Notes under the pieces: generated by a model
The model's database searches: none
What the model was told of the DNA's origin: nothing
The model's input: the letters and a program-made list of their open reading frames with translations, nothing else
Origin: an uncultured Gemmatimonadaceae bacterium
GTDB lineage: Bacteria; Gemmatimonadota; Gemmatimonadetes; Gemmatimonadales; Gemmatimonadaceae
NCBI GenBank assembly: GCA_963716745.1
Contig: OY970320.1
Coordinates: 2,048,001 to 2,112,000, forward strand
DNA length: 64,000 bases
Direction of reading: 5' to 3'
Program-made: the position numbers and the translations under genes
In this document: piece by piece, positions 1-64,000 of the stretch
How the letters are laid out: each line of letters starts with the position of its first letter
Position numbering within the stretch: the stretch's first letter is position 1

Positions 1-729
1 CGGCGTGACGGTCGTAAATTATGGGGTCGGAGGTTACGGCATCGACCAAGCCATATTACGCTGGCGTGAGAGCGATGTCTCCGCGTCGATCGTGTTGCTG
101 GGAGTGATCGCGTCCGACTTGGAACGTGCGACGACGCCCATTTACAATTTCGAGCGCGGCGGCACTAAGAGCAAACCGATGTTCCAGTTCGACTCGCTAT
201 CGGCCTCGATCGCCAATCAGCCGGCGATTTATGGCACTGAATTGAAGAGAGAATTTCAGCGTGGGGAGGCAAGCAAGTTTCTGCAACTCGATCTGAGTTT
301 CGACCCGAACATGTTTCACCATACGAGCCTCGACTGGTTGTTCCTTTACCGGGTGCCGAGGTCGGCGCTGGCATGGCGTGCTCACCGTTTGCAGCCGATC
401 TACCGTACGCCCGGGCCGCGTTTCGAGTATACGATGCGCATCCTTCAGTTCGCGAAGGACCTTGCGATCCAACGCAAGAGTCGATTCGTCGTTGTACTGC
501 TGGACAACAACAATACGTTCTCGGATCGAGCGGTAGTCAAGGATCCGTGGCAGTTGATGCGCACTTCATTGAGAAAGAGAGGCATCGAGTTCATTGATAC
601 GACTGGCGAAATGTCGCCATGTACGAATTGTCGCACGCGAGCGTAATTAACGCCAATGGTTTGCACTATACTGTTGAAGCTAACAAGAGAGTAGCAGATA
701 TCATTGCGATGACATTGGGTGGTGAGTAA
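1..729 (+). CDS. SGNH/GDSL hydrolase-like protein (5'-partial; indel near 620-650)
   Basis: VVNYGVGGYGIDQ resembles SGNH block II; another frame continues NANGLHYTVEANKRVA (block V His) to TAA at 727-729; lies next to an MBOAT gene. Confidence 0.6.
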
Positions 730-1258
730 GACGAGGCTTGAAGGAGCCTCAGTACATGGTGAGCGCATGTGAGTAGTCCCGTTGCTGAACAACGCTGTGG
801 TCGCCGCTCACAAAGAGAATGGGGTTGTTCAGGCAAGTGAAGGCGCAGGGGCAGGGAGTCGGAGGCAACGAGACCACAGCTATGCTGTCGCCGCTACCTC
901 CAGCAGCATTTCCTGGCAAGCGGCCCCACCTGCTCCCTCAATGCGTGCCTTCCCGGCGATCGCTTTGAACCATGACCTCTCCACGCCCGGGTTGGGAGGG
1001 TTCGTCAATCTTGAGAGGGCGGCATTCAATTCTCCGATTCCTCTCGCGATGAACCTCCAAAACGAGGCCGGCAACACGATGGCTCCCTGGCGCCTCGACT
1101 CACACTCATCACGCGCCGCGCCTCGGTGTGCCGCCGCGTACGGCCTGAGAGGGCGAATCCGAGCACGGACTGGTCGAGGCCGATACCGAGGTGAACGACC
1201 TGATCATGCGAGAAGCCCTGAATCGACCGACTCGCGTGCACGAATTCGCACGTTCCTA

Positions 1259-2720
1259 GTGCTCTTCAACTCGCTGCAGTTCCTTGTCTTCTTCCCGGTC
1301 GTCACGGCGCTCTATTTCCTCGCGCCGCACCGGATTCGCTGGCTGCTGCTGCTCGTCGCCAGCTGCGTGTTCTACGTCGCGTTCATCCCGAAGTACCTCC
1401 TGATCCTGTTCTTCCTCGATCGTCGTCGACTACTCGGCGGGGATCTGGATCGAGGACGCGCGGGCGCGCGCCGCCGGGCGATGCTCGTCATGAGCATCGT
1501 CGCGAACGTCGGCATGCTCGGCGTTCTTCAAGTACTATCAACTTCGTCGACGCGAATCTCACGGCGCTCTTCGGCACGCTGCACTGCGGCTGGGCGATCC
1601 CGCACCTGGACATCATCCTGCCGATCGGGCTGTCGTTCCACACGTTCCAGTCGATGAGCTACACGATCGAGGTGTATCGCGGCCAGCAGCAGGCCGAGCG
1701 GCACTTCGGGATCTACGCGCTGTACGTGATGTTCTACCCGCAGCTCGTGGCCGGGCCGATCGAGCGGCCGCAGAACCTGCTCCACCAGTTCCGCGAGCCG
1801 CACGCGTTCGACGCCGAGCGCGTCGATCGACGGCCTCGAAGCTGATGCTCGTGGGGCTTCTTCAAGAAGGTGGTGATCGCCGACCGGCTCGCGCTGTATC
1901 GTCGAACGCGGTCTACGACACCCGCAGCAGCAGCACGGGCTGGCGCGCTGATCATCGCGACGTACTTCTTCGCGTTCCAGATCTACTGCGACTTCTCCGG
2001 CTACTCCGACATCGCGATCGGCGCCGCGCAGGTCATGGGCTTCGAGCTGATGGACGAATTTCGACCGGCCCTACTTCGCGACGTCGATCGCCGAGTTCTG
2101 GCGCGCTGGCACATCTCGCTGTCGACGTGGTTCCGCGACTATCTGTACATCCCGCTCGGCGGCAATCGCGTGCGCGGCGCGGCGCTGGTGCTTCAATATC
2201 ATGATCGTCGTTCCTGGTGAGCGGCCTGTGGCACGGTGCGAACTGGACGTTCATCGTGCTGGGGCGCGCTCACGGCGTGCTACTTGATCGCGGGCGTCGC
2301 GACATTCGCGTGGCAGCGAAAATTCTTCGAATCGGCGCCCATGGCGCCGGATCGCTGGAGCCGCGCGCTGGATCAGATGCAATCGTCACATTCCATCTGG
2401 TGCTTGTCGGCTGGGTATTCTTCCGTGCCGCCTCCGTGAGCGACGCCGGATATATCTTCGCGCCATCGCGTTCCAGGACTCGACGTCACCTCGATCGAAG
2501 TCCGATCGTCACGACGGGAGCTATTCGCGCTGGAGCGTAGCGTTCATCGCTCTTCATGGAGTGCGTCCACTTGATCGAGCGGCACGGCGACATGCGCCGT
2601 TTCCTGGATGACAAGCCCGATCGTGGTGCGTTGGGGCATTCTACTACGCGCTGATCCTGCTGATCTGCGAACTTCGGCATGTTCCACAATCCTGCGCAGT
2701 TCATCTACTTCCAGTTCTGA
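1259..2720 (+). CDS. MBOAT O-acyltransferase, AlgI/DltB family (several indels)
   Basis: GTG-LFNSLQFLVFFP start; fragments MSYTIEVYRG, FYPQLVAGPIER, FQIYCDFSGYSDIAIG, WHISLSTWFRDYLYIPLGGNR, SGLWHGANWTF; ends FIYFQF-TGA. Confidence 0.9.
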
Positions 2721-2722
2721 TC

Positions 2723-3686
2723 GTGACGCGCGCGGGCCTCCTTTGGCGGTACGGCGCGTCGCCGATTCACCGCGATGCTTGCTGGCTGGGTGCTGGGCGC
2801 TCGCGACGGTATACAATGCGTACGCACGAGAGGATCAGACGATCAAGGTCAATTGGTTGTTCGCGATGCACGGCCGCCGCCTCGATTTCGCGGTGCTCGG
2901 TTCCTCGCGGTCATATCTCACGGTCGACGTGCCCATTGTGGAGCGGGCGATCCAGGGTCACGGGCTCAATCTTTCGATGAATGGTGCCGAGTTCCCGGAG
3001 CTCGCGTTGGTGCTCGACCATTTCCTGCAACGAAACACGACGCGCGAACTACTATTGGAAGTTGACCCGTTCGGACTCGACAGCAAGTCGTTCAGCATAT
3101 CCGTTCCACGCATACTTCTATGTGCCGTATATCGACGAAGCCCCTAGTCGCCGCGCATCTCCGGGCATATTTCGGTCATCGAGAGTTGCTCTGGGAATAC
3201 GCGCCACTGTTCAAGTACGCGGAATTCAATGATCGGATCGGATTGAAGAGCGTGCTCGCGTCGTTCTCCAACGCACCACGTGACTTCGACGCATGGGGCT
3301 CACGTTTGTCCACGGCTACCTGCCCGCGGCAGGCGGGCCACGCGGTTCACGACACCTCTACGCGATCAGCCCGAGCCGCGTTGCTGCCTTCGAGCGACAT
3401 TCTGGAGATCGCGCGCGCCCACAGGGTTCACGTCTCGATCTTCGTCGCTCCCGAGTTTGAGACCGCGGTGCAGGCGACAAGAACGGGGCGAGATCATGAC
3501 GTTACTATCGGGAGGTCGCTGTGCGGACCGGCGCTCGGTTCCTGGATCTCGGCGAACGACGCGTCGCTCTCATTCGGGGATACGCTTTATTTCCGCGACC
3601 CAGAGCACCTGAATCACCATGGTGCGGAGAAATTCTCGAAAGAACTCGGCGATTCGCTCGCGGTGTACTGGACGGAGAAGCGGTAG
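2723..3686 (+). CDS. SGNH-like partner of the MBOAT (DltD/AlgX-like), frameshifted
   Basis: VLGSSRS (block I) and FRDPEHLNHHGA (DxxH) in different frames; starts 2 nt after the MBOAT stop. Confidence 0.6.
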
Positions 3687-3687
3687 T

Positions 3688-4575
3688 TCAGCCGCCTGCA
3701 GCGGATCCGAGTTCGCCGGCGTCTGCCGCTGCACCTGGTTGCACAGCAGAAGGATCGGAGCGCCCTGTTCAATCGACGTCCAGCCACGCCGGGAACGGCC
3801 AATCCTTCGGCTGGAGCAAGAGATGACAACGCCCTCGATGCTCGAATTCGTTCGGCGGCGATCATCTCGCACCGCTCCTTGAGGACCACGCATCGTATGC
3901 CACCTGCTCACACCATCTCAGCACTTCCGCTCGCATTCGTGAGCATTGAGAGTTCGGGGTTCGAGTGCATCTCGACCAGGAATCGCGTCTCACGCCGCGC
4001 CGCGATCCGGCGACTGCCGGCGAGTACCTTCGCCTCTGCTCCTTCGACATCGATCTTGATGAAGTCAGGCTGAAGTCCTAGCGCGACAGCCGACAGCGTC
4101 GAGTGTCGTCGTCGCAACCTGTATTGCATCACCTCGAGCGGCGGCGGTCTTGGCGTGTTGCGGCGAACGCGCTTCCCGCCTCACCCAACCCGGTGGTCCA
4201 GAACGTGACGCTGTCGCCTGCACGGTCGCCAGCGAACCCAGAAACAAAGCGGGCGCGCTCGGTCAATCCGTTCAAGGCCAAATTGCGCTCTGCGACTGAC
4301 AGCGCTTCGGGATTCGCCTCGATGAGCGCAACGATCTCAACCTTCGAGAACGCCAGCGCCAGGACAGCATCGTAGCCAACGTTCGCTCCGACATCAAAGA
4401 TGACCCTCGACCGCATCGCGCAGGCGAGGAACCAGGCGTCGTCGTAGTCGGGCGTGTGCCGGAAGGTGCCGGTTCGGAGGCGCAACGTGCGGCCAAGGAC
4501 CTTCACGGACTCATCGAATGGGCCTGCGCCGAGGCGCGTCATCACGCGGCGCCAGAGTTCACCTGCGGATCCCAT
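3688..4575 (-). CDS. FkbM family methyltransferase (frameshifted; 3' end approximate)
   Basis: IFDVGANVGY SAM motif, IEANP, PDFIKIDVEGAEAKVLAG, LVEMH spread over ORFs 4129..4575 and 3908..4132. Confidence 0.85.
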
Positions 4576-4579
4576 GGTG

Positions 4580-5651
4580 TCAGTTCTCGCGGTGCGGCGC
4601 GCGCACCATCAATGCCGTCCACTTTCGCGCCAAGCGATACGGCCTGAGCACGTGATACAGGCCCCGCAGTCCGGCGGGCAGGGCGGTCACCTCCAGATCA
4701 TCGATGGTCGGCGTGATCGCCGAGCGCATCGCGAACGCCAGCCGATCCCGCGCTCGCTCACGCATCGCGAACTGGAATCTCGTGCTCTCGACGAAACCGG
4801 GCGCATCGCTCCCGCTCATCATCCGTCGGCGGATCTCTGCGACCAACGCAGGCGGGCACGCGTGAGCCAGCGTCTGCGCGGCCTTCGGCAGCGGGGACTC
4901 GGCGATCTCCGCCGCCAGCGCCAGCGCGAGTCCCGTCATTCGCGCCGTCCCCAAACTCGCGCTCGTCCGCTGCACGAACTCCCAGTCCATCGGCTCCAGC
5001 CTCGCCACTGCCGCGATATCCCCGATCCACCGGAGATGCGGCCATTCGTGTTTCCCACCGTGGATCGCAAGATAGACCAACGTCAACTCATTCGAGAGCG
5101 CCATTACCTCGGCCCCGCCCACCGGCACGCGTTGGGCGTTCTCCCACCAGAGCCCCTCGCCGCACGCTCAGCCCGAACTGCCGCTTGATGATCCCCCAAT
5201 GCAACTCCACGCTCGTGCCCGCCGCGTTCACGAGCGAGTGATGGTACTCGATCTCGCGGAACGCCGCATCCTGCCCCGGCGCGAGCTCGTGCACCCGCGA
5301 ATATCCAGCCGCCGACAGCTCCGCGATCGCGCGATCCACATCGCGCTCGTGCACCAGCAGGTCCACATCCATCTGCGGCCGCAGCGCGAGATCCCCGTAC
5401 GCGTGCGCCGCAAGCACCGCGCCCTTGAGCACGATCGCCGGCATGCCCGCGCGCTCCAAGCGCCGGCTGAGCGAGACGGTCTCGCCAGCGAGCATCAACG
5501 ATTGCATGGCCTGGGTCCTCGCGCGCCGCGCGATGTCCTCGCGCACCGGCGCCGGAACTGAAGAACTCGGCGCGGCCGCCACCCAGCGCGCCACCAGTGG
5601 CATCACGCCGTGCCACTCCGCCAGCTCCACCAGCGCGCTCCACTCACCCAC
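4580..5651 (-). CDS. Uncharacterised nucleotidyltransferase (NTP_transf_5-like); indel near 5150; start approximate
   Basis: IVLKGAVLAAHAYGDLALRPQMDVDLLV, VELHW, YLAIHGGKH-W--LRWIGDI. Confidence 0.85.
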
Positions 5652-5733
5652 CGCCGCCGAGCGTGCCGTCAGCTCGGCGATGGCCGCACCCGGGTCGGCC
5701 GCCCTCGCGAGGAACGCGAGGGCGCCGCCCGTG

Positions 5734-7719
5734 CTAGTGCCCGCCGTACTGGTACGCGGTGAAGTCCTTCCACATCTGCTCGATCATCTTCCCTTGCAGC
5801 GTCAGCTTGTACTGCTTGAGCGTCGCCTGGTCGGTGATGGTCACCGTGTACGTCGCCGTCGACCCCACCGCGCGCGGCGCGAAATCGTTCACGCGATACA
5901 CGTAAATGCCCTGGTATGGCATCGCTTTCCCCGCGAGCTTCATCTGCTCGACGTTCAGCATCGCCGGCACCCGCACCTTCTCCACGGGAATGATCTCCAC
6001 GCCGTCGCGGAAGATGCGCATGTTGCCGAAGCTGCCCTCGCTCACGTTCTGCACCTTGTCCGGCTGATAGTACGGGAACTCGGTGCGGTCGGGGAACACG
6101 TTGAACACGATCACGGCCTTGCGGTCGTTCAGGAAATCGTCCCAATCGGTCCAGCCCTGGATCGGGTCGATCTTGGTGAACGTGCCATAGCGCTTGGGAT
6201 CGTCCTGCTTCTTGTCCGACAGCGCGTTCACGGCCTGCTGCTGACGCCACGCCATGAGCTGCGGCGTCATCATGAAGATCTTGAACGGGCCCTGCTCGGC
6301 TTGATACACCTCGATGTTCATGTCCTTGCCGAGCTTCGCCACCGCCGCGATCGGCGCCATCGGGAAGGGCTCCCGCGGCACGATCGGCAGCAGCTCGTCG
6401 CTCACCGGCTTCGCCACGAGCGACGGGATCGAATCGCGCGCCTTGGCCATGAACGGGAGGAGCACGGGCGTCGCGACGCTCGTCTCCACACGCGTACCGC
6501 CCTGGTCGCTCGCGGCCTTGTCGCTGTTCAACCCGAGGACGAATCCGTCCTTGCTCACGAGCGGACCGCCGGTGTTGAATTCGCCGACCGCCACGTCGCT
6601 CGTCACGGTGTTCGCGTCGGCGTTGCTCACGAGCCCCAGCGAGAAGACGCCGAGCTTGTTGAGCGGCGAGCCGAACGCGAGCACGCGGTCGCCGGGGCCG
6701 GGCGGCGCCGAATGCGCGCTGTCCGGGAACTGCAGCACCGCGCACTTCGGGCAGCGCTTGGGATTCACCGCGAGCACGGCGATGTCCTTGTCGCGGTCCT
6801 TCGCGATCACGCGCGCGTACACCTTGGTGACGCTGTCGAACTGGACGCGAATGTCGTCGCTGAACTCCACGAGATGCAGGTTGGTGAGCACGAAGCCGTT
6901 CGAATCGGCGTAGAAGCCGGTGCCGCGGAATTCCGTGCCGTACACCATGAACAAACCCGAACGGTCACGCTCGAAGATCTCCTTCTCGGTAAGCACTCTG
7001 GGCGGCGGCGGCGCGGCGATCCGCACGGTGTCGTGCGTCGCGATCGCGGTGCCGCCCGCGGCCGCGCCGAGCGGATTCACCGCCTCGACGCTCGCGTTCT
7101 TCTGCGTGAGCTCGATCGGCGCCATGTCTCTCGCGATCACGGCATTGAACGCCCACCGATAGCGCATGCCCGCGACCTCGGCCATCGATTCGATGCGGTA
7201 GCCGCCGGGGCGGAGACTGCGCGTGAACTTCCCTTCGAGATCGGTGGAGACGTGCAGCGAGTCGCCGCGCGGAGTGATCAGCAGCAGGTCCAACTGCGGC
7301 AGCGGACGCACCGTGAGATCGGGATTCACGACGGCCGCGCGAATGACCACGGGAACGAAGGTGTCCACCGGCGCGGAAGCGACCGGCACGGGCACGGCAC
7401 CCGGCATGACGCGGTGCGCGGTATCGGCGGCGACCTTCGGATTGTTCGGATTGCAGACCGTCTCGAGTCCGCTGATGAGATCGCTCGTGCCGCCCGCGCG
7501 CTTGAGCACCGTCTCGACGTCCGGCGTCATCACGAAGCTGATGCAGTTCTGCTTCGCCAGCGTCAGCACGCGCGTGCTCGCGACTTTCCGCTTGAGCAGT
7601 CCCACGAGATCATCGAGGGAGTACGCTTTGCCCTGGCCGGCGGCGACGGAAGATCCGGCGAGGAGCAACGCCACCGAGATCATCATGGCGCGGCAGGTCA
7701 TTTTGGGCACAGATCGCAT
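5734..7719 (-). CDS. Secreted S1/trypsin-like (DegP-like) serine protease domain protein
   Basis: Signal peptide; GTGF, LTNLHLV, DIAVL, FGSPL, FNTGGPL. Confidence 0.75.
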   Translation of the reverse strand: MRSVPKMTCRAMMISVALLLAGSSVAAGQGKAYSLDDLVGLLKRKVASTRVLTLAKQNCISFVMTPDVETVLKRAGGTSDLISGLETVCNPNNPKVAADTAHRVMPGAVPVPVASAPVDTFVPVVIRAAVVNPDLTVRPLPQLDLLLITPRGDSLHVSTDLEGKFTRSLRPGGYRIESMAEVAGMRYRWAFNAVIARDMAPIELTQKNASVEAVNPLGAAAGGTAIATHDTVRIAAPPPPRVLTEKEIFERDRSGLFMVYGTEFRGTGFYADSNGFVLTNLHLVEFSDDIRVQFDSVTKVYARVIAKDRDKDIAVLAVNPKRCPKCAVLQFPDSAHSAPPGPGDRVLAFGSPLNKLGVFSLGLVSNADANTVTSDVAVGEFNTGGPLVSKDGFVLGLNSDKAASDQGGTRVETSVATPVLLPFMAKARDSIPSLVAKPVSDELLPIVPREPFPMAPIAAVAKLGKDMNIEVYQAEQGPFKIFMMTPQLMAWRQQQAVNALSDKKQDDPKRYGTFTKIDPIQGWTDWDDFLNDRKAVIVFNVFPDRTEFPYYQPDKVQNVSEGSFGNMRIFRDGVEIIPVEKVRVPAMLNVEQMKLAGKAMPYQGIYVYRVNDFAPRAVGSTATYTVTITDQATLKQYKLTLQGKMIEQMWKDFTAYQYGGH

Positions 7720-7915
7720 GGCGGTTGGGCGGGGACGGGGAATTCGAGGGGTTGACGGTCCCCCAATTGTAATGCACATCACACTTTAGCGCGAACTACG
7801 AGATCGGCCATTGGCCATCGACCATAGCTATCGTAACGACGTAATAGCGGGCGGGGAGTCACATGACTTCGCGCGGTTCCGACAGCCGACAGCCGACGAG
7901 CCGAGACCCGCGTAG

Positions 7916-9610
7916 TTACGGGCACTCCGGCGGCGTGGCGCCGCGCGAGAGGGCATCATCGCGCTCGGCTTTGCACGCGTTCGCGTTCGCGGCGGTCGCG
8001 GCGGCGATCTCCTTCTTCAGCTGCTTCAGCGCGGGCGAGTCGGGGTATTTTCGGGCCAACTCCGAGAGCTTGTCGCTCGCGTTACCGTAGTCGACGAGCG
8101 CCATTTCATACTCGCCGTTGTTCTTTCGCGACGTGCCCGCCGCGATCGCATCCCTGATCGGCTGGATCACTTCGGTGAGATCCGTGGTGGACGGTACCGG
8201 AGCGATGCGCGGGCCCTTGGCCTTCGCGATGCTGTCCGCCTTCAGCTGGCTGTCCGCGCGCGCCAGGCTGTCGCGAAGGGCCGCGGCGATCCTCGCCTCG
8301 GAGTCGGGCTTGGCAGCGCTGTCCGCGACCGGTGCGGTGGCGGCGACGGCCGTCTTGGGCGGCTGCTGCTGCGTGTACCACCAGTAGCCGCCGCCGCCGG
8401 CGCCCGCGAGCACGACGAACAGCCCCACGAACAGTCCGGTGCGGCTCTTCTTGAGCCCGGCGCTCTCGGCCAGCTCGCCGGTGTTGCCGCTGCCGACGGT
8501 CGCGGTGGGACGGCGCGCTCCGCCGGTCGGCTGCGTCGCGGTCTCGCCTCCGAATCGTCTCGCTTCGGTGCGCATCGGATTCAACGCACTGTCCGCCGCG
8601 TGCGACGCCGTGATCGCGATCGTGCCCTGCTGCGAGAGTGCCGACTGCGGCATGGACGCGACGGCCTTAACAAGATCGCGGCCGAACTGGTTCACGTGCT
8701 GGTACCGCTCGCCGGGATGGTTCGACAGCGCGCGGTCCATCACCCACTGCATCTCCTCGGGCCACTGCACGTCGGGCGCGATCTCCATGAGCGTGCGCGG
8801 CTTCTCGGTGAGGCGCATGATGAGCGCCTCGCGGCTGGTGACGGCGGGGAAGGGCAGCTGTCCCGTGAACATGTTGAACGTGACGAGGCCGAGCGAATAG
8901 ATGTCGGTGCGCGAATCGAGCTGGTCGCCGCCGAGTTGCTCGGGCGACATGTACTCGGGCGTGCCGATCGCGAGCCCGGTCTTGGTGACCTTCTGCTCGT
9001 CGTTGCTCATGGCTTTCGCGATTCCGAAGTCCACGACCTTCACGACGTCTTCGCCGGCGCGGCCGCGCGCGACCATGATGTTGTCGGGCTTGAGATCGCG
9101 ATGCACGATGCCCATCTCGTGCGCGGCCTCGAGCGCTTCACTCGTCTGCCGCGTGATCTCCGCCGCGCGCACGGCGGGCAGCGCGCCCTGCCGCTCGATG
9201 ATCTTCGTGAGCGGCTCGCCGTCCACGAATTCCATCGCGAGATAGATGAGGCCGTCGGCCGTCTCGCCGAAATCGTAGATCGCGGCGACGTTCGGATGCT
9301 GGATGGAGCTGGCGTTGCTGGCTTCGCGATTGAAGCGCTGGATGGCGTCCTGGTCGTGCACCATGCCCTGGTGCATGACCTTCACCGCCGATTTGCGCTT
9401 CATCTTCACGTGCTCGGCGAGATACACCTGGCCCATGCCGCCTTCGCCGATGCGCTTGAGGATCAGATATCGGTCGGCCACCACGGAGCCCACGAGATCG
9501 CTCCCCGGCGGCGCGCGCAGCGTCGAACCATCACGCGGACAGAAGCGCTGCTCGGCGTCGTAACTATTGCCGCATTGCGGGCAGGTCTTCTGGGCGGGGG
9601 CGGGGGACAT
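7916..9610 (-). CDS. Hanks-type Ser/Thr protein kinase with N-terminal zinc ribbon and TM helix
   Basis: CPQC..CPRD, IGEGGMGQVY, HRDLKPDN, DFG, GTPEYMSPE; TM GLFVGLFVVLAGAG. Confidence 0.95.
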   Translation of the reverse strand: MSPAPAQKTCPQCGNSYDAEQRFCPRDGSTLRAPPGSDLVGSVVADRYLILKRIGEGGMGQVYLAEHVKMKRKSAVKVMHQGMVHDQDAIQRFNREASNASSIQHPNVAAIYDFGETADGLIYLAMEFVDGEPLTKIIERQGALPAVRAAEITRQTSEALEAAHEMGIVHRDLKPDNIMVARGRAGEDVVKVVDFGIAKAMSNDEQKVTKTGLAIGTPEYMSPEQLGGDQLDSRTDIYSLGLVTFNMFTGQLPFPAVTSREALIMRLTEKPRTLMEIAPDVQWPEEMQWVMDRALSNHPGERYQHVNQFGRDLVKAVASMPQSALSQQGTIAITASHAADSALNPMRTEARRFGGETATQPTGGARRPTATVGSGNTGELAESAGLKKSRTGLFVGLFVVLAGAGGGGYWWYTQQQPPKTAVAATAPVADSAAKPDSEARIAAALRDSLARADSQLKADSIAKAKGPRIAPVPSTTDLTEVIQPIRDAIAAGTSRKNNGEYEMALVDYGNASDKLSELARKYPDSPALKQLKKEIAAATAANANACKAERDDALSRGATPPECP

Positions 9611-9707
9611 GGGCAGATAATTGACGATTCGCGGAGGGTTGCGTCAACAATGTGGTCCAACGGCCAACCACTAACGACAGGCGGTTGGCTGTCGGCTGTC
9701 GCTGACT

Positions 9708-10769
9708 CTAACTCCCTGTGAACACCGGCTGCAGTTTCCCTTTCGCCGCCGCTCTCGCCGCGAAGAATCCGACGAGCATGAAGAGGACCGAAACGGCAAT
9801 GAAGATCGACGGCAGGCCGCTGTATTCGTGCACGAGGAACGCCTGCGTCGGATCGGTGGGATCGTACCAAGCCGTCGTGCTGTCGCCGCGATGATAGCGT
9901 GAGGCGATGTGCTGGGCCCACATGCCGCTGCGGCTCTCGCGCATGACGGTGGTGTTGCTGCTCACGTAGTCGCGCTCGCCCACGTGATATCGATAGGTGA
10001 CGATGGGGCTGTAGGTCACGCCGCCCTTACTGCCGCGATGCGATTCGACGTCCGTGAAGAGCACGACGGCGGGCGCGGACACGTAGTTGCTGAGCTTCCG
10101 GTACTGCTGGTAGTTGAGCCAGCTGCCAAGGGCCGTGAAGCATCCGGCGAAGAGAATGAACGCCGCGATGGGGAAGCGCCGGCCGGAGACGCCCCGCGAC
10201 TGCATCGTTCTCACGGTAGCGGCGATCCCGGGCGGGAGATCGCGCAGCTGGGCGTCGAGCGGGTCGGGCGTTGGTGTCGCGGGCGGCGTCTCGACGATCC
10301 CGAGGAATTGGCGCGCAGCGGCGGCGGCTTGGGCGTGCGACGTACTGCTCGTATACCAGCTCGTGAGAGGGAGCCGGTATCCGTCGCGCAGCACGATCGT
10401 GACGCGGAAGGTGGCTTGCGCCGTGCGTTGCGTGTTGGCGGAGACGCTCTGCTCGGCGACGACATCGGAGACCTTCGAGAGGTCCACCTCATCGCGCGTG
10501 GTGGTGCGAAGCGTGTGCCGCGTGATGACGAGCGTATGGCTGGGCCGGTCGAACGATGCGGTGACACGGGACGGGAGGAGCACGAACGCGAGGCCGATGA
10601 CGCCGAGGATCGGGCCGATGAGCATGGCCATCACGTTGTGCGCGGGATCCCTCACGCCGGCGAAGAGAAAGGCGGCTCCGACCGCGACGAAGATGCCTCC
10701 GATCGCGCGGAGCGAGGCGCCGGAGTCGGCGAGGACGAGTCGGTCGGGAGTGCGGAGTAGGATCTTCAC
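9708..10769 (-). CDS. Membrane protein with C-terminal DUF3592-like domain
   Basis: Four TM segments; YSPIVTYRYHVG..WYDPTDPTQAFL pattern. Confidence 0.6.
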   Translation of the reverse strand: MKILLRTPDRLVLADSGASLRAIGGIFVAVGAAFLFAGVRDPAHNVMAMLIGPILGVIGLAFVLLPSRVTASFDRPSHTLVITRHTLRTTTRDEVDLSKVSDVVAEQSVSANTQRTAQATFRVTIVLRDGYRLPLTSWYTSSTSHAQAAAAARQFLGIVETPPATPTPDPLDAQLRDLPPGIAATVRTMQSRGVSGRRFPIAAFILFAGCFTALGSWLNYQQYRKLSNYVSAPAVVLFTDVESHRGSKGGVTYSPIVTYRYHVGERDYVSSNTTVMRESRSGMWAQHIASRYHRGDSTTAWYDPTDPTQAFLVHEYSGLPSIFIAVSVLFMLVGFFAARAAAKGKLQPVFTGS

Positions 10770-10991
10770 GCTGTCATAGACGATTCGGTCGATGGTGGCG
10801 CGATAGTGGTGCTAAACTGTAAACGCAGACTGTCGGCTGTCGGCTGTCGCCTGCGACGGCGGGCCAGAGGGCGAGTTACGCGGCCGCGGAAAAAATCGTC
10901 TTGGCACATCGAAAGGACCTGCATCACGCGCGACGCCCTCTTCCATCGTGGATCAGGGGGCACAACCTGTCCGACCGGAGGAGCGGCTACC

Positions 10992-11367
10992 ATGAGCAAG
11001 AACAAGAAGGGCTTCACGCTGATCGAGCTTCTGATCGTCGTGGTCATCATCGGCATTCTGGCCGCGATCGCGATTCCGAAGTTCGCCAACACGAAGGAGA
11101 AGGCCTACGTCGCGTCGATGAAGTCCGACCTTCGTAACATGGCGACCGCGCAGGAGAGCGTATTTCGCGGACAACCAGACGTACACCACGGTGCTCGCGA
11201 ACATGAACTTCACGGCGTCGCAGGCGGTGATCGCGACCGTGACGGATGCGAAGGGCACGGGTTGGGCGGCGAACACGTCGCACCCGGCGACCGCGATCAC
11301 GTGTGAAGTCGGTTTCGGCGCGGACTCGATCGCCGGCGTCGGCGATGGCGTGATCAAGTGCCAGTAA
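10992..11367 (+). CDS. Type IV pilin (indel near 11160)
   Basis: MSKNKKG|FTLIELLIVVVIIGILAAIAIPKF prepilin motif; GGAG RBS; C-terminal Cys pair (TCEVG..IKCQ) in the shifted frame. Confidence 0.92.
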
Positions 11368-11388
11368 CTCCGAATACTGCTCTAACTC

Positions 11389-11421
11389 AACGGGCCCGGC
11401 GATCATCGCCGGGCCCGTTTT
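11389..11421 (+). terminator. Intrinsic terminator after pilin
   Basis: AACGGGCCCGGCGAT-C-ATCGCCGGGCCCGTT followed by TT. Confidence 0.75.
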
Positions 11422-11434
11422 GCATCCAGTCGGT

Positions 11435-11521
11435 ACTGCAGACTGAGACGTTAGACCTAGACGTTAGAATGCGACTACTCGCCGCATTCTAAGTCTAAGT
11501 CTATAGTCTCAGTCTGTAGTT
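11435..11521. repeat. Palindromic element built of AGAC(G)TT/AGACT units, ending GTAGTT
   Basis: ACTGCAGACTGAGAC pairs with GTCTCAGTCTGTAGT; inner TTAGAATGCG/CGCATTCTAA; related to 30479-30514. Confidence 0.75.
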
Positions 11522-12843
11522 CAGCATCCCCCACCGTCGCTCCCGATCGTGTACTGCACGCTCGTCCAACGCGAATCGACACCGGCAGCGAAGCCGTCGA
11601 TACCGAACACGGCGGTCGAGGCGACGAATTGATTCTGCGTCGCCTGCATTCCGCCGGGTGGACCGTAGTTGCGCGTGATCACCGCCGTGCCATCGACGCA
11701 GAGCGTCGCCGACGTCGTGCCGATCTTGCGCAGCCGGTACGTATGGAACGCGGTGCCCGTGAGCGCGAACGTCGCGCCCCGATTGGTCCATTTGCCGCTT
11801 CCGTTGTTGTAGGTCGCGAAGGAGACTCTATCGCTCGCGATCCCCACGAACTCCTGTCTGCGGCCGCTGCCCTGTGGCTCGGCAAAGCCGAATACCGCTT
11901 GGATCGTGCCCGCGGAGGCATTGACCACGCGGAGCCTCGCGTCCATGACCGCGGATCCGGTTCCCAGCGAATCGTGTCGTGAGTAATAGAGGCTGGTATT
12001 CGCGGTGCCCGCCTGCAGCCTCAGTTCGGTGCCCGCCGTGAAGGCCGCGGTGCCGAGCGTCGGATCGCCGGTGGACGCGAACGTTCCCCAGCGCGGTTTG
12101 CCGTTGAGATCGGGCAGAGAATCCTGCGTGCCATCGTAGATCCGGAGCCAGGTCGTCTCATGCGGCGCCGGCCACGATGCGCTCACCATGAGCGTGAAGA
12201 AGAAGGCGTGCACCGTGTCGGTGACGCCGGGATTCCAGTTGCTGGTCTTGAAGAGCCATACGATGCGATTCGTCGTATCCTTGCCCGCGGCACCGCCCGT
12301 GTAGGCTGACGGACGATTCGGATAGAAGAAATACTTCTGCCCCGCCGCGGTGAAACTGCCGGTGCCCGACTGATTGCTCACGCTCACGGCGCAGCCGACG
12401 CACGGACTCGGCCGCGAGACGTTCGGTGCGACGGTGAAGAACGCGAACACCCCCGACGTATCCGGCGCCGCCACCTCCGGATAGTTGGAACCGATCGCGA
12501 ACGCCTGGCGATTGCGAAGTTCCACGTGCGTGAACCATGTGCGGCTGCCCGCGGGGCCGACGCCGACCACATTGTGCAAACTGTCCACGACGCCGAGCAC
12601 GTCGATCGTCACGCCCTGCTGGCCATAGATCGCGGGACTGATCTTCGTGTCCGTCAGGCCCGCAATGCTGCCGGAGAGCGGCACGAACGTCGTCGTTATC
12701 GTGTTGCCGCTGATCATGCCGTTGACGAAGCCGAGTACGGGTGTCGACGGCGTCGTTATTGGAGCGGAAGGCGCCGGCTCGCTGCACGCCGCGGCGAGCA
12801 GGACGAGGGCAGCCGTTGGTATCAGTCTTGTGTGAGAAGTCAT
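11521..12843 (-). CDS. Surface lipoprotein: unnamed N-terminal domain plus beta-rich (LamG-like?) C-terminal domain; last gene of RiPP-like locus 1
   Basis: Lipobox LLAAAC; N-domain aligns by eye with 55338-55632. Confidence 0.7.
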   Translation of the reverse strand: MTSHTRLIPTAALVLLAAACSEPAPSAPITTPSTPVLGFVNGMISGNTITTTFVPLSGSIAGLTDTKISPAIYGQQGVTIDVLGVVDSLHNVVGVGPAGSRTWFTHVELRNRQAFAIGSNYPEVAAPDTSGVFAFFTVAPNVSRPSPCVGCAVSVSNQSGTGSFTAAGQKYFFYPNRPSAYTGGAAGKDTTNRIVWLFKTSNWNPGVTDTVHAFFFTLMVSASWPAPHETTWLRIYDGTQDSLPDLNGKPRWGTFASTGDPTLGTAAFTAGTELRLQAGTANTSLYYSRHDSLGTGSAVMDARLRVVNASAGTIQAVFGFAEPQGSGRRQEFVGIASDRVSFATYNNGSGKWTNRGATFALTGTAFHTYRLRKIGTTSATLCVDGTAVITRNYGPPGGMQATQNQFVASTAVFGIDGFAAGVDSRWTSVQYTIGSDGGGC

Positions 12844-12929
12844 ACGAAGATACCTGTGCGAGAAAGTGTGCTGCTCTTCGGTCAATGTATAACGGCCAAA
12901 TGCGCGCCGCATCAGCGACGTGCATCACA

Positions 12930-13844
12930 CTACGGGAACAGGATCGCCGGCTCGCGTTCCTGCGCGGCGGTCCCAGGGAACAGCACTTGGATCGAGTCCG
13001 GCGTCAACACGAGCGCCTTCATCGAACTGTTCGCCGCACCCATGGCCGCCGCGAAGATGCAGTACGACGCGTTGCAGCTCGCGGGGCCGCTCGCGGTGAG
13101 CGAGTCCGGGATCGCGTTCATGGGGTTCGTGCCGGTCGCGTCGATCCGGCGGAGGATCAGCTCCGGAACGGGCGCGATGTAGTAGATCTTCGTGCCATCC
13201 GCCGACCATGTCGGCGAGAACGCGCCGCCGCCTTCGTTCGTGATGCGCGTGGGCGTCCCGCCGCCGCTCGCCACGACGTACACCTGCGATGTTCCGGTTC
13301 CCACGCCCGTGTACGCGATGGTGTGGCCCATCGGATTCCACGCGGGCGCACTCACGGGGCTGTACACCGGGTCGCCGGTCGCGAGCATCTGCGCAGAATC
13401 CATCGTCCCCTGGTCCAGCGCCGGCGCGCGGATCAGCCACACCCTCGGCACGCCCGTGCGCGTGCTCACATAGGCGATGGAATCGCCGCTCGGGCTCAGC
13501 GCCGGCGTGTAGTCGAATGCGCCGCTATGCACGACGCGGTGCGGGGTCGTGATGTCGAGGTCGGCAATGTAGATCTGCGGGTAGCCGTCGCGCTCGCTCG
13601 TGAACACGATGCGCGATGCCGCACTGTTGGGATCGTAATTGTTCGATCCGGCGGTGAGCACGACCACGGAGTCGTTCCGGAATCGCACGAGACTCGTGAA
13701 GCCACCCGTGTCGGCCACATACACGAACGCCGGCAATGTCCCGGGCGGCGGCCCACCGCCACCATCGGTGCCCGTCGAGTTGCTGCAGGCGAGCGCGCCG
13801 ATCGCGAGGGCGGCCGCAAGAATGCGCACGGCGTCAGCTCGCAT
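12930..13844 (-). CDS. TolB-like (PD40 repeat) beta-propeller lipoprotein
   Basis: Lipobox GALAC; IVFTSERDGYPQIY, PALSPSGDSIAYVSTRTG, PTWSADGTKIYY. Confidence 0.85.
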   Translation of the reverse strand: MRADAVRILAAALAIGALACSNSTGTDGGGGPPPGTLPAFVYVADTGGFTSLVRFRNDSVVVLTAGSNNYDPNSAASRIVFTSERDGYPQIYIADLDITTPHRVVHSGAFDYTPALSPSGDSIAYVSTRTGVPRVWLIRAPALDQGTMDSAQMLATGDPVYSPVSAPAWNPMGHTIAYTGVGTGTSQVYVVASGGGTPTRITNEGGGAFSPTWSADGTKIYYIAPVPELILRRIDATGTNPMNAIPDSLTASGPASCNASYCIFAAAMGAANSSMKALVLTPDSIQVLFPGTAAQEREPAILFP

Positions 13845-14103
13845 CGGCCACCAACAATCCGGCATCGTTGAGCGCCGCGATCAGCGCGCGTGTCTCTTCG
13901 CGCGCCACGGGCTCGGTCACGGTGTACTCCGCCGCGAGTGTCTGCACGATCTCATCCTCCACGCGCCCCTCGAGCAGCAGCGCCCAGATGCGCGTACCGG
14001 TCGCGTTCAGCGAATGGTAACGATTGGTGCGGAGATTCAACAACACCGCACCCTCGGCGAGCGTCGCGGCGAGCGCGTCGGGTGTCGCGCGCCATCGGGT
14101 CAT
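13834..14103 (-). CDS. PqqD-family RiPP recognition element (89 aa)
   Basis: EGAVLLNLRTNRYHSLNATGTRIWALL..LAAEY..LNDAGLL; ATGA overlap with the reconstructed kinase stop. Confidence 0.9.
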   Translation of the reverse strand: MTRWRATPDALAATLAEGAVLLNLRTNRYHSLNATGTRIWALLLEGRVEDEIVQTLAAEYTVTEPVAREETRALIAALNDAGLLVADAS

Positions 14104-14886
14104 GACAGCGCACCCGCGAGCGTGCCGGCGATCGCGTGCAACTGCCGGGCGGTGTGAGCTGAGACGGAACGCCGGGGCGTCCGTTACGAGCGCCCGCAGC
14201 GTCTCGAGGTGCGCCTCCGAGTGGCCGTCCGGCATCATCACCCAGGTGGATTGTCGTACGAGCTGCAGCAGTGCTTCCGCGGCCGCCATGGGCAGCAGCT
14301 CGTCGCGGTCGCCGCGCTCCAGGAAGACGATCGCCGCGACGCGCGCGCGCTGCACGACGGGAAATCGCATCGGTACACGGTCGCGCTCATCGCGGAATCC
14401 CGGAGGCGGCGCGACGCCGGTGAGTTCGGGGAATTCTGGGGCGAGCGCACGGCTTACGGCGAGCGGTTCGCGCCACGCGTGCGCGACGACTCCCGTCGGT
14501 GTGCGCTCGACGATCACGCCATCGTCGCCCATCAGTCTCCAGCCGGCGCGTACGAGCGCGTAGGCGAGCGTGGACTTTCCCGTTCCGTTCCCGCCGGCGA
14601 GGATCCAGGCGCGGCCCTTCGGATCCGCCACCGCCGCGGCGTGCACGTGGAAGCGGCCGAGGGCGCGCAGGCGCACGATCGCGCCCACGCGTGCGAGGAA
14701 CTGGCGCTCGGGGGTGGCGGTGGTGGCGTAGCGATCGCCGCGTTGCAGGCGGCCACGGCGCACGGTGAGCGTGCCGCCGTCGGGCATCAGCTTGAGCACC
14801 GAGCCGGCTGCGTCGGTGAAAGCATCGATCGGACCGGCGGTCCAGGCGAACCCGGGCACGGGCTCCGCCTGTTGCGGCGTCAGCAG
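14100..14886 (-). CDS. HPr-kinase-like P-loop kinase (start uncertain; indel near 14158)
   Basis: HVHAAAV, ILAGGNGTGKST (Walker A), LMGDDGVI; shifted frame ends HTARQLHAIAGTLAGALS-TGA. Confidence 0.8.
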
Positions 14887-15104
14887 CCGAACTTCTGTCC
14901 GCTTACTCCACAGGTGATCTGCAGCGCGAACGCGACGCCGGCGGGGCCGAAGAAATGCTTCGTCAGCACCGTGAGCGATTCGTGGGTCGCGAGCTGCGGA
15001 GTCTCCCAACGGAGACGCGCCGCGCCCGATGTGTCGGGAGCGGGATCGCCGGAGCCGAGCGGAATGTTCGAACCGTCGAGGGGAGAATTGGCCATCGAGC
15101 GCAT
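14880..15104 (-). CDS. Putative RiPP precursor peptide 1 (alternative start 15095)
   Basis: Leader motif WETPQLATHESLTVLTK then HFFGPAGVAFALQITCGVSGQKFGC; directly upstream of kinase and PqqD. Confidence 0.75.
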   Translation of the reverse strand: MRSMANSPLDGSNIPLGSGDPAPDTSGAARLRWETPQLATHESLTVLTKHFFGPAGVAFALQITCGVSGQKFGC

Positions 15105-15346
15105 GCGAGTTAGGGACTAACTCTCTTCATATTCCAATGACTCGCACGGGTTCCGGCGGTCACTTTTTCTATCGCGAGGGCGGAGGTGACCCCTGTCACA
15201 GAGCGTTCCAGGGTGCTCCCATACCGCTTAGAGAAGAATGTACGGCGAGAGGAAGGGAGGCGCAACCGAACAACCGACGTTGGACGTGAGACGTTGGAAC
15301 CCCTCTCGCTTGACCTACAGGGGGCGCGGGGGCAGGATGGACGCCC

Positions 15347-16777
15347 ATGACGCGTAACAGATGGGTCGCGGTGGGGATCGGAGCGCTCGCCGCGATCGGG
15401 GCGGGGTTCGTTTGGTATGCGACGAGCGCGGGAGTGGGGCTGTTAAGCAATGACTCGTTCCTGTATGCGACGCTGGCGAAGGAACTGCGCGGCGGGCGGG
15501 CGCTGTCGAGCATCGCGGTGCCGCCGGGATTCCCCGCGATGCTGGCGATGGGCGCGGATCCGTTCGCGACCGCGAGGATCCTGAACGTCGTTTCCGTCGC
15601 GGCGTTGGTGGCGCTCACCGGCGGCATCGTGTGGTGGAGCACGCGACGCGCGGCGCCGTCGATGTTCGCGGCGGCGCTCGTGGCCGGCGCCAAGCCGCTG
15701 CTCGCGGTGCACGCGATGATGCTGTCCGAGCCGCTGGCGCTCGTGGTGGGTGCGGCGGGGCTCTGGCTCACGCTCGTCGCGCTCGACCGCGACCGCACTT
15801 CGGTCTGGTGCGCGGCGGCGCTCGCGCTCGGGCTCGCGGCGTTCGTGCGATACGCGGCGGTGGCGTATCCGCTCGCGGCCGTGACGCTGGTCGCGCTCGA
15901 GCGGCGCTGGCGCCGGGCCGCGCTGCTCGCGGCGATCTCGGCGCTCCCGCTCGCGATCTGGCTGGCGCGCAACATGCTCGTGGCCGGCGCTCCGACGGAT
16001 CGCATGTTCGCATACCACGCGATGCCGGCGCGCGTCGCGGGCTGGGGACGCGACGCGGTGAGCGTGTGGTTCGACCCGCTCGGGATCGCATTCGGCGGCC
16101 ACCCCGACCTGCGGTGGACCGCAGTGATCGCCGCGGCGCTGCTGTTCGCGTGGGCGATCGCACGCGGTGGCCGCCTCGCGCGACTGGCGGGCCTGTTCGC
16201 GGCGATGTACGTGCTCTTGCTGGTCGTGGTGATCGAATTCTTCGACGCATCAACGATCTTCGATTCGCGAATGCTGGTGCCAGTGTACGTCGCAGCGGTG
16301 CTCGCGGGATCGTGCGCGTTCGCGGCGCTGCTCGTGGCGCCGCGCTGGGCGCCATGGGCGGCGGCCGCGGCCACGCTATTCGTGATCGCGCACGCGTACG
16401 CGGATGTTCGATTCGCGCAGCGAATCCATCCGCAAGGCTGGGGCGCGACGATCGCCGCCTGGCGCGAGTCGCGTCTGGTGGGCGCCGTGAATGCGCTGCC
16501 GCCCGGCACGGAAGTCTGGACGAACGCGCTCTTGCAGCTGCCGTGGGTGAGTGCAGAGCCGGTGCACGCACTCCCGCGCCCCCGCACGCGCATTGGTGGC
16601 GTGCCCTGGGCCGGCTACGATTCCGCGCTCGCGGCCATACCCAGTGGCGCGTACGTCGCACAATTCGGCGATTCTGCGACGTACCAGGGAGCCGCGGTGC
16701 GGGATCTCGTGCGCACGCGCGGGTTGGAAGTTGTTGCCGAAGCGCCGGAGGGCGCGCTCTACAGGGTGAAACGTTAG
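15347..16777 (+). CDS. Polytopic GT-C fold glycosyltransferase-like protein (PMT/ArnT-like)
   Basis: N-terminal TM then SNDSFLY, PPGFPAML, LSEPL; many TM helices; soluble C-terminal tail. Confidence 0.6.
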   Translation: MTRNRWVAVGIGALAAIGAGFVWYATSAGVGLLSNDSFLYATLAKELRGGRALSSIAVPPGFPAMLAMGADPFATARILNVVSVAALVALTGGIVWWSTRRAAPSMFAAALVAGAKPLLAVHAMMLSEPLALVVGAAGLWLTLVALDRDRTSVWCAAALALGLAAFVRYAAVAYPLAAVTLVALERRWRRAALLAAISALPLAIWLARNMLVAGAPTDRMFAYHAMPARVAGWGRDAVSVWFDPLGIAFGGHPDLRWTAVIAAALLFAWAIARGGRLARLAGLFAAMYVLLLVVVIEFFDASTIFDSRMLVPVYVAAVLAGSCAFAALLVAPRWAPWAAAAATLFVIAHAYADVRFAQRIHPQGWGATIAAWRESRLVGAVNALPPGTEVWTNALLQLPWVSAEPVHALPRPRTRIGGVPWAGYDSALAAIPSGAYVAQFGDSATYQGAAVRDLVRTRGLEVVAEAPEGALYRVKR

Positions 16778-16874
16778 ACGTTGGACGTTAGAACTTCCGA
16801 ATGAATTCGAGTGGCTTCACCATGCGCATGATCGTCCGCCTCCTGGCACGCTTCACTGTCGCGGAGGATCCCAC

Positions 16875-18371
16875 ATGCGTCACACACTGATCATCTCTGG
16901 CCTCGCTTCGTGCGTGGCCGCTATTGCCGGTTGCAAGTCCAACGATACGGGCTCGACGGGTCCCACGGGCCCGAGCGGATATGCGGCCAACATCACGAAA
17001 GTGAGCGGTGACGATCAGACGGGCACGTTCCTATCGCCCGTTCCAGTGCCGCTCGTCGTCGAGGTGACCGACTCAGCGGGCAAACCCGTGACCGACGCCA
17101 GCGTCGCGTGGGCGGTCAACCTCCTCGATGCCTCGCAGCTCCTGCAGGTATCGACCACCGATGGCAGCGGCCAGACTCAACTCTCGCCCGTTCTCGGGGG
17201 GCGGCCGGGCGCCTTCTCCGTGGTGGCCGCGATCAACAGCAAGGCCGTCACCTTCACGGGGACCTCGAACGTGGCCTTAGGCGCGGGTCTCAAGAACTTC
17301 ACGACCAATCTCTTCGCCAAGTGCGCCCTCGACACGCAGGGCAACGCGCTCTGCTGGGGCAACGGTCTGTTCGGCCAACTCGGACCCACGACGACCGGCC
17401 CCGTCACCGGGCCGGTGCCGATTCCTGGTGGCCACGCGTTCACGCAGATCAGCGGCAACGGGGGCTTGGACTGCGGACTCACGGCCGGCGGCGCAATGTA
17501 CTGCTGGGGCAACGCCATGTATCCGCAGATCGGAAGCGGAGCGCCGGGCACCGGAACCTTCACGACGCCGGTCGCGGCCGGCAATGGCAAGATCTTCAGT
17601 CAGATCGCGGTCGGCTACGCGGTCGCGTGCGGCATCTCGTCGGGCGTGACGTATTGCTGGGGCTTCGGCCACCAGGGCGCGCTGGGCACGGGAGACACGG
17701 CCACACGCTTCGTGCCCACCGCGGTGCAGGTCCCGTCGGGAGTCGCGTTCACCTCGCTTGCGGCAGCCAGCGGCGGATTCACCTGCGGGCTCACATCCGC
17801 AGGCGCGGCGTATTGCTGGGGTGAGAACGACGTTGGAGAACTTGGCACGGGCAGCAGCTCGCCGAGTATCTCGCTCGTGCCCCTCCAAGTGACCGGCGGT
17901 CACACATTCAGCACGCTCGTCGTGAGTCTCTCGGCGGCATGCGGATTGACCTCGGGCGGCGCCGTGTACTGCTGGGGACATGGCGCCAATGGCAACGGCA
18001 CGACGGCCGACGAATATTCTCCCACGGCAATTTCGCAGAGCGGCCTGACCTTCACGCAGCTCTCCGCGACCGGCGGTCTGGGTGCCGTCTGCGCCTTGAC
18101 GTCCGCGGGCGCGGCGTACTGCTGGGGCAGCAACATATACGGCGATTTGGGAAGCGGGTCGTTCGCGACCAGCGGTACGACGCCTGTTCCGGTGACCGGC
18201 GGCCACGTCTTCAGCGCGGTCGTGCCCGGTCCGTTGAGCACCTGCGGATATTCGACGGGCCAGGTGATGTATTGCTGGGGCGCGAACCAATCGAGAGAGC
18301 TCGGACTCGATCCCGGGGCCGACACGATGTACGCGGTGCCGCAGGCGGTGCCGGGGTTGGGCAAGCCGTAG
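16875..18371 (+). CDS. Lipoprotein with Ig-like domain and RCC1/BLIP-II-like repeats
   Basis: GGAGG RBS; AIAGC lipobox; VSGDDQTG..PLVVEVTDSAG; repeated CGL--G--YCWG-N--G-LG. Confidence 0.9.
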   Translation: MRHTLIISGLASCVAAIAGCKSNDTGSTGPTGPSGYAANITKVSGDDQTGTFLSPVPVPLVVEVTDSAGKPVTDASVAWAVNLLDASQLLQVSTTDGSGQTQLSPVLGGRPGAFSVVAAINSKAVTFTGTSNVALGAGLKNFTTNLFAKCALDTQGNALCWGNGLFGQLGPTTTGPVTGPVPIPGGHAFTQISGNGGLDCGLTAGGAMYCWGNAMYPQIGSGAPGTGTFTTPVAAGNGKIFSQIAVGYAVACGISSGVTYCWGFGHQGALGTGDTATRFVPTAVQVPSGVAFTSLAAASGGFTCGLTSAGAAYCWGENDVGELGTGSSSPSISLVPLQVTGGHTFSTLVVSLSAACGLTSGGAVYCWGHGANGNGTTADEYSPTAISQSGLTFTQLSATGGLGAVCALTSAGAAYCWGSNIYGDLGSGSFATSGTTPVPVTGGHVFSAVVPGPLSTCGYSTGQVMYCWGANQSRELGLDPGADTMYAVPQAVPGLGKP

Positions 18372-18475
18372 GCGCTCGGCGCGCGCCGCTCTCTTCTCCG
18401 GCTAGAGCGCCAGGTCTATATTCAGCGATCGGACGTCCATTGTCAGTCGTCAAACGTTGGCCGTTCGAAAACTGC

Positions 18476-18547
18476 GGCGCGGTAGCCAAGTGGTAAGGCA
18501 GCGGTCTGCAAAACCGCTATTCGCCGGTTCGATTCCGGCCCGCGCCT
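18476..18547 (+). tRNA. tRNA-Cys (GCA)
   Basis: Acceptor stem GGCGCGG/CCGCGCC, D-arm GCCAAGTGGTAAGGC, anticodon arm GCGGT-CTGCAAA-ACCGC, T-arm GCCGG-TTCGATT-CCGGC, discriminator U; CCA not encoded. Confidence 0.97.
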
Positions 18548-18555
18548 CTCTTCAG

Positions 18556-18598
18556 AACGACGCGCGCCCGGCAGACTGCCCGGGCGCGCGTTGTCGTT
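18556..18598. terminator. Hairpin between tRNA-Cys and the convergent gene
   Basis: ACGCGCGCCCGG..CCGGGCGCGCGT stem. Confidence 0.6.
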
Positions 18599-18612
18599 CA
18601 GGTCCTGCGCGG

Positions 18613-20220
18613 CTACGGAGAAGTGAAGGCCACCAGCCCGGAATAGCTCACCCCATAGAGCAGGCCGCCCTTCGACGGGTCGTTCACGATCACCGGGTTC
18701 CACACCGTATTCGGATACGCGAGCACCAAGTGCGAGAGCTGGCGGCCGGTGATGAGATCGAGCACATGGATCCCATCGGAGTTCGATGTGGCGATCAGCG
18801 TGGCGCTCCCGAGCGCGGCGGCGAGCGTGGTGGTGGGCCCGCCGATCGAACCGATGTACGTGCTCAGCCCGTTGATCGTACCGGAGCGCCAGAGGAGCGC
18901 ACCCGTCGCCGCGCTGTGCGACTCGACGCCCGTGGAGGTCGCGATGATCACCGCGCGATTCGCGATGACCGGTGCCTGCTGCCCCGGGCTGGAAACGGTC
19001 CATGACCACACGACATGCAGGTCCGACTGCGCGCGCGCGACGAGTGTGTTGTTGTTCTCGATGAGGTACACGTTCGCGGCATCGGCGCTGATCTTGCTCG
19101 TCGGCTTCGTGCCGACGAACGCGAGCCTCGTGCCCACGGCCTTCGAGAGCGCGTAGACGCCGGGGAGCGGCGGATTGGTCACGGTGGCCGCGGCCCAGTA
19201 GTCGCCGGCGACGAACAGCGTGGTGCCGCTGAGCGCGATGCCGGCGATGTCATCGTATCCGTCGCCGCGCGCGGTGCCATAGCTGTTCGCGGTCCACGTT
19301 TTCGCCCCGGCGGTGGTCATGCGGGCTACGAAGGGGCCGGGTCCGTCCACGTGCCAGCGGTGGTCCACGTACAGCCCGCTCGTATCGGCGAGCGTCTCTC
19401 CCCAGCGGTCCACGCCGCTGAACCAGAGCCGCGAGCCCGAGCTGGTGTCCAGGAAGCCGATCCCGTCATCCTGGAACACGAAGCGGGTGCCCCACACCGA
19501 GCCCCACTGGCCGATGTTGGTGTCGTAGCCGCCGTCGAAGGTCCACGCGCGATGGCCGGCGGTGGTGACGCGGTCCACGTCGGTCGCGCCGGTGTAGCCG
19601 CTGCCGAGCACCGACTGCGCGCTCCACTGGAGGAAGATCGCGTCGGCGGTGGGCAGCGCGTTGAGCACGTATTGGAACGGGCGCGTGCTGGACGGCGCCG
19701 CCGGCGTGTAGCTCCACGCTTTCGTGAGCGGACCTTTGATGCTGGCCTGCGACGCGCCAGCGCGGGTGCCATCGTGCCCGTAGGTGACCCAATCGTCGCG
19801 CACGCCCGGCGCGGCGGCGGTCGCGTTGAAGGTGAGCTTCGTCGACAAGTCGGTCATCGTCGCGAGCACCGAGCTCGTACCGGCCAGGCCGCCGAACGTG
19901 AGCGTCGCTTGCGCTCTCCCATTACGGTCGGTGACCGACGTGGGCGCGTCGAGCGCGCCCTGTCCGGCGACGGTCCAGGTGATGGTGAGGCCCTCGATGG
20001 GCACCGTGTCGGCATCCGTGACTCTCACGACGAACGGGCGCGGGAGCGCCGTGTTGATCACCCCGAACTGCGTGTCGCCGCTGACGATCGTGAACGACGC
20101 CGGCGGGCCGTGTTTGGGCTGAGTGCTTTCATTGCACGCCAACGCGAAGAGCGAAAGGCCAGCGAGCACCGTCAGCACCGCTGCGGGCTTGCGCGAGGTT
20201 CTCGGGATCATCGGGACCAT
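18613..20220 (-). CDS. Lipoprotein with Ig-like domain and PQQ-like beta-propeller
   Basis: LFALAC lipobox; VSGDTQFG..FVVRVTDA; DWVTYGHDGTRAG; G-LLW repeats. Confidence 0.7.
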   Translation of the reverse strand: MVPMIPRTSRKPAAVLTVLAGLSLFALACNESTQPKHGPPASFTIVSGDTQFGVINTALPRPFVVRVTDADTVPIEGLTITWTVAGQGALDAPTSVTDRNGRAQATLTFGGLAGTSSVLATMTDLSTKLTFNATAAAPGVRDDWVTYGHDGTRAGASQASIKGPLTKAWSYTPAAPSSTRPFQYVLNALPTADAIFLQWSAQSVLGSGYTGATDVDRVTTAGHRAWTFDGGYDTNIGQWGSVWGTRFVFQDDGIGFLDTSSGSRLWFSGVDRWGETLADTSGLYVDHRWHVDGPGPFVARMTTAGAKTWTANSYGTARGDGYDDIAGIALSGTTLFVAGDYWAAATVTNPPLPGVYALSKAVGTRLAFVGTKPTSKISADAANVYLIENNNTLVARAQSDLHVVWSWTVSSPGQQAPVIANRAVIIATSTGVESHSAATGALLWRSGTINGLSTYIGSIGGPTTTLAAALGSATLIATSNSDGIHVLDLITGRQLSHLVLAYPNTVWNPVIVNDPSKGGLLYGVSYSGLVAFTSP

Positions 20221-20324
20221 CCGGTGAGTGTGAGCCGGTCGAACGCTAGACGGCCCGACACGGCTTGGGCAACCGAATGGAAGGCGTCAATTTCGTGGCG
20301 CGTGGAACGGTTCTTGCCTGCCCG

Positions 20325-22013
20325 TCACTCCCTGTCGGTCGAGACGCGGAACGGCGGCGCCTTGTAGCCGGGCGGGCGCTGCGATTCAGGAATGGCCAAG
20401 GCGTTGCCGTCGCGCAGCGCGAAGAAATTGGGCGACATGATCTCGACACCCGCGGCGTTGAACTTCTCCTGGATGCTGCTGTGCAGATCGCCGTAGATGG
20501 CCGGCTGCAGATCGGCGCGGGTCGTGAACGCGTTCAGCTGATAGGCGACATTGAAGTCGCCGAGTCCGGTCTGAAGCACGAAGGGCGCGGGATCGGTCTC
20601 GATGTAGGCGGTGGCATGCGCGGCCGCGATCAACAGTTCGTGCACCCTTCGCCACGGCGCGTCGTAGCCGATGGTGACGGTCGTGTGCAGGATGAGTTTC
20701 CCCAGCCCCGCCTGCGCGGTGAAGTTCTCGATCGGTCCCGCGAGCACGACGGCGTTGGGCACCGAGATCTCGACGTTCTTCGGTGTGCGCAGGCGCGTCA
20801 CGAGCAGCGAGCGGGCGATCACCGCGCCCTCCACGGCGCCGATGCGCACCCAGTCGCCCACGTGGAAGGCGCGCGAATAGAGCAGCACCAGGCCGGCCAC
20901 GAGGTTCGAGATCGCCGAGCTGGAACCGAACGAGACCAGAACGCCGAGGAAGATCGAGACGCCCTTGATCGCGTCGGAATTCGCGCCCGGCAGGTACGGG
21001 AACATCAGGGCGAAGGCCAGCGCGACGATGAACGCACGCGCGATCTGGAACGTGGGCGCCGCCCATTCGCGCTCGAAGTTCTGGATCTTGATGTTGCCCG
21101 ACCGGACGGCATTGAAGAACGCGCGCACTCCGCGCAGGACCACGCGCGCGCCGAACCCGATGATGACCAGGACCACCAGGTCGGGCAGATAGTCGACGAC
21201 CGCGTTGGCCGCGCTCTTGAGCGGCACCGCGACGGACGCGATCAACCGGAGCGCGAAATCGGCCGTCTGCGGGAAGTCCGACAGCACCGTGGGCACGTAC
21301 ACAGCGACGAGGACGGTGTAGAACACCCAGCGAGCGAGCCCGGTGAGTCCGAGCAGGAAATCCACCACCCGATCGGCGGAGAGCCCTCCGATCCCCAGAC
21401 CCGCGATGAAGTCCGTGAGCTTCGCGCGGCTCCGGTCGAGCGCGCGGAGGAGGCGCGGGAAGAGCAGTCGTGCGATGAGCACGAGCACGAGCGCGATGCC
21501 CGTCTGCGTGGCCGCGACGCCGACATCGCGCCACATGGCGCCGGCCGTGCGCTCGGCCGCCGCCAGTGGGAGCATGCCGCGCACGCGCTTCGCGTAGAGT
21601 TCGGCCGCGGCATCGCGCGTGAGACCGACAGCCCGTGCATCGGAATCGGTGACGAAGAAGAGCGGCTGCGATCCGAGTGACACTTCGGTGCGCCGCGCAT
21701 CGCTGTAGACGCGCACCGAGTCGCCGGCCCCGACGCCCTTCTTCGCGACATTCACGAGCGCCGTGCTCACCCGCTTCGCCCGATCCGCGCTGGAGTACGC
21801 ACTCGTGCCGTCGAACAGGAAGAACAGCGTGTCGCCGTCGAGGACGATGGGACTGCCGGACTCGGCCATCGTGTCACGGGCGTCGGCCGCCGGCGGCGCC
21901 TGCGGCTTCGGCGATGCCTGGGCGCCGAGAGGCAGCGCCGGGGCCGCCAGCAGCGCCACGACCGCAAGGGCCGCGACGATGACCGATGGCCGATGGCCGA
22001 TGGCCGAGTTCAC
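20325..22013 (-). CDS. MscS mechanosensitive channel
   Basis: ISNLVAGL..FHVGDWVRIG..EG..TRLRT..SVPNA; IGYD..WRRV..L; FNAAGVEI. Confidence 0.9.
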   Translation of the reverse strand: MNSAIGHRPSVIVAALAVVALLAAPALPLGAQASPKPQAPPAADARDTMAESGSPIVLDGDTLFFLFDGTSAYSSADRAKRVSTALVNVAKKGVGAGDSVRVYSDARRTEVSLGSQPLFFVTDSDARAVGLTRDAAAELYAKRVRGMLPLAAAERTAGAMWRDVGVAATQTGIALVLVLIARLLFPRLLRALDRSRAKLTDFIAGLGIGGLSADRVVDFLLGLTGLARWVFYTVLVAVYVPTVLSDFPQTADFALRLIASVAVPLKSAANAVVDYLPDLVVLVIIGFGARVVLRGVRAFFNAVRSGNIKIQNFEREWAAPTFQIARAFIVALAFALMFPYLPGANSDAIKGVSIFLGVLVSFGSSSAISNLVAGLVLLYSRAFHVGDWVRIGAVEGAVIARSLLVTRLRTPKNVEISVPNAVVLAGPIENFTAQAGLGKLILHTTVTIGYDAPWRRVHELLIAAAHATAYIETDPAPFVLQTGLGDFNVAYQLNAFTTRADLQPAIYGDLHSSIQEKFNAAGVEIMSPNFFALRDGNALAIPESQRPPGYKAPPFRVSTDRE

Positions 22014-23615
22014 AGCTCCGCCGTCGTGAGGAATCGCGGGGGCCGGCGGAGCTTGGAGGCCTGCTCGTACGCGAAGGCCAGCTTGATGAGCGTCGGCTCC
22101 GACCATGCGCGGCCGAAGAAGCTGACACCCACGGGGAGCCCGAACGCATATCCCGCCGGGACGGTGATCGACGGATAGCCGGCGACCGCGGCGGGCGTGG
22201 AGCTGCCGCCGCCGTCCGCATCGCCGTTCACGAGATCGATCGGCGTGGGCGGTTCAGCGGTGGGCGCCACCAAAGCGTCGAGCTGGTACTTGTCCATCGT
22301 GGCGTCGATGCCCTCGGTGCGGGACAGGCGAATGCACTCGGCGCGCGCGTCGAGATACGCCTGGTCGGTGAGCGGCCCCTTGGCCTGGGCCTCGAGGAAG
22401 ATCTCCTGGCCGAAGTACGGCATCTCCCTGAGCGCGATGCGCATCGTTGAACGAGATGAGATCGGCGAGCGTGCGCGCGCTGGCGCCGGGCGCGAGTGTC
22501 GCGAGATACGCGTTGATGTCGTTCTTGAATTCGTAGAGGAGCACCTCGTATTCGGGCTTGCTCATCTTGCCCGCTGTCTCGATCGGCGCGGGGTCGATGA
22601 TCGTCGCGCCGGCGGCGCGCATCACTGCGATCGCCGCGTCCACCAGTGCATCGGCTTTAGGGCTGTAGCCGAAGTAGTGCGGACGCGGAACGCCGATGCG
22701 CGCGCCCGCGAGCCCTTTCGCGTCGAGGAACTTGGTGTAGTCCGGCGCGATGTGGCCCCTCGCCGCGGCCGTCGCGGGGTCGCGCGGATCCTCGCCGGCG
22801 ATCGCGCTCAGGACGATCGCCGCATCCGTGACCGTGCGCGCCATCGGGCCCGCTGTGTCCTGGCTGTGGGCGATGGGGATGATGCCGCTCCGGCTGACGA
22901 GTCCGACGGTGGGCTTGATGCCCACGATCGAACAGCGCGACGACGGATCGACGATCGACCCGTCGGTCTCGGTGCCAATGGCGACGGCGCACAGATTCGC
23001 GGCGACGGCGGCGCCCGACCCGGAGCTCGAGCCCGACGTGGTGCGGTCGAGCGCGTACGGATTGCGACATTGCCCGCCGCGCCCGCTCCAGCCGCTCGTG
23101 CTGTGCGTGCTCCTGAAATTCGCCCACTCGCTCAGGTTCGCCTTGCCGATGATCACCGCGCCGGCCGCGCGCAGCCGCTCGACAATGAACGCATCGCGCG
23201 GCACGCGGGAGCCGGCGAGCGCGAGCGAGCCGGCGGTGGTCTGCATCCCTTCGCTGGTAGCGATATTGTCCTTCAGCAGGATCGGGATGCCGTGCAGCGG
23301 GCCTTTGATCTCGCCGCGCTGCCGGTCGCCGTCGCGCGCGGCGGTGTCGCCCGCCAGATCGGAATTCACTTCGATGACGGCGTGCAGCGACGCGTTCTTC
23401 GCGCGGATCCGCGCGACGTACTCGTTGGCGATGCCGGCAGCATCGATGTTCCCGCCGCGCATGAGGTCCTGCAGCTCAGCGATCGTGATCTCGTCCTTCA
23501 CGACAGCGCCGGCGCTAGGCGCGAGGCGCTCGGCGGCCTCCGCCGCACGCGCGATCTGCGAGGCGGCTCCGGCCGCGATCGCACCGGCGACGAACTCCCT
23601 CCGAGTGGGCGACAT
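22010..23615 (-). CDS. Amidase signature enzyme with Tat signal (indel near 22435)
   Basis: TRREFV; LHGIPILLKDNI, GKANLSEWAN, SGSSSGS, GTETDGSI; C-terminus in ORF 22010..22444. Confidence 0.92.
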
Positions 23616-23616
23616 G

Positions 23617-25296
23617 CTACGGCGCCGTTCCGACGACGGACGCGCCCTGCTCGAAGATGACGTCGATCGGAACGCCGAGCGTGGCGAGACGGGCAAGATC
23701 CTGTTGTGTCTGCGGCGTCACCTTGCCGTACTGATCGTTGAACGCGCCCACGGCGGCGTAGTCTCCGTCGCCCTGCATCGTGATGATCTTCGTGGCGAGC
23801 GCGTTCATGCCCGCACGGAACTTGTCGAAGTCCACGCGATAGCGCGCGGTGGCGCTGTCGCGCGCGAAGGCGCCTTGCTGCTGCAGGAAATTGAACGCCG
23901 CGATGTTCGCGCGGCCATGCGCATCGGCGGCACTGAATCGCATCGACCGGAAGAGGCTCGCGAGGAAGCTGACATAATTGGCGCGGATGTCCTCCTTTCC
24001 GAGATCGCCACGAGCATTGAGCTCCTGGACCATGCGGAGGCCGAGGATGTCGGCCTTGCCCTCTTCCAGCGCGCCGCTGCGCTCCTTGAGCGCCTGGCGC
24101 ACCGTGGCGGTGTTATTCGTGATGAGGTGCCGCGGGCCGAGGCCATGCGCGACCTCGTGGAACATCGTGTTCTCGAAGAACGCGTCGAAGTTGAGGTAGC
24201 TCAACTGATCGTCGGCGATGAGCGCGCGCGCGATCGGCATGAGGATCACGTCGAACTTCGCGCGCATCGCGTTCTTCAGCTGGAGCCGGCGCGAACCCAT
24301 CGCGTTCGTGATCGACTCATCGTTCGGCAGGTTGATCGCGATCGTCTTCGGGCCGGTGTTGGCCTGGCCGGCGTAGTAGAGCACGTCGTAGGCGTTGAGG
24401 TCCGAATTCGTGCCCGGCTGCTCCTTCTTGTACGGCGCCGCGACGGGCAGCCCCTTCTGCAGGTCGGGGAGCATCCCAATGTAGCGTGCGAGGCGCGCGC
24501 TCCACGCTTTGTCCTTCACGAGGACGATGCCCTCGTGCGCCGTCTTGTAGCCGAAGAGTTCGTCCTCGTATGTCTCCGTCGGACCGACGACGATATCGAG
24601 CGTGTTCTTCTTCATCGCCATCCAGGCGGAATCGGACGGGCGGTAATCGTCGCTCTTGAGCGCGGCGGCCTTCATCGTCAGGAAGCTCTTGAGGCCGGGA
24701 TCGTCGGCGAGCTTCGCGGCGGCGAGCAGCTTCGCGGCGGCGATCCCATGCGCGGCGGCGAAGAACTTGGAGTAGGGGATCGCGATGAGGCGGCCGTTCG
24801 CATCGCGGCGAATCATCGTGTAGAGACTCTTGAGCGAATCGCCGCGGGCCTTGCTCGTCGCGGCGGCGGAATCGAACTCGCTCTTGGTCATCCCGGCGGG
24901 ATAGTAGTTGGCGCCCTCGGGCTTGGGACCGATCTCGGGGACGAACGGCGCGTTGTTGCCGAGCCGGTTCCAGGGCCCGTAGTTGATGTCCACCAGTTTT
25001 CGCGCATCGGCGCCGCTCACGTGCTTCATGAGCGAGTCGCGGTCGCCGTACGTCTCCATCCAGAAGGGCGCGTTCATCGCATCCGCCGCGTCGATGAGCA
25101 GCGGGATCATCTGCTGCTCATTGGGCGTGAGCGCTTTCAGGTCGGTGGTGAGCTTCACCGTGGCATACTGCGCGAGCAGCGCCGAATCGGTCATCGCCGG
25201 CGCGCTGCTCATCGCCGCGGGTTTCTGCGGAAGTGACTCCCGGCCGCACGCGGCGAAGAGGAGAGCGACGAAAAGGGCGGAGCGAGAACGGGGCAT
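23617..25296 (-). CDS. Peptidase M49 (DPP III-like) Zn metallopeptidase lipoprotein
   Basis: LFAAC lipobox; GPTETYED, AINLPNDE, FHEVAHGLGP, LEEGKAD. Confidence 0.85.
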   Translation of the reverse strand: MPRSRSALFVALLFAACGRESLPQKPAAMSSAPAMTDSALLAQYATVKLTTDLKALTPNEQQMIPLLIDAADAMNAPFWMETYGDRDSLMKHVSGADARKLVDINYGPWNRLGNNAPFVPEIGPKPEGANYYPAGMTKSEFDSAAATSKARGDSLKSLYTMIRRDANGRLIAIPYSKFFAAAHGIAAAKLLAAAKLADDPGLKSFLTMKAAALKSDDYRPSDSAWMAMKKNTLDIVVGPTETYEDELFGYKTAHEGIVLVKDKAWSARLARYIGMLPDLQKGLPVAAPYKKEQPGTNSDLNAYDVLYYAGQANTGPKTIAINLPNDESITNAMGSRRLQLKNAMRAKFDVILMPIARALIADDQLSYLNFDAFFENTMFHEVAHGLGPRHLITNNTATVRQALKERSGALEEGKADILGLRMVQELNARGDLGKEDIRANYVSFLASLFRSMRFSAADAHGRANIAAFNFLQQQGAFARDSATARYRVDFDKFRAGMNALATKIITMQGDGDYAAVGAFNDQYGKVTPQTQQDLARLATLGVPIDVIFEQGASVVGTAP

Positions 25297-25362
25297 GAAG
25301 CGATCTCCAAGGGGGAGAACGAGACATTGGCACGCAATCCGCTCGGAATCAACTGCTACTCG

Positions 25363-25634
25363 CTACGAACGGCGTGAGTCGCACCCCTGAACGCCGTGCG
25401 TCGTACCCCGAACTCCGTGAGTGCCGAGTCGTGCGTCGTACCGATTGTAGGGCGTGACTCGCACCCCGAACAACGTGAGTCGTGAGTCCACGCACGGAGT
25501 TCGGGTTGCGACGCACGGTGTTCAGGGGTTCGACGCACGCAGTGCAGTCGGTGCGACGCACGACTCGGTACTCACGGCGTTCGGGGTACGACGAACGGTT
25601 CTAAGGGGTGCGACTCACGCCGTCTTGTTCGTAG
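25363..25634. repeat. About 270-bp palindromic element of ~21-bp degenerate units, bounded by CTAC...GTAG
   Basis: Units such as CGTGAGTCGCACCCCTGAACGC and CGTGCGTCGTACCCCGAACTC; 25370-25450 is close to the reverse complement of 25541-25623. Confidence 0.85.
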
Positions 25635-27538
25635 GCCGTCGCCCGACCACCCACAGTGAGTACAGCACAATGACCGTCCCCACCTGCGGGATCAGCGTCT
25701 GCCATGTCGCGTAGATCCCCAGCAGATCCGAGCTCCAATTCCATCCGGTGCTCGTCACGGCGAGGATGCCGGTCTCTTGCAGCGCGTGCAGCCCTTTCCC
25801 CACGAGGATCACCGCGAGCGCCGCCATCAAGAGCGATGAGAGGGTGAAGATCCGGCGGATCGGGATGCGCGCGCTGTAGCGCAGCAATGCCCACGACAGG
25901 CCGAACAGGATCACGAACGACGCGCCGACGCCGAGCAGCATCGCCGTCGTTCCGGAAGCACCGCCTTCGAGCGTGATCGCGCGCAGGAAGAGCACGCACT
26001 CGAACGCCTCGCGAAAGAGCGCCATGAACGCGATGGTGAAGAGCACCCACCGCTTCTTCCCTTCGAGCGCCGACCGGACCTGCACGTCCAGGAAATGCCG
26101 CCAGCGCGTGATCTCGGTGCGGCTGTGCAGCCAGAAGCCGACGTACAACAGCACCGCGACGGCGAGCAGTGCCGTGATCCCCTCGAGCAGTTCGCGCTGC
26201 ACGCCGCTGATGGCCATGAGCCAGCCGGAGAGGAACCACGCGATGACCCCCGCACCGACGGCGGTGATCCAGCCGCCGTGCACCCACCATTCCGCGGTCG
26301 TATCGTTCGCCGCGCGGATCACGGCCAGGAGCGCGATGAGGATCAACACCGCCTCGAAGCCCTCGCGCATCAGGATCCCGGTCGTGAGGATGAACGTCAC
26401 CCACGGGCCCGACGCGTGCGCCGAGAGCCGCTGTTCCGCCAGGTCGATGCTCTGCTGCGCCGCGGCCACCGCGCTGCCGACGTCGGCGGCGGGCCGCCCC
26501 GACTCGATCGCCGCACGCACGCCGGCCATGCGGGATTCGAGCGCCTCCGTGAATACGCGGTCGTTCGCGCGGAGGCGGGGCTCCACCGGCTCGATCCCTT
26601 CGAGATAGGCGCGCAGCGCGTCGCTTCGCGCGGCCGAAGCATCGCCGGCTGCATACGAGGAATCGGCGCGCGCGAGATACCGGCGCGCGATCGCGAGCGG
26701 TTCGGCCACGCTCGCGGCGGCGCTCGAATGGAGGCGCAGCGCCGCAACACGCGCGCGCCGCGCTGCGCTGTCTCCCGGCAGCAGCGCCATGAGCGCGCTG
26801 TCAGAGTGCGTGGCGGCCATCGCGAGATCGGCAGTGGTCATGCGGCGCGCGAATATCTGGAACGCCGGTCACGTGCAGCGACGTGACGTAGAACGCGAGG
26901 TCCCAGACGTCGGCGTCGGACAGATCGGGATGCGCGGCCATCGGCGTCTTCGGCAGCCCCACGCGGATCACGTTGAACGCACGGAATGGCGTGATCCCGT
27001 TCGCGACGGCCGGGCTCAGGAAATCGGCGGGCTTGGGATCGAGTGCCGCGCCTGCCGGACCGTCGCCCGCGCCGTGAGCGCCATGGCACGACGCGCAGTT
27101 CTCCCGATAGAGCGAGGCGCCGTTCGCGAGACTCGGCCAGCGCGCCGGCACCTCGGCGATCCCTGAACGGAGCACGATGCGCTGCTTCACGGCGAGTGCC
27201 GCGGCCGACACGTCGGCTGCGCTCGCTCTGCGGTCGATGAGCGCGCCCACGTCGCGAAGACCGGCGAGACTCGCGCTGTCGTCGCGGATCGCCGGGACCG
27301 CCGCGGCGATCGACAGCGCCGAACGGGCGAATTCGACTTGTTCCTGGTATTCCGGCGCGCTCGTGATCCGGCCATTGGAAACGGCGCCGGCGTAATCGCG
27401 CGCGAGGTAGTCGAGCAGATTGACCACGACGCGCGCAGAGCTGTCGCCGGACTGTGCAGGGGCGAGGATCGGGACAGCGGCTAGCAGGAGGAACGCGGCG
27501 AGCCAGCGGATGGTGCGCAATTGATCAGTACGTCTCAT
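25615..27538 (-). CDS. Cytochrome c / FTR1 iron permease fusion (PbrT/EfeU-like); indel near 26860
   Basis: LLDYLARDYAGAV, CASCHG heme motif, REGFE and REAFE (RExxE) motifs, multiple TM helices. Confidence 0.9.
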
Positions 27539-27569
27539 CCCGGGGGTGCGACGCCGGGGCAGGCGGTGT

Positions 27570-27584
27570 TGAGAATCGTTCTCA
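27570..27584. promoter_or_regulatory. Fur-box-like operator
   Basis: TGAGAAT-C-GTTCTCA vs the 7-1-7 consensus TGATAATnATTATCA; about 30 bp upstream of the iron permease start. Confidence 0.65.
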
Positions 27585-27701
27585 GTCGTCGATTGAAGAT
27601 AATGCTAGTGATTCACTCGGGAAAGAACTTCCCGTCTCGATTAGAACGCGCTAAGTGTCGATGGCGACGAAACGTCGGGGCTTGCAGGGCGTCCTTAACG
27701 T

Positions 27702-30476
27702 ATGGCAACCGGAGAACACCCAGCGAGTGGCTGGGCGCGAACGCGCGTGTGGATAACCGACTGGGGGAACGCGCTCGCCGTTCTCCTGGTGTTGTATTGC
27801 GGCAGCTACATCTCATTCCAGCTGAGTCATCGCGGAAGTGAGACGCTGCGCTTCGTCGCGGCACATCTCGCGTACCTCCCGCTCAACATCGGGACCGCCA
27901 CATTGGCGTTCCGCGCGGCCACCCGGGCCAGCACGGATAGCCGGATCCGCCGCTCGCTCGCGCTCTTCGGCCTCTGCTTCGCGCTGATCGCAGTCTCGAA
28001 CCTCCTGCTGTTCTACATCGGCGTCGTGCGCGACGGCGACTCACTGAATTCGTGGGTCAACCTGGTAGCGCTCAGTTGCTATCTCGTGGCGCTGGTCGCG
28101 TTCCTGTCGCTGCCGATGGCGCGGCGCGTCGAGGGAGAGTACTGGAAGTTCGTGCTCGACGCGGCGGTGGTGATGGTCGGCGGCGGACTGGCAATGTGGT
28201 TCTTCGTGTTCGCGCCGAGCCTCGACTGGACCACCGGCGGCACCACGGGAAAAGCGATCGCGCTCGCGTATCCACTCCTCTCGCTGCTGCTCTTCTTCGG
28301 CGTCGTGACGGTGCTGCTGCGGCGGCCGGCCGATATCCGGCGCTGGGCGCCTGGCCTGCTGTTCGTGGGATGGCTGCTGTATCTGATCGCCGATTTCACG
28401 AACGACATCGTGGTGCAGAACGTCGGCTTCTACGCGATCAGCTGGTTCGACTACACGTACATCGCGACGTACTGCCTGCTCGTATGGAGCTTCCGGCAGT
28501 ATTACTGGCGCGTGCCGGAGGTCCGCATCCAACCGGAGGTCGAGTCGCCGTTGGCGCAACCGCAGAGCCTTCTGCCGTACGCCGCGATCGCGGTGACGTA
28601 CGGCCTCGTGCTCTGGGCCGCATCGCGCGAATGGCCGCGGCAGATCGCGGTGCTCACTGTGGGCGCGGCGGCGGTCGCACTTCTCGTGCTCCTGCGCCAG
28701 ATCCTAGCGGTGCGGGAGAACGTGCGCCTGCTCGATGAGCGCGCGGCGCGTGAGACGGAGCGCCGCTTGCACGCGCTCGTGCAGCGCTCGTCCGACGTGA
28801 TCGCGATCGTCGACTCGCGCGGCATCCTGCGCTACACGAGTCCCTCGGTCACGCGGAACTTCGGCTACGCGCCCACGGAACTCGAGGGCGTGAACATGAT
28901 GGACCTGATCCACCCGGACGATCACGCGCACGCGAACTCCCTGTTCGCCGAGGTGCTCAAGCCGCACGCCCTCGCCGGACCGGTGGAATGGCGGGGGCGC
29001 CACGCCGATGGCAGCTGGCGCAACATCGAGGTGTCCTTCACGAACCTGATGGACGAGCCCTCGGTGCGCGGCATCGTGGCGAACGCCCGCGACGTGAGCG
29101 ATCGCAAGGCGCTGCAAGCGCAGCTCACGCATCAAGCGTTCCACGACCAGCTCACCGGGCTCGCGAACCGCGCGCTCTTCCTCGACCGCGTGACACACGC
29201 GCTGACGCTCGCGCGGCGCCATCAGCAGAAGCTCGCGCTCATCTTCCTCGACATCGACAACTTCAAGACGGTGAACGACAGTCTCGGCCACAGCGTGGGC
29301 GACCGGCTGCTCACGATCGCGGCCCAGCGCCTGCTCGCCAGCGTGCGCACGGCCGACACCGTGGCGCGTCTCGGTGGCGACGAGTTCGCCGTGCTCCTCG
29401 AAGATTCGGAGCACGACTCCGGCGCGGTGGCGGTCGTGGAGCGCATCGTGCAGGCGCTCCGTCACCCGTTCTCGCTGGATGGACGCGAAGTGTTCGCGAC
29501 GGCCAGCATCGGCGTCGCGATCGCGGGAGAGGAGGAGACCTCGCAGGACCTGGTGCGCAATGCCGACATGGCGATGTACCTCGCCAAGCGCGACGGCAAG
29601 GGACGCTACCAGATCTTCGAGCCGCGCATGCATACGCAGGCGCTCGAACGCCTCGAGCTCGAAGCGGACATGCGCCGCGCGATCGACCGCGAGGAATTCG
29701 TCGTGCACTACCAGCCGATCGTGCTGCTGCACACCGGTGAGATCACCGGCGTGGAGGCGCTCGTGCGCTGGCAGCACCCGCGCAAGGGGATGATCGGGCC
29801 GCCGCTCTTCATTCCGATCGCCGAGGAGACGGGACTGATCGTACCGCTCGGGCGCTGGGTGGTGCGCGATGCGTGCCGCCAGGCGCAGCGCTGGCAGACC
29901 ATGCGCGGCGTGCCGCTCACGCTCACGGTGAACATCTCCGGCTACCAGCTGCAGAGCGAGTCGGTGGTGGAGGATGTGCGCTCGGCGCTCGTGGACAGCG
30001 GCCTCGATCCGCGGCAGCTCGTGCTCGAGATCACCGAGAGCGTGCTGATGCAGCACAACGAGATCCTGCTGGAACGGCTGCGCGCGCTCAAGTCGATCGG
30101 GGTGCGCCTCGCGATCGATGACTTCGGCACCGGCTACTCATCGCTCGGTTACCTGCAGCGATTCCCCATCGACATCCTGAAGATCGACAAGTCGTTCGTC
30201 GACAACGTGGGGATGACGGGTGGCGAGCCGGCGCTCGCGCGCGCGGTGATCGCGCTCGGCGAGACGCTGCGGCTCCAGACCATCGCCGAGGGCATCGAGC
30301 AGCGGCGCCAATTGAGCGGGCTGCAGGAGCTGGGATGCGAGATGGGGCAGGGGTACTACTTCGCGCGGCCGGTGGCTCCGTCGGCGATCGATGCGATCCT
30401 CGCGGGCGACAGCGGGACGATCTCGGTGCCGCCGTACGAGCGGCTGGTGACGCGGAGGGAGGGAGCGGCGAACTGA
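27702..30476 (+). CDS. Membrane sensor-PAS-GGDEF-EAL protein
   Basis: TM region; IHPDD PAS; ARLGGDEF; GVEALVRW; DDFGTGYSSL. Confidence 0.95.
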   Translation: MATGEHPASGWARTRVWITDWGNALAVLLVLYCGSYISFQLSHRGSETLRFVAAHLAYLPLNIGTATLAFRAATRASTDSRIRRSLALFGLCFALIAVSNLLLFYIGVVRDGDSLNSWVNLVALSCYLVALVAFLSLPMARRVEGEYWKFVLDAAVVMVGGGLAMWFFVFAPSLDWTTGGTTGKAIALAYPLLSLLLFFGVVTVLLRRPADIRRWAPGLLFVGWLLYLIADFTNDIVVQNVGFYAISWFDYTYIATYCLLVWSFRQYYWRVPEVRIQPEVESPLAQPQSLLPYAAIAVTYGLVLWAASREWPRQIAVLTVGAAAVALLVLLRQILAVRENVRLLDERAARETERRLHALVQRSSDVIAIVDSRGILRYTSPSVTRNFGYAPTELEGVNMMDLIHPDDHAHANSLFAEVLKPHALAGPVEWRGRHADGSWRNIEVSFTNLMDEPSVRGIVANARDVSDRKALQAQLTHQAFHDQLTGLANRALFLDRVTHALTLARRHQQKLALIFLDIDNFKTVNDSLGHSVGDRLLTIAAQRLLASVRTADTVARLGGDEFAVLLEDSEHDSGAVAVVERIVQALRHPFSLDGREVFATASIGVAIAGEEETSQDLVRNADMAMYLAKRDGKGRYQIFEPRMHTQALERLELEADMRRAIDREEFVVHYQPIVLLHTGEITGVEALVRWQHPRKGMIGPPLFIPIAEETGLIVPLGRWVVRDACRQAQRWQTMRGVPLTLTVNISGYQLQSESVVEDVRSALVDSGLDPRQLVLEITESVLMQHNEILLERLRALKSIGVRLAIDDFGTGYSSLGYLQRFPIDILKIDKSFVDNVGMTGGEPALARAVIALGETLRLQTIAEGIEQRRQLSGLQELGCEMGQGYYFARPVAPSAIDAILAGDSGTISVPPYERLVTRREGAAN

Positions 30477-30478
30477 GG

Positions 30479-30514
30479 AACTACAGACTTAGACTCTAGA
30501 CTTAGACGTTAGAA
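30479..30514. repeat. AACTAC-anchored AGACTT repeat arm
   Basis: AACTACAGACTTAGACTCTAGACTTAGACGTTAGAA, nearly the reverse complement of 11487-11521. Confidence 0.75.
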
Positions 30515-30614
30515 GGCGAACGGCGGCGCTTGCGGAGCTTCTCTTCCGCGGGGGCCGCTATCTTATTTCGAGGCGAAGATTAGCGGGTACAGTCCCCAAC
30601 CAACGAGCGTGCCT

Positions 30615-31443
30615 ATGCGCAACGAGCTGATGTCTGTCACGATCGCGCTTGCGGCGATCGTCGGAGTGTCGTCAGCGCAGGAGTCCGCGAGCGGCATGAC
30701 GGAGCAGGAGAAGATGGCGAAGCTCGCCGAGGATGGCGCAGAACCCTGTGGCCAACATGATGAGCTTCCCCTTCCAGTTGAACACGAGCTTCGGGCTCTA
30801 CGGCGCGGATAACCGCACGCAGAACATCCTCAACATCCAACCGGTGATCCCCGTTTCGATTGCGGACAAGAAATGGAACGTGATCAATCGTCTGATCCTG
30901 CCGGTGGTGTGGCAGCCGGATTATGCGCCCACGGGAATGACGTCCGGGCTCGGCGCGGTGAACTACACGGCGTACTTCTCGCCGGCGGCGCCTGGGAAAC
31001 TGATCTGGGGCGTGGGTCCCACCATCAACTTCGCCGCGACGGACGCCGCGTTGGGCCCGCGCACGTATTCAATCGGCCCGGCGGTGGTGTTGATGCGTAT
31101 CGAAGGGCATTTCACGTACGGTATGGTCGTGAATAACACCTGGTCGTTCGCGGGCGCGGCCGGTGCGCCGGCGACGAACTCGCTCTATAGCCAGGTGTTC
31201 GTGAACTACAATCTGCCCGACAGTTGGTACCTGACCACGTCGCCGATCATCACCGCGAACTGGCTCGCGGAGAGCGCGGCCGATGTGTGGACCGTGCCGG
31301 TGGGCGGCGGCCTGGGGAAGATCCAGAAGATCGGACGGTTGCCATTCAACATGAACATCAGCGCGTACGGCTACGCGACGCGGCCGGTGGGCGGCCCGAG
31401 CTGGACGCTGCGCACGCAGATCGCGTTGCTCCTGCCGAAATAG
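30615..31443 (+). CDS. Putative outer-membrane beta-barrel (indel near 30730)
   Basis: Signal peptide; AQNPVANMMSFPFQ, LNIQPVIP, WTVPVGGG, WTLRTQIALLLP. Confidence 0.65.
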
Positions 31444-31539
31444 ACGCGGCTCGGCTTGCACTGCGGGGCACCGTCCGGTCTATTTGCGCGAGCGAGGCGC
31501 CGGTCGGGCGCCGTCGATCTCCTCAGCGCGAGACCCCGA

Positions 31540-33350
31540 ATGCCCCGAATCGCCTCCCGGATCGCGCTCGCCGCCGTCGTCGCGGTCCTCCTATCGCGGC
31601 TCTTGCCCCTCCCGCCAGCCGGCGCGCATGCACTCCACGTGCCGGCTCCCGGACTGCGCGTCGGCATTTCTTTCGCGGCGCAGCAGAGCGCGGTGCCGCT
31701 CGATGGGCGGATGCTGTTCCTCATCTCCACCGATAGCAGCGCGGAGCCGCGCTTCCAGATCATCGACGGCACGGCGACGCAACAGGCGTTCGGCGTGGAC
31801 GTGGACGGTCTCGCGCCCGCGCAGGAGGCGATGTTCGACGCGGACGTGCTCGGATATCCCGTCGCGAGCCTCGCCGGCGTGAAGCCGGGCGACTATTGGG
31901 TGCAGGGGCTGCTGCACGTGTACACGACGTACCACCGCGCCGATGGACATGTGGTGAAGCTGCCGGCCGACCGCGGCGAGGGACAGCAATGGAACCTCGC
32001 GCCGGGGAATCTCTACAGCACGCCGCACTGGATGCACGTCGATCCGTCGAGCGTGGAACCGTTGCACATCGTGCTCGATAAGAAGATCGGACCGTTGCCC
32101 GTCGTGAAGGACACGAAGTACGTGAAGCACGTGCGATTCCTGAGCGAGAAGCTCACGAAGTTCTGGGGAACGCCCACGTATCTCGGTGCGATCGTCGTAT
32201 TGCCGGAGGGGTGGGATACGCACCCCAGCGCGCACTATCCGCTGGCGCTCTCGCACGGGCATTTCGAGGATGACGACGGCGCGATCCGCGAGACGCCGCC
32301 GGATACGACGCTGCCGATGTACAACTTGGATAGCATCGTCATCGCATTGCCCCAACGGCCACGAGGGCGCGTGGTGCACGAAGTTCGGCTACGAGCGCTT
32401 TCAGCAGGTGATGGCGTACAAGTTCTTCCAGCAGTGGACGTCGAAGACCGCGAAGTTCCCGCGCGTGCTCAAGGTGAGCATCCAGCACGCGAACCAGTAC
32501 TACGACGATTCGTACGCGGTGAATTCGGAGAACCTTGGGCCGTACGGCGACGCGATCAACTACGAACTGCTGCCGTTCATCGAGAAGACGTATCGTGGAC
32601 TGGGTCCGTGGGCGCGCGCGACGTATGGCGGCTCGACCGGCGGATGGGAAGCACTGAGCGCGCAGGTGATGTATCCCGATCTCTACAACGGGACGTACGC
32701 GAACTGTCCCGACCCGATCGATTTCCACGCGTACACGACGATCGATATTTACGACGATCCGAACGCGTTCTTCGCGATCGGGCCGTGGCGGACCACGCCG
32801 CGGCCGGCGGAACGGGATTTCCTGGGGCGCACGCGCGCGACGGTGGAGCAGGTGAACACGCGCGAACTCGTGCTCGGTACGCACTCACGATCGGGCGGGC
32901 AGTGGGACATCTGGGAGGCCGTGTTCTCGCCGGTGGGAACCGATGGCTACCCTCAGCGCATCTATGACAAGCGCACGGGCGCGATCGATCCCAAAGTGGC
33001 CGCCTACTGGAAGGAGCACTACGATCTCGTGAACATCATGCGGCGCGACTGGAAGACGCTCGGCCCGAAGCTCAAGGGGAAGATCAACATCAATGTCGGG
33101 ACTGTCCGACAATTTCTTCCTGAACGACGCGGTGTATTACGCGCAGGATCTGCTCGCGAACGTGAAAGACCCGGCGTCGGGCGCGAAGTTCGATTATGGA
33201 TCGCGGGATGAACATTGCTGGAGCGGGGATCACTCGGTGTCGAACGCGGTGTCACGGTTGACCTACGATTCGCGGTTCATTCCGATGATGGCGAAGCACT
33301 GGACGGCGACGGCGCCTGCCGGAGCAGATGTTACCAGCTGGAGGTACTGA
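31540..33350 (+). CDS. Secreted esterase-like alpha/beta hydrolase (indels near 32345 and 33100)
   Basis: SEKLTKFWG..AIVVLPEG..YP; YAVNSENLGPYGDAI; GGSTGGW nucleophile elbow; EHCWSG. Confidence 0.7.
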
Positions 33351-33459
33351 GAGCGGGCCGCTGAGTCGACAGTCAACAGCTCACAGTCTACAGTCAACAG
33401 TGATGGCATGACCACTTTGAACTGCAACGGCGTCCCCAGTGAGTGGTGCGTCGTGAACG

Positions 33460-33487
33460 CTTCCCGCTTCCCGCTTCCCGAGTAGTT
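33460..33487. repeat. (GCTTCCC)n-GAGTAGTT repeat arm
   Basis: Reverse complement matches 37490-37516. Confidence 0.75.
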
Positions 33488-33488
33488 C

Positions 33489-34211
33489 ATGGCCGACGAT
33501 AGCGCGCCACAGCTCGAGACGTTCGCTTCGTTCGAGACGCTGTCGCTCGGCGCGGCGGAGCGCATCGCGCACGCGGCGCGCGCGGCGGTGTACAGCCGCA
33601 AGCGCTTCCGTCTCGTGCTGTCGGGCGGCGAACAGCTGCGGTCGCTCTACCGGCGGCTCGCGGAGGAGTATCACGACCGCATCCAGTGGCCGCAGGCGGC
33701 GGTGTTCTTCGCCGACGAGCGGTGCGTGCCGGCGCACAACGCCGAGAGCAATTACGCGATGGCGGCCGGTGCGCTGCTGTCGCACGTGCCGATCGCGAAG
33801 CGCAACGAGCATCGCCTCACGGGCGAACTCGACGCGGCCGACGCGGCGCGGACCTACGAGAAGGAGCTGCGCCGCGAGTTCCCGATCGCGGACGACGCGA
33901 CCTTCGATCTCCTGCTCCTGAACGTGGGTGAGGATGGGAGCATCGCGTCGCTCTTCCCGGGAAGTACGTCGCTCCAAGAACACGAGCGGTGGGTGCTGCC
34001 CGTTCGCGCGCCGGCGACGGAGAAGACCGCCGAACGGATCACGCTGACGCTGCCGATCCTGAACCGCGCGCGCGAAGTGATCCTGATCGCCGCGGGCGCC
34101 GCGCGCGCCGCGATCGCGCGGGCCGTCCTCGATCGCGACCCCGCCGCGCTCGAGCTCCCCGCCGCGATGGTGCGGGGGCTCGAGAAGACGGTGTGGCTGA
34201 CTACGCCATAG
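33489..34211 (+). CDS. pgl: 6-phosphogluconolactonase family protein
   Basis: LVLSGG, FFADERCVP..SNY, GEDG-IASLFPG, RITLTLPILN. Confidence 0.85.
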   Translation: MADDSAPQLETFASFETLSLGAAERIAHAARAAVYSRKRFRLVLSGGEQLRSLYRRLAEEYHDRIQWPQAAVFFADERCVPAHNAESNYAMAAGALLSHVPIAKRNEHRLTGELDAADAARTYEKELRREFPIADDATFDLLLLNVGEDGSIASLFPGSTSLQEHERWVLPVRAPATEKTAERITLTLPILNRAREVILIAAGAARAAIARAVLDRDPAALELPAAMVRGLEKTVWLTTP

Positions 34212-37200
34212 TCACGGCGAGACCGCCGGCACCTTCAGCTCCACCATCATCGCGTTGAACGCCGCGAGATCCTTGTCTGTCAGGGTCTTCAGGATCGCCT
34301 GCTGCGCGCGCGTCTGCTTCACCAGATCGTCGAGGGACGTGGTCATCCCGACGGTGGGCGGGTCGTCGGAGCCCTGAATCATGGCATTGAGCGTGAGCAG
34401 CTGATTGTAGATCCGCACCGGGTACACGAGCGTGATCTCGTCCGCGTGCGAGTTCACTTCGGCGAGGTCGCCGCGCACGGCTTCGAGTTTCGCGCGCAGC
34501 GCCTTCGCGGCGTCGGCCACGCGCGTCGCGTACGGCTGCGACGCGGTCTGCGACGTGCGCTCGTCGAGCTGCCGCTGGATGCTCTGGATCGCCGTCACCG
34601 TGCTGCTCACCGAGTCGATCGCATCATGCACTTTCATCGAGAAGATGAACTGTCCGGCATATCCGGCGGGCGTCGTCTTGAGGCGCGGGTCGCCGATCAC
34701 GGTGAACGTACGCGTCATGCTGTCCTTGCCGGCGACGATCCGCACCGAGTAGCGGCCGGGCACCGCCGGCGGACCATCGACGAATCCTTCATCATCGACG
34801 ATGTCGTCGAGATGCTTCGCGCCGGGATACTTGAGGTCCCAGTTGAACCGGTTCGCGCCCGCGCGCGCGGGCACCACCGAATCACCCGGCTCATAGAAGA
34901 CGCTATCGTTCTGCTCGCGCTGCCGGTAGGAGAGTCGCGCGATCACGGCGCTATCCGTCACGCCGCTGTCGGTCTTGGGCTTGTCGCTCTTGAAGCTGCG
35001 GATGAGCGTGCCCGCGGAATCGAAGAGGCTGAGCGTGACCGTCCCCGTTGGCTGGGACTTCAGCCAGTAGTCGAGGATGAGCCCGGTGGGCGGGTTCGTC
35101 GCGACATTCTCGCCGCGCCCGCGGCCGCCCGCATATCGCTGCGCCGGCGGGGGCGCGAACACGAACAGATTCGATTTGCGCACGGAGTCGGCGATCTGCC
35201 GCAGCGGCGTGATGTCGTCCAGCGACCAGAACGAACGGCCGTGCGTGGCGACGAGCAAGTCGGCGCCGTGGATCGTGAGGTCGCGCATCGAGGTATTCGG
35301 CAAGTTGAGCTGCAGCGACTGCCAGTGCGCGCCGTCGTCGAAGGAGACGTACACGGCGCTCTCGGTGCCGGCGAAGAGCAGGCCGCGGCGCACCGGATCC
35401 TCGCGGATCGTGCGCGTGAAATCGTTGTCCGGGATGCCATTCGTGATCCGGGTCCATGTCTTGCCGTAGTCGGTGGTCTTGAGCAGGTACGGATGGAAAT
35501 CGTCCTGCTGATTGCGGATCACCGCGAGGTACGCGGCGCCCGCATCGAAGTGCGACGGCTCCACGATGTTCATCTTCGCGTACTTGCCGAGGTTCGGCGG
35601 CGTGACGTTCGTCCACGTCGCGCCGGCGTCCTTGGAGACGTTGAGCAGACCGTCGTCCGAGCCCGCCCAGAGCACGCCCGCCTTCACCGGCGATTCGGCG
35701 AAGGTGAACACCGTGGCATACCACTCGGTGCCCGTCATGTCGTACGTGATCGGGCCGCCCGACGGTCCCATGGTGGCGGGATCGTGCAGGGTGAGGTCGG
35801 GGCTGATCGCCTTCCACGTCTGCCCTTCGTCCGTCGTAAGGAACACTCTCTGCGCGCCGACGTAGAGCCGCTTGTTGTCGTGCGGCGAGTACACGATCGG
35901 GAACGTCCACGCGAAGCGGTACGGCACGTCCTTCACGGCGTAGCCATCCCAGTTGTTCACGCCGAGCGAGATGTCCTGCGTCTGTTTCGTGAGGTGGTCG
36001 TAGCGCGTGATGGTGCCCATGTAGCTCGAGCCGATCACGATGTTCGGTTCGCCCGCCTTCACCGCGATGTAGCCGCTCTCGCCGCCGCCCACCGGCCAGA
36101 AGTCGCGGATGCCGATCGCGCCGTTGTCGGACATGCTCGCGATCGAGACCGAAGAATTGTCCTGCTGCGAGCCATACACGCGGTACGGGAATTGATCGTC
36201 GGTGAGCACGTGATAGAACTGCGCGGTGGGCTGCGTGTAGACGCTCGACCACGTGGCGCCCTGATCCATGCTGATCTGCGCGCCGCCGTCGTTGCCGTTG
36301 ATCATGCGGTTGTGATCGTTCGGATCGATCCACATGATGTGCGTGTCGCCGTGCGGCACGCGCACGCGCTGGAACGTCTTGCCGCCGTCGATGGACCGCA
36401 TGACGCTGAGGTTCATGACGTACACGGTGTTCGCGTCGCTCGGATCGGCGGTGAGCAGGGAGTAGTACCACGCGCGCACGCGGAAGCCCTGGTCGCTGTT
36501 CACGCGCTTCCACGTGGCGCCCGCATCCTCGGACCGGAAGATCCCGCCCGAACTGTCCGGTGCTTCGACGCTGGCGTACACACGGTTCGGCTGCGCGGGC
36601 GACACGCTCACGCCGATGCGCCCGAGCGGCGTGGACGGAAGGCCCGGTCGTGAGGAGAGCTCTTTCCAGGTGTCGCCGCCGTCCATGGATTTCCAGAGGC
36701 CGCTCTTGCCGCCGCCGGCGTCGAGGCCCCACGGCGTGCGGCGCGCGCGCCACATCGAGGCGTACAGGATGCGCGGGTTCGACGGGTCCATGTTCAGATC
36801 GATCGCGCCGGTGTTCTCGTCGAGGTAGAGCACCTTCTGCCAGGTGCGGCCGCCGTCCGTCGTACGGAAGACGCCGCGCATCGCGTTCGGCCCGAAGGCG
36901 TGGCCCATCGCCGCCACGTACGCGACGTCCGGATTGCGCGGGTGCACGGCGATCACGCCAATGTGGCGCGTGTCATCGAGGCCGAGGTGTTGCCACGTCT
37001 CGCCGCGGTCGGTGGACCGCCACACTCCGTTCCCGTGCGTGAGGTCCTCACGCCAGTCGGTCTCGCCGGTGCCCACCCAGATCACATTCGGGTCGCTCGG
37101 TGCGATCGCGATCGCGCCGACGGAAGCGATCGTGGACTTCCCATCGGTGATATTGGTCCAGCTTTGGCCGGCGTTCGTCGTGCGCCAGACGCCGCCATCT

Positions 37201-37421
37201 ACGGCGCCGAAGTAGAATTCCTGTCGGCGGGTCGGGTGTCCCACGACGGCCACCGCTCGTCCTCCACGGAAGGGGCCGACGAGCCGCCAGGTGAGTCCGC
37301 GGAGCGCTGGATCGTAAGCGGGGCGTGCCGAATCGGCCTTGGATTGGGTGGCGGCCGGGACGGCGGCGGCGGCGAGGAACGCGAGCGCGGCGAAGGCGCG
37401 GCGCGTAGTGACAGCGGGCAT
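34212..37421 (-). CDS. VPS10/BNR (Asp-box) repeat glycosyl hydrolase-like protein
   Basis: WRLVGPFRGGR; many S-D-G-TW Asp boxes; ATHGRSFW. Confidence 0.9.
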   Translation of the reverse strand: MPAVTTRRAFAALAFLAAAAVPAATQSKADSARPAYDPALRGLTWRLVGPFRGGRAVAVVGHPTRRQEFYFGAVDGGVWRTTNAGQSWTNITDGKSTIASVGAIAIAPSDPNVIWVGTGETDWREDLTHGNGVWRSTDRGETWQHLGLDDTRHIGVIAVHPRNPDVAYVAAMGHAFGPNAMRGVFRTTDGGRTWQKVLYLDENTGAIDLNMDPSNPRILYASMWRARRTPWGLDAGGGKSGLWKSMDGGDTWKELSSRPGLPSTPLGRIGVSVSPAQPNRVYASVEAPDSSGGIFRSEDAGATWKRVNSDQGFRVRAWYYSLLTADPSDANTVYVMNLSVMRSIDGGKTFQRVRVPHGDTHIMWIDPNDHNRMINGNDGGAQISMDQGATWSSVYTQPTAQFYHVLTDDQFPYRVYGSQQDNSSVSIASMSDNGAIGIRDFWPVGGGESGYIAVKAGEPNIVIGSSYMGTITRYDHLTKQTQDISLGVNNWDGYAVKDVPYRFAWTFPIVYSPHDNKRLYVGAQRVFLTTDEGQTWKAISPDLTLHDPATMGPSGGPITYDMTGTEWYATVFTFAESPVKAGVLWAGSDDGLLNVSKDAGATWTNVTPPNLGKYAKMNIVEPSHFDAGAAYLAVIRNQQDDFHPYLLKTTDYGKTWTRITNGIPDNDFTRTIREDPVRRGLLFAGTESAVYVSFDDGAHWQSLQLNLPNTSMRDLTIHGADLLVATHGRSFWSLDDITPLRQIADSVRKSNLFVFAPPPAQRYAGGRGRGENVATNPPTGLILDYWLKSQPTGTVTLSLFDSAGTLIRSFKSDKPKTDSGVTDSAVIARLSYRQREQNDSVFYEPGDSVVPARAGANRFNWDLKYPGAKHLDDIVDDEGFVDGPPAVPGRYSVRIVAGKDSMTRTFTVIGDPRLKTTPAGYAGQFIFSMKVHDAIDSVSSTVTAIQSIQRQLDERTSQTASQPYATRVADAAKALRAKLEAVRGDLAEVNSHADEITLVYPVRIYNQLLTLNAMIQGSDDPPTVGMTTSLDDLVKQTRAQQAILKTLTDKDLAAFNAMMVELKVPAVSP

Positions 37422-37489
37422 GGTGGGACTCCGTGGCGCGGGTGATGTCGGCGCGAATCTTACGACGGGTGCGGCGAGGGCGCTATCCT

Positions 37490-37530
37490 AACTACTCGGG
37501 AAGCGGGAAGCGGGAATCGGGAATCGGGAA
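37490..37530. repeat. AACTAC-anchored (GGGAAGC/GGGAATC)n heptamer arm
   Basis: AACTACTCGGGAAGCGGGAAGCGGGAATCGGGAATCGGGAAT. Confidence 0.8.
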
Positions 37531-37533
37531 TGA

Positions 37534-38856
37534 ATGGTGAATAGGAAACTCGTAGTCATCGCGGGGCTCATTTTTCTCGCGGCCTTCATGGCCGGCTCTT
37601 TCGCGCAGCCGAGTACGCGCGCGCGTGTGCGGGCGTTGGAGGCGCGCATGCACGCCATGCGCGGGCCGAAGTTCCCGGACGGGGACACGCTCGCGATCGC
37701 CGACACGCTCTTCGCGCGCTGCGGCACGATCGAGAAGACGAAGAAGGAGCAGTGCTACGGCCCACAGGTCCTGGCGCTGCGAGAGCAGCGCGGCACGCGT
37801 TTCGCGATGGGATCGCTGCACCGCCTCATCGCGCTGGATCGCGACGTGGCATTCACCGGCCACGACTACGCGCACATGATCGGGATCAAGACCTTCCAGG
37901 CGTCCGGTGATTTCTCTTCGTCGTTCAAGAGCTGCACCGAGATCCTGCAGTCCGGCTGCTACCACGGCGTGATCCAGACGTACCTCATGAGCTTCCCGAA
38001 CGTGGGCGCGCCCGAGGTGACGGCCGCGTGCCGCGAATACACCGCGGCGACCGCCGACCGCTGGCTGCGTTTCCAGTGCGTGCACGGGATGGGCCACGGC
38101 CTCACGATGTTCTACGACCACGACCTGCCGCGCGCGCTGAAAGGCTGCGACCTGCTGGCCGAGGAGTGGGACCAGAAATCCTGCTATGGCGGCGCGTTCA
38201 TGGAGAACATCGTGTTCGCGACCGACCCGAGCATGGCGAACATGGTGATGCACAAGGACGATGATGGCATGCACATGAACATGCCGATGGATGCGCACGG
38301 AGCGCCGCCGGCGAAGTTCAAGATGATCGACCGCGCCGATCCCAATTTCCCGTGCTCGGCGTTGGGCGAGCGCTATCAGAACGATTGTTGGCAGATGCAG
38401 CCGGCGGTGATGCTCTACCTGTTCGAGGGCGACTGGCAGAAGACGTTCGACGCGTGCGACAAGGCGCCGGAAGCGTGGCGCCCGGAATGTTACCAAGGGC
38501 TCGGAACGAGCATCAGCGGCGGCACGATCCAGGATCACGGCGATGCGATCCGCCTGTGCTCACGCGGCAGCGCGCGCTACCAGCCGTGGTGCTATGAAGG
38601 CGTCGTCAAGAATTTCATCGACGTGACCGCGAAATCGGAGGATGGGATCTCCTTCTGCAAGGTCGTGCCCGGCCGCGCGAACCGGCTCAAGTGCTACGCG
38701 AGCGTGGGCGAGGAGATCGCGGTGCTGCGGAATTCGCTCGATGACCGCAAACCGATGTGCGACGTCATCACCGGCGATGCCGACGGCCGCGACGCGTGCC
38801 TGTTCGGCGCACAACTCACAACGGAACCGCCGCGCGGGCTGCCGGTTGCCCGCTAG
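37534..38856 (+). CDS. Exported Cys/His-rich repeat protein of unknown function
   Basis: GCYHG, CVHGMGHG, CYGGAFME, CY-G repeats; His/Met-rich insert. Confidence 0.7.
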   Translation: MVNRKLVVIAGLIFLAAFMAGSFAQPSTRARVRALEARMHAMRGPKFPDGDTLAIADTLFARCGTIEKTKKEQCYGPQVLALREQRGTRFAMGSLHRLIALDRDVAFTGHDYAHMIGIKTFQASGDFSSSFKSCTEILQSGCYHGVIQTYLMSFPNVGAPEVTAACREYTAATADRWLRFQCVHGMGHGLTMFYDHDLPRALKGCDLLAEEWDQKSCYGGAFMENIVFATDPSMANMVMHKDDDGMHMNMPMDAHGAPPAKFKMIDRADPNFPCSALGERYQNDCWQMQPAVMLYLFEGDWQKTFDACDKAPEAWRPECYQGLGTSISGGTIQDHGDAIRLCSRGSARYQPWCYEGVVKNFIDVTAKSEDGISFCKVVPGRANRLKCYASVGEEIAVLRNSLDDRKPMCDVITGDADGRDACLFGAQLTTEPPRGLPVAR

Positions 38857-38877
38857 TTCGGCGGCCCTGCGCGCGGC

Positions 38878-40188
38878 ATGAAGCTCCAGCGCACGCTCGG
38901 CACGCTCGCGCTCGTCTTCGTCCTCTTCTTCTGCACGTCGGGCGGCGCGTTCACCACGGAAACGCTCGTCGCGAGCGTCGGACCGGGGCTCGCGCTGCTC
39001 GTGCTCGTCGCGGTGCCGCTGTTCTGGTCGCTGCCCGAAGTGCTCATCATCGGCGAGCTGGCGAGCATGCTGCCGGAAGAGGGCGGCTACTACAAATGGG
39101 TGCGCCGCGCATTCGGTCCGTTCTGGGCGTTCCAGAACGGCTGGCTCACGTGGATGTATTCGCTCGTGGACATGGCGCTGTACCCGGTGCTCTTCAATCA
39201 GTACCTCGCGTATTTCGTGCCAGGACTCGGCGTCGAGGCGCGCTGGGCGGTGTCACTGGCGGTGATCTGGCTGCCCACCGCGATGAACCTCGCGGGCGCG
39301 CGGTTCGTGGGGCGCGTGTCCATCGTGGCGGGATCGTTCATCGTGCTCGGCTTCTTCGTGCTCGCCGCCGCCGCGGTGCCGCATATCTCGCACGTGCCGT
39401 GGGCGCCGTTCGCGAAGGGCGAACATGGGACGATGGGTGCGATCGGTGTCGGATTATCGCTCGCACTCTGGAATTACACCGGCTGGGACAATGCGAGCAC
39501 GGTGCAAGGCGAAGTGGTGGACGCGACGCGCAGCTATCCGCGCGCGCTGATGTTCGGGCTGCCGCTAGTGATGCTCGGGTATCTCATCCCGCTCACCGCG
39601 ACGCTCGGCGCGAGCGACTGGACGACGTGGACCGAGGGCGGCTGGCCCGAGATCGCGCGCGCGTCGGCAGGTGCGCTCGGGCCGATGCTCGCGACGTGGA
39701 TCGCGCTTGCGGGATTGGTGAGCGCGCTCGCGCTGTTCAATGCGCTGCTATTGGCGTATTCACGCGTGCCGCTCGCCATGGCGGATGACGGACTATTGCC
39801 GCGATTCCTCGCACGCACCGACGCACGCGGGACTCCGCGGAACGCCGTGCTCGCGAGCGCCGTGTGCTATTCGGTGTTCGCGCTCGCATCGCTCCAGGGA
39901 CTCGTCGTCGCGGATGTGCTGCTCTACGCGCTGGCGCTCTTCCTGGAATTCGGCGCGCTGATCCGCCTGCGCATCCGCGAGCCGGAACTTCGAGGCGCAT
40001 TCCGAATCCGCACCGGCACGGCGGGGGTGACGGTGCTGGCGGTGATCCCGATGGTGATGCTGATCGTCGTCGTCGCGCTGGAGATGCAAGACGGGGAATT
40101 CGGATTCCCGGCGGTGATCGGCGCGCTCGCGGCGGCGGCGTTGGGGCCGATCATGTACAGGATCGTGAAGCGCTATGTGCGCGTGTAG
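38878..40188 (+). CDS. APC family amino acid/polyamine permease
   Basis: SGGAF, ELASMLPEEGGYYKWV, WNYTGWD, SRVPLAMADDGLLP. Confidence 0.9.
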   Translation: MKLQRTLGTLALVFVLFFCTSGGAFTTETLVASVGPGLALLVLVAVPLFWSLPEVLIIGELASMLPEEGGYYKWVRRAFGPFWAFQNGWLTWMYSLVDMALYPVLFNQYLAYFVPGLGVEARWAVSLAVIWLPTAMNLAGARFVGRVSIVAGSFIVLGFFVLAAAAVPHISHVPWAPFAKGEHGTMGAIGVGLSLALWNYTGWDNASTVQGEVVDATRSYPRALMFGLPLVMLGYLIPLTATLGASDWTTWTEGGWPEIARASAGALGPMLATWIALAGLVSALALFNALLLAYSRVPLAMADDGLLPRFLARTDARGTPRNAVLASAVCYSVFALASLQGLVVADVLLYALALFLEFGALIRLRIREPELRGAFRIRTGTAGVTVLAVIPMVMLIVVVALEMQDGEFGFPAVIGALAAAALGPIMYRIVKRYVRV

Positions 40189-40326
40189 GCCTTAGTACCG
40201 CTGGAACGGCGCGTATAGCAACTGAGCGTATGGTACCACAGGGCGTGAGTTGGAGCCCCACTCGCGCCGAGCAGTACCATACGCTCAGTTGCTATACGCG
40301 CTGTTTCAGTGGTACCAAGGCCTACA
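40184..40326. repeat. REP-doublet/MITE-like inverted repeat, copy 1
   Basis: 53-bp arms TGTAGGCCTT..ATGGTAC / GTACCAT..AAGGCCTACA with 4 differences. Confidence 0.9.
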
Positions 40327-40337
40327 AACGCCTCTGA

Positions 40338-41712
40338 TCAGTAGGCAGCCCCGAAGGCCACTACCGCGATCACCGCGGAGCACATCGCCATCTGTCGCGG
40401 ATCGAGCTTGTCCGGAGTATCCGCGTACGTGTGATGGTACCAGAAGTATTTCGAGTCGTCGGTGTCGAGCGAGAGGGCGGGAACGCCGAGTGCGTTGAGC
40501 GGACCTTCGTCGGCCTCCGACTCGCCTTTGCGCACCGTGGTCACGCCAATGCGCTCGAGTGGCGAGATCACGGTCTTGATCGCCGCGATCACCGTGTCGG
40601 AGCCCGACACGAATACGCCGTGCGGCGTGAACGCGCCGTTGTCGCTCTCCATCGCGAGCACGATATCCTTCACTTCAGCCTTGTGCGCGTCGGCATAGGC
40701 GCGGCCGCCGGCAAGTCCGCTCTCTTCATTCGTCCAGAGCACGACGCGCACCGTGCGGCGCGGGTGCAAGCCGAGCTTCTTGATGAGCTTCACGGCCTGC
40801 CACGCCACGACGCTGCCGGCGCCGTCATCCATCGCGCCCTGGCCCACATCCCACGAATCGATGTGCCCGCCCACGACGATCACCTCGTTCGGCCGCTCGG
40901 AGCCGCGCACTTCGCCTACGACGTTCCGCGATGGTGCGAGGGGCAAATTCCGCGCGCCCATCGTGAGCGTGACCAGCAGTTTCTCGCCGCGCTTCTGCAT
41001 GCGGTGCAGCATCATCGCGTCTTCCACCGTGATCGCGGCGGCGGGGATGCGTTTGGTGCTGTCGCCGTAGTGCAGCGCGCCGGTGTGCGGCGTGCGGAGC
41101 GACATTGGCGTCACCGAGCGCACGAGCACCGCGACCGCGCCGAACTGCATGGCGGAATCCGGGCCCGATCCGCGGTATTGCACGGCGGCGCCGTACGCCT
41201 CGAACGCGGGCTCGCCGGTGGGGAATGGGAAATCGAAGAGCACGATCTTGCCGGCCACATCGTGCGCGTGCGCGCGCAGGTCCTCGAAATCGTTCACCAC
41301 GATCACCGGCGCGGTGATGCCGCCGGCCGGCGTGCCGATGCTGCGCCCCAGTCCCAGCATGTGCAGCGTATCGCGACGCGGCGAGATCAGCACCGCGCTC
41401 TCGGCGCCGCGGTCCCACACCGGCACCATCACGGCTTCCGTGTGCACGTTCTCGAGACCGTCGGCCTTCATCTGTTCCACCATCCAGTCGATGGCGTGTT
41501 CCAGGCGCGCCGAACCGCTCGGCCGATTGCCGAATGTGTCGGCGAGCAATGCGAGCCGTTCCCACGCCGAACTGTCGGCGAGAGCGGCATCGATGAGTTT
41601 GTTCTGCGACGCGCGCGCCGCGGCGTCGGGGACGGGGATGCGCTGCGCGCTGAGCGGACGCGGCGGCGAGCAATGCGGCGAGCGCGATGGCGCATGGTGC
41701 GAATGTCTTCAT
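40338..41712 (-). CDS. M28 peptidase (carboxypeptidase Q-like); indel near 41640
   Basis: GGHIDSWDVGQGAMDD, WTNEESG, ESDNG, YHHTYADT. Confidence 0.92.
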
Positions 41713-41723
41713 GGCGGCGGAAG

Positions 41724-42371
41724 CTATCCGGCGGTCGCCACGCCGGCCAGCCACTCGCGTGCCGCGTCGATGTCCCCGCGCGTGAGCGTGTGGCCGGCGT
41801 GATCCCATCGCAGTGTGACATTGGCGCCCGCCTCGCGCAGCGCGGTCGCGAGCTTGTCCGTCTCTTCGGGCGGCACGAGCTGATCGCTCAGCCCTGCCGC
41901 GAGGAACACGGGAGTTCCCGGGAGCGCCGACGCACGATGCCCGATGCCCGATGTCCGCGTGACGATCTGCGCGCGGAACATCGCCGCGCCGGCGAATACC
42001 GGGCCCTCGAGCAACAACATCGCGCCGATCATGTTCGCGCCGTTCGAGAATCCGGCGGCGATCACGGACTTCGCGTCGAACCCGTAGTGCGTCGCGGCCG
42101 CCTGCAGGAACGCCGAGACCTCGCGTGCGCGGCGTTCGACGTCGTCGTGATCGAACACGCCTTCAGCCAGCCGGCGGAAGAATCGTGCGGCACCCCCTTC
42201 GCTCACGTTGCCGCGTGGACTCAGCAGTGCGGCGCCGGGCGCCAGCAGGCGGCCCAGCGGGATCAGATCATTCTCGTCGGCGCCCGTGCCGTGGAGCAGG
42301 AGCAATGTCGGCGCGCCCGTCGCGGCCGCCGGCTCATAACGATGGATGTAGCCGAGATCCGCCGTGCTCAC
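41724..42371 (-). CDS. Alpha/beta hydrolase (MhqD-like carboxylesterase)
   Basis: LLLHGTG-DENDL, SPRG, RFFRR, GFSNGAN, GH. Confidence 0.9.
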   Translation of the reverse strand: MSTADLGYIHRYEPAAATGAPTLLLLHGTGADENDLIPLGRLLAPGAALLSPRGNVSEGGAARFFRRLAEGVFDHDDVERRAREVSAFLQAAATHYGFDAKSVIAAGFSNGANMIGAMLLLEGPVFAGAAMFRAQIVTRTSGIGHRASALPGTPVFLAAGLSDQLVPPEETDKLATALREAGANVTLRWDHAGHTLTRGDIDAAREWLAGVATAG

Positions 42372-43315
42372 GGCGCGTGCAGCGGAGGCAGCGACGGTTC
42401 GATGGTCGCGCGCGCCGATTCGAGCCACGGGGGGAGCTTGAGCGCGCTTCCGAGCGTCGCGCGTGGCTCATCGATCAGGAAGCCCGGGATATCGGTCGCG
42501 ATCTCGAAGAGCACGCCACCCGGTTCGTGGAAATAGATCGAATGGAAATACTGGCGGTCGCGCACCGGCGTCACGTGTGCGCCGGCGTCCATGAGCTCGG
42601 CGCGCGACGCCAACTCTGCGTCGTCACCGGGCACGCGCCACGCGACGTGATGCACGGTTCCGATGCCCATCACGCCCTTGGGGAATCCGTGCGTTTCGCG
42701 CACGTCGACGATCGCGCCGGGCCCGCCGCTGCCCGTCACGAATCGCTGCGTGGCGCCCTCGCTGCCACCGGCACGGAACCCCATCGTCGCCGTGAGGAGC
42801 GCGGCGCTGGGAGCGATCGCGTCCACCCACAGCGTGACCGCGTGCATCCCACGGATCGCGTGCTCCGCGGGCACGGTGCTCCCGTCGAACGACCAGGCCG
42901 CGCGCTCCGCGGCGCGCGGATGCGCGACGAGCTCGAGCGCGATGCCATCCCGATCGCGGAACGTGACCACCTGCTCGCCGAAGCGCTTCAGCGGCCCCTC
43001 GTGCGGGACACCGCGCGCGACGAGCCGTTCGAGCCACCACCCGAGGGATCCCTGCGGAATGGAGAGGGAGATGACGTTCACTTGCCCGGTGCCGCCGCGG
43101 CCGCGGCTCGCATCGCCCCATGGGAAGAACGTCACGAGCGTGCTCGGCGCGCCGGTCTCGTCGCCGAAATACAGGTGATACGTACCGGGGTCGTCGAAAT
43201 TCACGGTGCGCTTCACGAGCCGCATGCCGAGCGTACCGGCATAGAAATCCACGGTCCCCTGCGGCGACCCGGAGATCGCCGTGACGTGGTGCAAGCCGCT
43301 GATCGCGATGGGCAT
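42368..43315 (-). CDS. Ring-cleaving dioxygenase, VOC family (MhqO/MhqA-like)
   Basis: [56 protein letters not shown]. Confidence 0.93.
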   Translation of the reverse strand: [315 protein letters not shown]

Positions 43316-43345
43316 ACGGATAACGTACTCTTAGCGTCTGGGTAG

Positions 43346-43430
43346 AAACAGCTTTGACAGGATGAACGTGATGGAGATGATGAACGACTCGTTCATCATC
43401 TCCATCATGTTCATCCTGTCAAAGCTGTTT
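43346..43430. repeat. Near-perfect 85-bp palindrome
   Basis: AAACAGCTTTGACAGGATGAACGTGATGGAGATGATGAACGA-C-reverse complement, one G.T difference. Confidence 0.92.
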
Positions 43431-43455
43431 GTTACCAGAGACCCGCGACTAACCC

Positions 43456-43923
43456 TCAGGCGCTGCGGCGATGGCGTGTACTGGGTCCCACGACACGGGC
43501 GCGGCCGAGGCGTTCGAGATTGTTCGCGAAAGCGAGCGCGAGCGGACTCGTCTCGGAACTCACGAGCACGTCCAGCGGCGCGGTGATCACGCGCGCGACC
43601 GTCGATGCGTCCATATCGGGGAGCGGCGACGCGGTGAACCGTTCCTTCGCCATCGGCTCCGTTGCGAAGAAGAAGCTGGTCAGGAAGCTCGCCATGGATT
43701 CGTCACCGCCGCGATGGCGGCGGAGGTCGATGATCATGGCGCGGACGCCGGCGAGCCGGCGGATCACGGCGGCCATCGCGAGGCGCGCGGCGGACGTATT
43801 CTCGAAGGCGGTGAACTCGACATAGCCGGCGCGGCTGCCCAGGCGCGCGGTACGCGCGATGCCATGGGCGGAGGCCGCGGTGCGGCGCGCCGCGGCATGG
43901 CGGCGCAGGAGGGTGGATCGCAT
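43456..43923 (-). CDS. Short S41 peptidase-like domain protein (possibly degenerate)
   Basis: GYVEF, MIIDLRRHRGG, VLVSSET, GRARVVG. Confidence 0.55.
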   Translation of the reverse strand: MRSTLLRRHAAARRTAASAHGIARTARLGSRAGYVEFTAFENTSAARLAMAAVIRRLAGVRAMIIDLRRHRGGDESMASFLTSFFFATEPMAKERFTASPLPDMDASTVARVITAPLDVLVSSETSPLALAFANNLERLGRARVVGPSTRHRRSA

Positions 43924-44087
43924 ACGGATCTCCATTCGGGTGACGCACGGCGATCCGTGCGCTCAGCCGGTTGGACACCACGCTCTCCCGAGATGGTTTA
44001 CGCGCGCGCGGCGCCTACGATAGAATGAGAGTGCGCGCGCCGCGCGCACATCCGAACCCACCCGACCGGATCCCGAGGAGCCGCGCC

Positions 44088-44666
44088 ATGCATGACATCG
44101 TGCAACTGTTCACGTCCCACGACATCTCGTTCCTCGAGAAACTCCTCCGCACGCTCATCGTGTACGCGTTCCTGCTCATCGGACTGCGACTCGGAGGCAA
44201 ACGCGAACTCGGCATGCTCAACCCGTTCGATCTCGTGGTGCTCCTGGTGCTCTCGAACACGCTCCAGAACGCGATCATCGGCCCCGACAACTCGCTCGTG
44301 GGCGGCCTCACCGGCGCGGCGATCCTGCTGGCCGTGAACTATCTCGTGGTGCGATTCCTGTTCTCCCACCCGAAGCTCGATCGCTACGTCGAGGGCGAGT
44401 CACTCGTGCTCGTGCGCGAGGGGAGAGTGCTCCAGGAGAACATGAACAGGGAATTGATCACGCAGAACGAACTGGAATCGCGCGCGCGGCTCCAGGGCAT
44501 CGACGACCTGGCGCACGTGTCATGCGCTCGCATCGAGGTGGGAGGCGCGCTCACGTTCGTGCTCAAGCATCCCACCACCGCCGAGGACCACCAGAAGGCG
44601 GTGCGTGACAGGCTCGCGCGGATCGAATCGACGCTGGACGCGCTCTCGGCGCGCCTGGGCGCGTAG
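44088..44666 (+). CDS. DUF421/YetF membrane protein
   Basis: LRLGGKRELGMLNPFDLV; LVREG..ENM; ARIE-GG. Confidence 0.85.
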   Translation: MHDIVQLFTSHDISFLEKLLRTLIVYAFLLIGLRLGGKRELGMLNPFDLVVLLVLSNTLQNAIIGPDNSLVGGLTGAAILLAVNYLVVRFLFSHPKLDRYVEGESLVLVREGRVLQENMNRELITQNELESRARLQGIDDLAHVSCARIEVGGALTFVLKHPTTAEDHQKAVRDRLARIESTLDALSARLGA

Positions 44667-44678
44667 CGCGAGCGGCGC

Positions 44679-45737
44679 TCAGCCCTCGCAGTGCCGCTTC
44701 ACTTCCTTCGCGAGTTTCCCCGGATCGTTGATGATCTGGTAGAACTCATCGAAGTAGGCGAGCGTGCTCTGCGCCGCGGCCGGCTCGAGCAGCGGATTGC
44801 CCGTGTACAGCGCCGTGATCGCCGGCCGGCGGTCGTTGAAGATCTTGATCGCACCGGCGAGCTCCGCGGGCGTGAAGCAGTAACTGGTCCAGAGGCGATT
44901 GCGCACCGAGTGGATCGGGAGCGACTTGTCGGGCGTTGCATAGCGCGCATTCACCGCGCCACTCCAGTCGAAATCGTAGGCCACCGGATAGTAGACCACC
45001 GGGAACGTTCCGGCGGTGCCGACGAAGCGCGTGTTGTGCATCGCCGCCAGGCTCCAATCGGTGTTCGCGATCATGTACTGGAAGAGTGACATGAGCCCGA
45101 GCACCGCCGGATCGAAATCATCGCGCCCGGCGTTCTTGGCCGAGACCGAGGAGGCGGCGTTGCGCGCCGCCATATCGCCGTGGTCCTCGAGGAAGAAGCC
45201 TCGCGTGACGATCGGCGCGCGATCGGGATGCGCGGTGTCGGCGTACGTGATGTTCACGAATCGCGCGCGGAAGCTGAGCGGCGTCAGGAGATCGTACACG
45301 CGATAGAGCAGATACTCCTGCGGGATGTATCCCTCGTAGTCCGCGCGCCCCGGCCAGCAGGTGGTGACGAGCTTCAGCTTCTTCTGCTTGGCGAACACGG
45401 TGCCCTTCACGTCCTTCTCGAACTTGACGGACACCGGCGGGAACTCGCACGTGCTGGCCTTGCGGCGGTAATGCCCGCGCGGGCGGAGGCCGATGCGCAG
45501 CGTATCGGCGCCGGTGATGAGCCGGCCCGGGATCCACGGCGCGGTGCTGTCGCGCGTGGCCATGTATTTCTTGATGTCGCTCGCGATCGTGATCGAGAAT
45601 ACCGAGTCGCTCGAGAATAACTTCGTGGGCTTGGCCGGCTCCACGGGGGCCGCCGCATCCTGGGCGCCGACGGACGAAACGCCCGCGCACGCCGCCGCGA
45701 AGAGCGCGGCTGCAATGGCCCGCCTAGACGAGTTCAA
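44679..45737 (-). CDS. Exported protein with possible CotH/kinase-like fold (start uncertain)
   Basis: RPRGHYRR, KLKLVT, EYLLYRVY, FQYMIANTDW, HN, PVAYDFD. Confidence 0.5.
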   Translation of the reverse strand: MNSSRRAIAAALFAAACAGVSSVGAQDAAAPVEPAKPTKLFSSDSVFSITIASDIKKYMATRDSTAPWIPGRLITGADTLRIGLRPRGHYRRKASTCEFPPVSVKFEKDVKGTVFAKQKKLKLVTTCWPGRADYEGYIPQEYLLYRVYDLLTPLSFRARFVNITYADTAHPDRAPIVTRGFFLEDHGDMAARNAASSVSAKNAGRDDFDPAVLGLMSLFQYMIANTDWSLAAMHNTRFVGTAGTFPVVYYPVAYDFDWSGAVNARYATPDKSLPIHSVRNRLWTSYCFTPAELAGAIKIFNDRRPAITALYTGNPLLEPAAAQSTLAYFDEFYQIINDPGKLAKEVKRHCEG

Positions 45738-46797
45738 CGCGCTCCACGATGTCGCCCGCCGCGCGCTGGATCTCGCCGAGGAGCTCCGCGGCGTTCCCCT
45801 GCTCTCCGAGGTGGAACGGATACTCAACCACATGTTCGGTCGGCGATTCATGCACAACGTCGCCGAAGCGCCAATGGGAGAGCCGGCTGCGCAGGATCGG
45901 CTCGACGATCAAGCGGACTCCCTCCGGGTCGCGGGTGTGCACCCGCAGCAGATGATCGAACATGGGCTCGGCTTCTTTCTTCCCGAAGCCGAGGTCCTTG
46001 GTGAGCTTCTTCGCGCGGCGCCACGCGCGGTCGGCGAGCGCGTCGAGCTGCGACGGCGACATCGCCTTCAGGATCTCGTCGTCCACCACCGCGACGAAGC
46101 TCTGCGTGTGACTCACCTGTTCGCGCGTGCGCGAGAGCCGGTCCTCGGCGAGCGAGCCTCCGAGCGCCGCGGGCTCGCGGCCGAAGTCCGTGGACCAGAG
46201 GAGCACCGTGACGAGATTGAACGCGATAGAGAGCACCATCGCCACCGGCACTTGCACGCCGCACGCGAGGCCAATCGCGGCGCCCACGAGGATATACACG
46301 GCGTCCTTGCTGTCCTCGAGCGTGTTGCGGAAGCGCACGGCGGCGACGATGCCGGCGAGGCTGAACGCAAGAGCGAGCGAGTTCTTCACCAGCACCACGA
46401 TCCCGGCGTCCACCACCGGCAATACGATGATCACCTGCGCGAGCGCCTGTTGATAGCCCTTCTTATGCCGCGTGAGGATGTAGCACCACGCGACGGGTAG
46501 GGAGAGCAGGAACGCCGCGACGATCGCGAGCGACGCCGAGATCGCGAGCCCCGACTCATCCGACTGTCCAGCCGCGCTCCCGGTGGTGAGGTCCACGCTC
46601 TTCGACACGCCGGCGCGCCCCTGGCCGCCTCCTCCGGTCAATTCCGTGATCGACTTCGCGAAGTAACCGTGCCACGAATCCGGCATCGTACGCCAGGTGA
46701 CGTACACGGTGAGCGCAACGAAGATGTAGTAGAGGAATGTGCGCAGCAGGATGTTGTCCCACGTGCGCCGGAGCAGAGAATCTCTCGATGAAGCCAT
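45724..46797 (-). CDS. DUF4956 membrane protein
   Basis: NSLALAFSLAGIVAAVRFRNTLEDSKD..IGLACG. Confidence 0.8.
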   Translation of the reverse strand: MASSRDSLLRRTWDNILLRTFLYYIFVALTVYVTWRTMPDSWHGYFAKSITELTGGGGQGRAGVSKSVDLTTGSAAGQSDESGLAISASLAIVAAFLLSLPVAWCYILTRHKKGYQQALAQVIIVLPVVDAGIVVLVKNSLALAFSLAGIVAAVRFRNTLEDSKDAVYILVGAAIGLACGVQVPVAMVLSIAFNLVTVLLWSTDFGREPAALGGSLAEDRLSRTREQVSHTQSFVAVVDDEILKAMSPSQLDALADRAWRRAKKLTKDLGFGKKEAEPMFDHLLRVHTRDPEGVRLIVEPILRSRLSHWRFGDVVHESPTEHVVEYPFHLGEQGNAAELLGEIQRAAGDIVERVELV

Positions 46798-46829
46798 GCG
46801 CAATTCTGCGGCTTGTGCACGGGTGATGC

Positions 46830-46943
46830 AACTACGCGGGAAGCGGGAAGCGGGAAGCGCCGCGAGAACTGAACGGGAAGCGATGGCTTCCCGGTTGTTC
46901 TCGCACCCCGCGGCGCTTCCCGCTTCCCGCTTCCCGCGTAGTT
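46830..46943. repeat. Complete AACTAC...GTAGTT element with perfect 35-bp (GGGAAGC)3 inverted arms
   Basis: 46830-46864 is the exact reverse complement of 46909-46943. Confidence 0.92.
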
Positions 46944-47379
46944 AAGCCCGCAACGTATCCGCCTGCCAGTTCTGGACGGCCTGCTTGATGGTCTTTCGGT
47001 CCGGCAATTCGCCGCCGAGCGTGCGGTCCACCAGCGCTGGGAGTTCGGCATCCGAGGCGAAGCGGAGACCGATCAGCTGCGCGTGCGTGAGCTTCATGAT
47101 CTTCTCGCGCGCGCCGGCGCCGAGGACGCGCTCGAGGCGCGTCCGCATCTCGTGACGGATCACGCGGTCCTGTACCGTCACGACCTGACCCCGGACGTCG
47201 AACGCCAACATGAAGAGCGCGATGAACACCACGGCCATCCAGAGGTTCATCCCGGTTGGATCCTTGATCGCGATCACGATGAACACGATCGCGTTGATGA
47301 ACAGAATGGGCAGCGATGTGAAGTGATACATCCAGCGGAAGCGGGTGTGATTCGAGAAATTCTGGGTGGATTCAGCCAT
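46942..47379 (-). CDS. Small membrane protein (DUF6526-like)
   Basis: QNFSNHTR, QDRVIRHEMR, QLIGLRFASDAEL, IKQAV-NW-AD. Confidence 0.7.
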   Translation of the reverse strand: MAESTQNFSNHTRFRWMYHFTSLPILFINAIVFIVIAIKDPTGMNLWMAVVFIALFMLAFDVRGQVVTVQDRVIRHEMRTRLERVLGAGAREKIMKLTHAQLIGLRFASDAELPALVDRTLGGELPDRKTIKQAVQNWQADTLRA

Positions 47380-47388
47380 GGTCGTGCC

Positions 47389-47859
47389 TCACGGAGTGGA
47401 AGGGGCGGTGCGGGGCGCGGCGCCGGCCTGCCGCGCGAACTGCTGCAGTCGCGCGAGGATGGCCGATAGGCCGACCTCGCGCGAGCCGAGTCCGATGTTG
47501 TCCATCATAGTACGAACGAAGTCGGCCGGGATCGACAGCGTCGCGGCCGGCGGCTGGTCGTTCACCGCCGAGAAGACGATCGCCAGGAACGCGGCGATCG
47601 TGGGCGACTGCCGCACGTTCACGTCGGCGTAGAAGTGGAGCAGGCCATCGTGCAGCTCCGGAAATATGTCAACGCGTGTCTGGCACTCGGGCACGGTGAA
47701 GTTCGTGCGGTCGAGCGCCACGAACCGTTCCGGGAGTGGCTCGAGCCGCTTCGACCACGAGACGAGCGCCGCCATCTTGTCCTCGCGGCCGAGCGCACGA
47801 AACGTCCGCAACACGCGGTCGATCGACGAGGGTTCGGGGGCGGAGGGGTCGCTCGGCAT
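47389..47859 (-). CDS. sufE: SufE family sulfur acceptor
   Basis: L---SKRL-PLP, VPECQT-V, LG-SR--GL. Confidence 0.7.
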   Translation of the reverse strand: MPSDPSAPEPSSIDRVLRTFRALGREDKMAALVSWSKRLEPLPERFVALDRTNFTVPECQTRVDIFPELHDGLLHFYADVNVRQSPTIAAFLAIVFSAVNDQPPAATLSIPADFVRTMMDNIGLGSREVGLSAILARLQQFARQAGAAPRTAPSTP

Positions 47860-47977
47860 CTGCAAGTGGGATCGGGACAGTCTTCGAAGCCTATGACGGG
47901 CGAAAAGGTTCCGCGCGGCTTGCGCTCGCGGCGCTGGCGGGCACATTCAGGCGACCCGCAGCCGCCCGAGGGCTCCC

Positions 47978-48757
47978 GTGACACAGGTCGTGCTCCGCCC
48001 ACGTTCCGCGAGCGAGATCATCGATGTGTCGCTGCAGATCTTGCGCCGGAATTATCCGGCGCTCGTCACGCTTTCGGTCGCTGCGATGCTCCCGCTCGCG
48101 GCGGTCGCGGCGTTCACGAGTGCGCGCTCCCTCCCGGGCGGTGCCATGGCGCCGAATGCTCTCGACGGCCTGACGGTCCTCATCAGTCTCGCGTCCGCCG
48201 TGTTCTACATCGTGGCGCAGAACGCGGTGATGGTCGGCGCCTCACAGGCGTATCTGGGCGAACCGGTGCGCGCGGGCATCGCGCTGCGACGGGCCGCAAT
48301 GCGGACGCTGCCACTCATTCTTCTGGGCTTCGTGCTCTATATCGGCGTCATCCTGGGAATGATCCTGCTCATCATCCCCGGCATCTACCTCGCGATCCGC
48401 TGGCTGCCGCTGCCAATGGTGACGGTGCTTGAGGATGGCGATCCCGGACAGACGCTGCGGCGAGTGTGGGCGCTGAGCCGCGACAACGCGTGGCACATAT
48501 TCGTTCTCGCGATCATCATCATGTGCATCTATATCGGCGTCGCCTTCATCGCGATCTTCCTCATGTCTGGATCGCTGGCGTTCGGGGCGCGTGCGACGGC
48601 CGCCGGTTCGATCCTGTACTACGCGGTGCTCGCACTCTTCTTCCCGTTCTTCGAGATGGTCTTCGTGGCGCTCTACTACGATCTGCGCGTCCGCCACGAA
48701 GGACTCGATGTCGAGATGATGGCGCAGGGACTCGGCGACGTCGCGCCCGAGGTCTGA
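47978..48757 (+). CDS. Multi-TM membrane protein, paralog 1
   Basis: LRPRS--EIID..IPGIY..YYDLRVRHEGLD. Confidence 0.75.
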   Translation: MTQVVLRPRSASEIIDVSLQILRRNYPALVTLSVAAMLPLAAVAAFTSARSLPGGAMAPNALDGLTVLISLASAVFYIVAQNAVMVGASQAYLGEPVRAGIALRRAAMRTLPLILLGFVLYIGVILGMILLIIPGIYLAIRWLPLPMVTVLEDGDPGQTLRRVWALSRDNAWHIFVLAIIIMCIYIGVAFIAIFLMSGSLAFGARATAAGSILYYAVLALFFPFFEMVFVALYYDLRVRHEGLDVEMMAQGLGDVAPEV

Positions 48758-48764
48758 GCGAGTC

Positions 48765-49547
48765 ATGACCGACACCACACTCCGCCCGCGCACGCCCACC
48801 GAGGCCGTCGACGCCGCGATCCGCCTGGCGTCCGGACACCTCGGCAGTTGGGTCGCGCTCAACGCGTTGATCACGCTGCCCGCCGTCGCGTACTGGGCGC
48901 TCAATTTCGACGCGGTCGGCACGCCGCAGGGGATGGCGGCGGATCATTACCGGACGTTCAGCATCCTCGCCGTGGTCAACCTCCTGATCGGCGGACTCGC
49001 GACCGCGGCGGTGGTCGCGGCGATGTCCGAGGTGTATCTCGGCCGCGCGCTGCGACTCGGGTCCGCGTTCCAGCGGATGCTCGCGCGCTCGCCCGTGCTG
49101 ATCGTCGCGATCCTGCTGCGGTGGTTCCTCCTGATCCTCGGCACCGTGCTGTTCATCGCGCCCGGCATTTACGTCGGATTCCGCACCGTGTGCCTCGAAG
49201 CCGTAGCGATGCTTGAGCCCGAGCGACGCTCACCCTTTGGCGTGTTCGGCCGCACCTGGTCGCTGGCGGAGAGCGAAGTGGCGCATCTCTTCGTCACGAT
49301 GCTGCTCGCGATGGTGATCTACCTCGCGGGCTACGCGGTGTCCGAGGTGATCGTGCGCGTGCTCGGCGCGACGGCTCCGGTGCTGAACTCGCTGCGCTCG
49401 CGCCGGCTGATCCAGACTGCGCTGCTGCTCTTCGTGCAGCCGATCATTCCGGCGACCGTCACGGTGCTCTACTACGATCTCCGCGTGCGGAAAGAGGCGC
49501 TCGACCTGGAGTTGATGGCCAGCTCACTCGAGGCGCCGGCGCCCTAG
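48765..49547 (+). CDS. Multi-TM membrane protein, tandem paralog 2
   Basis: LRPRT--EAVD..APGIY..YYDLRVRKEALD. Confidence 0.75.
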   Translation: MTDTTLRPRTPTEAVDAAIRLASGHLGSWVALNALITLPAVAYWALNFDAVGTPQGMAADHYRTFSILAVVNLLIGGLATAAVVAAMSEVYLGRALRLGSAFQRMLARSPVLIVAILLRWFLLILGTVLFIAPGIYVGFRTVCLEAVAMLEPERRSPFGVFGRTWSLAESEVAHLFVTMLLAMVIYLAGYAVSEVIVRVLGATAPVLNSLRSRRLIQTALLLFVQPIIPATVTVLYYDLRVRKEALDLELMASSLEAPAP

Positions 49548-50128
49548 GTTCGGTCCGGCGGCGCGGACGGAGCGGGTGGAAGTTCGTGCTTCTGCGTCAC
49601 GCCACCGGAGACGATGAAGGCCATGACATCCGCGCTCTCGAGCTCGATGCGGCGCACGCGTGACCGCGGCACCACGAACAGATTGCCGGCGAAGTTGTAG
49701 CTCTCGGGGAGATACACCGCGACATGGTCGGCGAGGCCGAAGTCGGTCATCGACTCGCTCGTCACGAAGCCGATCGCCATTACCACACCATCGGGCTGCA
49801 ACTGCACGAGCACGGGCTTATCGAATCGCCGCTTCTCGCCCACGAACGCGCTGAGCAGGTCTTTGCTGCTCGAATAGAGCAGCCGCACGAACGGCAGCTT
49901 GCGCATCAGCTCTTCGAACATCGCGAGCGCCTGCCGTGCGAAGATGTTCGACGCGATGAATCCGATGAGCGTGATCGCCGCGATCGTGATCGCGAATCCC
50001 ACGCCCGGCAGCGGGATGCGCAGCCAGCCGTCGATGAAATGGAACGCGGTCCAGCCGATGTAGAGCGTGAGCGCCACGGGTGCCGTGACGATCAGGCCCC
50101 GCAGGAAATACGCGACGAGTTTGCGCAT
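49544..50128 (-). CDS. DUF502 membrane protein
   Basis: YFLRGLI--P---T, LPFVRLLYS, AVYLP-SY---G, FIVSGG. Confidence 0.85.
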   Translation of the reverse strand: MRKLVAYFLRGLIVTAPVALTLYIGWTAFHFIDGWLRIPLPGVGFAITIAAITLIGFIASNIFARQALAMFEELMRKLPFVRLLYSSSKDLLSAFVGEKRRFDKPVLVQLQPDGVVMAIGFVTSESMTDFGLADHVAVYLPESYNFAGNLFVVPRSRVRRIELESADVMAFIVSGGVTQKHELPPAPSAPPDRT

Positions 50129-50159
50129 GCCTACTAATGTGAGAGTCTACGACCGATTC

Positions 50160-50324
50160 AACTGCGCGTGTGGCGACAAGTACCACTGAAACAGCGCGTC
50201 TAGCAACTGAGCGTATAGTACTGCAGGGCGGGAGTGGGCGTCGTACCTACTTCCGCCCTGCCGTACTATACGCTCAGTTGCTAGACGCGCTGTTTCAGCG
50301 GTACTAAGGCCTACACGCGCAGTT
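50160..50324. repeat. REP-doublet/MITE-like inverted repeat, copy 2
   Basis: Same arm core (GTACCACTGAAACAGCGCG..GCAACTGAGCGTAT) as 40184-40326; ends AACTGC...GCAGTT. Confidence 0.9.
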
Positions 50325-51480
50325 AATGGATCGGGACAGACACCGCGGTCTTATCCCATGAGAGTGTCAGCCCCGCGGGCGTGAAGCTGTATTTGAGCAT
50401 CTCCACCGCGGCGGGCAGCGTGGCCACGGTCATGTCCACGCGCGCGAGATCCATGGTGGGATCGTACTCGGTGCCCCACTCCTTGGTCTTCTTACTGATC
50501 ACGAGCTTCCACGACGTCGAGTTCGGCACCATGAACAGCGTGTACTCGCCGGCCGGCACCGCAGCGCCGCCCATCGAGATGTCCTTGCTCGTGGTGAACG
50601 TCGTCGCGGCGTTCGCGCCGGCACGCCACACCACGTTCCACGGTACGACATCGCCGAAGATCACGCGCCCGCGCACGCTCGGCTGGCTGTATGCGACGCT
50701 GAGATTCGCGCCGCCGATGGTGCCGCGAACGGTGTCGGCCGGCGAGAGCTGCCCGAGCGGACGGCTCGCGTAGCGCGCGGCGAACCCGGCAACATCGTAG
50801 TCGGCGAGGCGCTTCACGACCACCTGCTGCGTCGAACCGGGCGCGAAGTAGCCGAGAATGTGCCCCTCGGCATCGATTTTGGCGCGCGCCAGACCGAATA
50901 CGCTGAAGATCGTGACAGAGTCCTTTCCAACACGCTTGATCACCGTGGTGTAGTGAGCAGTGTCCGACACGAAGAGCTGGGGGATCTCGGTGGAGTCCTT
51001 ACCGCCCTTCACCGCACGCATCACCGCCACCTCCCACATGCCGAAGCCGAGATTCATGTAGGGAAGCGTCGTGGGTGGCGTCACGATGTGCATCGTGCGC
51101 GTGCTGTCGCTCTGCGCGACTTCATGGATCGCGTTGCCCATCGGCGTCATCGTCGCGTGCACTAATACCTTCCGATCGGGACCGGAGCCGGGTCCGAAGG
51201 CTGATATTTCGTACGCCGCGAGATTGCCGGCCTTATCGAGCGTGAGTGCGTACTCGCGTGTGGCGGTCATCGTCGAACGGACGACGCTCGTGCCTTTCCG
51301 CACACCGTCCACGACGGTGTACTGCTCGACGGCGATCGTGTCGGTGCCGATGGTAACTACGAATGCGCCGGATTCCTTTGCCACGCTGCGTGCCGCGGCG
51401 AGCGTACCCACCACCAGGAGTGCCGCGCCGAGCGCGGCCGCATGGCGGGACTTCCCCTTCACGAATGTGCGAACTGACAT
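50323..51480 (-). CDS. DUF2911 domain exported protein
   Basis: YSQPSVRGRVIFG-VVPW--VWRAGANAAT, WG--YD. Confidence 0.85.
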   Translation of the reverse strand: MSVRTFVKGKSRHAAALGAALLVVGTLAAARSVAKESGAFVVTIGTDTIAVEQYTVVDGVRKGTSVVRSTMTATREYALTLDKAGNLAAYEISAFGPGSGPDRKVLVHATMTPMGNAIHEVAQSDSTRTMHIVTPPTTLPYMNLGFGMWEVAVMRAVKGGKDSTEIPQLFVSDTAHYTTVIKRVGKDSVTIFSVFGLARAKIDAEGHILGYFAPGSTQQVVVKRLADYDVAGFAARYASRPLGQLSPADTVRGTIGGANLSVAYSQPSVRGRVIFGDVVPWNVVWRAGANAATTFTTSKDISMGGAAVPAGEYTLFMVPNSTSWKLVISKKTKEWGTEYDPTMDLARVDMTVATLPAAVEMLKYSFTPAGLTLSWDKTAVSVPIH

Positions 51481-51641
51481 GTTGACTCCCGTTCGAATGT
51501 TGCCCTGGGGGTGGACCAAGAAAGTAGCCGGTCCCGGCGCCAGGCGCTCGGCATTCGCGCCGAGAACCGCAGTTTGCGTCCGGAATCGGATAGATTGAAT
51601 ACACGGCACGGCCCAAATTGGCCCCTAACCTGGAGGCCACT

Positions 51642-52755
51642 ATGACATCCGCCGTGCTCGCGATCTTCCCCCCTCGCATCATACCCGACGTGGAATCAGA
51701 CCTGCGCTGGACCGCCGTGATCGCGCGCGATGTCGCCGCCGATGGCGCATTCGTATACGCGGTGCGTTCGACGCACATCTATTGCCGTCCCTCATGCCCG
51801 AGCCGGAAGCCGCGGCGCGAGAACGTCGCGTTCTTCCCGCGCGCCGAAGCCGCCGAGGCGGCCGGCTATCGCGCGTGCCGCCGCTGCCGTCCGGACGAAG
51901 GCGTGCTCAACGAGCTGGAGATCGTCGAGTCGATCTGCCGTGAGATGGAGCGCGACGCGGAGAATACGCCGGAGCTCGCGGAGCTCGCCGCGCGCTCGGG
52001 TCTCGCGCCGCATCGGCTGCAGCGCGCATTCAAGCGCGCCACCGGCATCACGCCGCGCCAATACGCGGAGGCCTGCCGGATGCGCACGCTGCGCGCGAAG
52101 CTCCGTGTCGGCGACGGGATCACGCGCGCGATGTTCGACGCGGGGTTGAGCTCCACCAGCCGGTTGTACGAGCGCGCGCCGCAACAACTCGGGATGACGC
52201 CGGGCAAGTATCGCGCGGGCGCGCCCGGCATGCGGGTCGCCTTCGCGGTGGTGGCGTCGCCACTCGGCCGCCTGCTCGTGGCCGCAACGCCGCGCGGGAT
52301 CTGCGCCGTGAGCCTCGGCTCCGACGACAGCGATCTCGAGCGCGCGCTCGCGCACGAATTCCCCGAGCGCGGAGCGCGTGCGCGATGACAAGGCGCTCGC
52401 GCCTTGGGTGGCCGTGATCCTCAAGCATCTGCGCGGCGAAGAGCCGCACCTCGATCTGCCGCTCGACGTGCGCGCAACGGCATTCCAGCGCCGCGTGTGG
52501 CAGGCGCTGCAGCAGATCCCGTACGGCACCACCCGCACCTACAGCGCGATCGCGAAGGCGATCGGCAAGCCGACGGCCGTTCGCGCCGTGGCTCGGGCGT
52601 GCGCGACGAATCCGGCGTCGCTCGTCATCCCGTGCCACCGCGTGATCCGCGAGGACGGTGCGCTCGGCGGATACCGATGGGGGATCGAGCGGAAGAAACG
52701 GCTGCTGGAGCAAGAGAGCATCGTGCAGCGTGCATCGGGCATCGAACGGACATGA
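51642..52755 (+). CDS. ada: Bifunctional Ada regulator / O6-methylguanine-DNA methyltransferase (indel near 52370)
   Basis: YCRPSC..GYRACRRC Zn site, AraC-type HTH, IPCHRV. Confidence 0.95.
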
Positions 52756-52794
52756 ACATCCAGTGCAGTCACGATGGCCGAGGCACGATGAACG

Positions 52795-53489
52795 ATGCAC
52801 GCTGACGCCGAGACCCACCTCAAGGAGAGCGATCCGGTACTGCGACGGATCATCGAGCAGGTGGGCCCGTGCACGCTCGAGCCGCACCGGGAATCGACGT
52901 ACTTCCAGTATCTGCTGCGCAGCATCGTCTTCCAGCAGCTCGCGGGCGCGGCGGCGCGCACGATCCACGATCGCGTGATCGCGATCTATGACGGCCGGGC
53001 GCCTGAACCCGAGGACGTGCTCAAGACGCCGCGTGCGAAAGCTGCGCGCCGCTGGGCTCTCGACGCAGAAGGCGAGCTACATTGTGGACCTCGCGCGCCG
53101 CGCCGCGAGCGGCGAGCTGCCGCTGCACACGATGGATTCGCTGACGGATGACGAGGCGATGGCGGCGCTGGTGCAGGTGAAGGGGATCGGGCCGTGGACG
53201 GCGCAAATGTTCCTGATGTTCCGGCTCGGCCGGCCCGACATCCTGCCCGATCTCGATTACGGCGTGAAGCTCGCGATGCGGGTCGCGTACCGCATGCGCA
53301 AGATGCCGAACGCGCGACGCATGCACGCGATCGGTGCCGCCTGGGCACCGCACCGCACCGTGGCCACCTGGTATCTCTGGCGCAGTCTGGATCTGCCCGG
53401 CACGCGCCCGAAGCGGAAGACGGCGAAGAAGCGGCCGAAGGCGAAGAGCGGTCCGCTCGGCGCTCGGCTCCAAGAGGCGGCGAAAGTAG
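52795..53489 (+). CDS. alkA: DNA-3-methyladenine glycosylase II (indel near 53040; end approximate)
   Basis: SIVFQQL, VKGIGPWTAQMFLMF-LGRPD, W-P-R--A--YLW. Confidence 0.85.
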
Positions 53490-54657
53490 TGTCCGTCCCC
53501 GAGTCCCGAGTCCCGAGTCCCGCATACTTCGTCATCACCGCCCCCGGTTTAGAGGCGATCACCGCCGCCGAGATGACCGCACTGGGTCTGGAGCCCGGGG
53601 CCATCGAGCCCGGCGGCATCAGCTTCGACGGACCGGCGGGCGCGCTCTACCGCGCGAACCTCCATTCTGCGCACCGCGACGCGCGTGATCGCGCGCGTCG
53701 GTGAGTTCGAGGCGCGCCACTTCGCCGATCTCGAGCGCCATGCCAAGGCGCAGCCGTGGTCACGGTGGCTGAGCGCCGCACGCCCCGTGCGGCTGCGCGT
53801 CACGTGCAAGAAGTCGAAGCTCTACCACAGCGGCGCCGTCGCGGAGCGCATCACGACCGCGATCGCGCATGCGCTGGGCCGCGCGCCCGAGACGGCGGGC
53901 GCGAGCGCCGGCGATGATGACGACAGCGGCGATGCGCAGCTCGTGATCGTGCGGCTCCTGCACGATCATTGCACGGTGAGCATGGACAGTTCGGGCGCAC
54001 TGCTGCATCGGCGCGGGTACCGGCTCGCCACGGCGAAGGCGCCGATGCGCGAGACGCTGGCCGCGGCGCTGTTGGCGGCGAGCGGGTGGCCAGGCGACGC
54101 GCCGTTGGTTGATCCGATGTGCGGCTCAGGGACGATCGCGATCGAGGCGGCCATGCTCGCCCGGCGGATGGCGCCGGGCGCCCGCCGTGATTTCGCGTTC
54201 ATGCATTGGCCGGCGTTCGACGCGGCGCTGTGGAAGCGCATGCTCGACAAGGCGCGCGACCGCGAACTCCCGCGCGCGTCCGCTCCCATTCTCGCGTCCG
54301 ATCGCGATGCCGGAGCCATCGCGGCGGCAGAGGCCAACGCCGAGCGTGCGGGCGTTGCCAGCGACGTGCAGATCACGCGCACGGCGCTTTCGGGGATCGT
54401 GCCGCCGGCCTCGGCGCGAGGGTGGCTGATCACCAATCCGCCCTATGGCGTGCGCGTGGGCGACCGCAAGGCGCTGCGCGACCTGTACGCGCAACTCGGG
54501 AATGTCGCGCGGCGATCGTGCGCCGGTTGGACGCATCGCCCTGCTCTCGGCCAGCGTGGAGCTCGAGCGTCAGTTGCAGCTGCCGATGACCGTCGCCGTG
54601 AAGACGCGGAACGGCGGCGTACCAGTGCGGATCGTGACAGGGCAGATACCGGCCTGA
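53489..54657 (+). CDS. THUMP-domain RNA methyltransferase (RlmL N-terminal/YpsC-like), indels
   Basis: APGLE, DSSG-LLHRRGYR, APMRETLAA, DPMCGSGTI-IE, TNPPYG-R. Confidence 0.88.
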
Positions 54658-54690
54658 TCCCTTCCCACAACAGCCGGTCGATTTGTCCTA

Positions 54691-54719
54691 TAGACGTGCG
54701 CGACCGGTCGTTGTATGCT
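54691..54719 (+). promoter_or_regulatory. Candidate sigma70 promoter of RiPP-like locus 2 with a palindrome in the spacer
   Basis: TAGACG-17 nt-TATGCT; CGACCGGTCG at 54701-54710. Confidence 0.45.
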
Positions 54720-54765
54720 CCCTATCCCAACCGGTCAAAAGAACCCGTCCTGCCGGTCAAAAAGC

Positions 54766-54948
54766 ATGCCCTTCGTAGAAGGCACTCCTCCGAGCGAGCA
54801 GTCTCCCGCCGCATCACCGGCGTCGCCGAAGCGCGCATGGACTCCGCCGCGCTGCGAGGAATTGCCGCCGCTCACTGACCTCACCATGCAGCAGGGTTCC
54901 GGCATTCACGGCGGTGGGGGCGGAGGCGGCACGGTCTTTCCGTTCTAG
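54766..54948 (+). CDS. Putative RiPP precursor peptide 2 (60 aa)
   Basis: WTPPRCEELPPLTDLTM then QQGSGIHGGGGGGGTVFPF; first ORF of the rSAM-PqqD-kinase operon. Confidence 0.75.
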   Translation: MPFVEGTPPSEQSPAASPASPKRAWTPPRCEELPPLTDLTMQQGSGIHGGGGGGGTVFPF

Positions 54949-54978
54949 CGGGCTTCGTTCACGATCACGGCAGGCACT

Positions 54979-57840
54979 ATGACGCACGCGATCCGCCCGG
55001 CACGTCCTGCCCTGAGATTCCTGGTGCCGCTCGCCGGCGTCGCGGCGCTCTTGTACGGTTGCCAGAGATTCGTTGCCCACCGCAGCGAGCAAGCCGCCGG
55101 TGTATCTGGCGCAGGCGGTGCAGTGCACGGTGAGCGTGGCGCAGCAGAGCATGAGCTGCAGTTCGGGCGAGGCGGCGATCGCTTCGTCGCCGGCGCCGGG
55201 CGCTCGAGGCGGCGCGACGCGAGCATGGCGCGCAGCCAGGGGCGTCCGGTCAGCGAGCGCCGCGCTCGTCGGCCAGTCCGCATAAGTTCGTCACGGTCAC
55301 GTCGCAGAATTTCTTTCACGATGTGGCGGGCGACCGGGTCCTCGCCGACGTGAAGGTGCAGAACCTCACCACCGTCGCGATGGGCTCGAAGGACGGCAGC
55401 ACGTACGATGGCACCGGCGTGAACGTGTTCTTCGATCCGCCGCCCACGGCGCCGGTGACGATCGATAATCCCACCGGCACCAACGGCACGTTCCTCGTCT
55501 CGGGCACGACGTACTTCCAGTATCCGCAGCTCGTGCCCGCCAACGGAACCACCGCGCTTCAGTCGTGGGTATTCGGACTCCACGGCCAGGCGTCGTTCGA
55601 TTTCTTCGTGTATCGTGAGCGCGGCGATGCCGACGGATCCGGACACGGTCGTCATCCCGCCGCACGCATTCCCGGGCATCAGTTCCGGATTCGATCAGAT
55701 CTGCGCGATCCGCGCCGGCAGTCAGGCCTATTGCTGGGGAAACGATTCGCTCGGCCAGTTGGGCGACGGGCGCAGTTCGGACCAGTCCGGTGCCGGTCGC
55801 TGCGCTCGGCGGCCACATTTACAGCTCACTCTCCGCGGGTCCGACGCACGGCTGCGGCATTGAGCAGAGCACCCTCGCAGGATTCTGCTGGGGCTACGAC
55901 TCGCTCGGCGCGCTGGGCGATGGCGGCGCGACGACGCAGAGCGCGCCCACCGCCGTGGCCGGGCAGCTCAGTGGCTCTGCGATCGGCGCCGGCGCGAATC
56001 ACAGCTGCGCGATCGAGTCGGGAACGAACAAGGCATACTGCTGGGGCGACAACGCGCATGGTCAGGTGGGCAAGGGATCGTTGGGCGGGAACGTGACGTC
56101 GCCGACCGTCGTTGTCGGCGGGCACCTGTTCGTCACGGTCGTCTCGGGGCACGATCATTCGTGCGCGCTCACCGCCGCCGGCGCCGCATGGTGCTGGGGC
56201 GCGAACGCCAACATGCAGCTTGGCAACAACGGATTCGCCGATGCGTCGACACCGGTGGCCGTCGGCGGCGGCCATACATGGAAGCAGCTCACCGCGGGCG
56301 GAAACCATGCATGCGGCATTGACAACAGCGACGTCGCATGGTGTTGGGGTTCGGATGCGAGCGGCGAGCTCGGCGATGGGAACTTCGCCGACGAGGGACT
56401 CCCGGTCGCGGTCGACCCGACGGACCTCGGCACGGCGAAGATGATCAGCGCCGGCTCGGACTTCACGTGCGCCGTGGACAAGACGGCGAACGCGAATGGG
56501 TGGTGCTGGGGCGACGGCACTAGCGGGCAACTTGGCGACAACAGCCTTTTCGCGGTACCCAATCCGCAGCTCGTGGACGGCGGTCTCAAGTGGAACTCGA
56601 TCTCCGGCGGTGAGCGGCATACGTGCGGCATTGATAACACGTCGCATGGCTATTGCTGGGGCGCGGGCGACGCTGGTCAGATCGGCGACGGAGTGCCCGG
56701 ATCGACGCAAGCGCCGGGTACGCCCGTGAGCGGCGATACGTACACTGCGCTCGCGGCGGGCGGCGACTTCGCGTGTGGCATGAGCGTCGCGAAGCCGGGA
56801 ACCGGCTGGTGCTGGGGCAGCGCGCAGAAGAGCGCGCTTGGCAACGGGTTCCTCATGACGCAGAGCGCGCCGCTTGGCGTGCTGGGCTTCCATCAATTCA
56901 CTCAGCTCGCGACCGGTCAGAATCACAGCTGCGGGATCGATGTCACGGGCGCCGCATGGTGCTGGGGAGAGAATGACGTGCGACGAACTCGGCACCGGCG
57001 ACGAGACATCGCACAGCATCCCGGCGAAGGTCAGCGGCGGGCATCCTCTATTCGCAGATCAGCGCGATGTTCGTGAGACACCTGTGCGCGGGCCGACCGG
57101 AGCGGGCGACCAACCGACATACTGCTGGGGCAGCAACGGTTTCGGCGAGATCGGCGACGGCACGACGACGAACGCTCCATCGCCGACCGCGCCGGCTGGT
57201 CCGGTAACGACGTTCGCTGCGATCTCGGCCGGGCTGCAGCATACCTGCGCCGTCCAGACCGCCGGTGCCGTCTACTGCTGGGGCGACAATTCGAGCGGCC
57301 AGCTTGGCGACGGTACCAATACTCCGCAACTCCAACCGCAATCTCGTCCCGGGCTTCAGCGGCATCCGCGATCGGCGCCGGATTCTTGTTCACATGCGCG
57401 ACCGAGAGCGGCGGCAGGCCACCATCTCTGGTGCTGGGGCAGCAACAGCAACGGACAACTCGGGATCAACAGCTTCGGCGGTACCAGGACCTCGCCGACG
57501 GTGAGTCGGAGCGCGCGTTCATTCTCGCAGGTCACACTGGGCGCATTCCACGCGTGCGCGTTGGAGCAAGGCACCGGCGAATGCCTATTGCTGGGGATCC
57601 AACAACAAGGGACAGTTGGGCAGTCCGGAAGCTTCAATCAGCAAGACCGTACCCACGCTCGTTGCCGGTGCGGTCACGAGCTTCGTGAGGATCTCGGCGG
57701 GTCGGCAGGATCCCGACCGGATCGCCCATCACCTGCGCCTCGACCGCCGCCGGCGCCTCCTATTGCTGGGGTTCGACGTACGGGAATTCGCCCACGCTGG
57801 TCACGCCGCCATGAGCGCCGCCACGATCCTCGCGCGCTAG
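54979..57840 (+). CDS. Large lipoprotein: unnamed N-domain plus many RCC1/BLIP-II-like repeats (several indels)
   Basis: LLYGC lipobox; repeated H-CA/CG---G-A-CWG-N--GQLGDG in ORFs 55615, 55790, 56874 and later. Confidence 0.85.
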
Positions 57841-57846
57841 CTGCAT

Positions 57847-58844
57847 ATGCTCCTTGGCTTCGCGGTCACGCGTCACTGTAATCTTCGTTGTCCCCATTGT
57901 ATTCGGGACGACGTCGTGACGGTCGGCGAACTCAGCGCCGCGCTCATCGGCCGCATCACCGGCGAGGCGAAGGCGCTCTTCGGCGAAGTGAGAGTCAGTC
58001 TCACCGGCGGCGAACCCCTCATCCATCGCGACTTCGCCGGCATCGTCGACGGCACTGCGCGAACGCGCGGTGCCCTGGACGATCGTGACGAACGGCTGGC
58101 ACATTGCGCGCGCGCTTCCGGTGCTCGAGATCGCACCCGCCCGCCGCGGTGCGGCTCTCGCTCTCCGGCGCGAACGAAGCTGTGCATGACGCCGAGCGTG
58201 GCGACGGCTCGTTCCGCCGCGTGCTCTTGGCCGCCGCGATCCTCACGAGCCGCCGGATCCCCTTCTCGCTCGGGATCCTCATCGATCGCCGCGACCGCAG
58301 CGATCTGCGCGAGGCCGCGGATCTCGCGGAGTCGCTCGGCGCGATGAGCCTCCAGGTGCTGTTCGCGCAACCGGTGCCCGCGAGCGCCGCACGCGGCTCC
58401 GATCTCGCACCGCGCGACTGGCAGCAGGTGGTGCGCGAGGTGCGCGCATTGAGCACGGAGTCGCACCGGTGCACTGCCGTCTCGCTCGATTTCGGTGCGC
58501 CGCCCTTTCCGGGTGAAGCGCCGCTCACCTGCGACACGTTCACGCACCGCCGGATCTATGTGAATCACAACGGCGAGCTCTGTCTGTGCTGCCAGCTCTC
58601 GGAGTACGGCGAGATCCCGACCGACGTCGTCGCCGATCTGAACGCCGTGCCGCTCGCGGTCGCGTATGGCGCGTACACGCGTCAACTCGCGGAATTGCGC
58701 CGCGCCGCCGAGCCCGAAGCAGGCGATGCGCTCGCCAAGTTCCCGTGCCTTCGGTGCGCGCGGACGTCGGGCAAACTCGATTGGCTCGCGCGGTTCCCGG
58801 AGAGCCCGTGGCACGATGCCCCCGGCGTGCCCGCCCATGCGTAA
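57847..58844 (+). CDS. Radical SAM enzyme with SPASM/twitch-like C-terminus (indels near 58074-58140)
   Basis: CNLRCPHC (CxxxCxxC), LTGGEP, IVTNG, SLSGA..HD-ERG-GSF; C-x13-G-x4-C and distal CLRC. Confidence 0.92.
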
Positions 58845-59959
58845 ACTCGCGTTCGCTCTGTTGCTCCCGTTCCTGCTCGCCTCGTCGTGCGACATTCCGG
58901 GGGTCACCGACACGTCGCCGATGATCGATGTCACCGGGCGCACTGAGCGCGGGACCATAGTGGTGCTGCGCCTGCTCGTCGCCGGCTCGCCCGTCGCCGG
59001 CGCTGCATTCTCGGTCCCTCCGGACGGACACGCGTTCGTCCTGAACGAAGACAGCCTCTTCTTGATACAGCCGGGACCCCTCACGATCGATGCGCGCGGG
59101 CTTCTGGGTGGGGACAGCGTGCACGCCACACGCACGATCACGATCTCCGCGGCACCCACGATCGTGTTCGACGGTCTGGTCGCCGGGAATCGCGACATCT
59201 ACTCGGTAGGGCCTCAATGGCAGTGCGCTCGTGCGCCTCACCACCGATCCGGGCGATGATCGCATGCCCACCGCGCTCGGCGCCACGGTGTACTTCATCA
59301 GTTCGCGCAGCGGTACCGCCGAGCTGTTCACCGTTCCACTCGCAGGCGGCGCGGACGCGCCATTGGCCGCGAGCACGCTCGCGGAGAGTCAGCCGGCCGT
59401 CGCGCCGAGTGGTTCGCATCTCGCGTACGTGGGCACGGATTCGTTCCCGCACATCTATGTCGCCGGCCTCAATGGCGGTGCCGTTACTCGATTCGCGGCG
59501 GCCGACGCAGGATTCTCCGGAGCGCTGGAAGCCAGTCCCACCTGGTCGCCCGCAGGCGATCACATCGCCTACACGACCACGCGTGATGGCGCCGCCGGGA
59601 TCTATACCGGCGCGCTCAACGGCGCCGCGGGAAGCGCGACGCAGCTCGTGAGCGGCGCGCACGGGTACGCGAATGTCGACCCGGCGTGGAATCCGAACGG
59701 ACTCAGCGTCGCCTTCGCATCGAATCGTGACGGTCCAACGGATCTCTACTTGATCACCATCGCGTCGGGTACGGTGACGCGCCTGACGACGCGCGGAAAC
59801 GTGGGACAGCCCGCATGGCTCGCCGACGGCCGGCTGATGTTCACCGAATTCATCTCCGGCGCGAACGGGCTGCGCTGGCTCGACCCCGCGGACACGAGCG
59901 TGATCCACGTCATTCCCACCGGCCCGGGATCGGCCGAGCACGCGTCGGCGGTACCATGA
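58837..59959 (+). CDS. TolB-like (PD40) lipoprotein (indel near 59210)
   Basis: LLASSC lipobox; PTWSPAGDHIAYTTTRDG, PAWNPNG-SVAFASNRDG-TDLY. Confidence 0.85.
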
Positions 59960-60243
59960 GCGCGAGCCCGATACGGCCGCTCCGGCCCGCCGAGAGTGTG
60001 CTCGTCGCGCATCTCGACGGTGAATCGGTGCTGCTCGATCTCGAGAGCAAGCACTACTATCGCTTGAACGAGAGCGGCTCGGCGATCTGGCGCGCGGTTG
60101 AGTCCGGCGCGGAGCCGCACGCGATCGCCGACGCGCTGGTGTCCGCGTTCAATGTCTCGGAACCCGAGGCGCGCGCGGCCGTCGATGGGCTGCTCGCGGA
60201 TCTGAGCGAGAAAGGATTGCTCGTGCCCAAGGCCGCCGTATGA
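59956..60243 (+). CDS. PqqD-family RiPP recognition element (95 aa)
   Basis: LDGESVLLDLESKHYYRLNESGSAIW..L---F-V..LL-DL-EKGLL; ATGA overlaps on both sides. Confidence 0.92.
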   Translation: MSASPIRPLRPAESVLVAHLDGESVLLDLESKHYYRLNESGSAIWRAVESGAEPHAIADALVSAFNVSEPEARAAVDGLLADLSEKGLLVPKAAV

Positions 60244-61190
60244 GCCGCCTGCTCTCGGCGACACCGATCGCACTGGAGGCGGACCGCTTCACGGCATCGC
60301 TGATGCGCGAGATGCTCCCCGCTGTGCGCGAAACCGGTGGTCCAGCGATCGCGGGCCGAGTGCGCGCGCTGCGTTCGGCGGCGGACGCTCCCTCCTCGCC
60401 TGAGCGGGCGCCGACGCTGCGCGTGAGCGGCGTCGCGTTCTGGATCGATGCGCCGCCATCGAGCCGCGTCGCATTTCGAAATGTCAGCGGCTCGGTGCAT
60501 GGATCGATCGACCGCAACTCATCGCGCGCGGAGCTGCGCGTATCGCCGCGCATTGCGGATGACGAGCGCATGGATCCGGGAATCGCGTTCGGAGTGGTGG
60601 TGTCACTCCTGGCGGCGCGCTTGGGCCACGCGCTCGTGCACGCCGCCGGCGTGATCGCACCAAGCGGACGCGCCTGGTTGCTGGTTGGCGACTCCCACTC
60701 AGGAAAGTCGACGACCACTGCGACGCTCATCGCTGGCGGATGGGACTATCTCGGCGATGACTCGGTGGTCCTCTCGCTGGCGCGCGGCGACGCGCCCGGT
60801 GCGCGCGTGCATGTCGAAGGCTGGCGCGTGCCGATCCGCCTCGACCACGGCTCGACGGCCGGTGCGGCGCGCGCCGATCGCGTCGAGGTCGACCCGCACG
60901 CGCTCGGCGGCGGACGGTGGCGCGCATCGGCGCCGCTGGGCGGATTGCTCTTCCCGCGCGTGGATCGCGCGGCGCGCACCACGCTCGCGCCGATCGCGCG
61001 CGCCGATGCCTACGCCGCGCTCGTGCGTCAGAGTCCGTGGCTGCTCGCCGATCCTGTGAGTGCGCCGCGCGTGAGCGACCTGCTCTCGGCGGCGAGCGGC
61101 CATTCCGCCGCGCGCCTCACGCTGGGCGCCGATTGCTATGCGGACGCCGCGCGGATGACCGAGGTGCTCGGCGCGCTGACGGGCCTCTAG
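60240..61190 (+). CDS. HPr-kinase-like P-loop kinase
   Basis: LVHAAGV, LLVGDSHSGKST, YLGDDSVV, LVRQSPW; paralog of 14100-14886 (LVRQSTW). Confidence 0.85.
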   Translation: MSRLLSATPIALEADRFTASLMREMLPAVRETGGPAIAGRVRALRSAADAPSSPERAPTLRVSGVAFWIDAPPSSRVAFRNVSGSVHGSIDRNSSRAELRVSPRIADDERMDPGIAFGVVVSLLAARLGHALVHAAGVIAPSGRAWLLVGDSHSGKSTTTATLIAGGWDYLGDDSVVLSLARGDAPGARVHVEGWRVPIRLDHGSTAGAARADRVEVDPHALGGGRWRASAPLGGLLFPRVDRAARTTLAPIARADAYAALVRQSPWLLADPVSAPRVSDLLSAASGHSAARLTLGADCYADAARMTEVLGALTGL

Positions 61191-61540
61191 TCCGGCAGAA
61201 GCATCGAGAGCACCGTGCTCACGATGCTGATCACGATCGAGCCGATCAGCGCCGGCCCGAATCCGGCGACGTGGAAGCCGAGGCCCAGCGAGCTTGAAAG
61301 CGCACTGGTGAGCATCAGCATCAGAGCGTTGATGACGAGCAGGAAGAGGCCGAGCGAGAGCACGACCACGGGCAGGCTGAGAAGGGTGAGGATGGGGCGG
61401 ACGAAGCCGTTCACGATGCCGAACACGAGCGCCACGCCGGCGAGCGCCAGCACGCTGCCGTCCGTCGAGATGCCGGTCACCCAGCGCGACGCGACCCAGA
61501 GCGCCGCCATGGTGATGAGGATACGAATGACGAGCTTCAT
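61187..61540 (-). CDS. YvlD-like membrane protein (Phage_holin_4_2 family)
   Basis: GIVNGFVRPIL--L-LP---LSLGLF-LVINA. Confidence 0.85.
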   Translation of the reverse strand: MKLVIRILITMAALWVASRWVTGISTDGSVLALAGVALVFGIVNGFVRPILTLLSLPVVVLSLGLFLLVINALMLMLTSALSSSLGLGFHVAGFGPALIGSIVISIVSTVLSMLLPD

Positions 61541-61616
61541 GTCGTGCCTCCGAGTGGTGGGCGAACGGCCGCTCTGCTAATCTGCGCGCGGCGCGGCGAT
61601 CCGGCCACTCGCGCGA

Positions 61617-63344
61617 CTACCAGAGCGTGAAGTGCTGATCGAGCGCGGCCGTGGAATTCGCGCCCGCGACGAGAATGAACCGATCGCCATGATCCACGAC
61701 CAGATCGGGCCGCGGCGCGAGCATGTGGTCGCCGCGCAACACGGTGAGGATCGACGTATCGCTGAGCGCGAGGTGCGCGGACGCGTCGCTGAATGTTTGA
61801 CCCACCAGGGCGCTCGCGGGGCGCAGACTGGCCACGACCAGGCGGCGTCCGCCCGGCAGATCCACCGGGATGCCGGCGCGCAGCTGCGACATCAACTTTC
61901 GCTGCTCCTCGGCTGAGTCGTCGCGGAATCCGCGATCCCGCAGGATCTGCAGCGCGATCTCGAGGTGATGTTCATGGTGCGCCGGAGAGTCGGCGCTGCT
62001 CTCCACCTGAGCTTCGTACATGCTGCGGAACTTCACGTGGCGCGAGAGCCTCCGCTGCACGAGATAGCTGAGGATCACGGCAAGCGTGGCCGGCACGAGC
62101 AGCGTGTATCCGCCCGTCATCTCGGTCACCATCATCATCGTCGCGATAGGCACGTGCGCGGCGCCGGCGAAGACGGCGGCCATCCCGACGACGACGAAGG
62201 GCGCCGCCGGAAGATGCGTGATCGCGGCGAATGCCCCGCCGAGCATGGCGCCCGCGAACAGCGTGGGCGCGAACACGCCGCCGGATCCGCCGGAGCCGAC
62301 GCTCAGGCTCATCGCGATCACCTTGGCGAGCACGAGCAGGGCGAGCACACCGAGCGTCAGCTGGCCGTCGATCGCCTGCTGCATCCATCCGTAGCCGCCG
62401 CCGATCACCTTCGGCACGGCCACTGCCAAGAGTCCCATGAGCAGTCCGCCGATCGCCGGCTTGAGGAAGGGCTTCACCGGCAGGCGCTGGAACCACTGAT
62501 GCGTTCCGTAGAAGATCGCGGGCGTGATGGTGGCGAGGACGCCCGCGGCGACGCCGAGCAGGATGTACCAGCCGTGCTCGAGCGTCCCGGGCACCTGGTC
62601 GGCGAGGTCGGAGAACCGGAAGAGCGGCTGCCAGCCGACGACCATCCCATTCACCGCGTACGCGACGATGGCGCCGAGCGCGGTATAGAGCAGGGCGCCG
62701 GGTTCGAACTCCATGTCGGCGTACAGGATCTCGACGGCGAGCAGCGCCGCGCCGATCGGCGAGCGGAAGATCGCGGAGAGCCCCGCCGCCATGCCGACGA
62801 GCAGCAGGATGCGCCGCTCCTCGCCGGTGCGGCCCGTGAGCGTCGCGTATACGGAGCCGACGCCGCCGGTGATGAGCGCCATCGGTCCCTCGCGTCCCGC
62901 CGACCCGCCCGAGCCGATCGTGATGGCCGACGCGATGAGCTTCACGAACGGGATCCGTGCACGCATCTCGCCGTCGGTGCGGTGGAAGGCGCGTATCACC
63001 GCGTCGGTCCCGTGGCCTTCCGCCTCGGGCGCCAGCCGCGCGGCGAGCACGCCGACGATGAGGCCGCCAAGGGCCGTCGAGACCGGAACCAGCCAGAGTC
63101 CGTGCGGGCCGATGATCTCGACCGGCGACCCGCCTTCGTTCGGCAGGCCCGGCGGGTGGTAGCCGGCGATCCCCCAGAGCATCAGCCGGTCCATCAGGCG
63201 GAGGAACGCCGTGAACATCTGCGCAAAAACCGCGCCGGCGACGCCCAGCGCGATCGTGTCGATCAGCAGGCGCCGCGCGCGCGCATCCACGGAGCGGCCG
63301 GGTGCCACGAAGAGCGCGTCGCGCGAGAGGGCGGGGAGGCGCAC
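61617..63344 (-). CDS. CLC chloride channel/antiporter with C-terminal TrkA_C-like domain
   Basis: GSGGSAGREGP, FRSPIGA, GSGGSGGVFAP, EMTG; terminal RGD..P-PD....GD. Confidence 0.92.
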   Translation of the reverse strand: MRLPALSRDALFVAPGRSVDARARRLLIDTIALGVAGAVFAQMFTAFLRLMDRLMLWGIAGYHPPGLPNEGGSPVEIIGPHGLWLVPVSTALGGLIVGVLAARLAPEAEGHGTDAVIRAFHRTDGEMRARIPFVKLIASAITIGSGGSAGREGPMALITGGVGSVYATLTGRTGEERRILLLVGMAAGLSAIFRSPIGAALLAVEILYADMEFEPGALLYTALGAIVAYAVNGMVVGWQPLFRFSDLADQVPGTLEHGWYILLGVAAGVLATITPAIFYGTHQWFQRLPVKPFLKPAIGGLLMGLLAVAVPKVIGGGYGWMQQAIDGQLTLGVLALLVLAKVIAMSLSVGSGGSGGVFAPTLFAGAMLGGAFAAITHLPAAPFVVVGMAAVFAGAAHVPIATMMMVTEMTGGYTLLVPATLAVILSYLVQRRLSRHVKFRSMYEAQVESSADSPAHHEHHLEIALQILRDRGFRDDSAEEQRKLMSQLRAGIPVDLPGGRRLVVASLRPASALVGQTFSDASAHLALSDTSILTVLRGDHMLAPRPDLVVDHGDRFILVAGANSTAALDQHFTLW

Positions 63345-63347
63345 GGG

Positions 63348-63839
63348 TCAGCGCCGTTTCCGCGCGGGCGGGTCTTCGAACAGCAGCGACGCGGCGCCCG
63401 GCGCGAGCTTGAGCGTGCGCGCGAGCGACCGCAGCCCGCGTTCGAGCGCCCGCGTATCGACGTCGGAGAGCTCCTCGAGGGCGCGGATCACGCGCGCGGT
63501 GGTGGGCGCGGGCGCGTGGCGCAGCACGCGCCGGCCGGCCGCCGTGAGCGACACCGTGACGCTGCGGGCATCGGCGGCGGAACGGTGCTTGCGGGCGAGC
63601 CCGGCACGCGCCAGCCGCTGCACGACGATCGACGCGGTGCTCGCGCTCGTCCGCGCACTCTTGGCGAGCTCGTTCACGGAGAGCGGTCCGCGCGACCGGA
63701 GTTCCTGCAGCAGGAACAGCTGTGCGTTGGTGATGCCCGTGCGCGATTCCACCGTTCGCGCCGACCGTCGCAATTCTTCCACGATGGCGCGCAGCAGAGC
63801 GAGCGCCTGGGAGCGGGCGCGGGAAGGCGGGCGCTTCAC
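63348..63839 (-). CDS. MarR family transcriptional regulator
   Basis: GIT-AQL-LL, ELA, S---RL---GL, DARS--V-LT--G. Confidence 0.9.
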   Translation of the reverse strand: MKRPPSRARSQALALLRAIVEELRRSARTVESRTGITNAQLFLLQELRSRGPLSVNELAKSARTSASTASIVVQRLARAGLARKHRSAADARSVTVSLTAAGRRVLRHAPAPTTARVIRALEELSDVDTRALERGLRSLARTLKLAPGAASLLFEDPPARKRR

Positions 63840-63862
63840 GCCGGGCGGACTGGGAACATTTG

Positions 63863-63876
63863 TGTTGACGTCAACA
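63863..63876. promoter_or_regulatory. Probable MarR operator
   Basis: Perfect palindrome TGTTGACGTCAACA between marR and the divergent gene. Confidence 0.65.
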
Positions 63877-63925
63877 TAATATACATTGGATTCGCCCGCC
63901 ACTCTCACGTCTTGGAGGTACGGCC

Positions 63926-64000
63926 ATGTTCCGCACGACGCTTCACCCGTTCTGGCGCATCACCGCGACGGCGGTGATCGCCGCCGCCGCGTCCGCCTGC
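63926..64000 (+). CDS. 3'-partial lipoprotein
   Basis: GGAGG RBS; MFRTTLHPFWRITATAVIAAAASAC lipobox. Confidence 0.5.
   Translation, partial: MFRTTLHPFWRITATAVIAAAASAC

Follow-up and report, generated by a model that had tools for sequence, protein, structure and literature searches.

Two operons of a soil Gemmatimonadaceae bacterium that join lasso-type leaders, kinases and envelope lipoproteins and probably encode small ribosomal peptides made without a cyclase

Phosphorylated lasso peptides are known from paeninodin (kinase PadeK), pseudomycoidin (kinase and nucleotidyltransferase) and the Bradymonas bsf system (BsfK/B1/B2/N), and the available portions of these reports describe the RRE as speeding phosphorylation and leader cleavage alike (PMC8498205, PMC10368454). 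The linear polyphosphorylated peptides (LPP), encoded by lppA-K-B-S-D-N in Paenibacillus alginolyticus and other Bacillota, are made by a kinase, an RRE and a nucleotidyltransferase without a cyclase (Popov et al., Nat Commun 2026, PMC13381572). According to the accessible part of that paper, an enzyme resembling signal peptidase I cleaves LPP leaders behind T-1 and the phosphorylated residue is Ser3, matching an S/T 18 residues past an aromatic residue (PMC13381572).

Here we describe two related loci of an uncultured soil Gemmatimonadaceae bacterium, the genome of which is a single 3.29-Mb contig. The window, i.e., the whole stretch of DNA analysed, spans 64,000 nucleotides (positions 2,048,001 to 2,112,000 of contig OY970320.1). 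Locus 1 (11521-15104, minus strand) comprises a small ORF, a kinase and a PqqD protein, a PD40 lipoprotein and a second lipoprotein. Locus 2 (54766-61190, plus strand) consists of a precursor, an RCC1 lipoprotein, a radical SAM (rSAM) enzyme, a PD40 lipoprotein, a PqqD protein and a kinase, with start and stop codons overlapping at the rSAM/PD40, PD40/PqqD and PqqD/kinase junctions. An earlier note on this DNA had listed ten components; the ORF list and domain searches found 10 of 10 where it placed them, and Pfam and NCBIfam agree with its domain calls (PqqD, HprK-like kinase, PD40, radical SAM and RCC1). The conservation in relatives that its reading called for was also found: both loci show synteny with those of congeners and of other Gemmatimonadota. 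The pattern exceeds chance because the leader regex is unique to two ORFs and the gene sets recur in relatives. Judging from sequence, both loci are probably operons for small ribosomal peptides that derive from phosphorylated-lasso machinery and lack the ring-forming cyclase; their RiPP-type nature, claimed before, is upheld by conserved precursors, lasso-type RREs and kinases with the catalytic motif.

Precursor 1 (14880..15104, minus strand; 74 codons counted from the first ATG) has the leader ...RLR-WETPQLATHESLTVLT-K and the core HFFGPAGVAFALQITCGVSGQKFGC, and precursor 2 (54766..54948, plus strand; 60 codons) has the leader ...KRA-WTPPRCEELPPLTDLT-M and the Gly-rich core QQGSGIHGGGGGGGTVFPF. 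Both leaders carry (RR)P-WxxPx[L/V]x9T, the lasso/LPP recognition motif, with W at -17 or -16 and with P at +3, L/V at +5 and T at +15 from W. When all six frames of the 3.29-Mb genome were searched, the leader regex matched precursors 1 and 2 only, and 48 of 60 related loci have the motif at most 8 kb from the rSAM gene. Precursor 1 is 100% identical in the congener G002, 98.6% in G004 and 77% over 47 residues in G003, and precursor 2, one of the 29 members of the type-2 precursor family, is identical at 60/60 residues in G004 and 46/46 in G002. Thus, conservation in congeners and the shared leader motif bear out the suggestion that the short ORFs are genuine precursors. An S/T is found 18 residues past W in 27 of the 29 type-2 precursors, and a Ser occupies this position in eight of the nine precursors of simpler kinase-PqqD-B2-N (K-B1-B2-N) cassettes; cassettes of this kind, lacking a cyclase and encoding a precursor of their own along with kinase, PqqD, B2 and nucleotidyltransferase, occur commonly in the same order. 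In both window cores S/T is absent at the LPP/Bsf phospho-position, which reads K-H-F in precursor 1 and M-Q-Q in precursor 2. Cys-containing cores make up 14/29 of type 2 and 11/19 of type 1, and T-V-F or S-T-C-F forms the conserved C-terminal end of type-2 cores.

PqqD/RRE 1 (13834..14103, minus strand) and PqqD/RRE 2 (59956..60243, plus strand) match PF05402 at 62.8 and 64.3 bits (cut-off 23.4), as expected from the earlier assignment, and are lasso-type B1 proteins by profile A3. Against the PDB this profile retrieved four sequences only, all PqqD-family RREs: the lasso B1 proteins TbiB1 (9.6e-24) and TfuB1, an entry (9x90_B) titled lasso peptide biosynthesis PqqD family chaperone, and another, 9x8z_B, whose title says only PqqD family protein. 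The best NCBIfam match of PqqD 1 is lasso_PqqD_Strm (58.2 bits, cut-off 70).

Kinase 1 (14104..14859, minus strand; likely start GTG 14859) and kinase 2 (60240..61190, plus strand) are HprK-like peptide kinases. TIGR04352 matches kinase 2 at the P-loop, and TIGR04352 and PF07475 match the P-loop of kinase 1, both under cut-off. The motif H..GxxGxGKS..DD, composed of the residues given as essential for BsfK in the available part of that report (PMC10368454), is carried by the two kinases of the window and by 54 of the 60 kinase ORF pieces; with the lasso peptide kinase catalytic motif intact, both enzymes are active-looking. In the kinase tree, kinase 1 falls within the type-1 clade (SH-aLRT support 100) and kinase 2 within the type-2 clade (98). 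The loci had been called paralogous, and paralogues they are, but of two ancient clades; a recent duplication of one locus is ruled out by the two well-supported kinase clades. Locus 1 belongs to a mostly rSAM-associated kinase clade and has lost its own rSAM enzyme. Of 13 type-2 loci flanked by 5 kb or more on either side, only 5 have a kinase within 7 kb, and phosphorylation may therefore not define the rSAM branch.

Since a lasso-type leader, B1, B2 and a kinase are all present, and the completeness of the genome is estimated at 89.8%, it might be argued that these are ordinary phosphorylated lasso clusters whose cyclase is located elsewhere or was missed. We find this hardly credible. The genome is one 3.29-Mb contig in which Asn_synthase and NCBIfam searches found no lasso cyclase; every strong Asn_synthase match is AsnB-type and lies in an EPS locus (TIGR01536, 418 bits versus 267), under the cut-off of the lasso cyclase model (212 versus 525). 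Pfam detected no Asn_synthase domain in 133 flanking ORFs (79 + 54) of related loci. The cores point the same way: neither contains Asp/Glu for ring closure or begins with G/A/S/C after T-x, and an acidic residue at core positions 7-9 is found in only 8/29 and 6/19 relatives.

The earlier statement that the two loci contain no lasso cyclase, B2 or exporter holds, and for the cyclase it extends to the genome, but a B2-free pathway does not. One orphan B2 leader peptidase is encoded outside the window (NF033537, 70.5 bits, cut-off 33); B2 is present in one copy in each of 6/6 genomes of the genus and stands between B1 and N in type-1 clusters of other genera. There is also a sole genomic copy of the PF14907 nucleotidyltransferase (N; 4580..5651, minus strand), 6 kb from locus 1, which is frameshift-split here and intact in G002, G003 and G004 (ORFs of 387-408 aa); the order Lip1-pilin-DUF3592-STK-trypsin-like-N is identical in G002 and G004. 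In other genera B2 and N are both in-cluster, and in this genus they are unlinked from the loci; that they act on the loci in trans we infer from single-copy conservation only.

No exporter was found in either locus, nor consistently in the neighbourhoods of relatives. It would account for this, and for the periplasmic partners discussed below, if the leader doubled as a twin-arginine-like RRxW export signal, so that the modified precursor is exported leader-on and trimmed in the periplasm. A dibasic pair directly precedes the leader W in 39/48 precursors (RR in 33/48), A.T would occupy -3/-1 in 20/48 if the cut is after T, and LPP leaders, in the account cited above, are likewise cleaved after T, by a peptidase of signal-peptidase-I type (PMC13381572). 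We nevertheless consider such a dual role decidedly unlikely, because the residues past RR form only a short, polar stretch containing H, E and D, type 2 has E/D at -3 in 22/48, which is poor for signal peptidase I, no archaeal-type SPase I scored over cut-off in the genome, and the conserved B2 leader peptidase is cytoplasmic.

The rSAM enzyme of locus 2 (57847..58844, plus strand; PF04055) has a CX3CX2C motif and a C-terminal domain rich in Cys, and lacks an N-terminal RRE of its own. Its conserved Cys are 11, 15, 18, 228, 247, 248, 300 and 303, only five of them C-terminal, and the orthologue in G004 is intact (331 aa). The best NCBIfam matches, ScmF and MftC, are far under cut-offs (67-86 versus 265-400 bits).

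PD40 lipoproteins 1 (12930..13865, minus strand; lipobox ...ALAC) and 2 (58837..59959, plus strand; lipobox ...LASSC) match PF07676 at 76.3 and 68.4 bits. In PD40 lipoprotein 1 neither the N-terminal domain of TolB nor a peptidase domain is present, and the TolB equivalog model, whose cut-off is 343 bits, scores 90.6 (PD40 lipoprotein 1) and 93. The second envelope partner in locus 1, the lipoprotein Lip 1 (~11521..12843, ORF to 12912, minus strand), is predicted to join an N-terminal beta domain specific to its family to a C-terminal sandwich of the concanavalin-A-like lectin/GH16-like kind; its model (pLDDT 64.9, C-terminal half good) gave Foldseek matches to lectin and glucanase folds. Lip 2 (54979..57881, plus strand) shares the Lip domain at its N terminus and continues into an RCC1 propeller with RCC1/WD40_RLD Pfam matches. 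The Lip HMM matches locus 2 at 55155-56093 (2e-08) and the G002 orthologue at 2e-19, and the lipobox Cys is invariant in the 13 rows of alignment A2. Orthologues of PD40 lipoprotein 1 follow the PqqD gene in four loci (L021-L024). In the 25 loci flanked by 5 kb or more on either side, a PD40 or Lip domain is encoded beside the rSAM gene in 20, the individual counts being 19 for PD40, 17 for the kinase and 13 for the Lip domain. N::PD40 is a single ORF in seven loci and Lip::PD40 in two (L043 and L049). The proposed tie to envelope lipoproteins is thus a conserved one.

In the PQQ and mycofactocin pathways an rSAM enzyme with a discrete PqqD acts on C-terminal residues of a short peptide, and the C-terminal end of the mycofactocin precursor MftA is G-V-Y. 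By analogy, the peptides could, instead of being secreted as free products, give rise to a small ligand or to a prosthetic group used by the propeller and lectin lipoproteins of the periplasm. The best curated relatives of the rSAM enzyme are indeed of the MftC, ScmF, GeoRSP and PqqE types, all with discrete PqqD, and one may add the conserved ends of type-2 cores, the PD40 fusions to N and to Lip in other genomes and the steadier presence of PD40 than of the kinase near rSAM genes. Nonetheless, this is an unlikely outcome: the rSAM enzyme is far under the equivalog cut-offs (85.7 versus 265 for MftC), among the flanking ORFs scanned there was no peptidase, oxidase or further enzyme for downstream cofactor steps, and locus 1 has PD40 and Lip yet no rSAM. 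To our knowledge, there are no cofactor enzymes among PD40 and RCC1 propellers.

In the assembled sequence, kinase 1 and PqqD 1 form one frame (ORF 13834-15009) owing to one extra nucleotide near 14159, private to this assembly, that puts the C-terminal ~20 codons of the kinase out of frame; in G002, G003 and G004 the kinase gene ends, and the PqqD gene begins, within a shared ATGA. The RCC1, rSAM and PD40 genes of locus 2 are split by single-base indels missing from congeners, with two private 1-nt insertions in rSAM (58049 and 58131) and one frame break in PD40 lipoprotein 2 (near 59208). If real, these frameshifts would make locus 2 a decaying pseudogene cluster, and G002 and G004 also have indels of their own. 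However, all of these are single-base and private to each assembly, the three genomes compared are few-contig assemblies whose marker completeness is low, at 63-90%, and the unrelated N, methyltransferase and AsnB genes are broken too. Soil short-read contigs, the coverage of which excludes 58049, lack the extra bases at at least eight break points (55614, 55778, 55979, 57339, 57363, 57410, 58129/58131 and 59208). With precursor 2 conserved at 100%, decay is very improbable, and single-base assembly errors private to this genome most likely explain both the breaks in locus 2 and the apparent kinase-PqqD fusion.

For the cyclase-less peptide operons that we favour, the following pathway may be envisaged. 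B1 would bind the leader and hand the peptide to the kinase, which would phosphorylate a core Ser/Thr. In relatives the candidate site is the S/T three residues past the leader Thr, which corresponds to the site in LPP and Bsf; S/T is missing there in the window cores, so the site of their kinases is uncertain. The single PF14907 nucleotidyltransferase may lengthen the phosphate, and the rSAM enzyme of locus 2 may modify the Gly-rich core or the conserved C-terminal T-V-F end. The orphan B2 together with B1 would cut the leader off after T-x, yielding a 19- to 25-residue peptide that would end in the periplasm, where the presumably co-transcribed PD40 propeller and Lip lipoproteins (lectin-like in locus 1, with an RCC1 propeller in locus 2) could bind or process it.

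Comparison with known systems places the loci nearest to the phosphorylated peptides, as far as the available parts of those reports describe them. With phosphorylated lasso systems they share the K, B1, B2, N gene set, the kinase catalytic motif and the leader spacing Y/W(-17), P(-14), L(-12), T(-2); they differ in that a macrolactam cyclase is missing from the genome and a ring-closing acidic residue from the window cores, in having no ABC exporter in the window loci and in the unlinked B2 and N of this genus. LPP, again within the available text, likewise lack a cyclase and have an HprK-like kinase alongside a discrete RRE of lasso origin and an NTP transferase of PF14907 type; their leader too has [Y/W]xxPx[V/L] with Thr 15 residues past the aromatic residue, and relatives of locus 2 have S/T at the position of phosphorylated Ser3. 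In contrast to LPP, the window loci have no SipW-like signal peptidase and no MsbA-like pump, the genome encoding a lasso B2 instead, the window leaders have W rather than Y, and the host belongs to Gemmatimonadota rather than Bacillota.

An RRE-less rSAM enzyme adjoining a discrete PqqD is likewise found in MftC/MftB, PqqE/PqqD and the uncharacterised SynChlorMet (SCM) and GeoRSP cassettes of NCBIfam, and the SCM cassette (ScmC, HprK-like; ScmD; ScmE/F) likewise has an HprK-like protein with rSAM enzymes; our literature search turned up no publication that names either the SCM or the GeoRSP cassette. The window enzyme is set apart from rSAM/SPASM maturases by scores far under cut-offs, five C-terminal Cys and a lasso-type RRE. 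The PD40 lipoproteins resemble TolB of Tol-Pal in beta-propeller repeats and periplasmic location, but they carry a lipoprotein signal, lack the TolB N-terminal domain and are encoded outside a tol-pal operon. The earlier proposal of an undescribed class stands in part: cyclase-less LPP were published in 2026 (PMC13381572), but the window loci add to what the available text reports of them a radical-SAM enzyme, a PD40 propeller lipoprotein and a Lip lipoprotein. The full combination of components has yet to be described in print, and what is new here is the presence of a radical-SAM enzyme together with PD40 and lectin-like lipoproteins in cyclase-less lasso-type operons.

All of the components claimed for the two peptide operons in the earlier note are present, as established by an ORF listing and by Pfam/NCBIfam scans of the window. 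In locus 1, on the minus strand, these are a 74-codon ORF (precursor 1, 14880-15104, from the ORF listing), an HprK-like P-loop kinase with a PqqD domain (13834-15009) and a PD40 propeller lipoprotein (12930-13865), both assigned by Pfam/NCBIfam, and a 440-residue lipoprotein, Lip 1 (11521-12843). Locus 2, on the plus strand, consists of a 60-codon ORF (precursor 2, 54766-54948, from the ORF listing), a lipoprotein with RCC1 repeats (54979-57881, Pfam), a radical SAM (rSAM) enzyme (57847-58844, PF04055), a PD40 lipoprotein (58837-59959, Pfam), a PqqD protein (59956-60243, PF05402) and a kinase (60240-61190, Pfam/NCBIfam), with overlapping start and stop codons at the last three gene junctions (rSAM/PD40, PD40/PqqD and PqqD/kinase). 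An RlmL/UPF0020-type methyltransferase gene located 5' of precursor 2 (53685-54878, plus strand) ends in a wrong-frame run-on and stops earlier in the congener G004; the run-on is a probable single-base assembly error.

The genome of the window organism is assembled as a single 3.29 Mb contig with a marker completeness of 89.8%, and many of its genes are split. Compared with two congeners, the rSAM gene of the window has private insertions of 1 nt at two positions, 58049 and 58131; four other insertions, likewise private, are present in the rSAM gene of the congener G002, and the G004 gene is intact and encodes 331 aa. Soil short-read contigs that are 95-99% alike lack single bases at the window frame breaks 55614, 55778, 55979, 57339, 57363, 57410, 58129/58131 and 59208. 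Since the frame breaks are matched by single-base absences in these contigs, which leave 58049 uncovered, we infer that the broken genes are intact in the organism and treat them as such. The apparent kinase-PqqD fusion of locus 1 is due to one extra base in the window assembly; in G002, G003 and G004, all congeners, the kinase stop codon and the PqqD start codon overlap as ATGA.

To judge from their sequences, the small ORFs of both loci are precursors, and the short ORFs to which the earlier note had assigned this role proved to be conserved: precursor 1 has identities of 100% and 98.6% to its counterparts in two congeners, and precursor 2 is identical at 60/60 and 46/46 residues. When four aligned rSAM proteins were used as the query, 76 loci were returned, among which the sole full-length match beyond Gemmatimonadota is a Myxococcota contig. 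Sixty of these loci, at 38-100% identity, were taken as related; by title, 58 belong to Gemmatimonadota lineages, one to an 'uncultured bacterium' and one to 'Bacterium HR33'. In 48/60 of them, the same leader is found on a short ORF no more than 8 kb from the rSAM gene. Both window precursors and 48 related ones have W, P(+3), L/V(+5) and T(+15) in the leader, and both window leaders are of the [Y/W]xxPx[L/V/I] type with Thr at -2 by which lasso leaders are recognized. The spacing of the lasso leader, Y-17, P-14, L-12 and T-2 (PMC10368454), is that of the window leaders, as is the spacing of the leader motif YxxPxVLxHQxIxFETxxS of the linear polyphosphorylated peptides (LPP; PMC13381572). When the whole genome was searched in six frames for the leader pattern followed by a short tail, the two window ORFs were the only matches. 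Precursors of type 2, which resemble that of locus 2, follow the pattern RRP-WxAPRVxDLPRLTELT-LQ(T/S)G..I.GGGGTGGGGSTVF, and those of type 1, the type to which the locus 1 kinase belongs, follow RRP-WVAPTLTxHASLTALT-Q.QYPQ...PCSQGFCP or ...PGSTGFFP. A subgroup of type-1 loci (L071, L074, L075, L077, L080 and L088) has the order rSAM-kinase-precursor-PD40 and a long core ending in PGSTGFFP; PqqD was not detected within 9 kb in these loci.

The PqqD proteins of both loci score above the cut-off of PF05402, and their best matches are the lasso_PqqD NCBIfam models, although these scores are below the cut-offs of the models. A profile built from 14 PqqD proteins matched only four PDB sequences, all of them PqqD-family RREs: the lasso B1 proteins TbiB1 (9.6e-24) and TfuB1, 9x90_B ('lasso peptide biosynthesis PqqD family chaperone') and 9x8z_B ('PqqD family protein'). 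The window PqqD proteins are discrete lasso-type B1 proteins, with leader binding predicted by homology. A third, stand-alone PqqD gene of the same genome (G000:C1:147367-147620, minus strand) was judged unrelated: it adjoins genes for a PQQ-type dehydrogenase and cytochrome c, with no kinase or precursor of the studied family alongside. The motif H..GxxGxGKS..(15)..DD is found in both window kinases and in 54/60 kinase ORF pieces of related loci, the other six comprising one divergent sequence and pieces that are truncated or out of frame. Its residues are those found important in BsfK, the kinase of the Bradymonas phosphorylated-lasso cluster (PMC10368454). Kinase 2 matched no PDB sequence at E <= 0.01.

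Which residue the kinases would modify may be approached through the relatives. Ser or Thr is found 18 residues past W in 27/29 type-2 precursors, and Ser in 8/9 precursors of the simpler cassettes described below. According to PMC13381572, this position is that of the phosphorylated Ser3 of LPP, and our best guess, by analogy, is that the relatives may be phosphorylated there. The window precursors have F (precursor 1) and Q (precursor 2) at this position. Their candidate, predicted phosphosite is the S/T-x(0-3)-F close to the C terminus, a feature conserved near the C-terminal end of 20/29 type-2 and all 19 type-1 precursors.

The rSAM enzyme of locus 2 scores above the PF04055 cut-off and has both the CX3CX2C motif of the radical SAM superfamily and further Cys residues towards the C terminus, as for an auxiliary cluster. 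C11, C15 and C18 of the motif are invariant in all four alignment rows, as are C228, C247, C248, C300 and C303. Because the motif already occupies residues 11-18, the enzyme has no N-terminal RRE. Its best curated relatives, MftC, ScmF, GeoRSP and PqqE, are all far under their cut-offs, and its assignment as a mycofactocin, PQQ, SCM or GeoRSP equivalog was rejected, the top scores being 85.7 vs 265 bits for MftC and 79 vs 400 for ScmF. Cys is not the general target of the rSAM enzyme, since it is absent from 15/29 type-2 cores.

A tree of 53 kinase domains, from a quick maximum-likelihood run, placed kinase 2 in a 15-row clade (SH-aLRT 98) and kinase 1 in a 28-row clade (SH-aLRT 100). The two clades join at 85, separately from the kinases of the simple cassettes (100). 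The presence of the window kinases in separate supported clades means that loci 1 and 2 are old paralogues. Locus 1, whose kinase groups in a mostly rSAM-associated clade, has lost its rSAM gene, and the genome G052 has likewise lost it. The genome G038 is represented by single rows in the alignments, counts and tree, and no claim depends on it alone. A gene-neighbourhood survey across Gemmatimonadota bore out the conservation of the module in relatives, in the form of type-1 and type-2 clusters. In other genera, type-1 clusters have the order precursor-Lip-rSAM-K-B1-B2-N::PD40, where Lip is the second lipoprotein, K the kinase, B1 the PqqD/RRE protein, B2 the leader peptidase and N a PF14907 nucleotidyltransferase; several type-2 clusters of other genera also contain B2 and N. 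Sister families commonly have a simpler K-B1-B2-N cassette that often adjoins ABC-2/Wzt-type transporter genes and whose own precursors follow FxxPxLxEEASLxxxT-LVS...GGGG... Such cassettes, with unannotated precursors, occur in loci L028-L035 and L039 (families f2 and f3 of the same taxonomic order), and up to three precursors are found in tandem in L030.

The absence of a lasso cyclase noted earlier for the two loci extends to the whole genome. There are eight PF00733 (Asn_synthase) matches, the strong ones being of the glutamine-hydrolysing AsnB type and belonging to an EPS locus, rich in glycosyltransferases, that lies 12-32 kb upstream of the window. Since none passes the lasso cyclase model NF033535 (<=212 bits vs a cut-off of 525), the genome contains no cyclase. 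Besides glycosyltransferases of families GT4 and GT2, the EPS-type locus (G000:C1:2014000-2040000) encodes three AsnB-like amidotransferases; frameshifts split one of these. The lack of B2 noted earlier holds for the two loci; elsewhere in the genome, one orphan B2 is found 0.85 Mb away (G000:C1:2965605-2966093; NF033537, 70.5 bits vs a cut-off of 33); each of six genomes of the genus has exactly one B2 gene, unlinked to the loci. The only PF14907 copy of the genome (4580-5651) is 6 kb from locus 1 and within neither locus; its position is kept in G002 and G004, and it is intact in three congeners. Between it and locus 1, all on the minus strand and in identical order in G002 and G004, are genes for a trypsin-like peptidase of 682 aa (5734-7782), a Ser/Thr protein kinase (7916-9610) and a DUF3592 protein (9708-10769). 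As had been proposed, no ABC transporter domain is present in the genes of either locus or in their neighbours, and no consistent exporter or extra peptidase was found in the flanks of related loci. No peptidase S26 match was obtained among the window proteins scanned.

The tie to envelope lipoproteins drawn in the earlier note held up in the relatives. Of the rSAM-centred loci, 25 have 5 kb or more of sequence on each side. HMMs built in this analysis detected PD40 in 19 of these 25, the Lip domain in 13 and at least one of the two in 20; the kinase, B1, N and B2 were detected in 17, 14, 8 and 6, respectively. The envelope proteins thus likely belong to the peptide system. N and PD40 form one ORF in seven loci, with a lipoprotein-signal-like segment in between; single frames are seen in L025 (5127-7010, minus strand), L073, L082-L086 and L095. 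The segment consists of a charged stretch, a hydrophobic stretch and A-S/G-C, and it may serve to anchor the protein in the membrane or mark the point at which a lipoprotein is released from a larger protein. Lip and PD40 form one ORF in the Longimicrobium loci L043 and L049. The Lip HMM matches the N-terminal part of the locus 2 RCC1 lipoprotein (2e-08) and its G002 orthologue (2e-19), and therefore both surface lipoproteins have one domain in common and different heads. Modelled with AlphaFold from a 13-row alignment (pLDDT 64.9, with 10-residue block means of ~57-94 over residues 250-440), Lip 1 has a concanavalin-A-like sandwich at its C terminus, for which Foldseek returned lectin domains, calreticulin, ERGIC-53 and GH16 glucanases. 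One relative carries a leishmanolysin-like domain as its head. The Lip N-terminal domain matched no named family in the ESM Atlas, with scores <=0.77. A prepilin-type (N_methyl) gene and its flank occur twice in the genome (window 10806-11306, plus strand, and G000:C1:150539-151319) with near-identical protein stretches, and one copy directly adjoins Lip 1. Just upstream of locus 1 are two Big_1-domain lipoproteins (16875-18371, plus; 18613-20220, minus), one with an RCC1 propeller, syntenic in G002 and G004, and the other with a PQQ_2/BamB-like propeller.

It is possible, though in our estimate rather unlikely, that the rSAM branch represents a RiPP system of a new kind, one that makes its product for use in the envelope of the producing cell instead of for secretion. 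The rSAM enzyme would cross-link a short Gly-rich peptide, a phosphate or phospho-sugar tag would be added where K and N exist, and the peptide would be delivered across the inner membrane to a pair of periplasmic receptors dedicated to it, the PD40 propeller and a Lip-domain lipoprotein whose head is a lectin, RCC1 or protease domain. Such a trans-envelope assembly line would be physically reflected in the N::PD40 and Lip::PD40 fusions, and the surface lipoproteins would have the peptide as their ligand, adaptor or prosthetic group.

The genetic tie to periplasmic propeller/lectin-like lipoproteins is the first concrete hint of a site of action for such peptides, the cell envelope, and the PD40 and Lip lipoproteins are defined putative binding partners, open to direct test. 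With so few enzymes and such short precursors, the chemistry is directly testable.

Ring-less, lasso-derived peptides made with a kinase, an RRE and a nucleotidyltransferase were first characterized in 2026 (PMC13381572), and K, B1, B2 and N are already covered by that paper and by the phosphorylated lasso literature. Among the listed matches of the literature searches, no main text combined 'HPr kinase' or 'HprK' with 'radical SAM', and such cassettes were not linked to PD40/lectin lipoproteins or Gemmatimonadota. 'SynChlorMet', 'GeoRSP' and 'HprK-related' were absent from the papers listed, and kinase, HPr, PD40 and Gemmatimonad are all unmentioned in PMC12710340. For Gemmatimonadota RiPPs and radical SAM, only a general Antarctic BGC survey was retrieved.

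Compared with TolB of the Tol-Pal system, the window PD40 lipoproteins match in the propeller part only, without the TolB N-terminal part, and at 90.6 and 93 bits vs the TIGR02800 equivalog cut-off of 343 they were rejected as TolB. With lasso clusters the window loci share the leader motif, the discrete lasso-type B1 and, outside the loci, the orphan B2; they differ in the lack of a macrolactam cyclase in the genome and of a core of the lasso type, which begins with a small residue and has Asp/Glu at 7-9, neither window core containing Asp or Glu. The likeness to LPP lies in the HprK-like kinase, discrete RRE and NTP transferase, with no cyclase. In contrast to the window loci, the LPP cluster has an MsbA-like exporter and, as leader peptidase, LppS, a signal peptidase I of the archaeal type, for which the best TIGR02228 score in the window genome is 19.3 bits vs a cut-off of 51.85. 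The LPP core has a (poly)phosphorylated Ser at position 3; this position is S/T in 27/29 type-2 relatives and F or Q in the window precursors. To this toolkit of kinase, RRE and nucleotidyltransferase, the Gemmatimonadota family, which spans ~60 species-level genomes and is confined, apart from the one Myxococcota match, to a little-studied soil phylum, adds a radical SAM enzyme.

Follow-up and report, generated by a model that had tools for sequence, protein, structure and literature searches.

A conserved precursor gene with a lasso-type leader, next to an HprK-like kinase and a PqqD-family protein in Gemmatimonadaceae

Introduction

Peptides that combine a lasso-like leader with tailoring by a kinase, and that dispense with a cyclase, are already precedented by the linear polyphosphorylated peptides (LPP, encoded by lppA-K-B-S-D-N) described by Popov et al. 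(Nat Commun 2026; PMC13381572), which constitute the closest published system to the locus analysed here. According to the available text of that report, core Ser3 of a peptide that has a lasso-like leader and no cyclase is polyphosphorylated by the kinase LppK, the precursor logo reads YxxPxVLxHQxIxFETxxS, and the system is described as restricted to Bacillota (PMC13381572). HprK homologues are likewise described as phosphorylating linear, leader-bearing lasso precursors at Ser, and in the case of pseudomycoidin a nucleotidyltransferase adds a hexose to the phosphate (PMC8498205, available text). The leaders follow a [Y/W]xxPxL consensus with a Thr as the penultimate leader residue, and the equivalent Thr is reported as a cleavage determinant in lasso peptides and LPP alike (PMC13381572; PMC10368454, available text). 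For gemmatimonads, the accessible part of PMC11316326 merely counts lasso BGCs, and a literature search found no paper on the HprK-related kinase, SynChlorMet or HPr-rel-A cassettes.

Results

Gene content of the locus

The window, i.e. the whole stretch of DNA that was analysed, comprises 64,000 nucleotides of an uncultured Gemmatimonadaceae bacterium. The features discussed below are, with the strand in brackets:

11521..12912 (-), lipoprotein ('unk463') whose C-terminal domain is ConA-like/jelly-roll, from synteny, lipobox N-termini and AlphaFold/Foldseek
12930..13865 (-), PD40 (TolB-like beta-propeller) lipoprotein, from Pfam PD40, with no peptidase domain
13834..14100 (-), PqqD-family RRE, lasso B1-like, whose ATG overlaps the kinase stop (ATGA) after removal of an indel
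14097..14859 (-), HprK-like P-loop kinase, start GTG 14859, from a profile match to HPr kinase structures (E 1.7e-5)
14880..15104 (-), precursor gene, 74 aa if ATG 15104 is the start and 71 aa if ATG 15095 is, ending with TGA 14880-14882
14883..14957 (-), core HFFGPAGVAFALQITCGVSGQKFGC, 25 aa, delimited by a predicted cleavage site; Ser68 codon 14901-14903, Cys65, Cys74
14958..15008 (-), leader recognition motif WETPQLATHESLTVLTK (W33, P36, L38, H41, S43, T48), from regular expression and alignments
4580..5651 (-), NTP_transf_5 nucleotidyltransferase split in two frames, each half matching Pfam PF14907
57847..61190 (+), paralogous second module: radical SAM (split), PD40 (split), PqqD, HprK-like kinase

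A genuine and separate precursor gene

The ORF at 14880-15104 is a genuine conserved precursor gene. The ORF listing of the window holds one 74-aa ORF at this position on the minus strand, with the translation MRSMANSPLDGSNIPLGSGDPAPDTSGAARLRWETPQLATHESLTVLTKHFFGPAGVAFALQITCGVSGQKFGC. Neither Pfam nor NCBIfam yielded a family matching the precursor, and its 17 close homologues are unnamed or annotated 'hypothetical protein'. A profile of the peptide scores E 4e-20 on the window's own genome, and a profile search of that whole genome at E<=0.1 returned a single precursor, at 14880, and no second one. GC3 amounts to ~0.76-0.79 in the precursor frame over 14870-15049, and below ~14870 it is highest in the kinase frame (0.72-0.97 in most bins). 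Translation likely starts at ATG 15104 or at ATG 15095; in the closest relatives, P0081 and P0082, the first residue is aligned to the second Met of the precursor.

The preliminary description had treated the ORF as distinct from the N-terminus of the kinase and had pointed to homologous kinase loci as the place to look for it, and both points are borne out. An ORF with its own stop codon lies beside the same HprK-like kinase in 27 of the 38 kinase-bearing genomes, the stop is kept in all homologous loci, and the first comparison of loci gave, besides the window, 10 in which a homologous ORF has this leader and ends at a stop codon of its own. In the window a 20-nt spacer with GGAG separates the precursor from the kinase GTG at 14859, and the ORF is free of indels in the contigs of all four public soil runs (4/4) that cover all or part of it. 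Across 27-28 loci the invariant residues are encoded by synonymous codons, namely (in motif numbering) four for P4, three for L6, two each for H9 and S11, three for T16 and four for G21. It is this recurrence beside the kinase together with the synonymous changes at invariant residues, and not the motif alone, that makes the precursor real beyond chance.

Leader, core and candidate phosphosite

The expression [YWF]..P.L.{9,10}T. has five matches in the six-frame translation of the window, only one of which falls in a short ORF immediately preceding a kinase gene and a PqqD gene; on its own, the leader motif is not above chance. W33, P36, L38 and T48 occupy positions 1, 4, 6 and 16 of WETPQLATHESLTVLTK (14958-15008), which is the lasso-type spacing first described, with Thr as the penultimate residue of the predicted leader. 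The spacing is conserved in the family, whose leader consensus reads RRxWxxPxLxxH[EA]S[LM]xx[LM]T[Q/K]: 74 of the 79 profile hits obtained from 1.84 billion representatives carry a loose [WYF]xxPx[LIVMFA]...T pattern, and three have Ser at position 16. By its alignment the leader has a spacing suited to RRE binding as in lasso precursors.

Leader cleavage is predicted after motif position 17, which leaves the Thr at -2, and this prediction gains indirect support from the lasso B2 peptidase carried by sister clusters. As the preliminary description stated, the resulting 25-aa tail contains two Cys (C65 and C74) and no Asp or Glu, and it lacks a paeninodin-type C-terminal Ser, the last residue being Cys; the hydroxyls are those of one Thr (T64) and one Ser (S68). 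In the 18 sequences of this core subtype 20 of the 25 positions are invariant and another two almost invariant. Ser68, Cys65 and Cys74 occur in 18/18 and form part of the loop C-G-[VI]-S-G-x-K-F-G-C. Both hydroxyl residues had been put forward as kinase sites, of which the Ser stands and the Thr does not: the residue preceding Cys65 is N, T or G, so that the invariant Ser68 (core Ser19) is the better choice and, judging from conservation, the best candidate phosphosite. All 114 family cores contain at least one Ser, and there is no core position at which all subtypes share a Ser or Thr. Since the only hydroxyls conserved throughout the family are S43 and T48, both in the 'leader', the phosphosite could also lie there.

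The kinase and the PqqD-type RRE

The kinase matches NCBIfam HprK_rel_A/B and Pfam Hpr_kinase_C only below their cut-offs (22.2 bits against a gathering score of 33.3 for Hpr_kinase_C), and all 25 family members (25/25) match HprK_rel_A/B, likewise below the curated cut-offs. The segment GGNGTGKSTLAYALVRAGWRLMGDDG, a P-loop GxxGxGKS followed by a GDD segment, aligns with HprK 1ko7/1jb1. An extra base at 14159 shifts the last ~20 kinase codons and fuses the frame to that of PqqD. This base is missing from L053, L054 and 2/2 covering run contigs, and the window alone lacks the conserved C-terminal kinase motif FRLxHTxxQLH; what looks like a kinase-PqqD fusion is a 1-nt indel of the assembly.

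The RRE at 13834-14100 scores 62.8 bits with Pfam PqqD (cut-off 23.4) and 58.2 bits with NF033530 lasso_PqqD, under its cut-off of 70, as the NCBIfam lasso_PqqD models in general remain below theirs. Its best PDB matches are TbiB1 (5v1u, E 5.6e-13) and TfuB1 (6jx3, E 1.5e-6). In sequence the PqqD protein is therefore most similar to these lasso B1 proteins, with TbiB1 as its closest solved relative, and it corresponds to the discrete B1 of lasso systems.

Distribution and synteny

Within the sequences searched, the precursor family appears restricted to Gemmatimonadaceae. Among 201 sampled genomes of that family, the kinase subfamily (E<=1e-40) was found in 38, the precursor profile (E<=1e-4) in 33 and both in 31; in 27 genomes the precursor lies <=3 kb from the kinase and shares its contig and strand, in four it is on another contig, and in seven of the 38 kinase-positive genomes there is no precursor hit. 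The leaders are conserved and the cores hypervariable, with at least four core subtypes among the 79 profile hits, a pattern that reads as a RiPP hallmark; on alignment the precursor of the window represents one of these (subtype 1).

The recurring gene order is ConA-like lipoprotein, precursor, kinase, PqqD and PD40 lipoprotein. Neither a leader peptidase nor an exporter is part of this conserved five-gene module, and the fuller clusters found in other genera additionally contain a radical-SAM enzyme, a B2 peptidase of lasso type and a fusion NTP_transf_5::PD40. A PqqD match is absent in L049 and L052, where the gap between kinase and PD40 is too short for one, and in L047 and L048 within the 3 kb examined.

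The PD40 gene follows PqqD in 15 of 22 loci, and several of the others end at a contig edge. Most of the PD40 homologues listed have lipobox-like N-termini, and in three genomes PD40 is fused behind NTP_transf_5 and a hydrophobic segment. The ConA-like gene is present in 21/22 loci; in 19 it immediately precedes the precursor, and in the window-type loci L053/L054 it lies downstream of PD40. The AlphaFold model of its product (from a 22-sequence alignment) has a pLDDT of 68.7, with 75-95 in the C-terminal half, and Foldseek returned generic lectin-like and CBM beta-sandwich matches and no catalytic clue. Synteny suggests that both proteins may act together with the peptide.

Further candidate components are encoded at a distance. 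The NTP_transf_5 gene at 4580-5651 is the sole copy in the genome, lies 9 kb from the module and belongs to a family found inside sister clusters; it possibly acts in trans as part of the system. No family precursor was found beside the second module (57.8-61.2 kb), either with the regular expression or in the genome profile search at E<=0.1. As for a leader peptidase, the ORFs scanned in the cluster of the window gave no Pfam or NCBIfam match to a B2 cysteine protease, and the genome's one B2 homologue is a stand-alone gene ~0.9 Mb away (NF033537, 70.5 bits against a cut-off of 33). B2 lies within the sister clusters of G054, G113 and G178. It occurs in 138 of 201 genomes, i.e. in 31/33 with the precursor and 107/168 without, but because B2 is common across the family and the genomes are kin, these counts are only a weak hint that the B2 acts in trans.

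Proposed mechanism and alternative explanations

The established features are a real and conserved gene in conserved synteny, the leader motif, the homologies of RRE and kinase and the absence of lasso features; leader binding, phosphorylation and the residue that receives it, the place of cleavage, export and the role of the peptide are inferred. The gene probably encodes the precursor of a RiPP-type family with an RRE-bound leader, a linear core phosphorylated by the kinase, B2-type cleavage and extracytoplasmic use. The N-terminal ~49 residues would be the leader, its W33-x-x-P36-x-L38 knob bound by the adjacent PqqD/RRE as in lasso B1-leader complexes, and the invariant H41-E-S43...T48 part would be recognised by the enzymes of tailoring and processing. 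The neighbouring HprK-like kinase would then phosphorylate a Ser hydroxyl of the RRE-bound linear precursor, most plausibly that of Ser68, and no macrolactam would form. A cysteine protease of the lasso B2 type would probably remove the leader after Lys49, with Thr at -2. The expected product is a hydrophobic phosphopeptide of 25 residues, either linear or looped by a Cys65-Cys74 disulfide, that may serve outside the cytoplasm along with the two lipoproteins conserved beside it, the PD40 propeller and the ConA-like binding protein.

That the ORF is a mere product of chance, or a mis-assembled kinase N-terminus, can practically be dismissed. There are indeed 1-nt assembly indels nearby (at 14159 and in the split genes 4580-5651 and 57847-58844), but the separate frame and stop codon conserved in all homologous loci, the synonymous variation at invariant residues and the indel-free contigs of four runs refute this reading. 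A true lasso precursor whose cyclase is encoded elsewhere is hardly credible either, despite a leader and RRE of lasso type and a genome that holds a B2 homologue and several Asn-synthase homologues. The isopeptide ring of lasso peptides involves Asp or Glu at core position 7-9. The core HFFGPAGVAFALQITCGVSGQKFGC has neither, there or anywhere else, and only 10 of 114 family cores have D or E at positions 7-9. The lasso cyclase was sought with PF00733, which has eight matches in the genome and none in the window. The cyclase scan covered the two full-length Asn-synthase homologues, besides which the genome has a third copy that is split and some short matches to PF00733; both full-length ones qualify as ordinary asparagine synthase by TIGR01536 (the first with 418 against a cut-off of 267, the second by its top match) and reach 212 and 52 against the 525 required by the lasso cyclase model NF033535. 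With no acidic residue in the core and no cyclase found, a macrolactam or lasso is not expected, and the sequence contradicts this reading, which would call for a cyclase that uses another nucleophile/acceptor pair.

The remaining alternatives accept the gene and differ on the fate of its product. The precursor might be a leader-guided phospho-protein, modified possibly at Ser43 or Thr48, that is never cleaved and remains in the cytoplasm or membrane, a small regulator of or scaffold for its envelope neighbours. The five-gene module without peptidase and exporter would agree with this, as would the restriction of family-wide conserved hydroxyls to S43 and T48 and the conservation of the H-E-S-L-T-V-L-T-Q block beyond the needs of RRE binding alone. 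We nevertheless regard it as quite unlikely: sister clusters include a B2 leader peptidase, the available reports assign the equivalent Thr a part in cleavage (PMC13381572; PMC10368454), and the hypervariable N-terminus and near-invariant C-terminal core of subtype 1 fit a division into leader and core. Export as a mini-lipoprotein, with the RR pair, the hydrophobic stretch and an 'I-x-C' forming a long Tat/Sec signal in front of a mature Cys-loop lipopeptide of ~10 residues, is very improbable. RR(P) does precede the motif, the core opens with a hydrophobic run ending in L-Q-I-x-C, and both conserved partners are lipoproteins in a module without exporter. Against this, the Cys is preceded by N, T, G, S or P, of which N and P are unsuited to position -1 of a lipobox; the would-be h-region is broken by the charged H-E-S and by K/Q, Cys is missing altogether from 21 of 114 cores, and the motif has the spacing of RRE binding with a PqqD gene adjoining. 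The lipobox/Tat reading of the core was set aside on these grounds. There is equally little to be expected of a kinase-driven thioether peptide, in which phospho-Ser68 would be converted to dehydroalanine and attacked by Cys65 or Cys74, following class III/IV lanthipeptide logic with an HprK-type kinase. An invariant Ser between two invariant Cys in C-G-[VI]-S-G-x-K-F-G-C and a kinase that is the only tailoring enzyme in cis invite the idea. Pfam and NCBIfam, however, detect no lyase or cyclase domain in the module, the HprK-type RiPP kinases known so far yield (poly)phosphates that are stable, as far as the available texts describe them (PMC13381572; PMC8498205), and the kinase is kept in Cys-free subtypes.

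A more speculative reading, which we consider unlikely, is a trans-envelope peptide system and not a secreted antibiotic. The lasso-derived RRE/kinase pair, joined in fuller versions by radical SAM, B2 and nucleotidyltransferase, would make, in the cytoplasm, a small phospho- or phosphoglycosyl-peptide that the membrane-spanning NTP_transf_5::TM::PD40 protein and the ConA-like lipoprotein hand on or bind at the surface, for example as a glycopolymer primer or anchor. In a bolder variant, kinase-driven Ser elimination would be followed by thioether formation in the C-G-V-S-G-x-K-F-G-C loop.

Significance

Cyclase-less, kinase-tailored peptides with lasso leaders were first reported in 2026 and, in the available text, for Bacillota only (PMC13381572). 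The same recognition logic would have been recruited independently in Gemmatimonadaceae, an abundant yet hardly cultured group of soil bacteria, in a version with a distinct leader signature, a B2 and not a signal-peptidase-type leader protease, and several sharply distinct core families; its two conserved extracytoplasmic partners hint at a role in the cell envelope. For RiPP research, precursor, kinase and RRE offer a small system of three genes in which a single residue stands out as candidate phosphosite, and the ~80 diverse precursors a set for studying the co-evolution of RRE, kinase and leader.

Comparison with known systems

The phosphorylated lasso peptides paeninodin and pseudomycoidin resemble the locus in their HprK-homologous kinase and in the combination of a B1 RRE with a WxxPxL leader. 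According to the available description they also possess a lasso cyclase, a B2 encoded in cis, an acidic core residue at 7-9 and a C-terminal Ser phosphosite, all of which are absent here (PMC8498205). The pairing of an HprK-like P-loop kinase with PqqD, sometimes with radical SAM enzymes, is moreover found in Haft's HprK-related kinase/PqqD cassettes (TIGR04352/TIGR04353 'HPr-rel-A system', TIGR04355, and SynChlorMet ScmC TIGR04249). All 25 kinases match these models, but with scores far under the curated cut-offs (e.g. 45 against 200 bits), so that they constitute a separate subfamily.

With LPP, as described in the available text (PMC13381572), the locus shares the lasso-like [Y/W]xxPx[L/V] leader, the discrete PqqD-type RRE and the HprK-like kinase without a macrolactam cyclase, as well as a predicted linear product and an NTP_transf_5 enzyme in the wider system. 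Of the leader motif, positions 4, 9 and 16 match, including the His at 9 and the Thr at 16 common to both, along with an aromatic residue at position 1 that is Trp here and Tyr there; the rest differ. The Ser at motif position 19, the phosphosite of LPP, is not conserved here, where F, V, Y or I is found. Processing differs as well: LPP have a SipW-type signal peptidase, while the best match in the window's own genome to the SipW-type (archaeal-type SpI) model TIGR02228 reaches 19.3 bits (cut-off 51.85) and lies far from the locus, and sister clusters carry a lasso B2 peptidase instead. An MsbA-like exporter is not part of the module, the scanned ORFs in and beside it containing no ABC transporter domain, and the NTP transferase is not in the cluster here. 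The RRE of the locus is nearer to TbiB1 than to those of LPP and paeninodin (PbaB1 9x90 matches with E 0.022, and LppB 9x8z is not among the matches at E<=1). Finally, LPP belong to Bacillota and the present family to Gemmatimonadota, where the PD40 and ConA-like lipoproteins, which are not listed among the LPP core genes in that text, are conserved alongside the precursor.

Anatomy of the precursor module

The preliminary description had read a short minus-strand open reading frame as a precursor with a lasso-type leader. This interpretation is supported with refinements: the precursor is real, conserved and unannotated, and its proposed chemistry is putative. The gene heads a module of five genes on one strand:

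14880-15104, minus strand: precursor ORF (74 aa; from the ORF listing)
14958-15008, minus strand: leader motif stretch WETPQLATHESLTVLTK, within the 74-aa ORF
GTG start at 14859, minus strand: HprK-like P-loop kinase (GGNGTGKST...GDDG), 20 bases after the precursor stop, with GGAG ahead of the GTG
13834-14100, minus strand: PqqD-family protein (Pfam 62.8 bits against a cut-off of 23.4)
12930-13865, minus strand: PD40 beta-propeller lipoprotein, following PqqD
11521-12912, minus strand: ConA-like lipoprotein (463 aa), last gene of the module

After the stretch WETPQLATHESLTVLTK come the putative core HFFGPAGVAFALQITCGVSGQKFGC and a stop codon, TGA. As originally claimed, the leader stretch has W, P, L and T at positions 1, 4, 6 and 16, and the 25-residue tail, which ends in Cys, indeed lacks both Asp and Glu and contains two Cys, a single Thr and a single Ser. 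The motif alone is no proof, since a regular expression of the same spacing finds five matches when the window is translated in all six frames. GC3 in the precursor frame is high (0.76-0.79) across 14870-15049, in a window of 66.6% G+C, and below ~14870 it is highest in the frame of the downstream gene. The worry that polishing would merge the precursor with the N-terminus of the kinase is answered by contigs from public sequencing runs, as none of the four runs, each covering all or part of the ORF, has an indel in it.

The kinase matches the NCBIfam HprK_rel_A/B models, the SynChlorMet ScmC model and Pfam Hpr_kinase_C, all under their curated cut-offs, and a profile of 25 family members finds HPr kinase structures (E 1.7e-5). 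Among solved structures, PqqD is closest to two lasso B1 proteins, TbiB1 (E 5.6e-13) and TfuB1. The C-terminal half of the ConA-like lipoprotein is predicted to adopt a ConA-like/jelly-roll fold (alignment-based AlphaFold model; pLDDT 68.7 overall, 75-95 in this half), and the Foldseek matches of the model are lectin-like and carbohydrate-binding modules. Of the window ORFs searched against Pfam or NCBIfam, none matched a lasso cyclase or B2 leader peptidase.

Several neighbours deserve mention. Type IV pilin or GspH-like pseudopilin genes (N_methyl motif) adjoin the module (10980-11306, plus strand) and also lie beside fuller clusters of two other genera (L075:7644-8144, L076:7388-7879), an adjacency that may be coincidence. 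RCC1-repeat proteins flank both kinase/PqqD loci of the window, one at 16875-18371 (plus strand), also with a Big_1 domain (Pfam), the other at 55323-57881 (plus strand), apparently frame-split and identified from ORF translations alone. The interval 5734-10769 (minus strand), which separates the module from an NTP_transf_5 gene, encodes a secreted trypsin-like protease (682 aa), a Hanks-type Ser/Thr kinase (575 aa) and a DUF3592 membrane protein; in a comparison of ten loci this trio was shared by the sister genome G179 alone and was missing from the loci of other genera.

Conservation and co-occurrence with the kinase

A search with the peptide alone across 201 Gemmatimonadaceae genomes gave clean ORF matches in ten others, each followed by a kinase homologue. 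In the precursor alignments (A2, then A3 with 26 sequences) variable cores come after a shared leader consensus, RRxWxxPxLxxH[EA]S[LM]xx[LM]T[Q/K/R/L]. The invariant residues each use several synonymous codons across 27-28 loci, which indicates that selection acts on the precursor as a protein. The derived profile matches 33 genomes from 18 of 77 genera in the 201-genome sample, whose precursor, kinase and B2 counts include the unpublished genome G033 (the B2 count also G007 and G134). Sampled across the phylum, the profile matches 11 of 93 genomes of this family and none of 307 genomes from eleven other families. The pattern HES[LM][TM]VLT[QK] occurred in 23 stretches among the genomes of 185,579 species; 22 were confirmed, all in MAGs titled Gemmatimonadaceae, Gemmatimonadales or Gemmatimonadota/-etes. 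Among 1.84 billion representative proteins the profile finds 79 at E<=1e-3 (19 at E<=1e-10), of which 74 carry [WYF]xxPx[LIVMFA]...T, three have Ser at position 16 and two are truncated or fused. None of the 17 nearest homologues has a Pfam domain, and all are unnamed or 'hypothetical protein'.

A test independent of precursor selection started from the kinase subfamily (profile A7, E<=1e-40), which is present in 38 of the same 201 genomes. The preliminary description had allowed that homologous loci might lack the ORF; on the whole they do not, judging from the precursor matches in 31 of these 38 genomes. In 27 the match shares contig and strand with the kinase at a distance of at most 3 kb, and in four it is on a different contig. 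Seven have no precursor match at E<=1e-4, one of them with a kinase truncated where its contig stops. A precursor match without a kinase occurs in two genomes (76% and 80% complete).

Across 22 loci compared, 21 have the kinase after the precursor (the contig ends first in the remaining one), PqqD comes next in 19 (contig end reached first in three) and PD40 next in 15. Of these loci 21 contain the ConA-like gene, which sits immediately upstream of the precursor in 19 and downstream of PD40 in loci of the window's type. No PqqD match was obtained for four divergent members of the family that do have the precursor, the kinase and PD40: the kinase-PD40 gap of L049 and L052 leaves no room for it, and the 3 kb examined for L047 and L048 contain none. 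In G077, G127 and G166 the precursor is downstream of the kinase. The cores fall into at least four groups:

HFFGPAGVAFALQI[N/T/G]CG[V/I]SGxKFGC, the window's group
...LLQ..I[S/T/P]C...C...
LLFLQ.S..QCF..NG.P.PC
...IP[C/G]S[Q/G]GF[C/F]P, with a radical SAM gene

Fuller clusters and their dispersed counterparts

Three genomes (G054, G113, G178) have a cluster of precursor, ConA-like gene, radical SAM gene, kinase, PqqD, lasso B2 peptidase (Transglut_core3), NTP_transf_5 and PD40. NTP_transf_5, a hydrophobic lipobox-like segment and PD40 form one open frame in G054, G113 and G100, which represent three genera (L075:1130-3034, L076:1088-3151, L033:5013-7139); in G178 the two domains are in separate frames, and the unpublished G033 looks alike from coordinates alone. 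The fusion suggests a membrane-spanning tailoring/propeller protein. It would place the propeller outside the membrane and couple it physically to a tailoring enzyme in the cytoplasm, an arrangement that speaks for PD40 belonging to the system.

The window's own genome carries the parts of such a fuller cluster in dispersed form, including a second, paralogous module:

57847-61190, plus strand: radical SAM/PD40/PqqD/kinase module with split genes
57847-58347 and 58104-58844, plus strand: radical SAM, two frames
signal ~58840, body 59231-59959, plus strand: PD40 lipoprotein, frame-split
~59950-60243, plus strand: PqqD
60240-61190, plus strand: HprK-like kinase, ~36% identical to the first
4580-5651, minus strand: NTP_transf_5 (PF14907), the genome's only copy, two overlapping frames split near 5090-5170

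No precursor of the same family was recognised beside the second module (57847-61190), which might depend on the precursor at 14880 or on one that escaped recognition. NTP_transf_5 adjoins an FkbM-like methyltransferase ORF and lies downstream of an EPS-like region whose Asn-synthase-type amidotransferases fall just beyond the window. A stand-alone B2 homologue lies ~0.9 Mb away (L039:7606-8094; NF033537, 70.5 bits against a cut-off of 33), flanked by a GGDEF gene and pyruvate kinase, with neither PqqD nor cyclase next to it; 138 of the 201 genomes have a B2 homologue.

In the window, kinase and PqqD form a single frame, a 391-aa fusion ORF, which is probably an assembly artefact. An extra G at 14159 (within 14097-14859), shifting the final ~20 codons of the kinase, is absent from the closely related assemblies L053 and L054 and from contigs of both covering public runs (2/2), one near-identical to the window at this site (X1), the other ~93% alike (X3). 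Once the base is removed, the kinase ends in the conserved FRLxHTxxQLH... tail found in 24 of 26 other kinases compared, and its TGA overlaps the PqqD ATG; the PqqD frame is -1 relative to the kinase in all eight other loci where both were found. Further split genes, NTP_transf_5 at 4580-5651 and radical SAM at 57847-58844, point to occasional indel errors elsewhere in the assembly.

A probable linear product and its proposed maturation

A lasso peptide can be rejected. As claimed from the outset, no macrolactam can form on a core devoid of acidic residues. Among 114 family sequences, chosen by a leader regular expression that fixes positions 1, 4 and 16, core positions 7-9 hold D/E in only ten, and 44 lack these residues altogether. 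Of the Asn-synthase homologues in the genome, which also include a third, split copy and short PF00733 hits, the two full-length ones were scored; both rate as ordinary asparagine synthase and fall far under the lasso cyclase cut-off.

PqqD would bind the WxxPxL knob motif of the leader, analogous to the complexes of TbiB1, TfuB1, PbaB1 and LppB reported in PMC13381572. The HprK-like kinase would then phosphorylate a Ser of the bound linear precursor, for which the paeninodin kinases (PMC8498205) and LppK (PMC13381572) offer precedents. Of the Thr and Ser initially proposed as kinase sites, the latter is the better candidate: Ser68 is the sole invariant core hydroxyl in the window's subtype (18/18 sequences), and the Thr position is N, T or G. 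It is possible that leader residue Ser43 or Thr48 is the phosphosite instead. Lasso-type cleavage after Lys49 is favoured because of Thr48 at -2 and the B2 genes in sister clusters. Outside the cytoplasm, the two invariant Cys might pair in a disulfide.

Comparison with published systems

No published account of the Gemmatimonadaceae precursor family was found, the literature matches being limited to linear polyphosphorylated peptides (LPP), lasso reviews and BGC surveys. According to PMC13381572, LPP and paeninodins are restricted to Bacillota, and LPP comprise a precursor with the motif YxxPxVLxHQxIxFETxxS, the kinase LppK, the RRE LppB, an MsbA-like exporter, an NTP transferase and the SipW-type peptidase LppS, which cuts after Thr-1. 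By comparison, the Gemmatimonadaceae motif carries Trp at position 1 and lacks Ser at position 19, and the module has two lipoprotein partners and no exporter. A B2 peptidase would take the place of the SipW-type enzyme, of which none scored above cut-off in the window's genome, and the RRE is closer to TbiB1. The two families nevertheless follow a common logic, including His9 and Thr16 of the motif. Among published systems LPP are the closest, and the Gemmatimonadaceae family is a variant of this recently described kind of system.

Follow-up and report, generated by a model that had tools for sequence, protein, structure and literature searches.

Precursor 2, a small peptide encoded at 54766-54948 of the window (the whole 64,000-nucleotide stretch analyzed), is most likely the substrate of a widespread, undescribed Gemmatimonadota peptide-modifying cluster in which lasso-style leader handling is combined with a radical SAM enzyme. 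In its specific form, this reading takes the gene to encode the precursor (A) peptide of a widespread RiPP-type pathway of the phylum, working with a PqqD protein, a radical SAM enzyme, a kinase and a B2 protease, and a probability of about 0.65 is assigned to it. The source genome of the window (3.29 Mb) is referred to as G000, and the genomes compared with it as G001, G002, G003, G004 and so on. The precursor gene and its surroundings comprise the following parts.

54656..54765, + strand: conserved upstream region, identical to G004 at 98 of 110 nt, in surroundings 84% identical
54766..54948, + strand: precursor 2 gene, 60 codons plus stop, read from the sequence
54766..54888, + strand: predicted leader, residues 1-41, with a Pro/Ser/Ala-rich N-terminus, KR and then the recognition motif
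54889..54945, + strand: predicted core (residues 42-60), QQGSGIHGGGGGGGTVFPF, belonging as a divergent sequence to a Gly-rich family with ...[S/G]TVF

The open reading frame proposed by the sequence-only reading is present as described, with ATG at 54766, TAG at 54946-54948 and a product of 60 aa, MPFVEGTPPSEQSPAASPASPKRAWTPPRCEELPPLTDLTMQQGSGIHGGGGGGGTVFPF. It is a genuine gene under purifying selection. The counterpart in the congener G004 differs at 6 of 183 nt, and all six changes are synonymous and located at third codon positions, while identity across the 6765 aligned columns of the surrounding region is 83.9%. Independent soil contigs X2 (54600-54976) and X3 (54721-54988) show one difference each and no gaps. 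Starting from an upstream ATG at 54715 would add 17 codons containing two differences to G004, both non-synonymous. Since the 60 codons differ only synonymously and the 17 upstream codons non-synonymously, the ATG at 54766 is favored.

The idea that this stretch is open by chance, or that it is regulatory non-coding DNA 5' of the lipoprotein gene, is already contradicted and retains next to no probability. The ORF is short and matches none of the family models, the 110 nt upstream are conserved too, and an inverted repeat spans the start codon. However, change relative to G004 is synonymous only, amino acids are kept phylum-wide while codons turn over, and at least 1034 homologues have been called. 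The upstream region carries CCGGTC repeats at 54673, 54701/54703, 54730 and 54752 and, judged from its sequence, is a possible promoter or operator; no sigma-70-like site was detected in the region upstream of precursor 2.

Homologues of the peptide were found at E<=1e-3 in at least 1034 proteins (clusters), which, where named, are called only 'hypothetical protein'. A large unnamed precursor family from a soil phylum that has received little study can thus be defined precisely in genomic terms. Among 401 sampled Gemmatimonadota genomes, 31 contain precursor-2 peptides and 28 contain an orthologue of the radical SAM gene described below. Both are present in 27 genomes, the enzyme only in one (G031, where it is 39% identical), the peptide only in four, and neither in 369; three of the four peptide-only genomes are weak matches (E>6e-4). 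A codon-degenerate DNA pattern of the leader, scanned over 185,579 species, returned 89 stretches, and 75 of the 80 loci listed from these bear Gemmatimonad* or Longimicrobi* names. In 40 of the 80 loci, the radical SAM gene starts no more than 300 nt downstream of the peptide. A large lipoprotein is the next gene in 17, the peptide is fused to a lipoprotein in 9, PqqD is next in 1 and another gene in 1, and the remaining 12 have no next gene or lie at a contig edge.

The radical SAM enzyme is the tightest partner of the peptide, a partner that the earlier reading did not contain. That reading proposed a RiPP-type precursor whose motif should be associated with PqqD and kinase neighborhoods. 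This association is seen: in a set of 42 analyzed peptides (precursor 1 and 41 peptides of the precursor-2 type, from the window and from loci in genomes found by homologue searches), a PqqD gene lies within 10 kb of 19 and a radical SAM gene within 10 kb of 24, and many of the peptides lacking these neighbors are at contig ends or are satellite copies. With synonymous-only change, phylum-wide homologues and partner genes, the proposed precursor stands as conserved and coding, and it has the general attributes of RiPP precursors: a short ORF, a conserved leader, an adjacent RRE with modifying enzymes, and co-inheritance. The genes that follow it in the window are listed below.

54979..57878, + strand: partner lipoprotein gene(s), with a lipobox signal peptide (…AALLYGC), an N-terminal Cys pair, an Ig-like module and RCC1 repeats
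57847..58844, + strand: radical SAM maturase without a fused RRE; CNLRCPHC spans residues 11-18, and the auxiliary-cluster region at the C-terminus is rich in Cys
58837..59959, + strand: PD40/TolB-like beta-propeller lipoprotein with PF07676 matches, frameshifted in the assembly
59956..60243, + strand: discrete PqqD-family RRE, B1-like (PF05402, 64.3 bits, cut-off 23.4)
60240..61190, + strand: HprK-related kinase with P-loop GDSHSGKST (TIGR04352, E 1.1e-9, below cut-off)

The operon order is radical SAM, PD40, PqqD, (B2), kinase. In G000, the peptide and the radical SAM gene are 2.9 kb apart, with the lipoprotein genes between them. In G051 and 8 further analyzed loci, the B2 gene separates those of PqqD and the kinase (NF033537, 54.4 bits, cut-off 33); it is absent from the operons of G000, G001 and G004. 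G000 and five of five congeners have one orphan B2 copy each, located either on a different contig or at a distance of about 860 kb. The operon includes no conserved exporter gene.

Two extra bases, one near 58049 and one near 58131, spread the radical SAM gene over three frames in the assembly; intact orthologues in G004 and G001 have 331-332 aa. The extra base at 58129/58131 is missing from contigs X1 and X2, and 58049 lies outside every listed contig. In the PD40 gene, base 59208 is missing in X1, and the G001 orthologue is matched by tblastn in two pieces (E 3e-108). The radical SAM and PD40 genes may be decaying in this strain, but the independent contigs contradict one of the two indels in the radical SAM gene. 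Across 17 radical SAM orthologues, C228-x13-G242-x4-C247(C248) and C300-x2-C303 are invariant. The seven-Cys consensus of SPASM domains is CX9-15GX4C ... CX2CX5CX3C ... C. The first half of this motif is present and only CX2C of the second, so the enzyme is tentatively assigned to the twitch or partial-SPASM type. Its best NCBIfam match is the mycofactocin maturase (E 6.9e-18), its second-best PDB sequence match is PqqE (E 6.8e-8), and it matches StsB with E 1.2e-15 (57 bits, cut-off 625). The best NCBIfam models for PqqD are the lasso PqqD chaperones (51.1 and 47.4 bits, cut-offs 70 and 80). All NCBIfam matches of the radical SAM enzyme, the kinase and PqqD fall below the curated cut-offs.

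The leader of precursor 2 reads W25-T-P-P28-R-C30 ... L33-P34-P-L36-T37-D-L39-T40-M41. Across 29 aligned peptides, W25, P28, L36 and T37 are invariant, while conservation of L33, P34, L39 and T40 is 90% or higher; W, LP and LT.LT each occur in all of the best 120 of the at least 1034 family proteins. The family consensus is WxxPx(V/L/I)xxLPxLT(D/E)LTL, and the Leu following LTxLT is encoded by both CTN and TTR codons. G000 departs from the consensus at two otherwise invariant sites: motif position 6 is Cys, where the family has V/L/I/F, and LTDLT is followed by Met rather than Leu. Lasso leaders carry YxxPxL at positions -17 to -12 and Thr at -2 (PMC10368454); discrete lasso RREs recognize [Y/W]xxPx[L/V/I/F/A], and WxxP is typical of paeninodin-like clusters bearing a kinase (PMC13381572). 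The lasso-type elements are provided here by W25, P28 and T40, with Cys at the hydrophobic position in G000, and the W25 to T40 spacing of 15 equals that from Y(-17) to T(-2). The proposed leader/core cut before QQGSG agrees with such a Thr(-2) junction. The suggestion that LTxLT as such defines the family, by contrast, is not supported: the informative part is the known RRE recognition sequence, [W/Y]xxPx(L/V/I), with Thr 15 residues on, and LTxLT makes up just one portion of the shared motif. Translated in six frames, the 3.29 Mb genome contains 101 matches to LT.LT alone.

Family cores, considered for the best 120 of the at least 1034 proteins, are 17-24 aa long and 40% Gly. An STVF end is present in 92 of these 120, TV[FI] in 112 and an exactly terminal Phe in 102. 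The STVF codons vary synonymously, with Ser encoded by AGC, AGT or TCG. G000, G001 and others extend past VF, ending in TVFPF, TVFPH or STVIP. An acidic residue occurs in 76 of the same 120 cores, at about position 11 in those viewed by eye. The core of G000 contains none, as had been claimed, and therefore also no Asp/Glu at positions 7-9, where a lasso ring would be formed. Cys is absent from the G000 core and present in 4 of the 120; two-Cys core variants were found in Longimicrobium.

The conserved Val-Phe recalls pathways in which a cofactor is cut out of a peptide. PqqE/PqqD and MftC/MftB each combine a radical SAM enzyme without a fused RRE with a separate PqqD-family protein, and mycofactocin precursors end in Gly-Val-Tyr. 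By analogy, the radical SAM enzyme and PqqD would act on the C-terminal Val-Phe, and the product would be an excised moiety, perhaps used by the beta-propeller lipoproteins, rather than a secreted peptide. The small peptide, the discrete PqqD-family RRE and the RRE-less radical SAM enzyme with an auxiliary-cluster domain are all alike, the family mostly ends in Val-Phe as MftA does in Val-Tyr, and the profile matches of the enzyme, the frequency of terminal Phe and the operon without an exporter suit this reading as well. Nevertheless, it is considered unlikely. The radical SAM enzyme scores 64.9 bits on the MftC equivalog TIGR03962 (cut-off 265) and 46.8 bits on the PqqE equivalog TIGR02109 (cut-off 381). 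No match to the MftD, MftE or MftF families was obtained among the operon genes scanned. The kinase, the lasso-type B2 and the Gly-rich core are foreign to PQQ and mycofactocin, and Val-Phe is not always C-terminal, since G000, G001 and others run past it and it is internal in the fused forms described below.

A trio of HprK-like, PqqD-like and radical SAM/SPASM proteins is also found in the SynChlorMet (ScmC/D/E/F) and GeoRSP systems, both of which are, to our knowledge, uncharacterized. Weak matches to ScmC, ScmD, ScmE/F, geo_PqqD and GeoRSP_rSAM were obtained, and the scores are far from the cut-offs: 27 against 125 bits for ScmC, 16.2 against 100 for ScmD, 57.1 against 400 for ScmE and 59 against 400 for GeoRSP_rSAM. 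The precursors and the taxa are different as well.

There is also a close resemblance to paeninodin-like lasso clusters. These share the WxxPx(L/V/I) leader with Thr 15 residues after Trp, the discrete PqqD-type RRE, the HprK-like kinase and the transglutaminase-like B2 that is present in many clusters of the family (PMC13381572). An ordinary lasso peptide precursor would explain the leader motif and its spacing, the PqqD closest to lasso B1 models, the B2 that passes the NCBIfam lasso B2 model and the kinase, and one of 29 peptides weakly matches 'rhodolasso' (E 0.0023). It is nonetheless very improbable. No lasso cyclase (Asn-synthase homologue, PF00733) was found on the cluster contigs of G051, G132, G084 and G147; in the whole genome of G084, which is 99% complete, the sole PF00733 match is a fragment covering 63 of 354 model positions. 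The PF00733 copies of G000 lie 66-87 kb from precursor 2. In contrast to the paeninodin-like clusters, a radical SAM gene takes the place beside the precursor, the G000 core is Gly-rich without a ring-forming acidic residue, PD40 and large beta-propeller lipoproteins are present, and the hosts are Gemmatimonadota. Because no cyclase was found on the cluster contigs scanned, the product is not taken to be a lasso peptide, and this candidate was dropped.

LPP clusters offer a precedent for the use of such genes without a cyclase. In the account of Popov et al. (Nat Commun 2026, PMC13381572), they combine an RRE and an HprK-like kinase with a lasso-like leader, contain no cyclase and yield a linear product phosphorylated on a core Ser. 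A discrete RRE and an HprK-like kinase are present in the operon studied here too. On the other hand, its genes include no counterpart of the SpI-type leader peptidase, NTP transferase or MsbA-like exporter of LPP, its leader does not match YxxPxVLxHQxIxFETxxS, and it has a radical SAM enzyme, which LPP lacks. Discrete lasso-type RREs also stand beside radical SAM enzymes in sacti- and ranthipeptide clusters (RRE-Finder, PMC7470986; StsB/StsC, PMC12710340), and a W/Y/LxxP/L/I recognition sequence is common to the FusE, McjB, PqqD and StsC groups. Thioether classes, however, require a core Cys, which the G000 core lacks. The literature searched provided no description joining PqqD, HprK-like kinase, radical SAM enzyme and precursor peptide or lasso, and searches on RiPPs of Gemmatimonadetes/Gemmatimonadota returned no account of this system.

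For the preferred RiPP-type pathway, the order of steps and the sites and kind of modification can be proposed as follows. The discrete PqqD would bind the leader through W25-x-x-P28-x-hydrophobic, like lasso B1 and the RREs of PqqD/MftB type, and would offer the Gly-rich core to the RRE-less radical SAM enzyme with its twitch/partial-SPASM auxiliary-cluster region. The HprK-like kinase would phosphorylate a hydroxyl residue, the best-conserved candidate being the Thr (or Ser-Thr) within the terminal [S]TVF. The lasso-type B2 cysteine protease would then remove the leader by cutting after the residue that follows T40. Finally, the product may act with periplasmic beta-propeller lipoproteins, represented by the PD40 protein of the operon and the large lipoprotein following many peptide copies.

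Complex prediction lends weak support to the binding of the precursor by PqqD. The pair scored 0.44 and the best of three controls 0.01; runs share at least 95% of their contacts, with a partner pLDDT of 53 or more. Of 157 solved complexes, 116 pass the same mark, as do 2 of 215 mismatched pairs; the passes at 0.60 or less comprise only 18 of the 157 solved complexes and both of these mismatched pairs. Since RRE-leader complexes have already been solved, the pass may mirror likeness to them.

The link to lipoproteins goes beyond the earlier reading. The stretch 54979..57878 is split by single-base indels in the assembly, as seen from independent contigs and G004. RCC1 beta-propeller repeats (Pfam) were shown in the G000 copies only, and the large G051 lipoprotein has no Pfam match. 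In-frame fusions also occur, in which the leader and the Gly-rich STVF core are followed by GLLLAAGLLFGxGAC, a hydrophobic region with the lipobox Cys, and then by about 760-790 aa of lipoprotein. There are 4 fused copies in G325, 3 in G143 and 2 in a third MAG, and the protein collection contains 11 such long proteins. The module at 55323-55610 of the window matches residues 138-231 of one fused protein, P0124, with 41% identity (E 6e-15). Since all copies detected in G325 and G143 are joined to lipoproteins about 800 aa long, a protein-bound role would fit better than a free natural product.

These fusions raise the question of whether the peptide is mainly a cytoplasmic pre-sequence of beta-propeller lipoproteins, extending their signal peptide at the N-terminus in a modifiable form, controlling or marking their export and encoded by a separate gene in most lineages, that of G000 included. 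In G325, the radical SAM operon directly follows the four detected copies, which are all fused; 17 unfused peptides of the pattern set directly precede this lipoprotein family, and the downstream gene of G000 has its N-terminal module. Such a role is nevertheless improbable. Fusions are rare (11 long against 1034 short proteins), and those seen come from one closely related Gemmatimonadales group. The next gene is the radical SAM gene, not the lipoprotein, in 40 of 80 loci. Peptide and lipoprotein share a frame in 6 of 20 unfused pairs, the chance rate; in G000, the peptide and the next ORF are in one frame. Stop-codon readthrough into the lipoprotein was rejected on the same count.

The RiPP-type reading can tentatively be extended. 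The lasso leader toolkit (WxxP, B1, B2 and HprK-like kinase) joined to an RRE-less radical SAM enzyme might constitute a new RiPP class with a Gly-rich STVF core functionally tied to beta-propeller lipoproteins, in which some Gemmatimonadales substrates would be cytoplasmic N-terminal extensions of a lipoprotein signal peptide; the odds are against this full version. If it were true, RiPP machinery would modify the pre-sequence of a secreted lipoprotein, for which no earlier description was found in the literature searched. Already in the main reading, the lasso module of leader, B1, B2 and kinase can serve an enzyme other than a lasso cyclase, which extends the LPP result. The questions raised concern the action of twitch-type radical SAM enzymes on a Gly-rich Val-Phe core and that of RiPP enzymes on exported proteins. 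Automated surveys may score such clusters as lasso peptides. 'Lasso' clusters are listed in 29 marine Gemmatimonadota MAGs (PMC11316326), and these may or may not include clusters of this type.

The window contains a second locus with a peptide carrying the same recognition motif. Its genes are as follows.

14880..15104, - strand: precursor 1, 74 aa, of another core family, with the recognition motif alone in common
13834-14880, - strand: HprK-like kinase and PqqD in one open frame
12930-13865, - strand: PD40 lipoprotein
11521-12912, - strand: 462-aa protein

No radical SAM gene is among the locus-1 partners (12930..14880). The 462-aa protein has no Pfam, NCBIfam or PDB match, and its only Atlas placement is in a cluster of Gemmatimonadota 'hypothetical' proteins. 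The surroundings of the third PqqD gene and of the orphan B2 yielded no candidate for a third precursor. Homologues of precursor 1 are confined to the genus (G002, G004 and G003, that of G003 being 75% identical over residues 27-74), and weak 'matches' in G048 and G051 were rejected as long open frames without the motif. The two cores are unrelated, as had been stated. The idea of a conserved leader with a variable core applies only between the precursor-1 and precursor-2 families and fails inside the latter, where the Gly-rich core is conserved.

The 16-mers of the two precursors align without gaps, with W, P, L, T, L and T coinciding, and the pattern W..P.{7}LT.LT, which was derived from these precursors themselves, has exactly two matches when the 3.29 Mb genome is translated in all six frames, namely these two ORFs. 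Taken alone, the pairwise leader match is at chance level and was discarded as evidence: BLASTP gave no alignment of the two at E<=100, and 855 of 2000 shuffles of both precursors produced six identities in some ungapped 16-residue window. Likewise, a profile of four precursor-2 sequences misses precursor 1 and has one match in G000. The likeness is judged to be above chance because the matched positions are the invariant positions of the family, and because both precursors adjoin paralogous PqqD and HprK-like kinase genes, the PqqD proteins of the two loci being 35% identical (E 8e-15).

Precursor 2 is encoded at 54766-54948 on the plus strand of the window (G000:C1:2048001-2112000), in a source genome, G000, that consists of a single contig of 3.29 Mb with 67% G+C. 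It comprises 60 codons followed by TAG, with the product MPFVEGTPPSEQSPAASPASPKRAWTPPRCEELPPLTDLTMQQGSGIHGGGGGGGTVFPF. Precursor 1 lies 40 kb away, at 14880-15104 on the minus strand. In a six-frame translation of the whole genome, the pattern W..P.{7}LT.LT has exactly two matches, the two precursors, and LT.LT alone has 101. The reading frame and the shared motif were therefore correctly described in the sequence-only reading. However, the pairwise likeness of the two peptides is not above chance: BLASTP gives no alignment between them at E<=100, and when the two are shuffled 2000 times, 6 identities are reached somewhere in an ungapped window of 16 residues in 855 cases. The weight of the shared motif comes from other evidence.

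The ORF is a real gene. Over 54601-61291, G000 and its congener G004 share 83.9% identity (927 mismatches and 161 gap positions in 6765 aligned columns), yet the G004 peptide is 100% identical, and the 6 differences in the 183 nt of the ORF are all synonymous and at third codon positions. The 17 codons from an upstream ATG (54715) to 54766 contain 2 differences, both non-synonymous, which places the start at 54766 and not at 54715. Contigs from two independent soil runs span the ORF with 1 difference each and no gaps (X2, 54600-54976; X3, 54721-54988). Across 41 distinct genes of the family, the STVF codons and the codon of the Leu after LTxLT vary synonymously, including Ser AGC/AGT/TCG and Leu CTN/TTR. 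That the stretch is a non-coding element is extremely improbable.

Five CCGGTC-containing sites occur within 90 nt just before the peptide start (54673-54759), in a stretch with 98/110 positions identical to G004. CCGGTC is not enriched window-wide (43 matches vs 44 expected), and the sites are possibly an operator. An inverted repeat, ATGCCCTTCGTAGAAGGCAC (54766-54785), overlaps the start codon; read on the minus strand, it scores as a hairpin of terminator type.

A search of 60 relatives with the G000 peptide gives convincing matches in 5 (G004, G002, G001, G051, G037). No conclusion depends on the unpublished genome G012. The G002 match is 100% identical over residues 1-46 and then frameshifted in the Gly codons; the G001 peptide is 63% identical, and those of G051 (49%) and G037 (56%) come from another family of the order. 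When 401 genomes sampled across the phylum are searched with A1, a profile of four family sequences, 31 contain the peptide (f1 6/93, f2 21/166, f7 1/70, f8 2/4 and the other families 0), and several of these carry 2-4 copies. A scan of one genome per species (185,579 species) with the codon-degenerate pattern W-x2-P-x4-L-P-[K/R...]-L-T-[D/E]-L-T gives 89 stretches; among the 80 loci listed, 75 are named Gemmatimonad*/Longimicrobi*, 4 'bacterium' and 1 is from a Terriglobia MAG, with an ORF that looks unlike the family. In a collection of 5.8 billion proteins, the 29-sequence profile A2 matches at least 1034 proteins (length 26-130 aa, E<=1e-3), without Pfam domain and with 'hypothetical protein' as the sole name given. 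Pfam and NCBIfam models meaningfully match 0/29 peptides, with one weak 'rhodolasso' match (E 0.0023).

Among the best 120 of these proteins, W, LP, LT[D/E/Q]LT and the Leu right after it are conserved in 120/120, and the second residue after Pro is V in 66, L in 34, I in 19 and F in 1. The remainder after the leader has 17-24 residues (mode 20) with 40% Gly; it ends in STVF in 92/120 and in Phe in 102/120, and TV[F/I] is present in 112/120. This composition and these endings indicate that the core is conserved inside the precursor-2 family, not hypervariable, so the conserved leader with variable core proposed earlier does not hold there. The G000 copy is a divergent member, with Cys at the hydrophobic position, Met for Leu and the ending GTVFPF. 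Some Longimicrobium cores hold two Cys (L098, L100, L101, L122, L128, L130, L148, L165, L172; for example ...DCGVGGSTCF and ...IPCGSSTVCP), the majority of the family being Cys-free, and modification in these variants may differ from the majority's.

The genes around precursor 2 in G000 are arranged as follows.

53685-54657, RlmL-like methyltransferase region with indels, upstream of the peptide
54979-57878, plus strand, lipoprotein gene(s) with RCC1 repeats, downstream of the peptide
57847-58844, plus strand, radical SAM gene, downstream of the RCC1 lipoprotein gene(s)
58837-59959, plus strand, PD40/TolB-like lipoprotein gene, downstream of the radical SAM gene
59956-60243, plus strand, PqqD gene, downstream of the PD40 gene
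60240-61190, plus strand, HprK-related kinase gene, downstream of PqqD

A radical SAM orthologue (E<=1e-40, same 401 genomes as the peptide search) is present in 28/401 genomes. Both genes occur in 27, the enzyme only in 1, the peptide only in 4 and neither in 369, counts that span 18-19 genera and include relatives that are not independent. The enzyme-only genome is G031 (radical SAM 39% identical); three of the four peptide-only genomes have weak matches at E>6e-4, and in the fourth, G150, the peptide is on a 10.7 kb contig. In G001 and G037, an intact radical SAM gene lies directly downstream of the peptide. For 80 distinct pattern-set peptides, the next same-strand gene is radical SAM (start within 300 nt) in 40, a large lipoprotein in 17, a lipoprotein fused in frame in 9, PqqD in 1 and 'other' in 1; the 12 with none found include a fusion missed by tblastn, a duplicate at a locus end, a 146-nt flank and the Terriglobia match. 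Within 10 kb of 42 peptides (the window plus loci from the relative and phylum searches, many ending at contig edges) are radical SAM (24), PD40 (22), PqqD (19), kinase (15) and B2, the leader protease of lasso clusters (9).

The best reading, with a probability of about 0.65, is that precursor 2 is a RiPP-type substrate peptide processed in the following steps. PqqD would bind the WxxP leader, the Gly-rich ...TVF core would be modified by the radical SAM enzyme and the kinase, B2 would remove the leader, and the product would act together with periplasmic beta-propeller lipoproteins.

The motif shared by the window peptides is an already known RRE recognition motif. Discrete lasso RREs are described as recognising [Y/W]xxPx[L/V/I/F/A], with WxxP typical of kinase-bearing paeninodin-like clusters (PMC13381572), and the FusE, McjB, PqqD and StsC groups have W/Y/LxxP/L/I in common (PMC12710340). 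Lasso leaders carry YxxPxL at -17 to -12 and, at -2, a Thr that serves for recognition when the leader is removed (PMC10368454). The distance from W to the second Thr is 15 in both window peptides, equal to Y(-17)-T(-2), which places the leader/core junction after M41 in precursor 2 and after K in precursor 1, the cut guessed in the sequence-only reading. The PqqD proteins of the two loci are paralogues (35% identity, E 8e-15). Complex prediction for PqqD (16-row alignment) and the precursor (29 rows) scores 0.44, against 0.01 for the best of 3 controls; at least 95% of contacts are common to the runs, and partner pLDDT is at least 53. The mark used is reached by 116/157 solved complexes and 2/215 mismatched pairs; only 18 of the 157 reach it with scores <=0.60, a range in which both of these mismatched pairs also fall. 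The prediction lends weak support to the pairing and shows likeness at most, since similar RRE-leader complexes are already solved.

In G051 and others, PqqD and kinase are separated by a small ORF that encodes a lasso-type B2 protease (PF13471 59 bits vs cut-off 26; NF033537 54.4 bits vs 33). B2 is absent from the G000 operon; G000 and all five congeners have one orphan B2-like gene each outside it, at ~2.9657 Mb in G000 (L185 1432-1827, G000:C1 about 2965698-2966093; NF033537 71.5 bits). In G000 this orphan gene follows that of a GGDEF-type membrane protein and is ~860 kb away from the peptide; G005 has a copy too, though neither peptide is found there with these queries. Despite leader spacing and protease of lasso type, a true lasso peptide is very unlikely: the cluster contigs of G051, G132, G084 and G147 hold no Asn-synthase-type lasso cyclase, and the only Asn-synthase match in the whole G084 genome (99% complete) is a 63-position fragment. 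Three clustered Asn-synthase-domain genes lie 12-32 kb before the window (G000:C1 2015943-2036083) and adjoin neither peptide locus.

The radical SAM protein has 331-332 aa where intact, and its CX3CX2C motif is already at residues 11-18, so it has no fused RRE. C228-x13-G242-x4-C247(C248) and C300-x2-C303 are invariant in 17 orthologues. This Cys pattern corresponds to the first half of the SPASM consensus plus CX2C, and by sequence the enzyme is a putative member of the twitch or partial SPASM type. Its best family match is mycofactocin maturase (64.9 bits vs cut-off 265), followed by GeoRSP, StsB, ScmE and PqqE, all far below cut-off; sequence comparison with the PDB ranks 8wm2 (an unnamed Fe-S radical SAM protein) and 6c8v (PqqE) highest. 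A cofactor-type pathway acting on the C-terminal Val-Phe is unlikely.

Many peptide copies that do not adjoin a radical SAM gene are followed by a large lipoprotein with a signal peptide and lipobox Cys, a Cys pair, an Ig-like module and a beta-propeller. The G000 downstream gene, which carries RCC1 repeats, shares its N-terminal module with P0124, a peptide-lipoprotein fusion protein (41% over 96 residues, E 6e-15); the large lipoprotein of G051 has no Pfam match. In-frame fusions occur in G325 (4 tandem copies), G143 (3) and a third MAG (2), in the order leader, ...LLSPIGGGGGIGGSTVF, GLLLAAGLLFGxGAC and ~760-790 further residues, and long forms number 11 in the protein collection at E<=1e-5, some of them 786-826 aa in length. 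A role of the peptide as a lipoprotein pre-sequence is a somewhat weaker candidate than the cofactor-type pathway; in G325, every one of the 4 copies detected is a fusion, and these immediately precede the radical SAM operon. Stop-codon readthrough does not account for the unfused pairs, of which only 6/20 are in the same frame. The tandem arrays (L057 2376-12540 in G325; L058 in G143) consist of 3-4 paralogous genes, each encoding a precursor-like N-terminus, a lipoprotein signal peptide and an ~800-aa beta-propeller protein; the Gly-rich STVF segment is near-identical among paralogues and the flanking parts vary.

Precursor 1 belongs to a separate, genus-restricted family, with homologues in G002, G004 and G003 (75% identical over residues 27-74 in G003). 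Its locus, with a kinase-PqqD open frame and PD40 and without a radical SAM gene, is closer to the logic of linear polyphosphorylated peptides (LPP). The recognition motif, B1 (the PqqD-type RRE), B2 and the HprK-like kinase are already known parts; the occurrence of discrete lasso-like RREs next to radical SAM enzymes has been noted (PMC7470986), and RRE plus kinase without cyclase is known from LPP (PMC13381572). For the gene combination, the precursor family and the lipoprotein fusions, no description was found in open-access papers or bioRxiv full text. For 29 MAGs, a marine Gemmatimonadota survey gives 'lasso peptide' clusters but no detail on them (PMC11316326).

Single-base indels split the radical SAM, PD40, RCC1 and RlmL-like methyltransferase genes of G000. 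Compared with G004, the radical SAM gene contains additional bases at positions 58049 and 58131. In independent contigs, a base is missing at 55066, 55614, 55778, 55979, 57339, 57363, 57410, 58129/58131 and 59208, in agreement with the G004 comparison at 55066, 57363, 58131, ~57339-57341, ~57408-57410 and ~59208-59212. Consequently, the G000 assembly carries indel errors; in the organism itself, the operon is probably intact, with the 58049 indel outside the cover of the listed contigs. Overlaps like those of frameshifted genes are also seen in many other pairs of same-strand ORFs in the window, and the extra-base indels fit a completeness of 89.8% for a genome in one contig.

A third, stand-alone PqqD-domain gene (99 aa; L188 1471-1770, G000:C1 about 147364-147663, minus strand) sits downstream of a lipoprotein gene, with no WxxP/YxxP precursor candidate within ~7 kb. 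In Longimicrobium loci L113 and L108, the ORF downstream of the peptide reads by eye like a KaiB-type protein (MSRHRFTLYVAGDTARSQ...). A 4-TMS holin family gene at 61187-61540 on the minus strand (PF04020, E 1e-28) is convergent with the end of the kinase gene.

Follow-up and report, generated by a model that had tools for sequence, protein, structure and literature searches.

Radical-SAM epimerases of RiPPs are known from a few families, such as the epipeptides and the proteusins. The epipeptide enzyme EpeE carries one auxiliary cluster (PMC13012085) and uses Cys223 as its hydrogen donor (PMC13012085; also PMC5682303 and PMC8326336). In the sequence given in the supplement of PMC13012085, its cysteines are arranged as C206-x10-G-x4-C222-C223...C289-x2-C292, with the spacing counted by eye. 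The main site of EpeE is the Ile of I-L-G, and a Val is its second site (PMC13012085). A further group of related systems is formed by the linear polyphosphorylated peptides (LPP) of Popov et al., whose roles, like those of the paeninodins, are stated as unknown in that report (PMC13381572).

The window analyzed here is a stretch of 64,000 nucleotides from an uncultured Gemmatimonadaceae bacterium (assembly GCA_963716745.1, contig OY970320.1). Based on observed motifs, gene order, conservation pattern, and co-occurrence, it holds a previously undescribed peptide-modifying gene set of soil Gemmatimonadota, whose radical-SAM enzyme likely flips an Ile or Val of a small partner peptide to the D form. 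No description of the gene set was found in a literature search that covered subscription journals thinly.

The locus and its radical-SAM enzyme

The features of the window referred to below are as follows.

4904..5645, - strand: NTP_transf_5 nucleotidyltransferase, frameshifted, located where a polysaccharide locus ends
14880..15104, - strand: precursor 1 (sister locus), with a different leader subtype, a hydrophobic stretch, and a Cys pair
54715..54948, + strand: precursor 2, starting at 54715 or 54766, with a lasso-type leader WxxPx(x)xELPxLTxLT from 54838
54979..57840, + strand: lipoprotein with lipobox LYGC, a SEC domain, then RCC1 repeats; many 1-nt indels
57847..58844, + strand: radical-SAM enzyme whose twitch-type domain has five conserved Cys, from profile matches and the alignment of relatives
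57877..57900, + strand: CxxxCxxC radical-SAM cluster motif, residues 11-18, from the sequence motif
58530..58757, + strand: predicted auxiliary-cluster cysteines, C-x13-G-x4-C-C...C-x2-C, from the motif and the family alignment
58837..59959, + strand: TolB-like (PD40) beta-propeller lipoprotein, with a 1-nt insertion near 59213
59956..60243, + strand: stand-alone RRE (PqqD / lasso B1-like), PqqD E 4.6e-18
60240..61190, + strand: predicted peptide kinase, HPr-kinase-like, containing His-Lys-Asp-Asp; sub-threshold match to TIGR04352 (E 1e-9)

The run on the + strand reads precursor 2, RCC1 lipoprotein, enzyme, TolB-like propeller lipoprotein, RRE, and HPr-like kinase. A first-pass annotation had presented the enzyme as paired with a stand-alone RRE and a kinase; both partners were recovered at 59956-60243 and 60240-61190, but the two lipoprotein genes of the same run had been left out.

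The open reading frame of the enzyme is spread over three frames by 1-base insertions at 58049 and 58131, as judged against the same-genus genomes G004 and G002, and intact orthologues of 331-332 residues are present in G004 and G001. In short-read contigs of close relatives, all from other strains, the second extra base is absent in three runs, and in one run the contig joins across the site of the first. Similar 1-nt indels are present in unrelated neighboring genes of the window, and over 300 in-frame codons of the enzyme the differences from G004 are synonymous in 59 and non-synonymous in 15. The frameshifts are therefore most likely sequencing errors. The same observations speak against a pseudogene, to which the two frameshifts in the window's copy would otherwise point. 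A small-molecule substrate could be proposed because BlsE-like twitch enzymes use sugars and nucleosides and because a polysaccharide cluster adjoins the sister locus, but the tight linkage of the enzyme to a precursor described below argues against it. We regard a pseudogene or a small-molecule enzyme as highly improbable.

A CxxxCxxC motif followed by TGGEP, a partial TIM barrel, and a match to Pfam Radical_SAM (E 5e-9) place the enzyme in the radical SAM superfamily. Its start codon lies only 7 nt downstream of the preceding stop, which leaves it without an N-terminal RRE, and the CxxxCxxC at residues 11-18 bears out the earlier observation that this motif falls within the first 20 residues. 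The C-terminal C-x13-G-x4-C and CxxC reported in the first-pass annotation were also found (Cys at 58530 and 58587, CxxC at 58746/58755), together with an adjacent second Cys at 58590 that it had missed. Among 159 aligned sequences, C228 is conserved in 156, C247 in 154, C248 in 144, C301 in 155, and C304 in 153, corresponding to 91-98% for the five and 91% for C248 of the CC pair. Two auxiliary clusters need seven or more C-terminal cysteines. With five conserved, the SPASM half of the earlier SPASM/twitch assignment falls away and the twitch half stands, the motif C-x9-15-G-x4-C plus CxxC being that of a twitch/T-SPASM domain. This pattern fits an enzyme predicted to bind a single auxiliary cluster of the twitch type; as four cysteines would be enough for one cluster, one is spare.

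Of 89 family open reading frames examined, 81 have the G-x4 motif, and in 77 of these it leads into the CC pair, compared with 1 of 77 in an outgroup (102 examined) made up of SPASM-like matches to the same profile, a control narrower than all twitch enzymes. CC may be common among uncharacterized PF13186 proteins; PF13186 itself was matched by neither P0002 nor P0011.

With the C-terminal piece of the enzyme as a query, 475 of 7999 candidate proteins were matched; among the best 120 of these, identities range from 53 to 95% and the named proteins are from Gemmatimonadota. A profile search extends the family to relatives of about 30% identity in Brocadia, Nitrospira, Acidobacteriota, and others, so that it spans Gemmatimonadota, Acidobacteriota, anammox Planctomycetota, and Nitrospirota. 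No NCBIfam equivalog reached its cut-off (best match 65 bits, 265 required). The top sub-threshold match was the mycofactocin model, and TIGR04078 (300-bit cut-off) was absent from the best 25 of 35 NCBIfam matches, all at or below 65 bits. The C-terminal domain alone retrieved nothing meaningful from NCBIfam or from PDB sequences. A quick tree was built from 80 rows, for which every second of the 89 family sequences and every third of the 103 from the outgroup were taken. A single branch (SH-aLRT 98) separates its 45 family rows from the rest. The enzymes constitute an unnamed radical-SAM family.

When an intact orthologue was modeled (pLDDT 88.7), its predicted structure matched SPASM/twitch enzymes, led by SuiB (Z 22.6), SkfB (21.0), BlsE (20.9), anSME (20.7), and PqqE (20.3). 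EpeE ranked 15th, with Z 14.9, rmsd 4.4, 254 aligned residues, and about 11% structural identity; its sequence similarity to the enzyme is limited to residues 5-85 (E 0.0036). Asp210 of EpeE has no conserved counterpart in the family alignment, and EpeE homologues were not found among 301 Bacilli genomes.

Precursor peptides and the candidate reaction

The core of precursor 2 is predicted to begin at 54889, a cleavage site that we place by assuming the lasso Thr(-2) rule; the Ile of its I-x-G lies at 54904 and its C-terminal TVF at 54931. Across 401 genomes of the phylum, the precursor (E<1e-8) was found in 26, the enzyme (E<1e-60) in 28, and both in 25, in a set of genomes that are kin and with a precursor profile seeded from enzyme loci. 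One genome, G150, has the precursor without the enzyme, and the three with the enzyme alone (G031, G206, and G304) carry a related leader subtype within the enzyme's locus. Sixty distinct leader matches were collected, and 58 were kept once two frameshifted ones had been set aside. These are followed by the enzyme gene in 31 cases, by a SEC-domain lipoprotein in 17, by a fused SEC domain in 7, and by something else in 3. The enzyme is thus very likely a peptide maturase, and precursor 2 is its likely substrate given that 25 of the 26 precursor-bearing genomes also have the enzyme. Both points agree with the first-pass annotation.

Ile26 and Gly28 of the I-x-G motif are each kept in at least 90% of 31 sequences, and the motif is Ile/Val-x-Gly overall. 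A Val precedes the last hydrophobic residue in 41 of 46 cores, the final residue is Phe in 39 of 46, and a Ser or Thr lies downstream of I-x-G in every core. In distant clades, FFG or FFQ cores replace the I/V-x-G, and there the target would differ. Cys occurs in just 5 of 47 cores, each time as a pair. The earlier judgment that sactipeptide or ranthipeptide chemistry is disfavored is consistent with this scarcity of donor Cys, and these classes were rejected.

The first-pass annotation had left the choice between an aromatic crosslink and epimerization. The window's core holds a His and two Phe, and the terminal Phe of most cores and the FF cores of distant clades would also suit a His- or Phe-based crosslink of the cyclophane or biaryl type. 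However, among 47 distinct unfused cores that of the window is the only one with His within I-x-G, and a same-genus orthologue has Lys there. Moreover, aromatic residues are absent altogether from 7 of the 47 cores, such as those of L035 and L037, and 5 of these 7 directly precede the enzyme gene. No core aromatic is conserved in the manner of aromatic-crosslinked RiPPs (triceptide, biaryl). An obligatory aromatic crosslink is therefore very unlikely, and Ile/Val epimerization becomes the best reading.

The EpeE-like order of the cysteines, the I-x-G and Val sites, and the CC control led us to commit to Ile/Val epimerization. The second Cys of the CC pair (58590, C248) occupies the place in the motif that Cys223 has in EpeE and is the putative hydrogen donor. 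That the enzyme is an EpeE-like epimerase of Ile and/or Val in precursor 2 is a proposition that we hold with evenly balanced confidence. Against it stand the fifteenth rank of EpeE by fold, the end of the sequence similarity at residue 85, and the missing Asp210. In addition, I-x-[C/G] is also present in 6 of 8 precursor-1-type peptides of enzyme-less loci, and its conservation need not reflect the enzyme.

The precursor-1-type peptides bear on a different product as well. A Cys pair is present in 7 of these 8 peptides but, at enzyme loci, in 5 of the 47 cores, and in L049 and L082 Cys stands in place of both the I-x-G Gly and the TVF Phe. Together with a Gly-rich linker of variable, loop-like length and the presence of the crosslinkers SuiB, SkfB, and PqqE among the best fold matches, this distribution could suggest ring closure by the enzyme, which would link the I-x-G Gly to the C-terminal Phe/Ile/Val and so replace the disulfide of relatives. 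Such a ring appears unlikely. The partner site is Phe, Ile, Val, Cys, or Thr, which is chemically difficult for a single crosslink, and an oxidative crosslink requires no spare Cys, whereas the CC pair is 91% conserved. Furthermore, the enzyme is retained beside cores that have the Cys pair (L042, L043, L046, L049, L082, and G031), G412 has neither the Cys pair nor the enzyme, and the enzyme-less peptides all belong to one related subtype.

The spare Cys points to redox-neutral chemistry, for which epimerization is not the sole option. Cys hydrogen donors are also used by PolH and spore photoproduct lyase, which do not epimerize (PMC5682303). The core might instead undergo a rearrangement or an addition that is redox-neutral and in which the spare Cys quenches the radical, or its Ser/Thr or C terminus might be oxidized as in anSME, BlsE, or MftC. 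Reactions of these types would accommodate the closeness of the anSME and BlsE folds, the mycofactocin model as top sub-threshold match, and the Ser or Thr past I-x-G in each core. Another core radical reaction of this kind nevertheless seems improbable, as the recurring neighbors include no lyase that would provide a dehydro acceptor. A mycofactocin-like C-terminal decarboxylation was ruled out because it conflicts with 72 fused precursor forms (see below), unless these are trimmed beforehand.

Among the family loci, many of which end at contig ends, the kinase is present in 33 of 55 and PqqD in 33 of 55. Other recurring members are NTP_transf_5, a B2-type leader protease, and a short peptide whose leader reads WxxP...LTxLT. 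No Asn-synthetase-like open reading frame was found within the family loci, and the lasso cyclase NF033535 was below cut-off in five of five genomes, with no match at all in G325. In the window's genome, the single NTP_transf_5 found (4904..5645) could serve the peptide locus in trans, and the one B2-type protease lies 860 kb from the enzyme locus (G000:C1:2965629-2966096). No subfamily could be assigned to this orphan protease by BLAST; several short repeated non-coding segments directly follow its gene.

The window opens where a long polysaccharide locus (G000:C1:2007000-2053000) containing three asparagine-synthetase-like genes ends; the sister locus and NTP_transf_5 follow it. In a distant enzyme clade from Nitrospira, Brocadia, Scalindua, and Jettenia (L062, L063, L065, L066, and L068), the enzyme is accompanied by B2, NTP_transf_5, the kinase, and the RRE, and the precursor combines a double WxxP/xxP leader with a core FFGxFxP. 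Six Pyrinomonadaceae loci (L067, L070, L071, L075, L077, and L079) contain additional sulfotransferase-like and HTTM-domain genes, with cores of the form FFQxxSSGxTN.

In the epimerization mechanism that we propose, the stand-alone RRE would bind the WxxP leader and present the peptide. A 5'-deoxyadenosyl radical would then abstract the alpha-hydrogen from the Ile of I-x-G and/or the Val ahead of the C-terminal Phe, and the spare Cys of the CC pair would donate a hydrogen on the opposite face of the alpha-carbon, with the other four cysteines binding one [4Fe-4S] cluster. The kinase would phosphorylate a core Ser/Thr, which the nucleotidyltransferase-fold enzyme may extend, and the distant lasso-B2-type protease would cut off the leader. 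The predicted product is a linear phosphopeptide containing D-residues, produced alongside a surface lipoprotein family. If true, this would define a third family of RiPP epimerases, RRE-dependent and with the Cys layout of EpeE, and a leader-portable tool to install D-Ile, D-Val, and perhaps D-Phe.

The first-pass annotation had also suggested that the enzyme could act in trans on precursor 1. The two loci lie 40 kb apart in one genome, their RREs are 35% identical, and precursor 1 contains FFG, ITC, and a Cys pair; some lasso RREs are promiscuous (PMC13381572), and G206, G304, and G031 combine the same leader subtype with a family enzyme. A thioether or an epimerized residue could be installed in this way. 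However, loci of the precursor-1 type have their own RRE, kinase, and lipoproteins, and no enzyme was found in the six genomes G003, G085, G152, G253, G309, and G412, including G085 (99% complete), G152 (100%), and G003 (82%), the last with a near-identical precursor 1. In the window, too, the sister locus supplies its own RRE and kinase. Precursor 1 is probably not a required substrate, and modification in trans is a very remote prospect.

In precursor-1-type peptides (also L263, L269, L275, and L296-L298), the leader runs straight into about 12 hydrophobic residues, after which come LQ-(G)-I-x-C and, in most cases, another Cys; these peptides may be membrane-anchored. The kinase and RRE of the sister locus (13837-14853, - strand) occupy one frame in the window and G002 and two frames in G003 and G004, reflecting either a real fusion or an indel artefact. 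A small gene at about 11000-11370 (+ strand), which we take to resemble a type IV pilin, adjoins this locus and has a near-identical copy at G000:C1:150632-150808.

SEC-domain lipoproteins and fused precursors

The SEC domain is a beta-sandwich of about 160 residues with an invariant Cys pair, located N-terminally in lipoproteins. It heads lipoproteins at both loci (54979-55630; 12160-12900, - strand) and in many relatives, and its C-terminal partners vary between RCC1 repeats, propellers, and Ig plus an M8 peptidase. No useful match to Pfam was obtained for 42 members, and Foldseek returned nothing at E<1e-3. The best match by VIA (Z 8.4) was a viral envelope protein, and there is a weak likeness to carbohydrate-binding modules. 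One loop of the domain, modeled with low confidence, contains an (I/L)GGQG motif that looks like the core of the peptide.

In some genomes the precursor and the lipoprotein are one gene. Four tandem genes immediately upstream of the enzyme in G325, and three genes in G143, start with the full leader and core and continue in the same frame into a hydrophobic stretch, then a lipobox Cys, and finally the SEC domain. Such fusions account for 72 of 99 proteins from two protein searches whose queries were picked to find them, 68 of them with a match to a lipoprotein signal pattern. The fused proteins seem to stem from one Gemmatimonadales lineage, and their core is near-invariant while the remainder diverges. 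Those of G325 (L251:6376-16541) and G143 (L252), P0270-P0291, and P0317-P0374 are SEC-domain proteins of about 800 residues, often encoded in tandem arrays of three to five paralogues. Five genomes or loci (G187, G210, G153, L130, and L131) have two to five copies of the precursor and one or two of the enzyme, and the precursor copies mostly precede different SEC-domain lipoprotein genes.

From standard signal-peptide topology, we infer that the fused core replaces the n-region of the signal peptide and would stay cytoplasmic. Alternatively, the fusion could simply have arisen by read-through between two neighboring genes and then been frozen, with the same peptide still released. Either way, the fusions and the 17 adjacent unfused copies tie peptide production to the SEC lipoproteins, and the natural precursor-lipoprotein signal fusion provides a physical, testable link of such peptides to secreted surface proteins. 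More tentatively, and with clear doubt, we consider a RiPP-type editing of lipoprotein export, in which a D-residue and a phosphate, put into the adjacent-gene or n-region peptide by an RRE-guided radical-SAM epimerase and a kinase, would gate, time, or report secretion across the surface lipoprotein family. If true, this would be a case of a post-translational D-amino acid inside a signal peptide.

Comparison with described systems

PqqE/PqqD, MftC/MftB, SynChlorMet, and GeoRSP likewise pair an RRE-free radical-SAM enzyme with a stand-alone PqqD, and PqqE aligns with the enzyme as far as the G-x4-C motif. Unlike in these systems, NCBIfam scores are far below cut-off and the cysteines are too few for a second auxiliary cluster. 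Enterococcal pheromones are small peptides encoded inside lipoprotein signal peptides. They originate from the hydrophobic part and involve no RiPP leader or modifying enzymes, whereas here leader and core replace the n-region.

The paeninodin and pseudomycoidin lasso clusters (PMC9266682) share the B1/B2 leader handling, the His-Lys-Asp-Asp kinase, and the nucleotidyltransferase-fold enzyme. In contrast to them, the family loci are without a cyclase and the cores without a conserved ring Asp/Glu or a C-terminal Ser. The [Y/W]xxPxL leader, RRE, and B2 protease of lasso systems are all present; a lasso peptide was ruled out because no macrolactam cyclase was found in the family loci or, above cut-off, in the five genomes searched.

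The LPP systems share a discrete RRE, a [Y/W]xxP leader, an HprK-like kinase, an NTP transferase, and the absence of a cyclase, and they are likewise often near polysaccharide loci (PMC13381572). All four of the RRE, kinase, transferase, and cyclase-free state were found here. However, LPP have been described in Bacillota and use a SpI/SipW-like peptidase and an MsbA-like transporter (PMC13381572); neither is among the recurring neighbors of the family loci, where the B2-type protease recurs instead. The present system adds the radical-SAM enzyme and the lipoproteins, and the main text of the LPP report contains no mention of radical SAM, epimer, lipoprotein, or Gemmatimonad (PMC13381572).

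EpeE (YydG, Bacillus subtilis, PDB 8AI1; PMC13012085) has in common with the enzyme the N-terminal CxxxCxxC, the lack of a fused RRE, a similar length, the five-Cys order C...G-x4-CC...CxxC, and a substrate with I-x-G plus Val. It differs in its low structural identity and its unmatched Asp210, and clear homology to the TIGR04078 epipeptide epimerases was not found, although the position of the putative spare Cys coincides. EpeE is also described as leader-independent, whereas here the peptide carries a lasso-type leader and a Gly-rich core and is accompanied by an RRE, a B2 protease, a kinase, and lipoproteins. The epipeptides and LPP are the closest described systems, and the system presented here belongs to neither.
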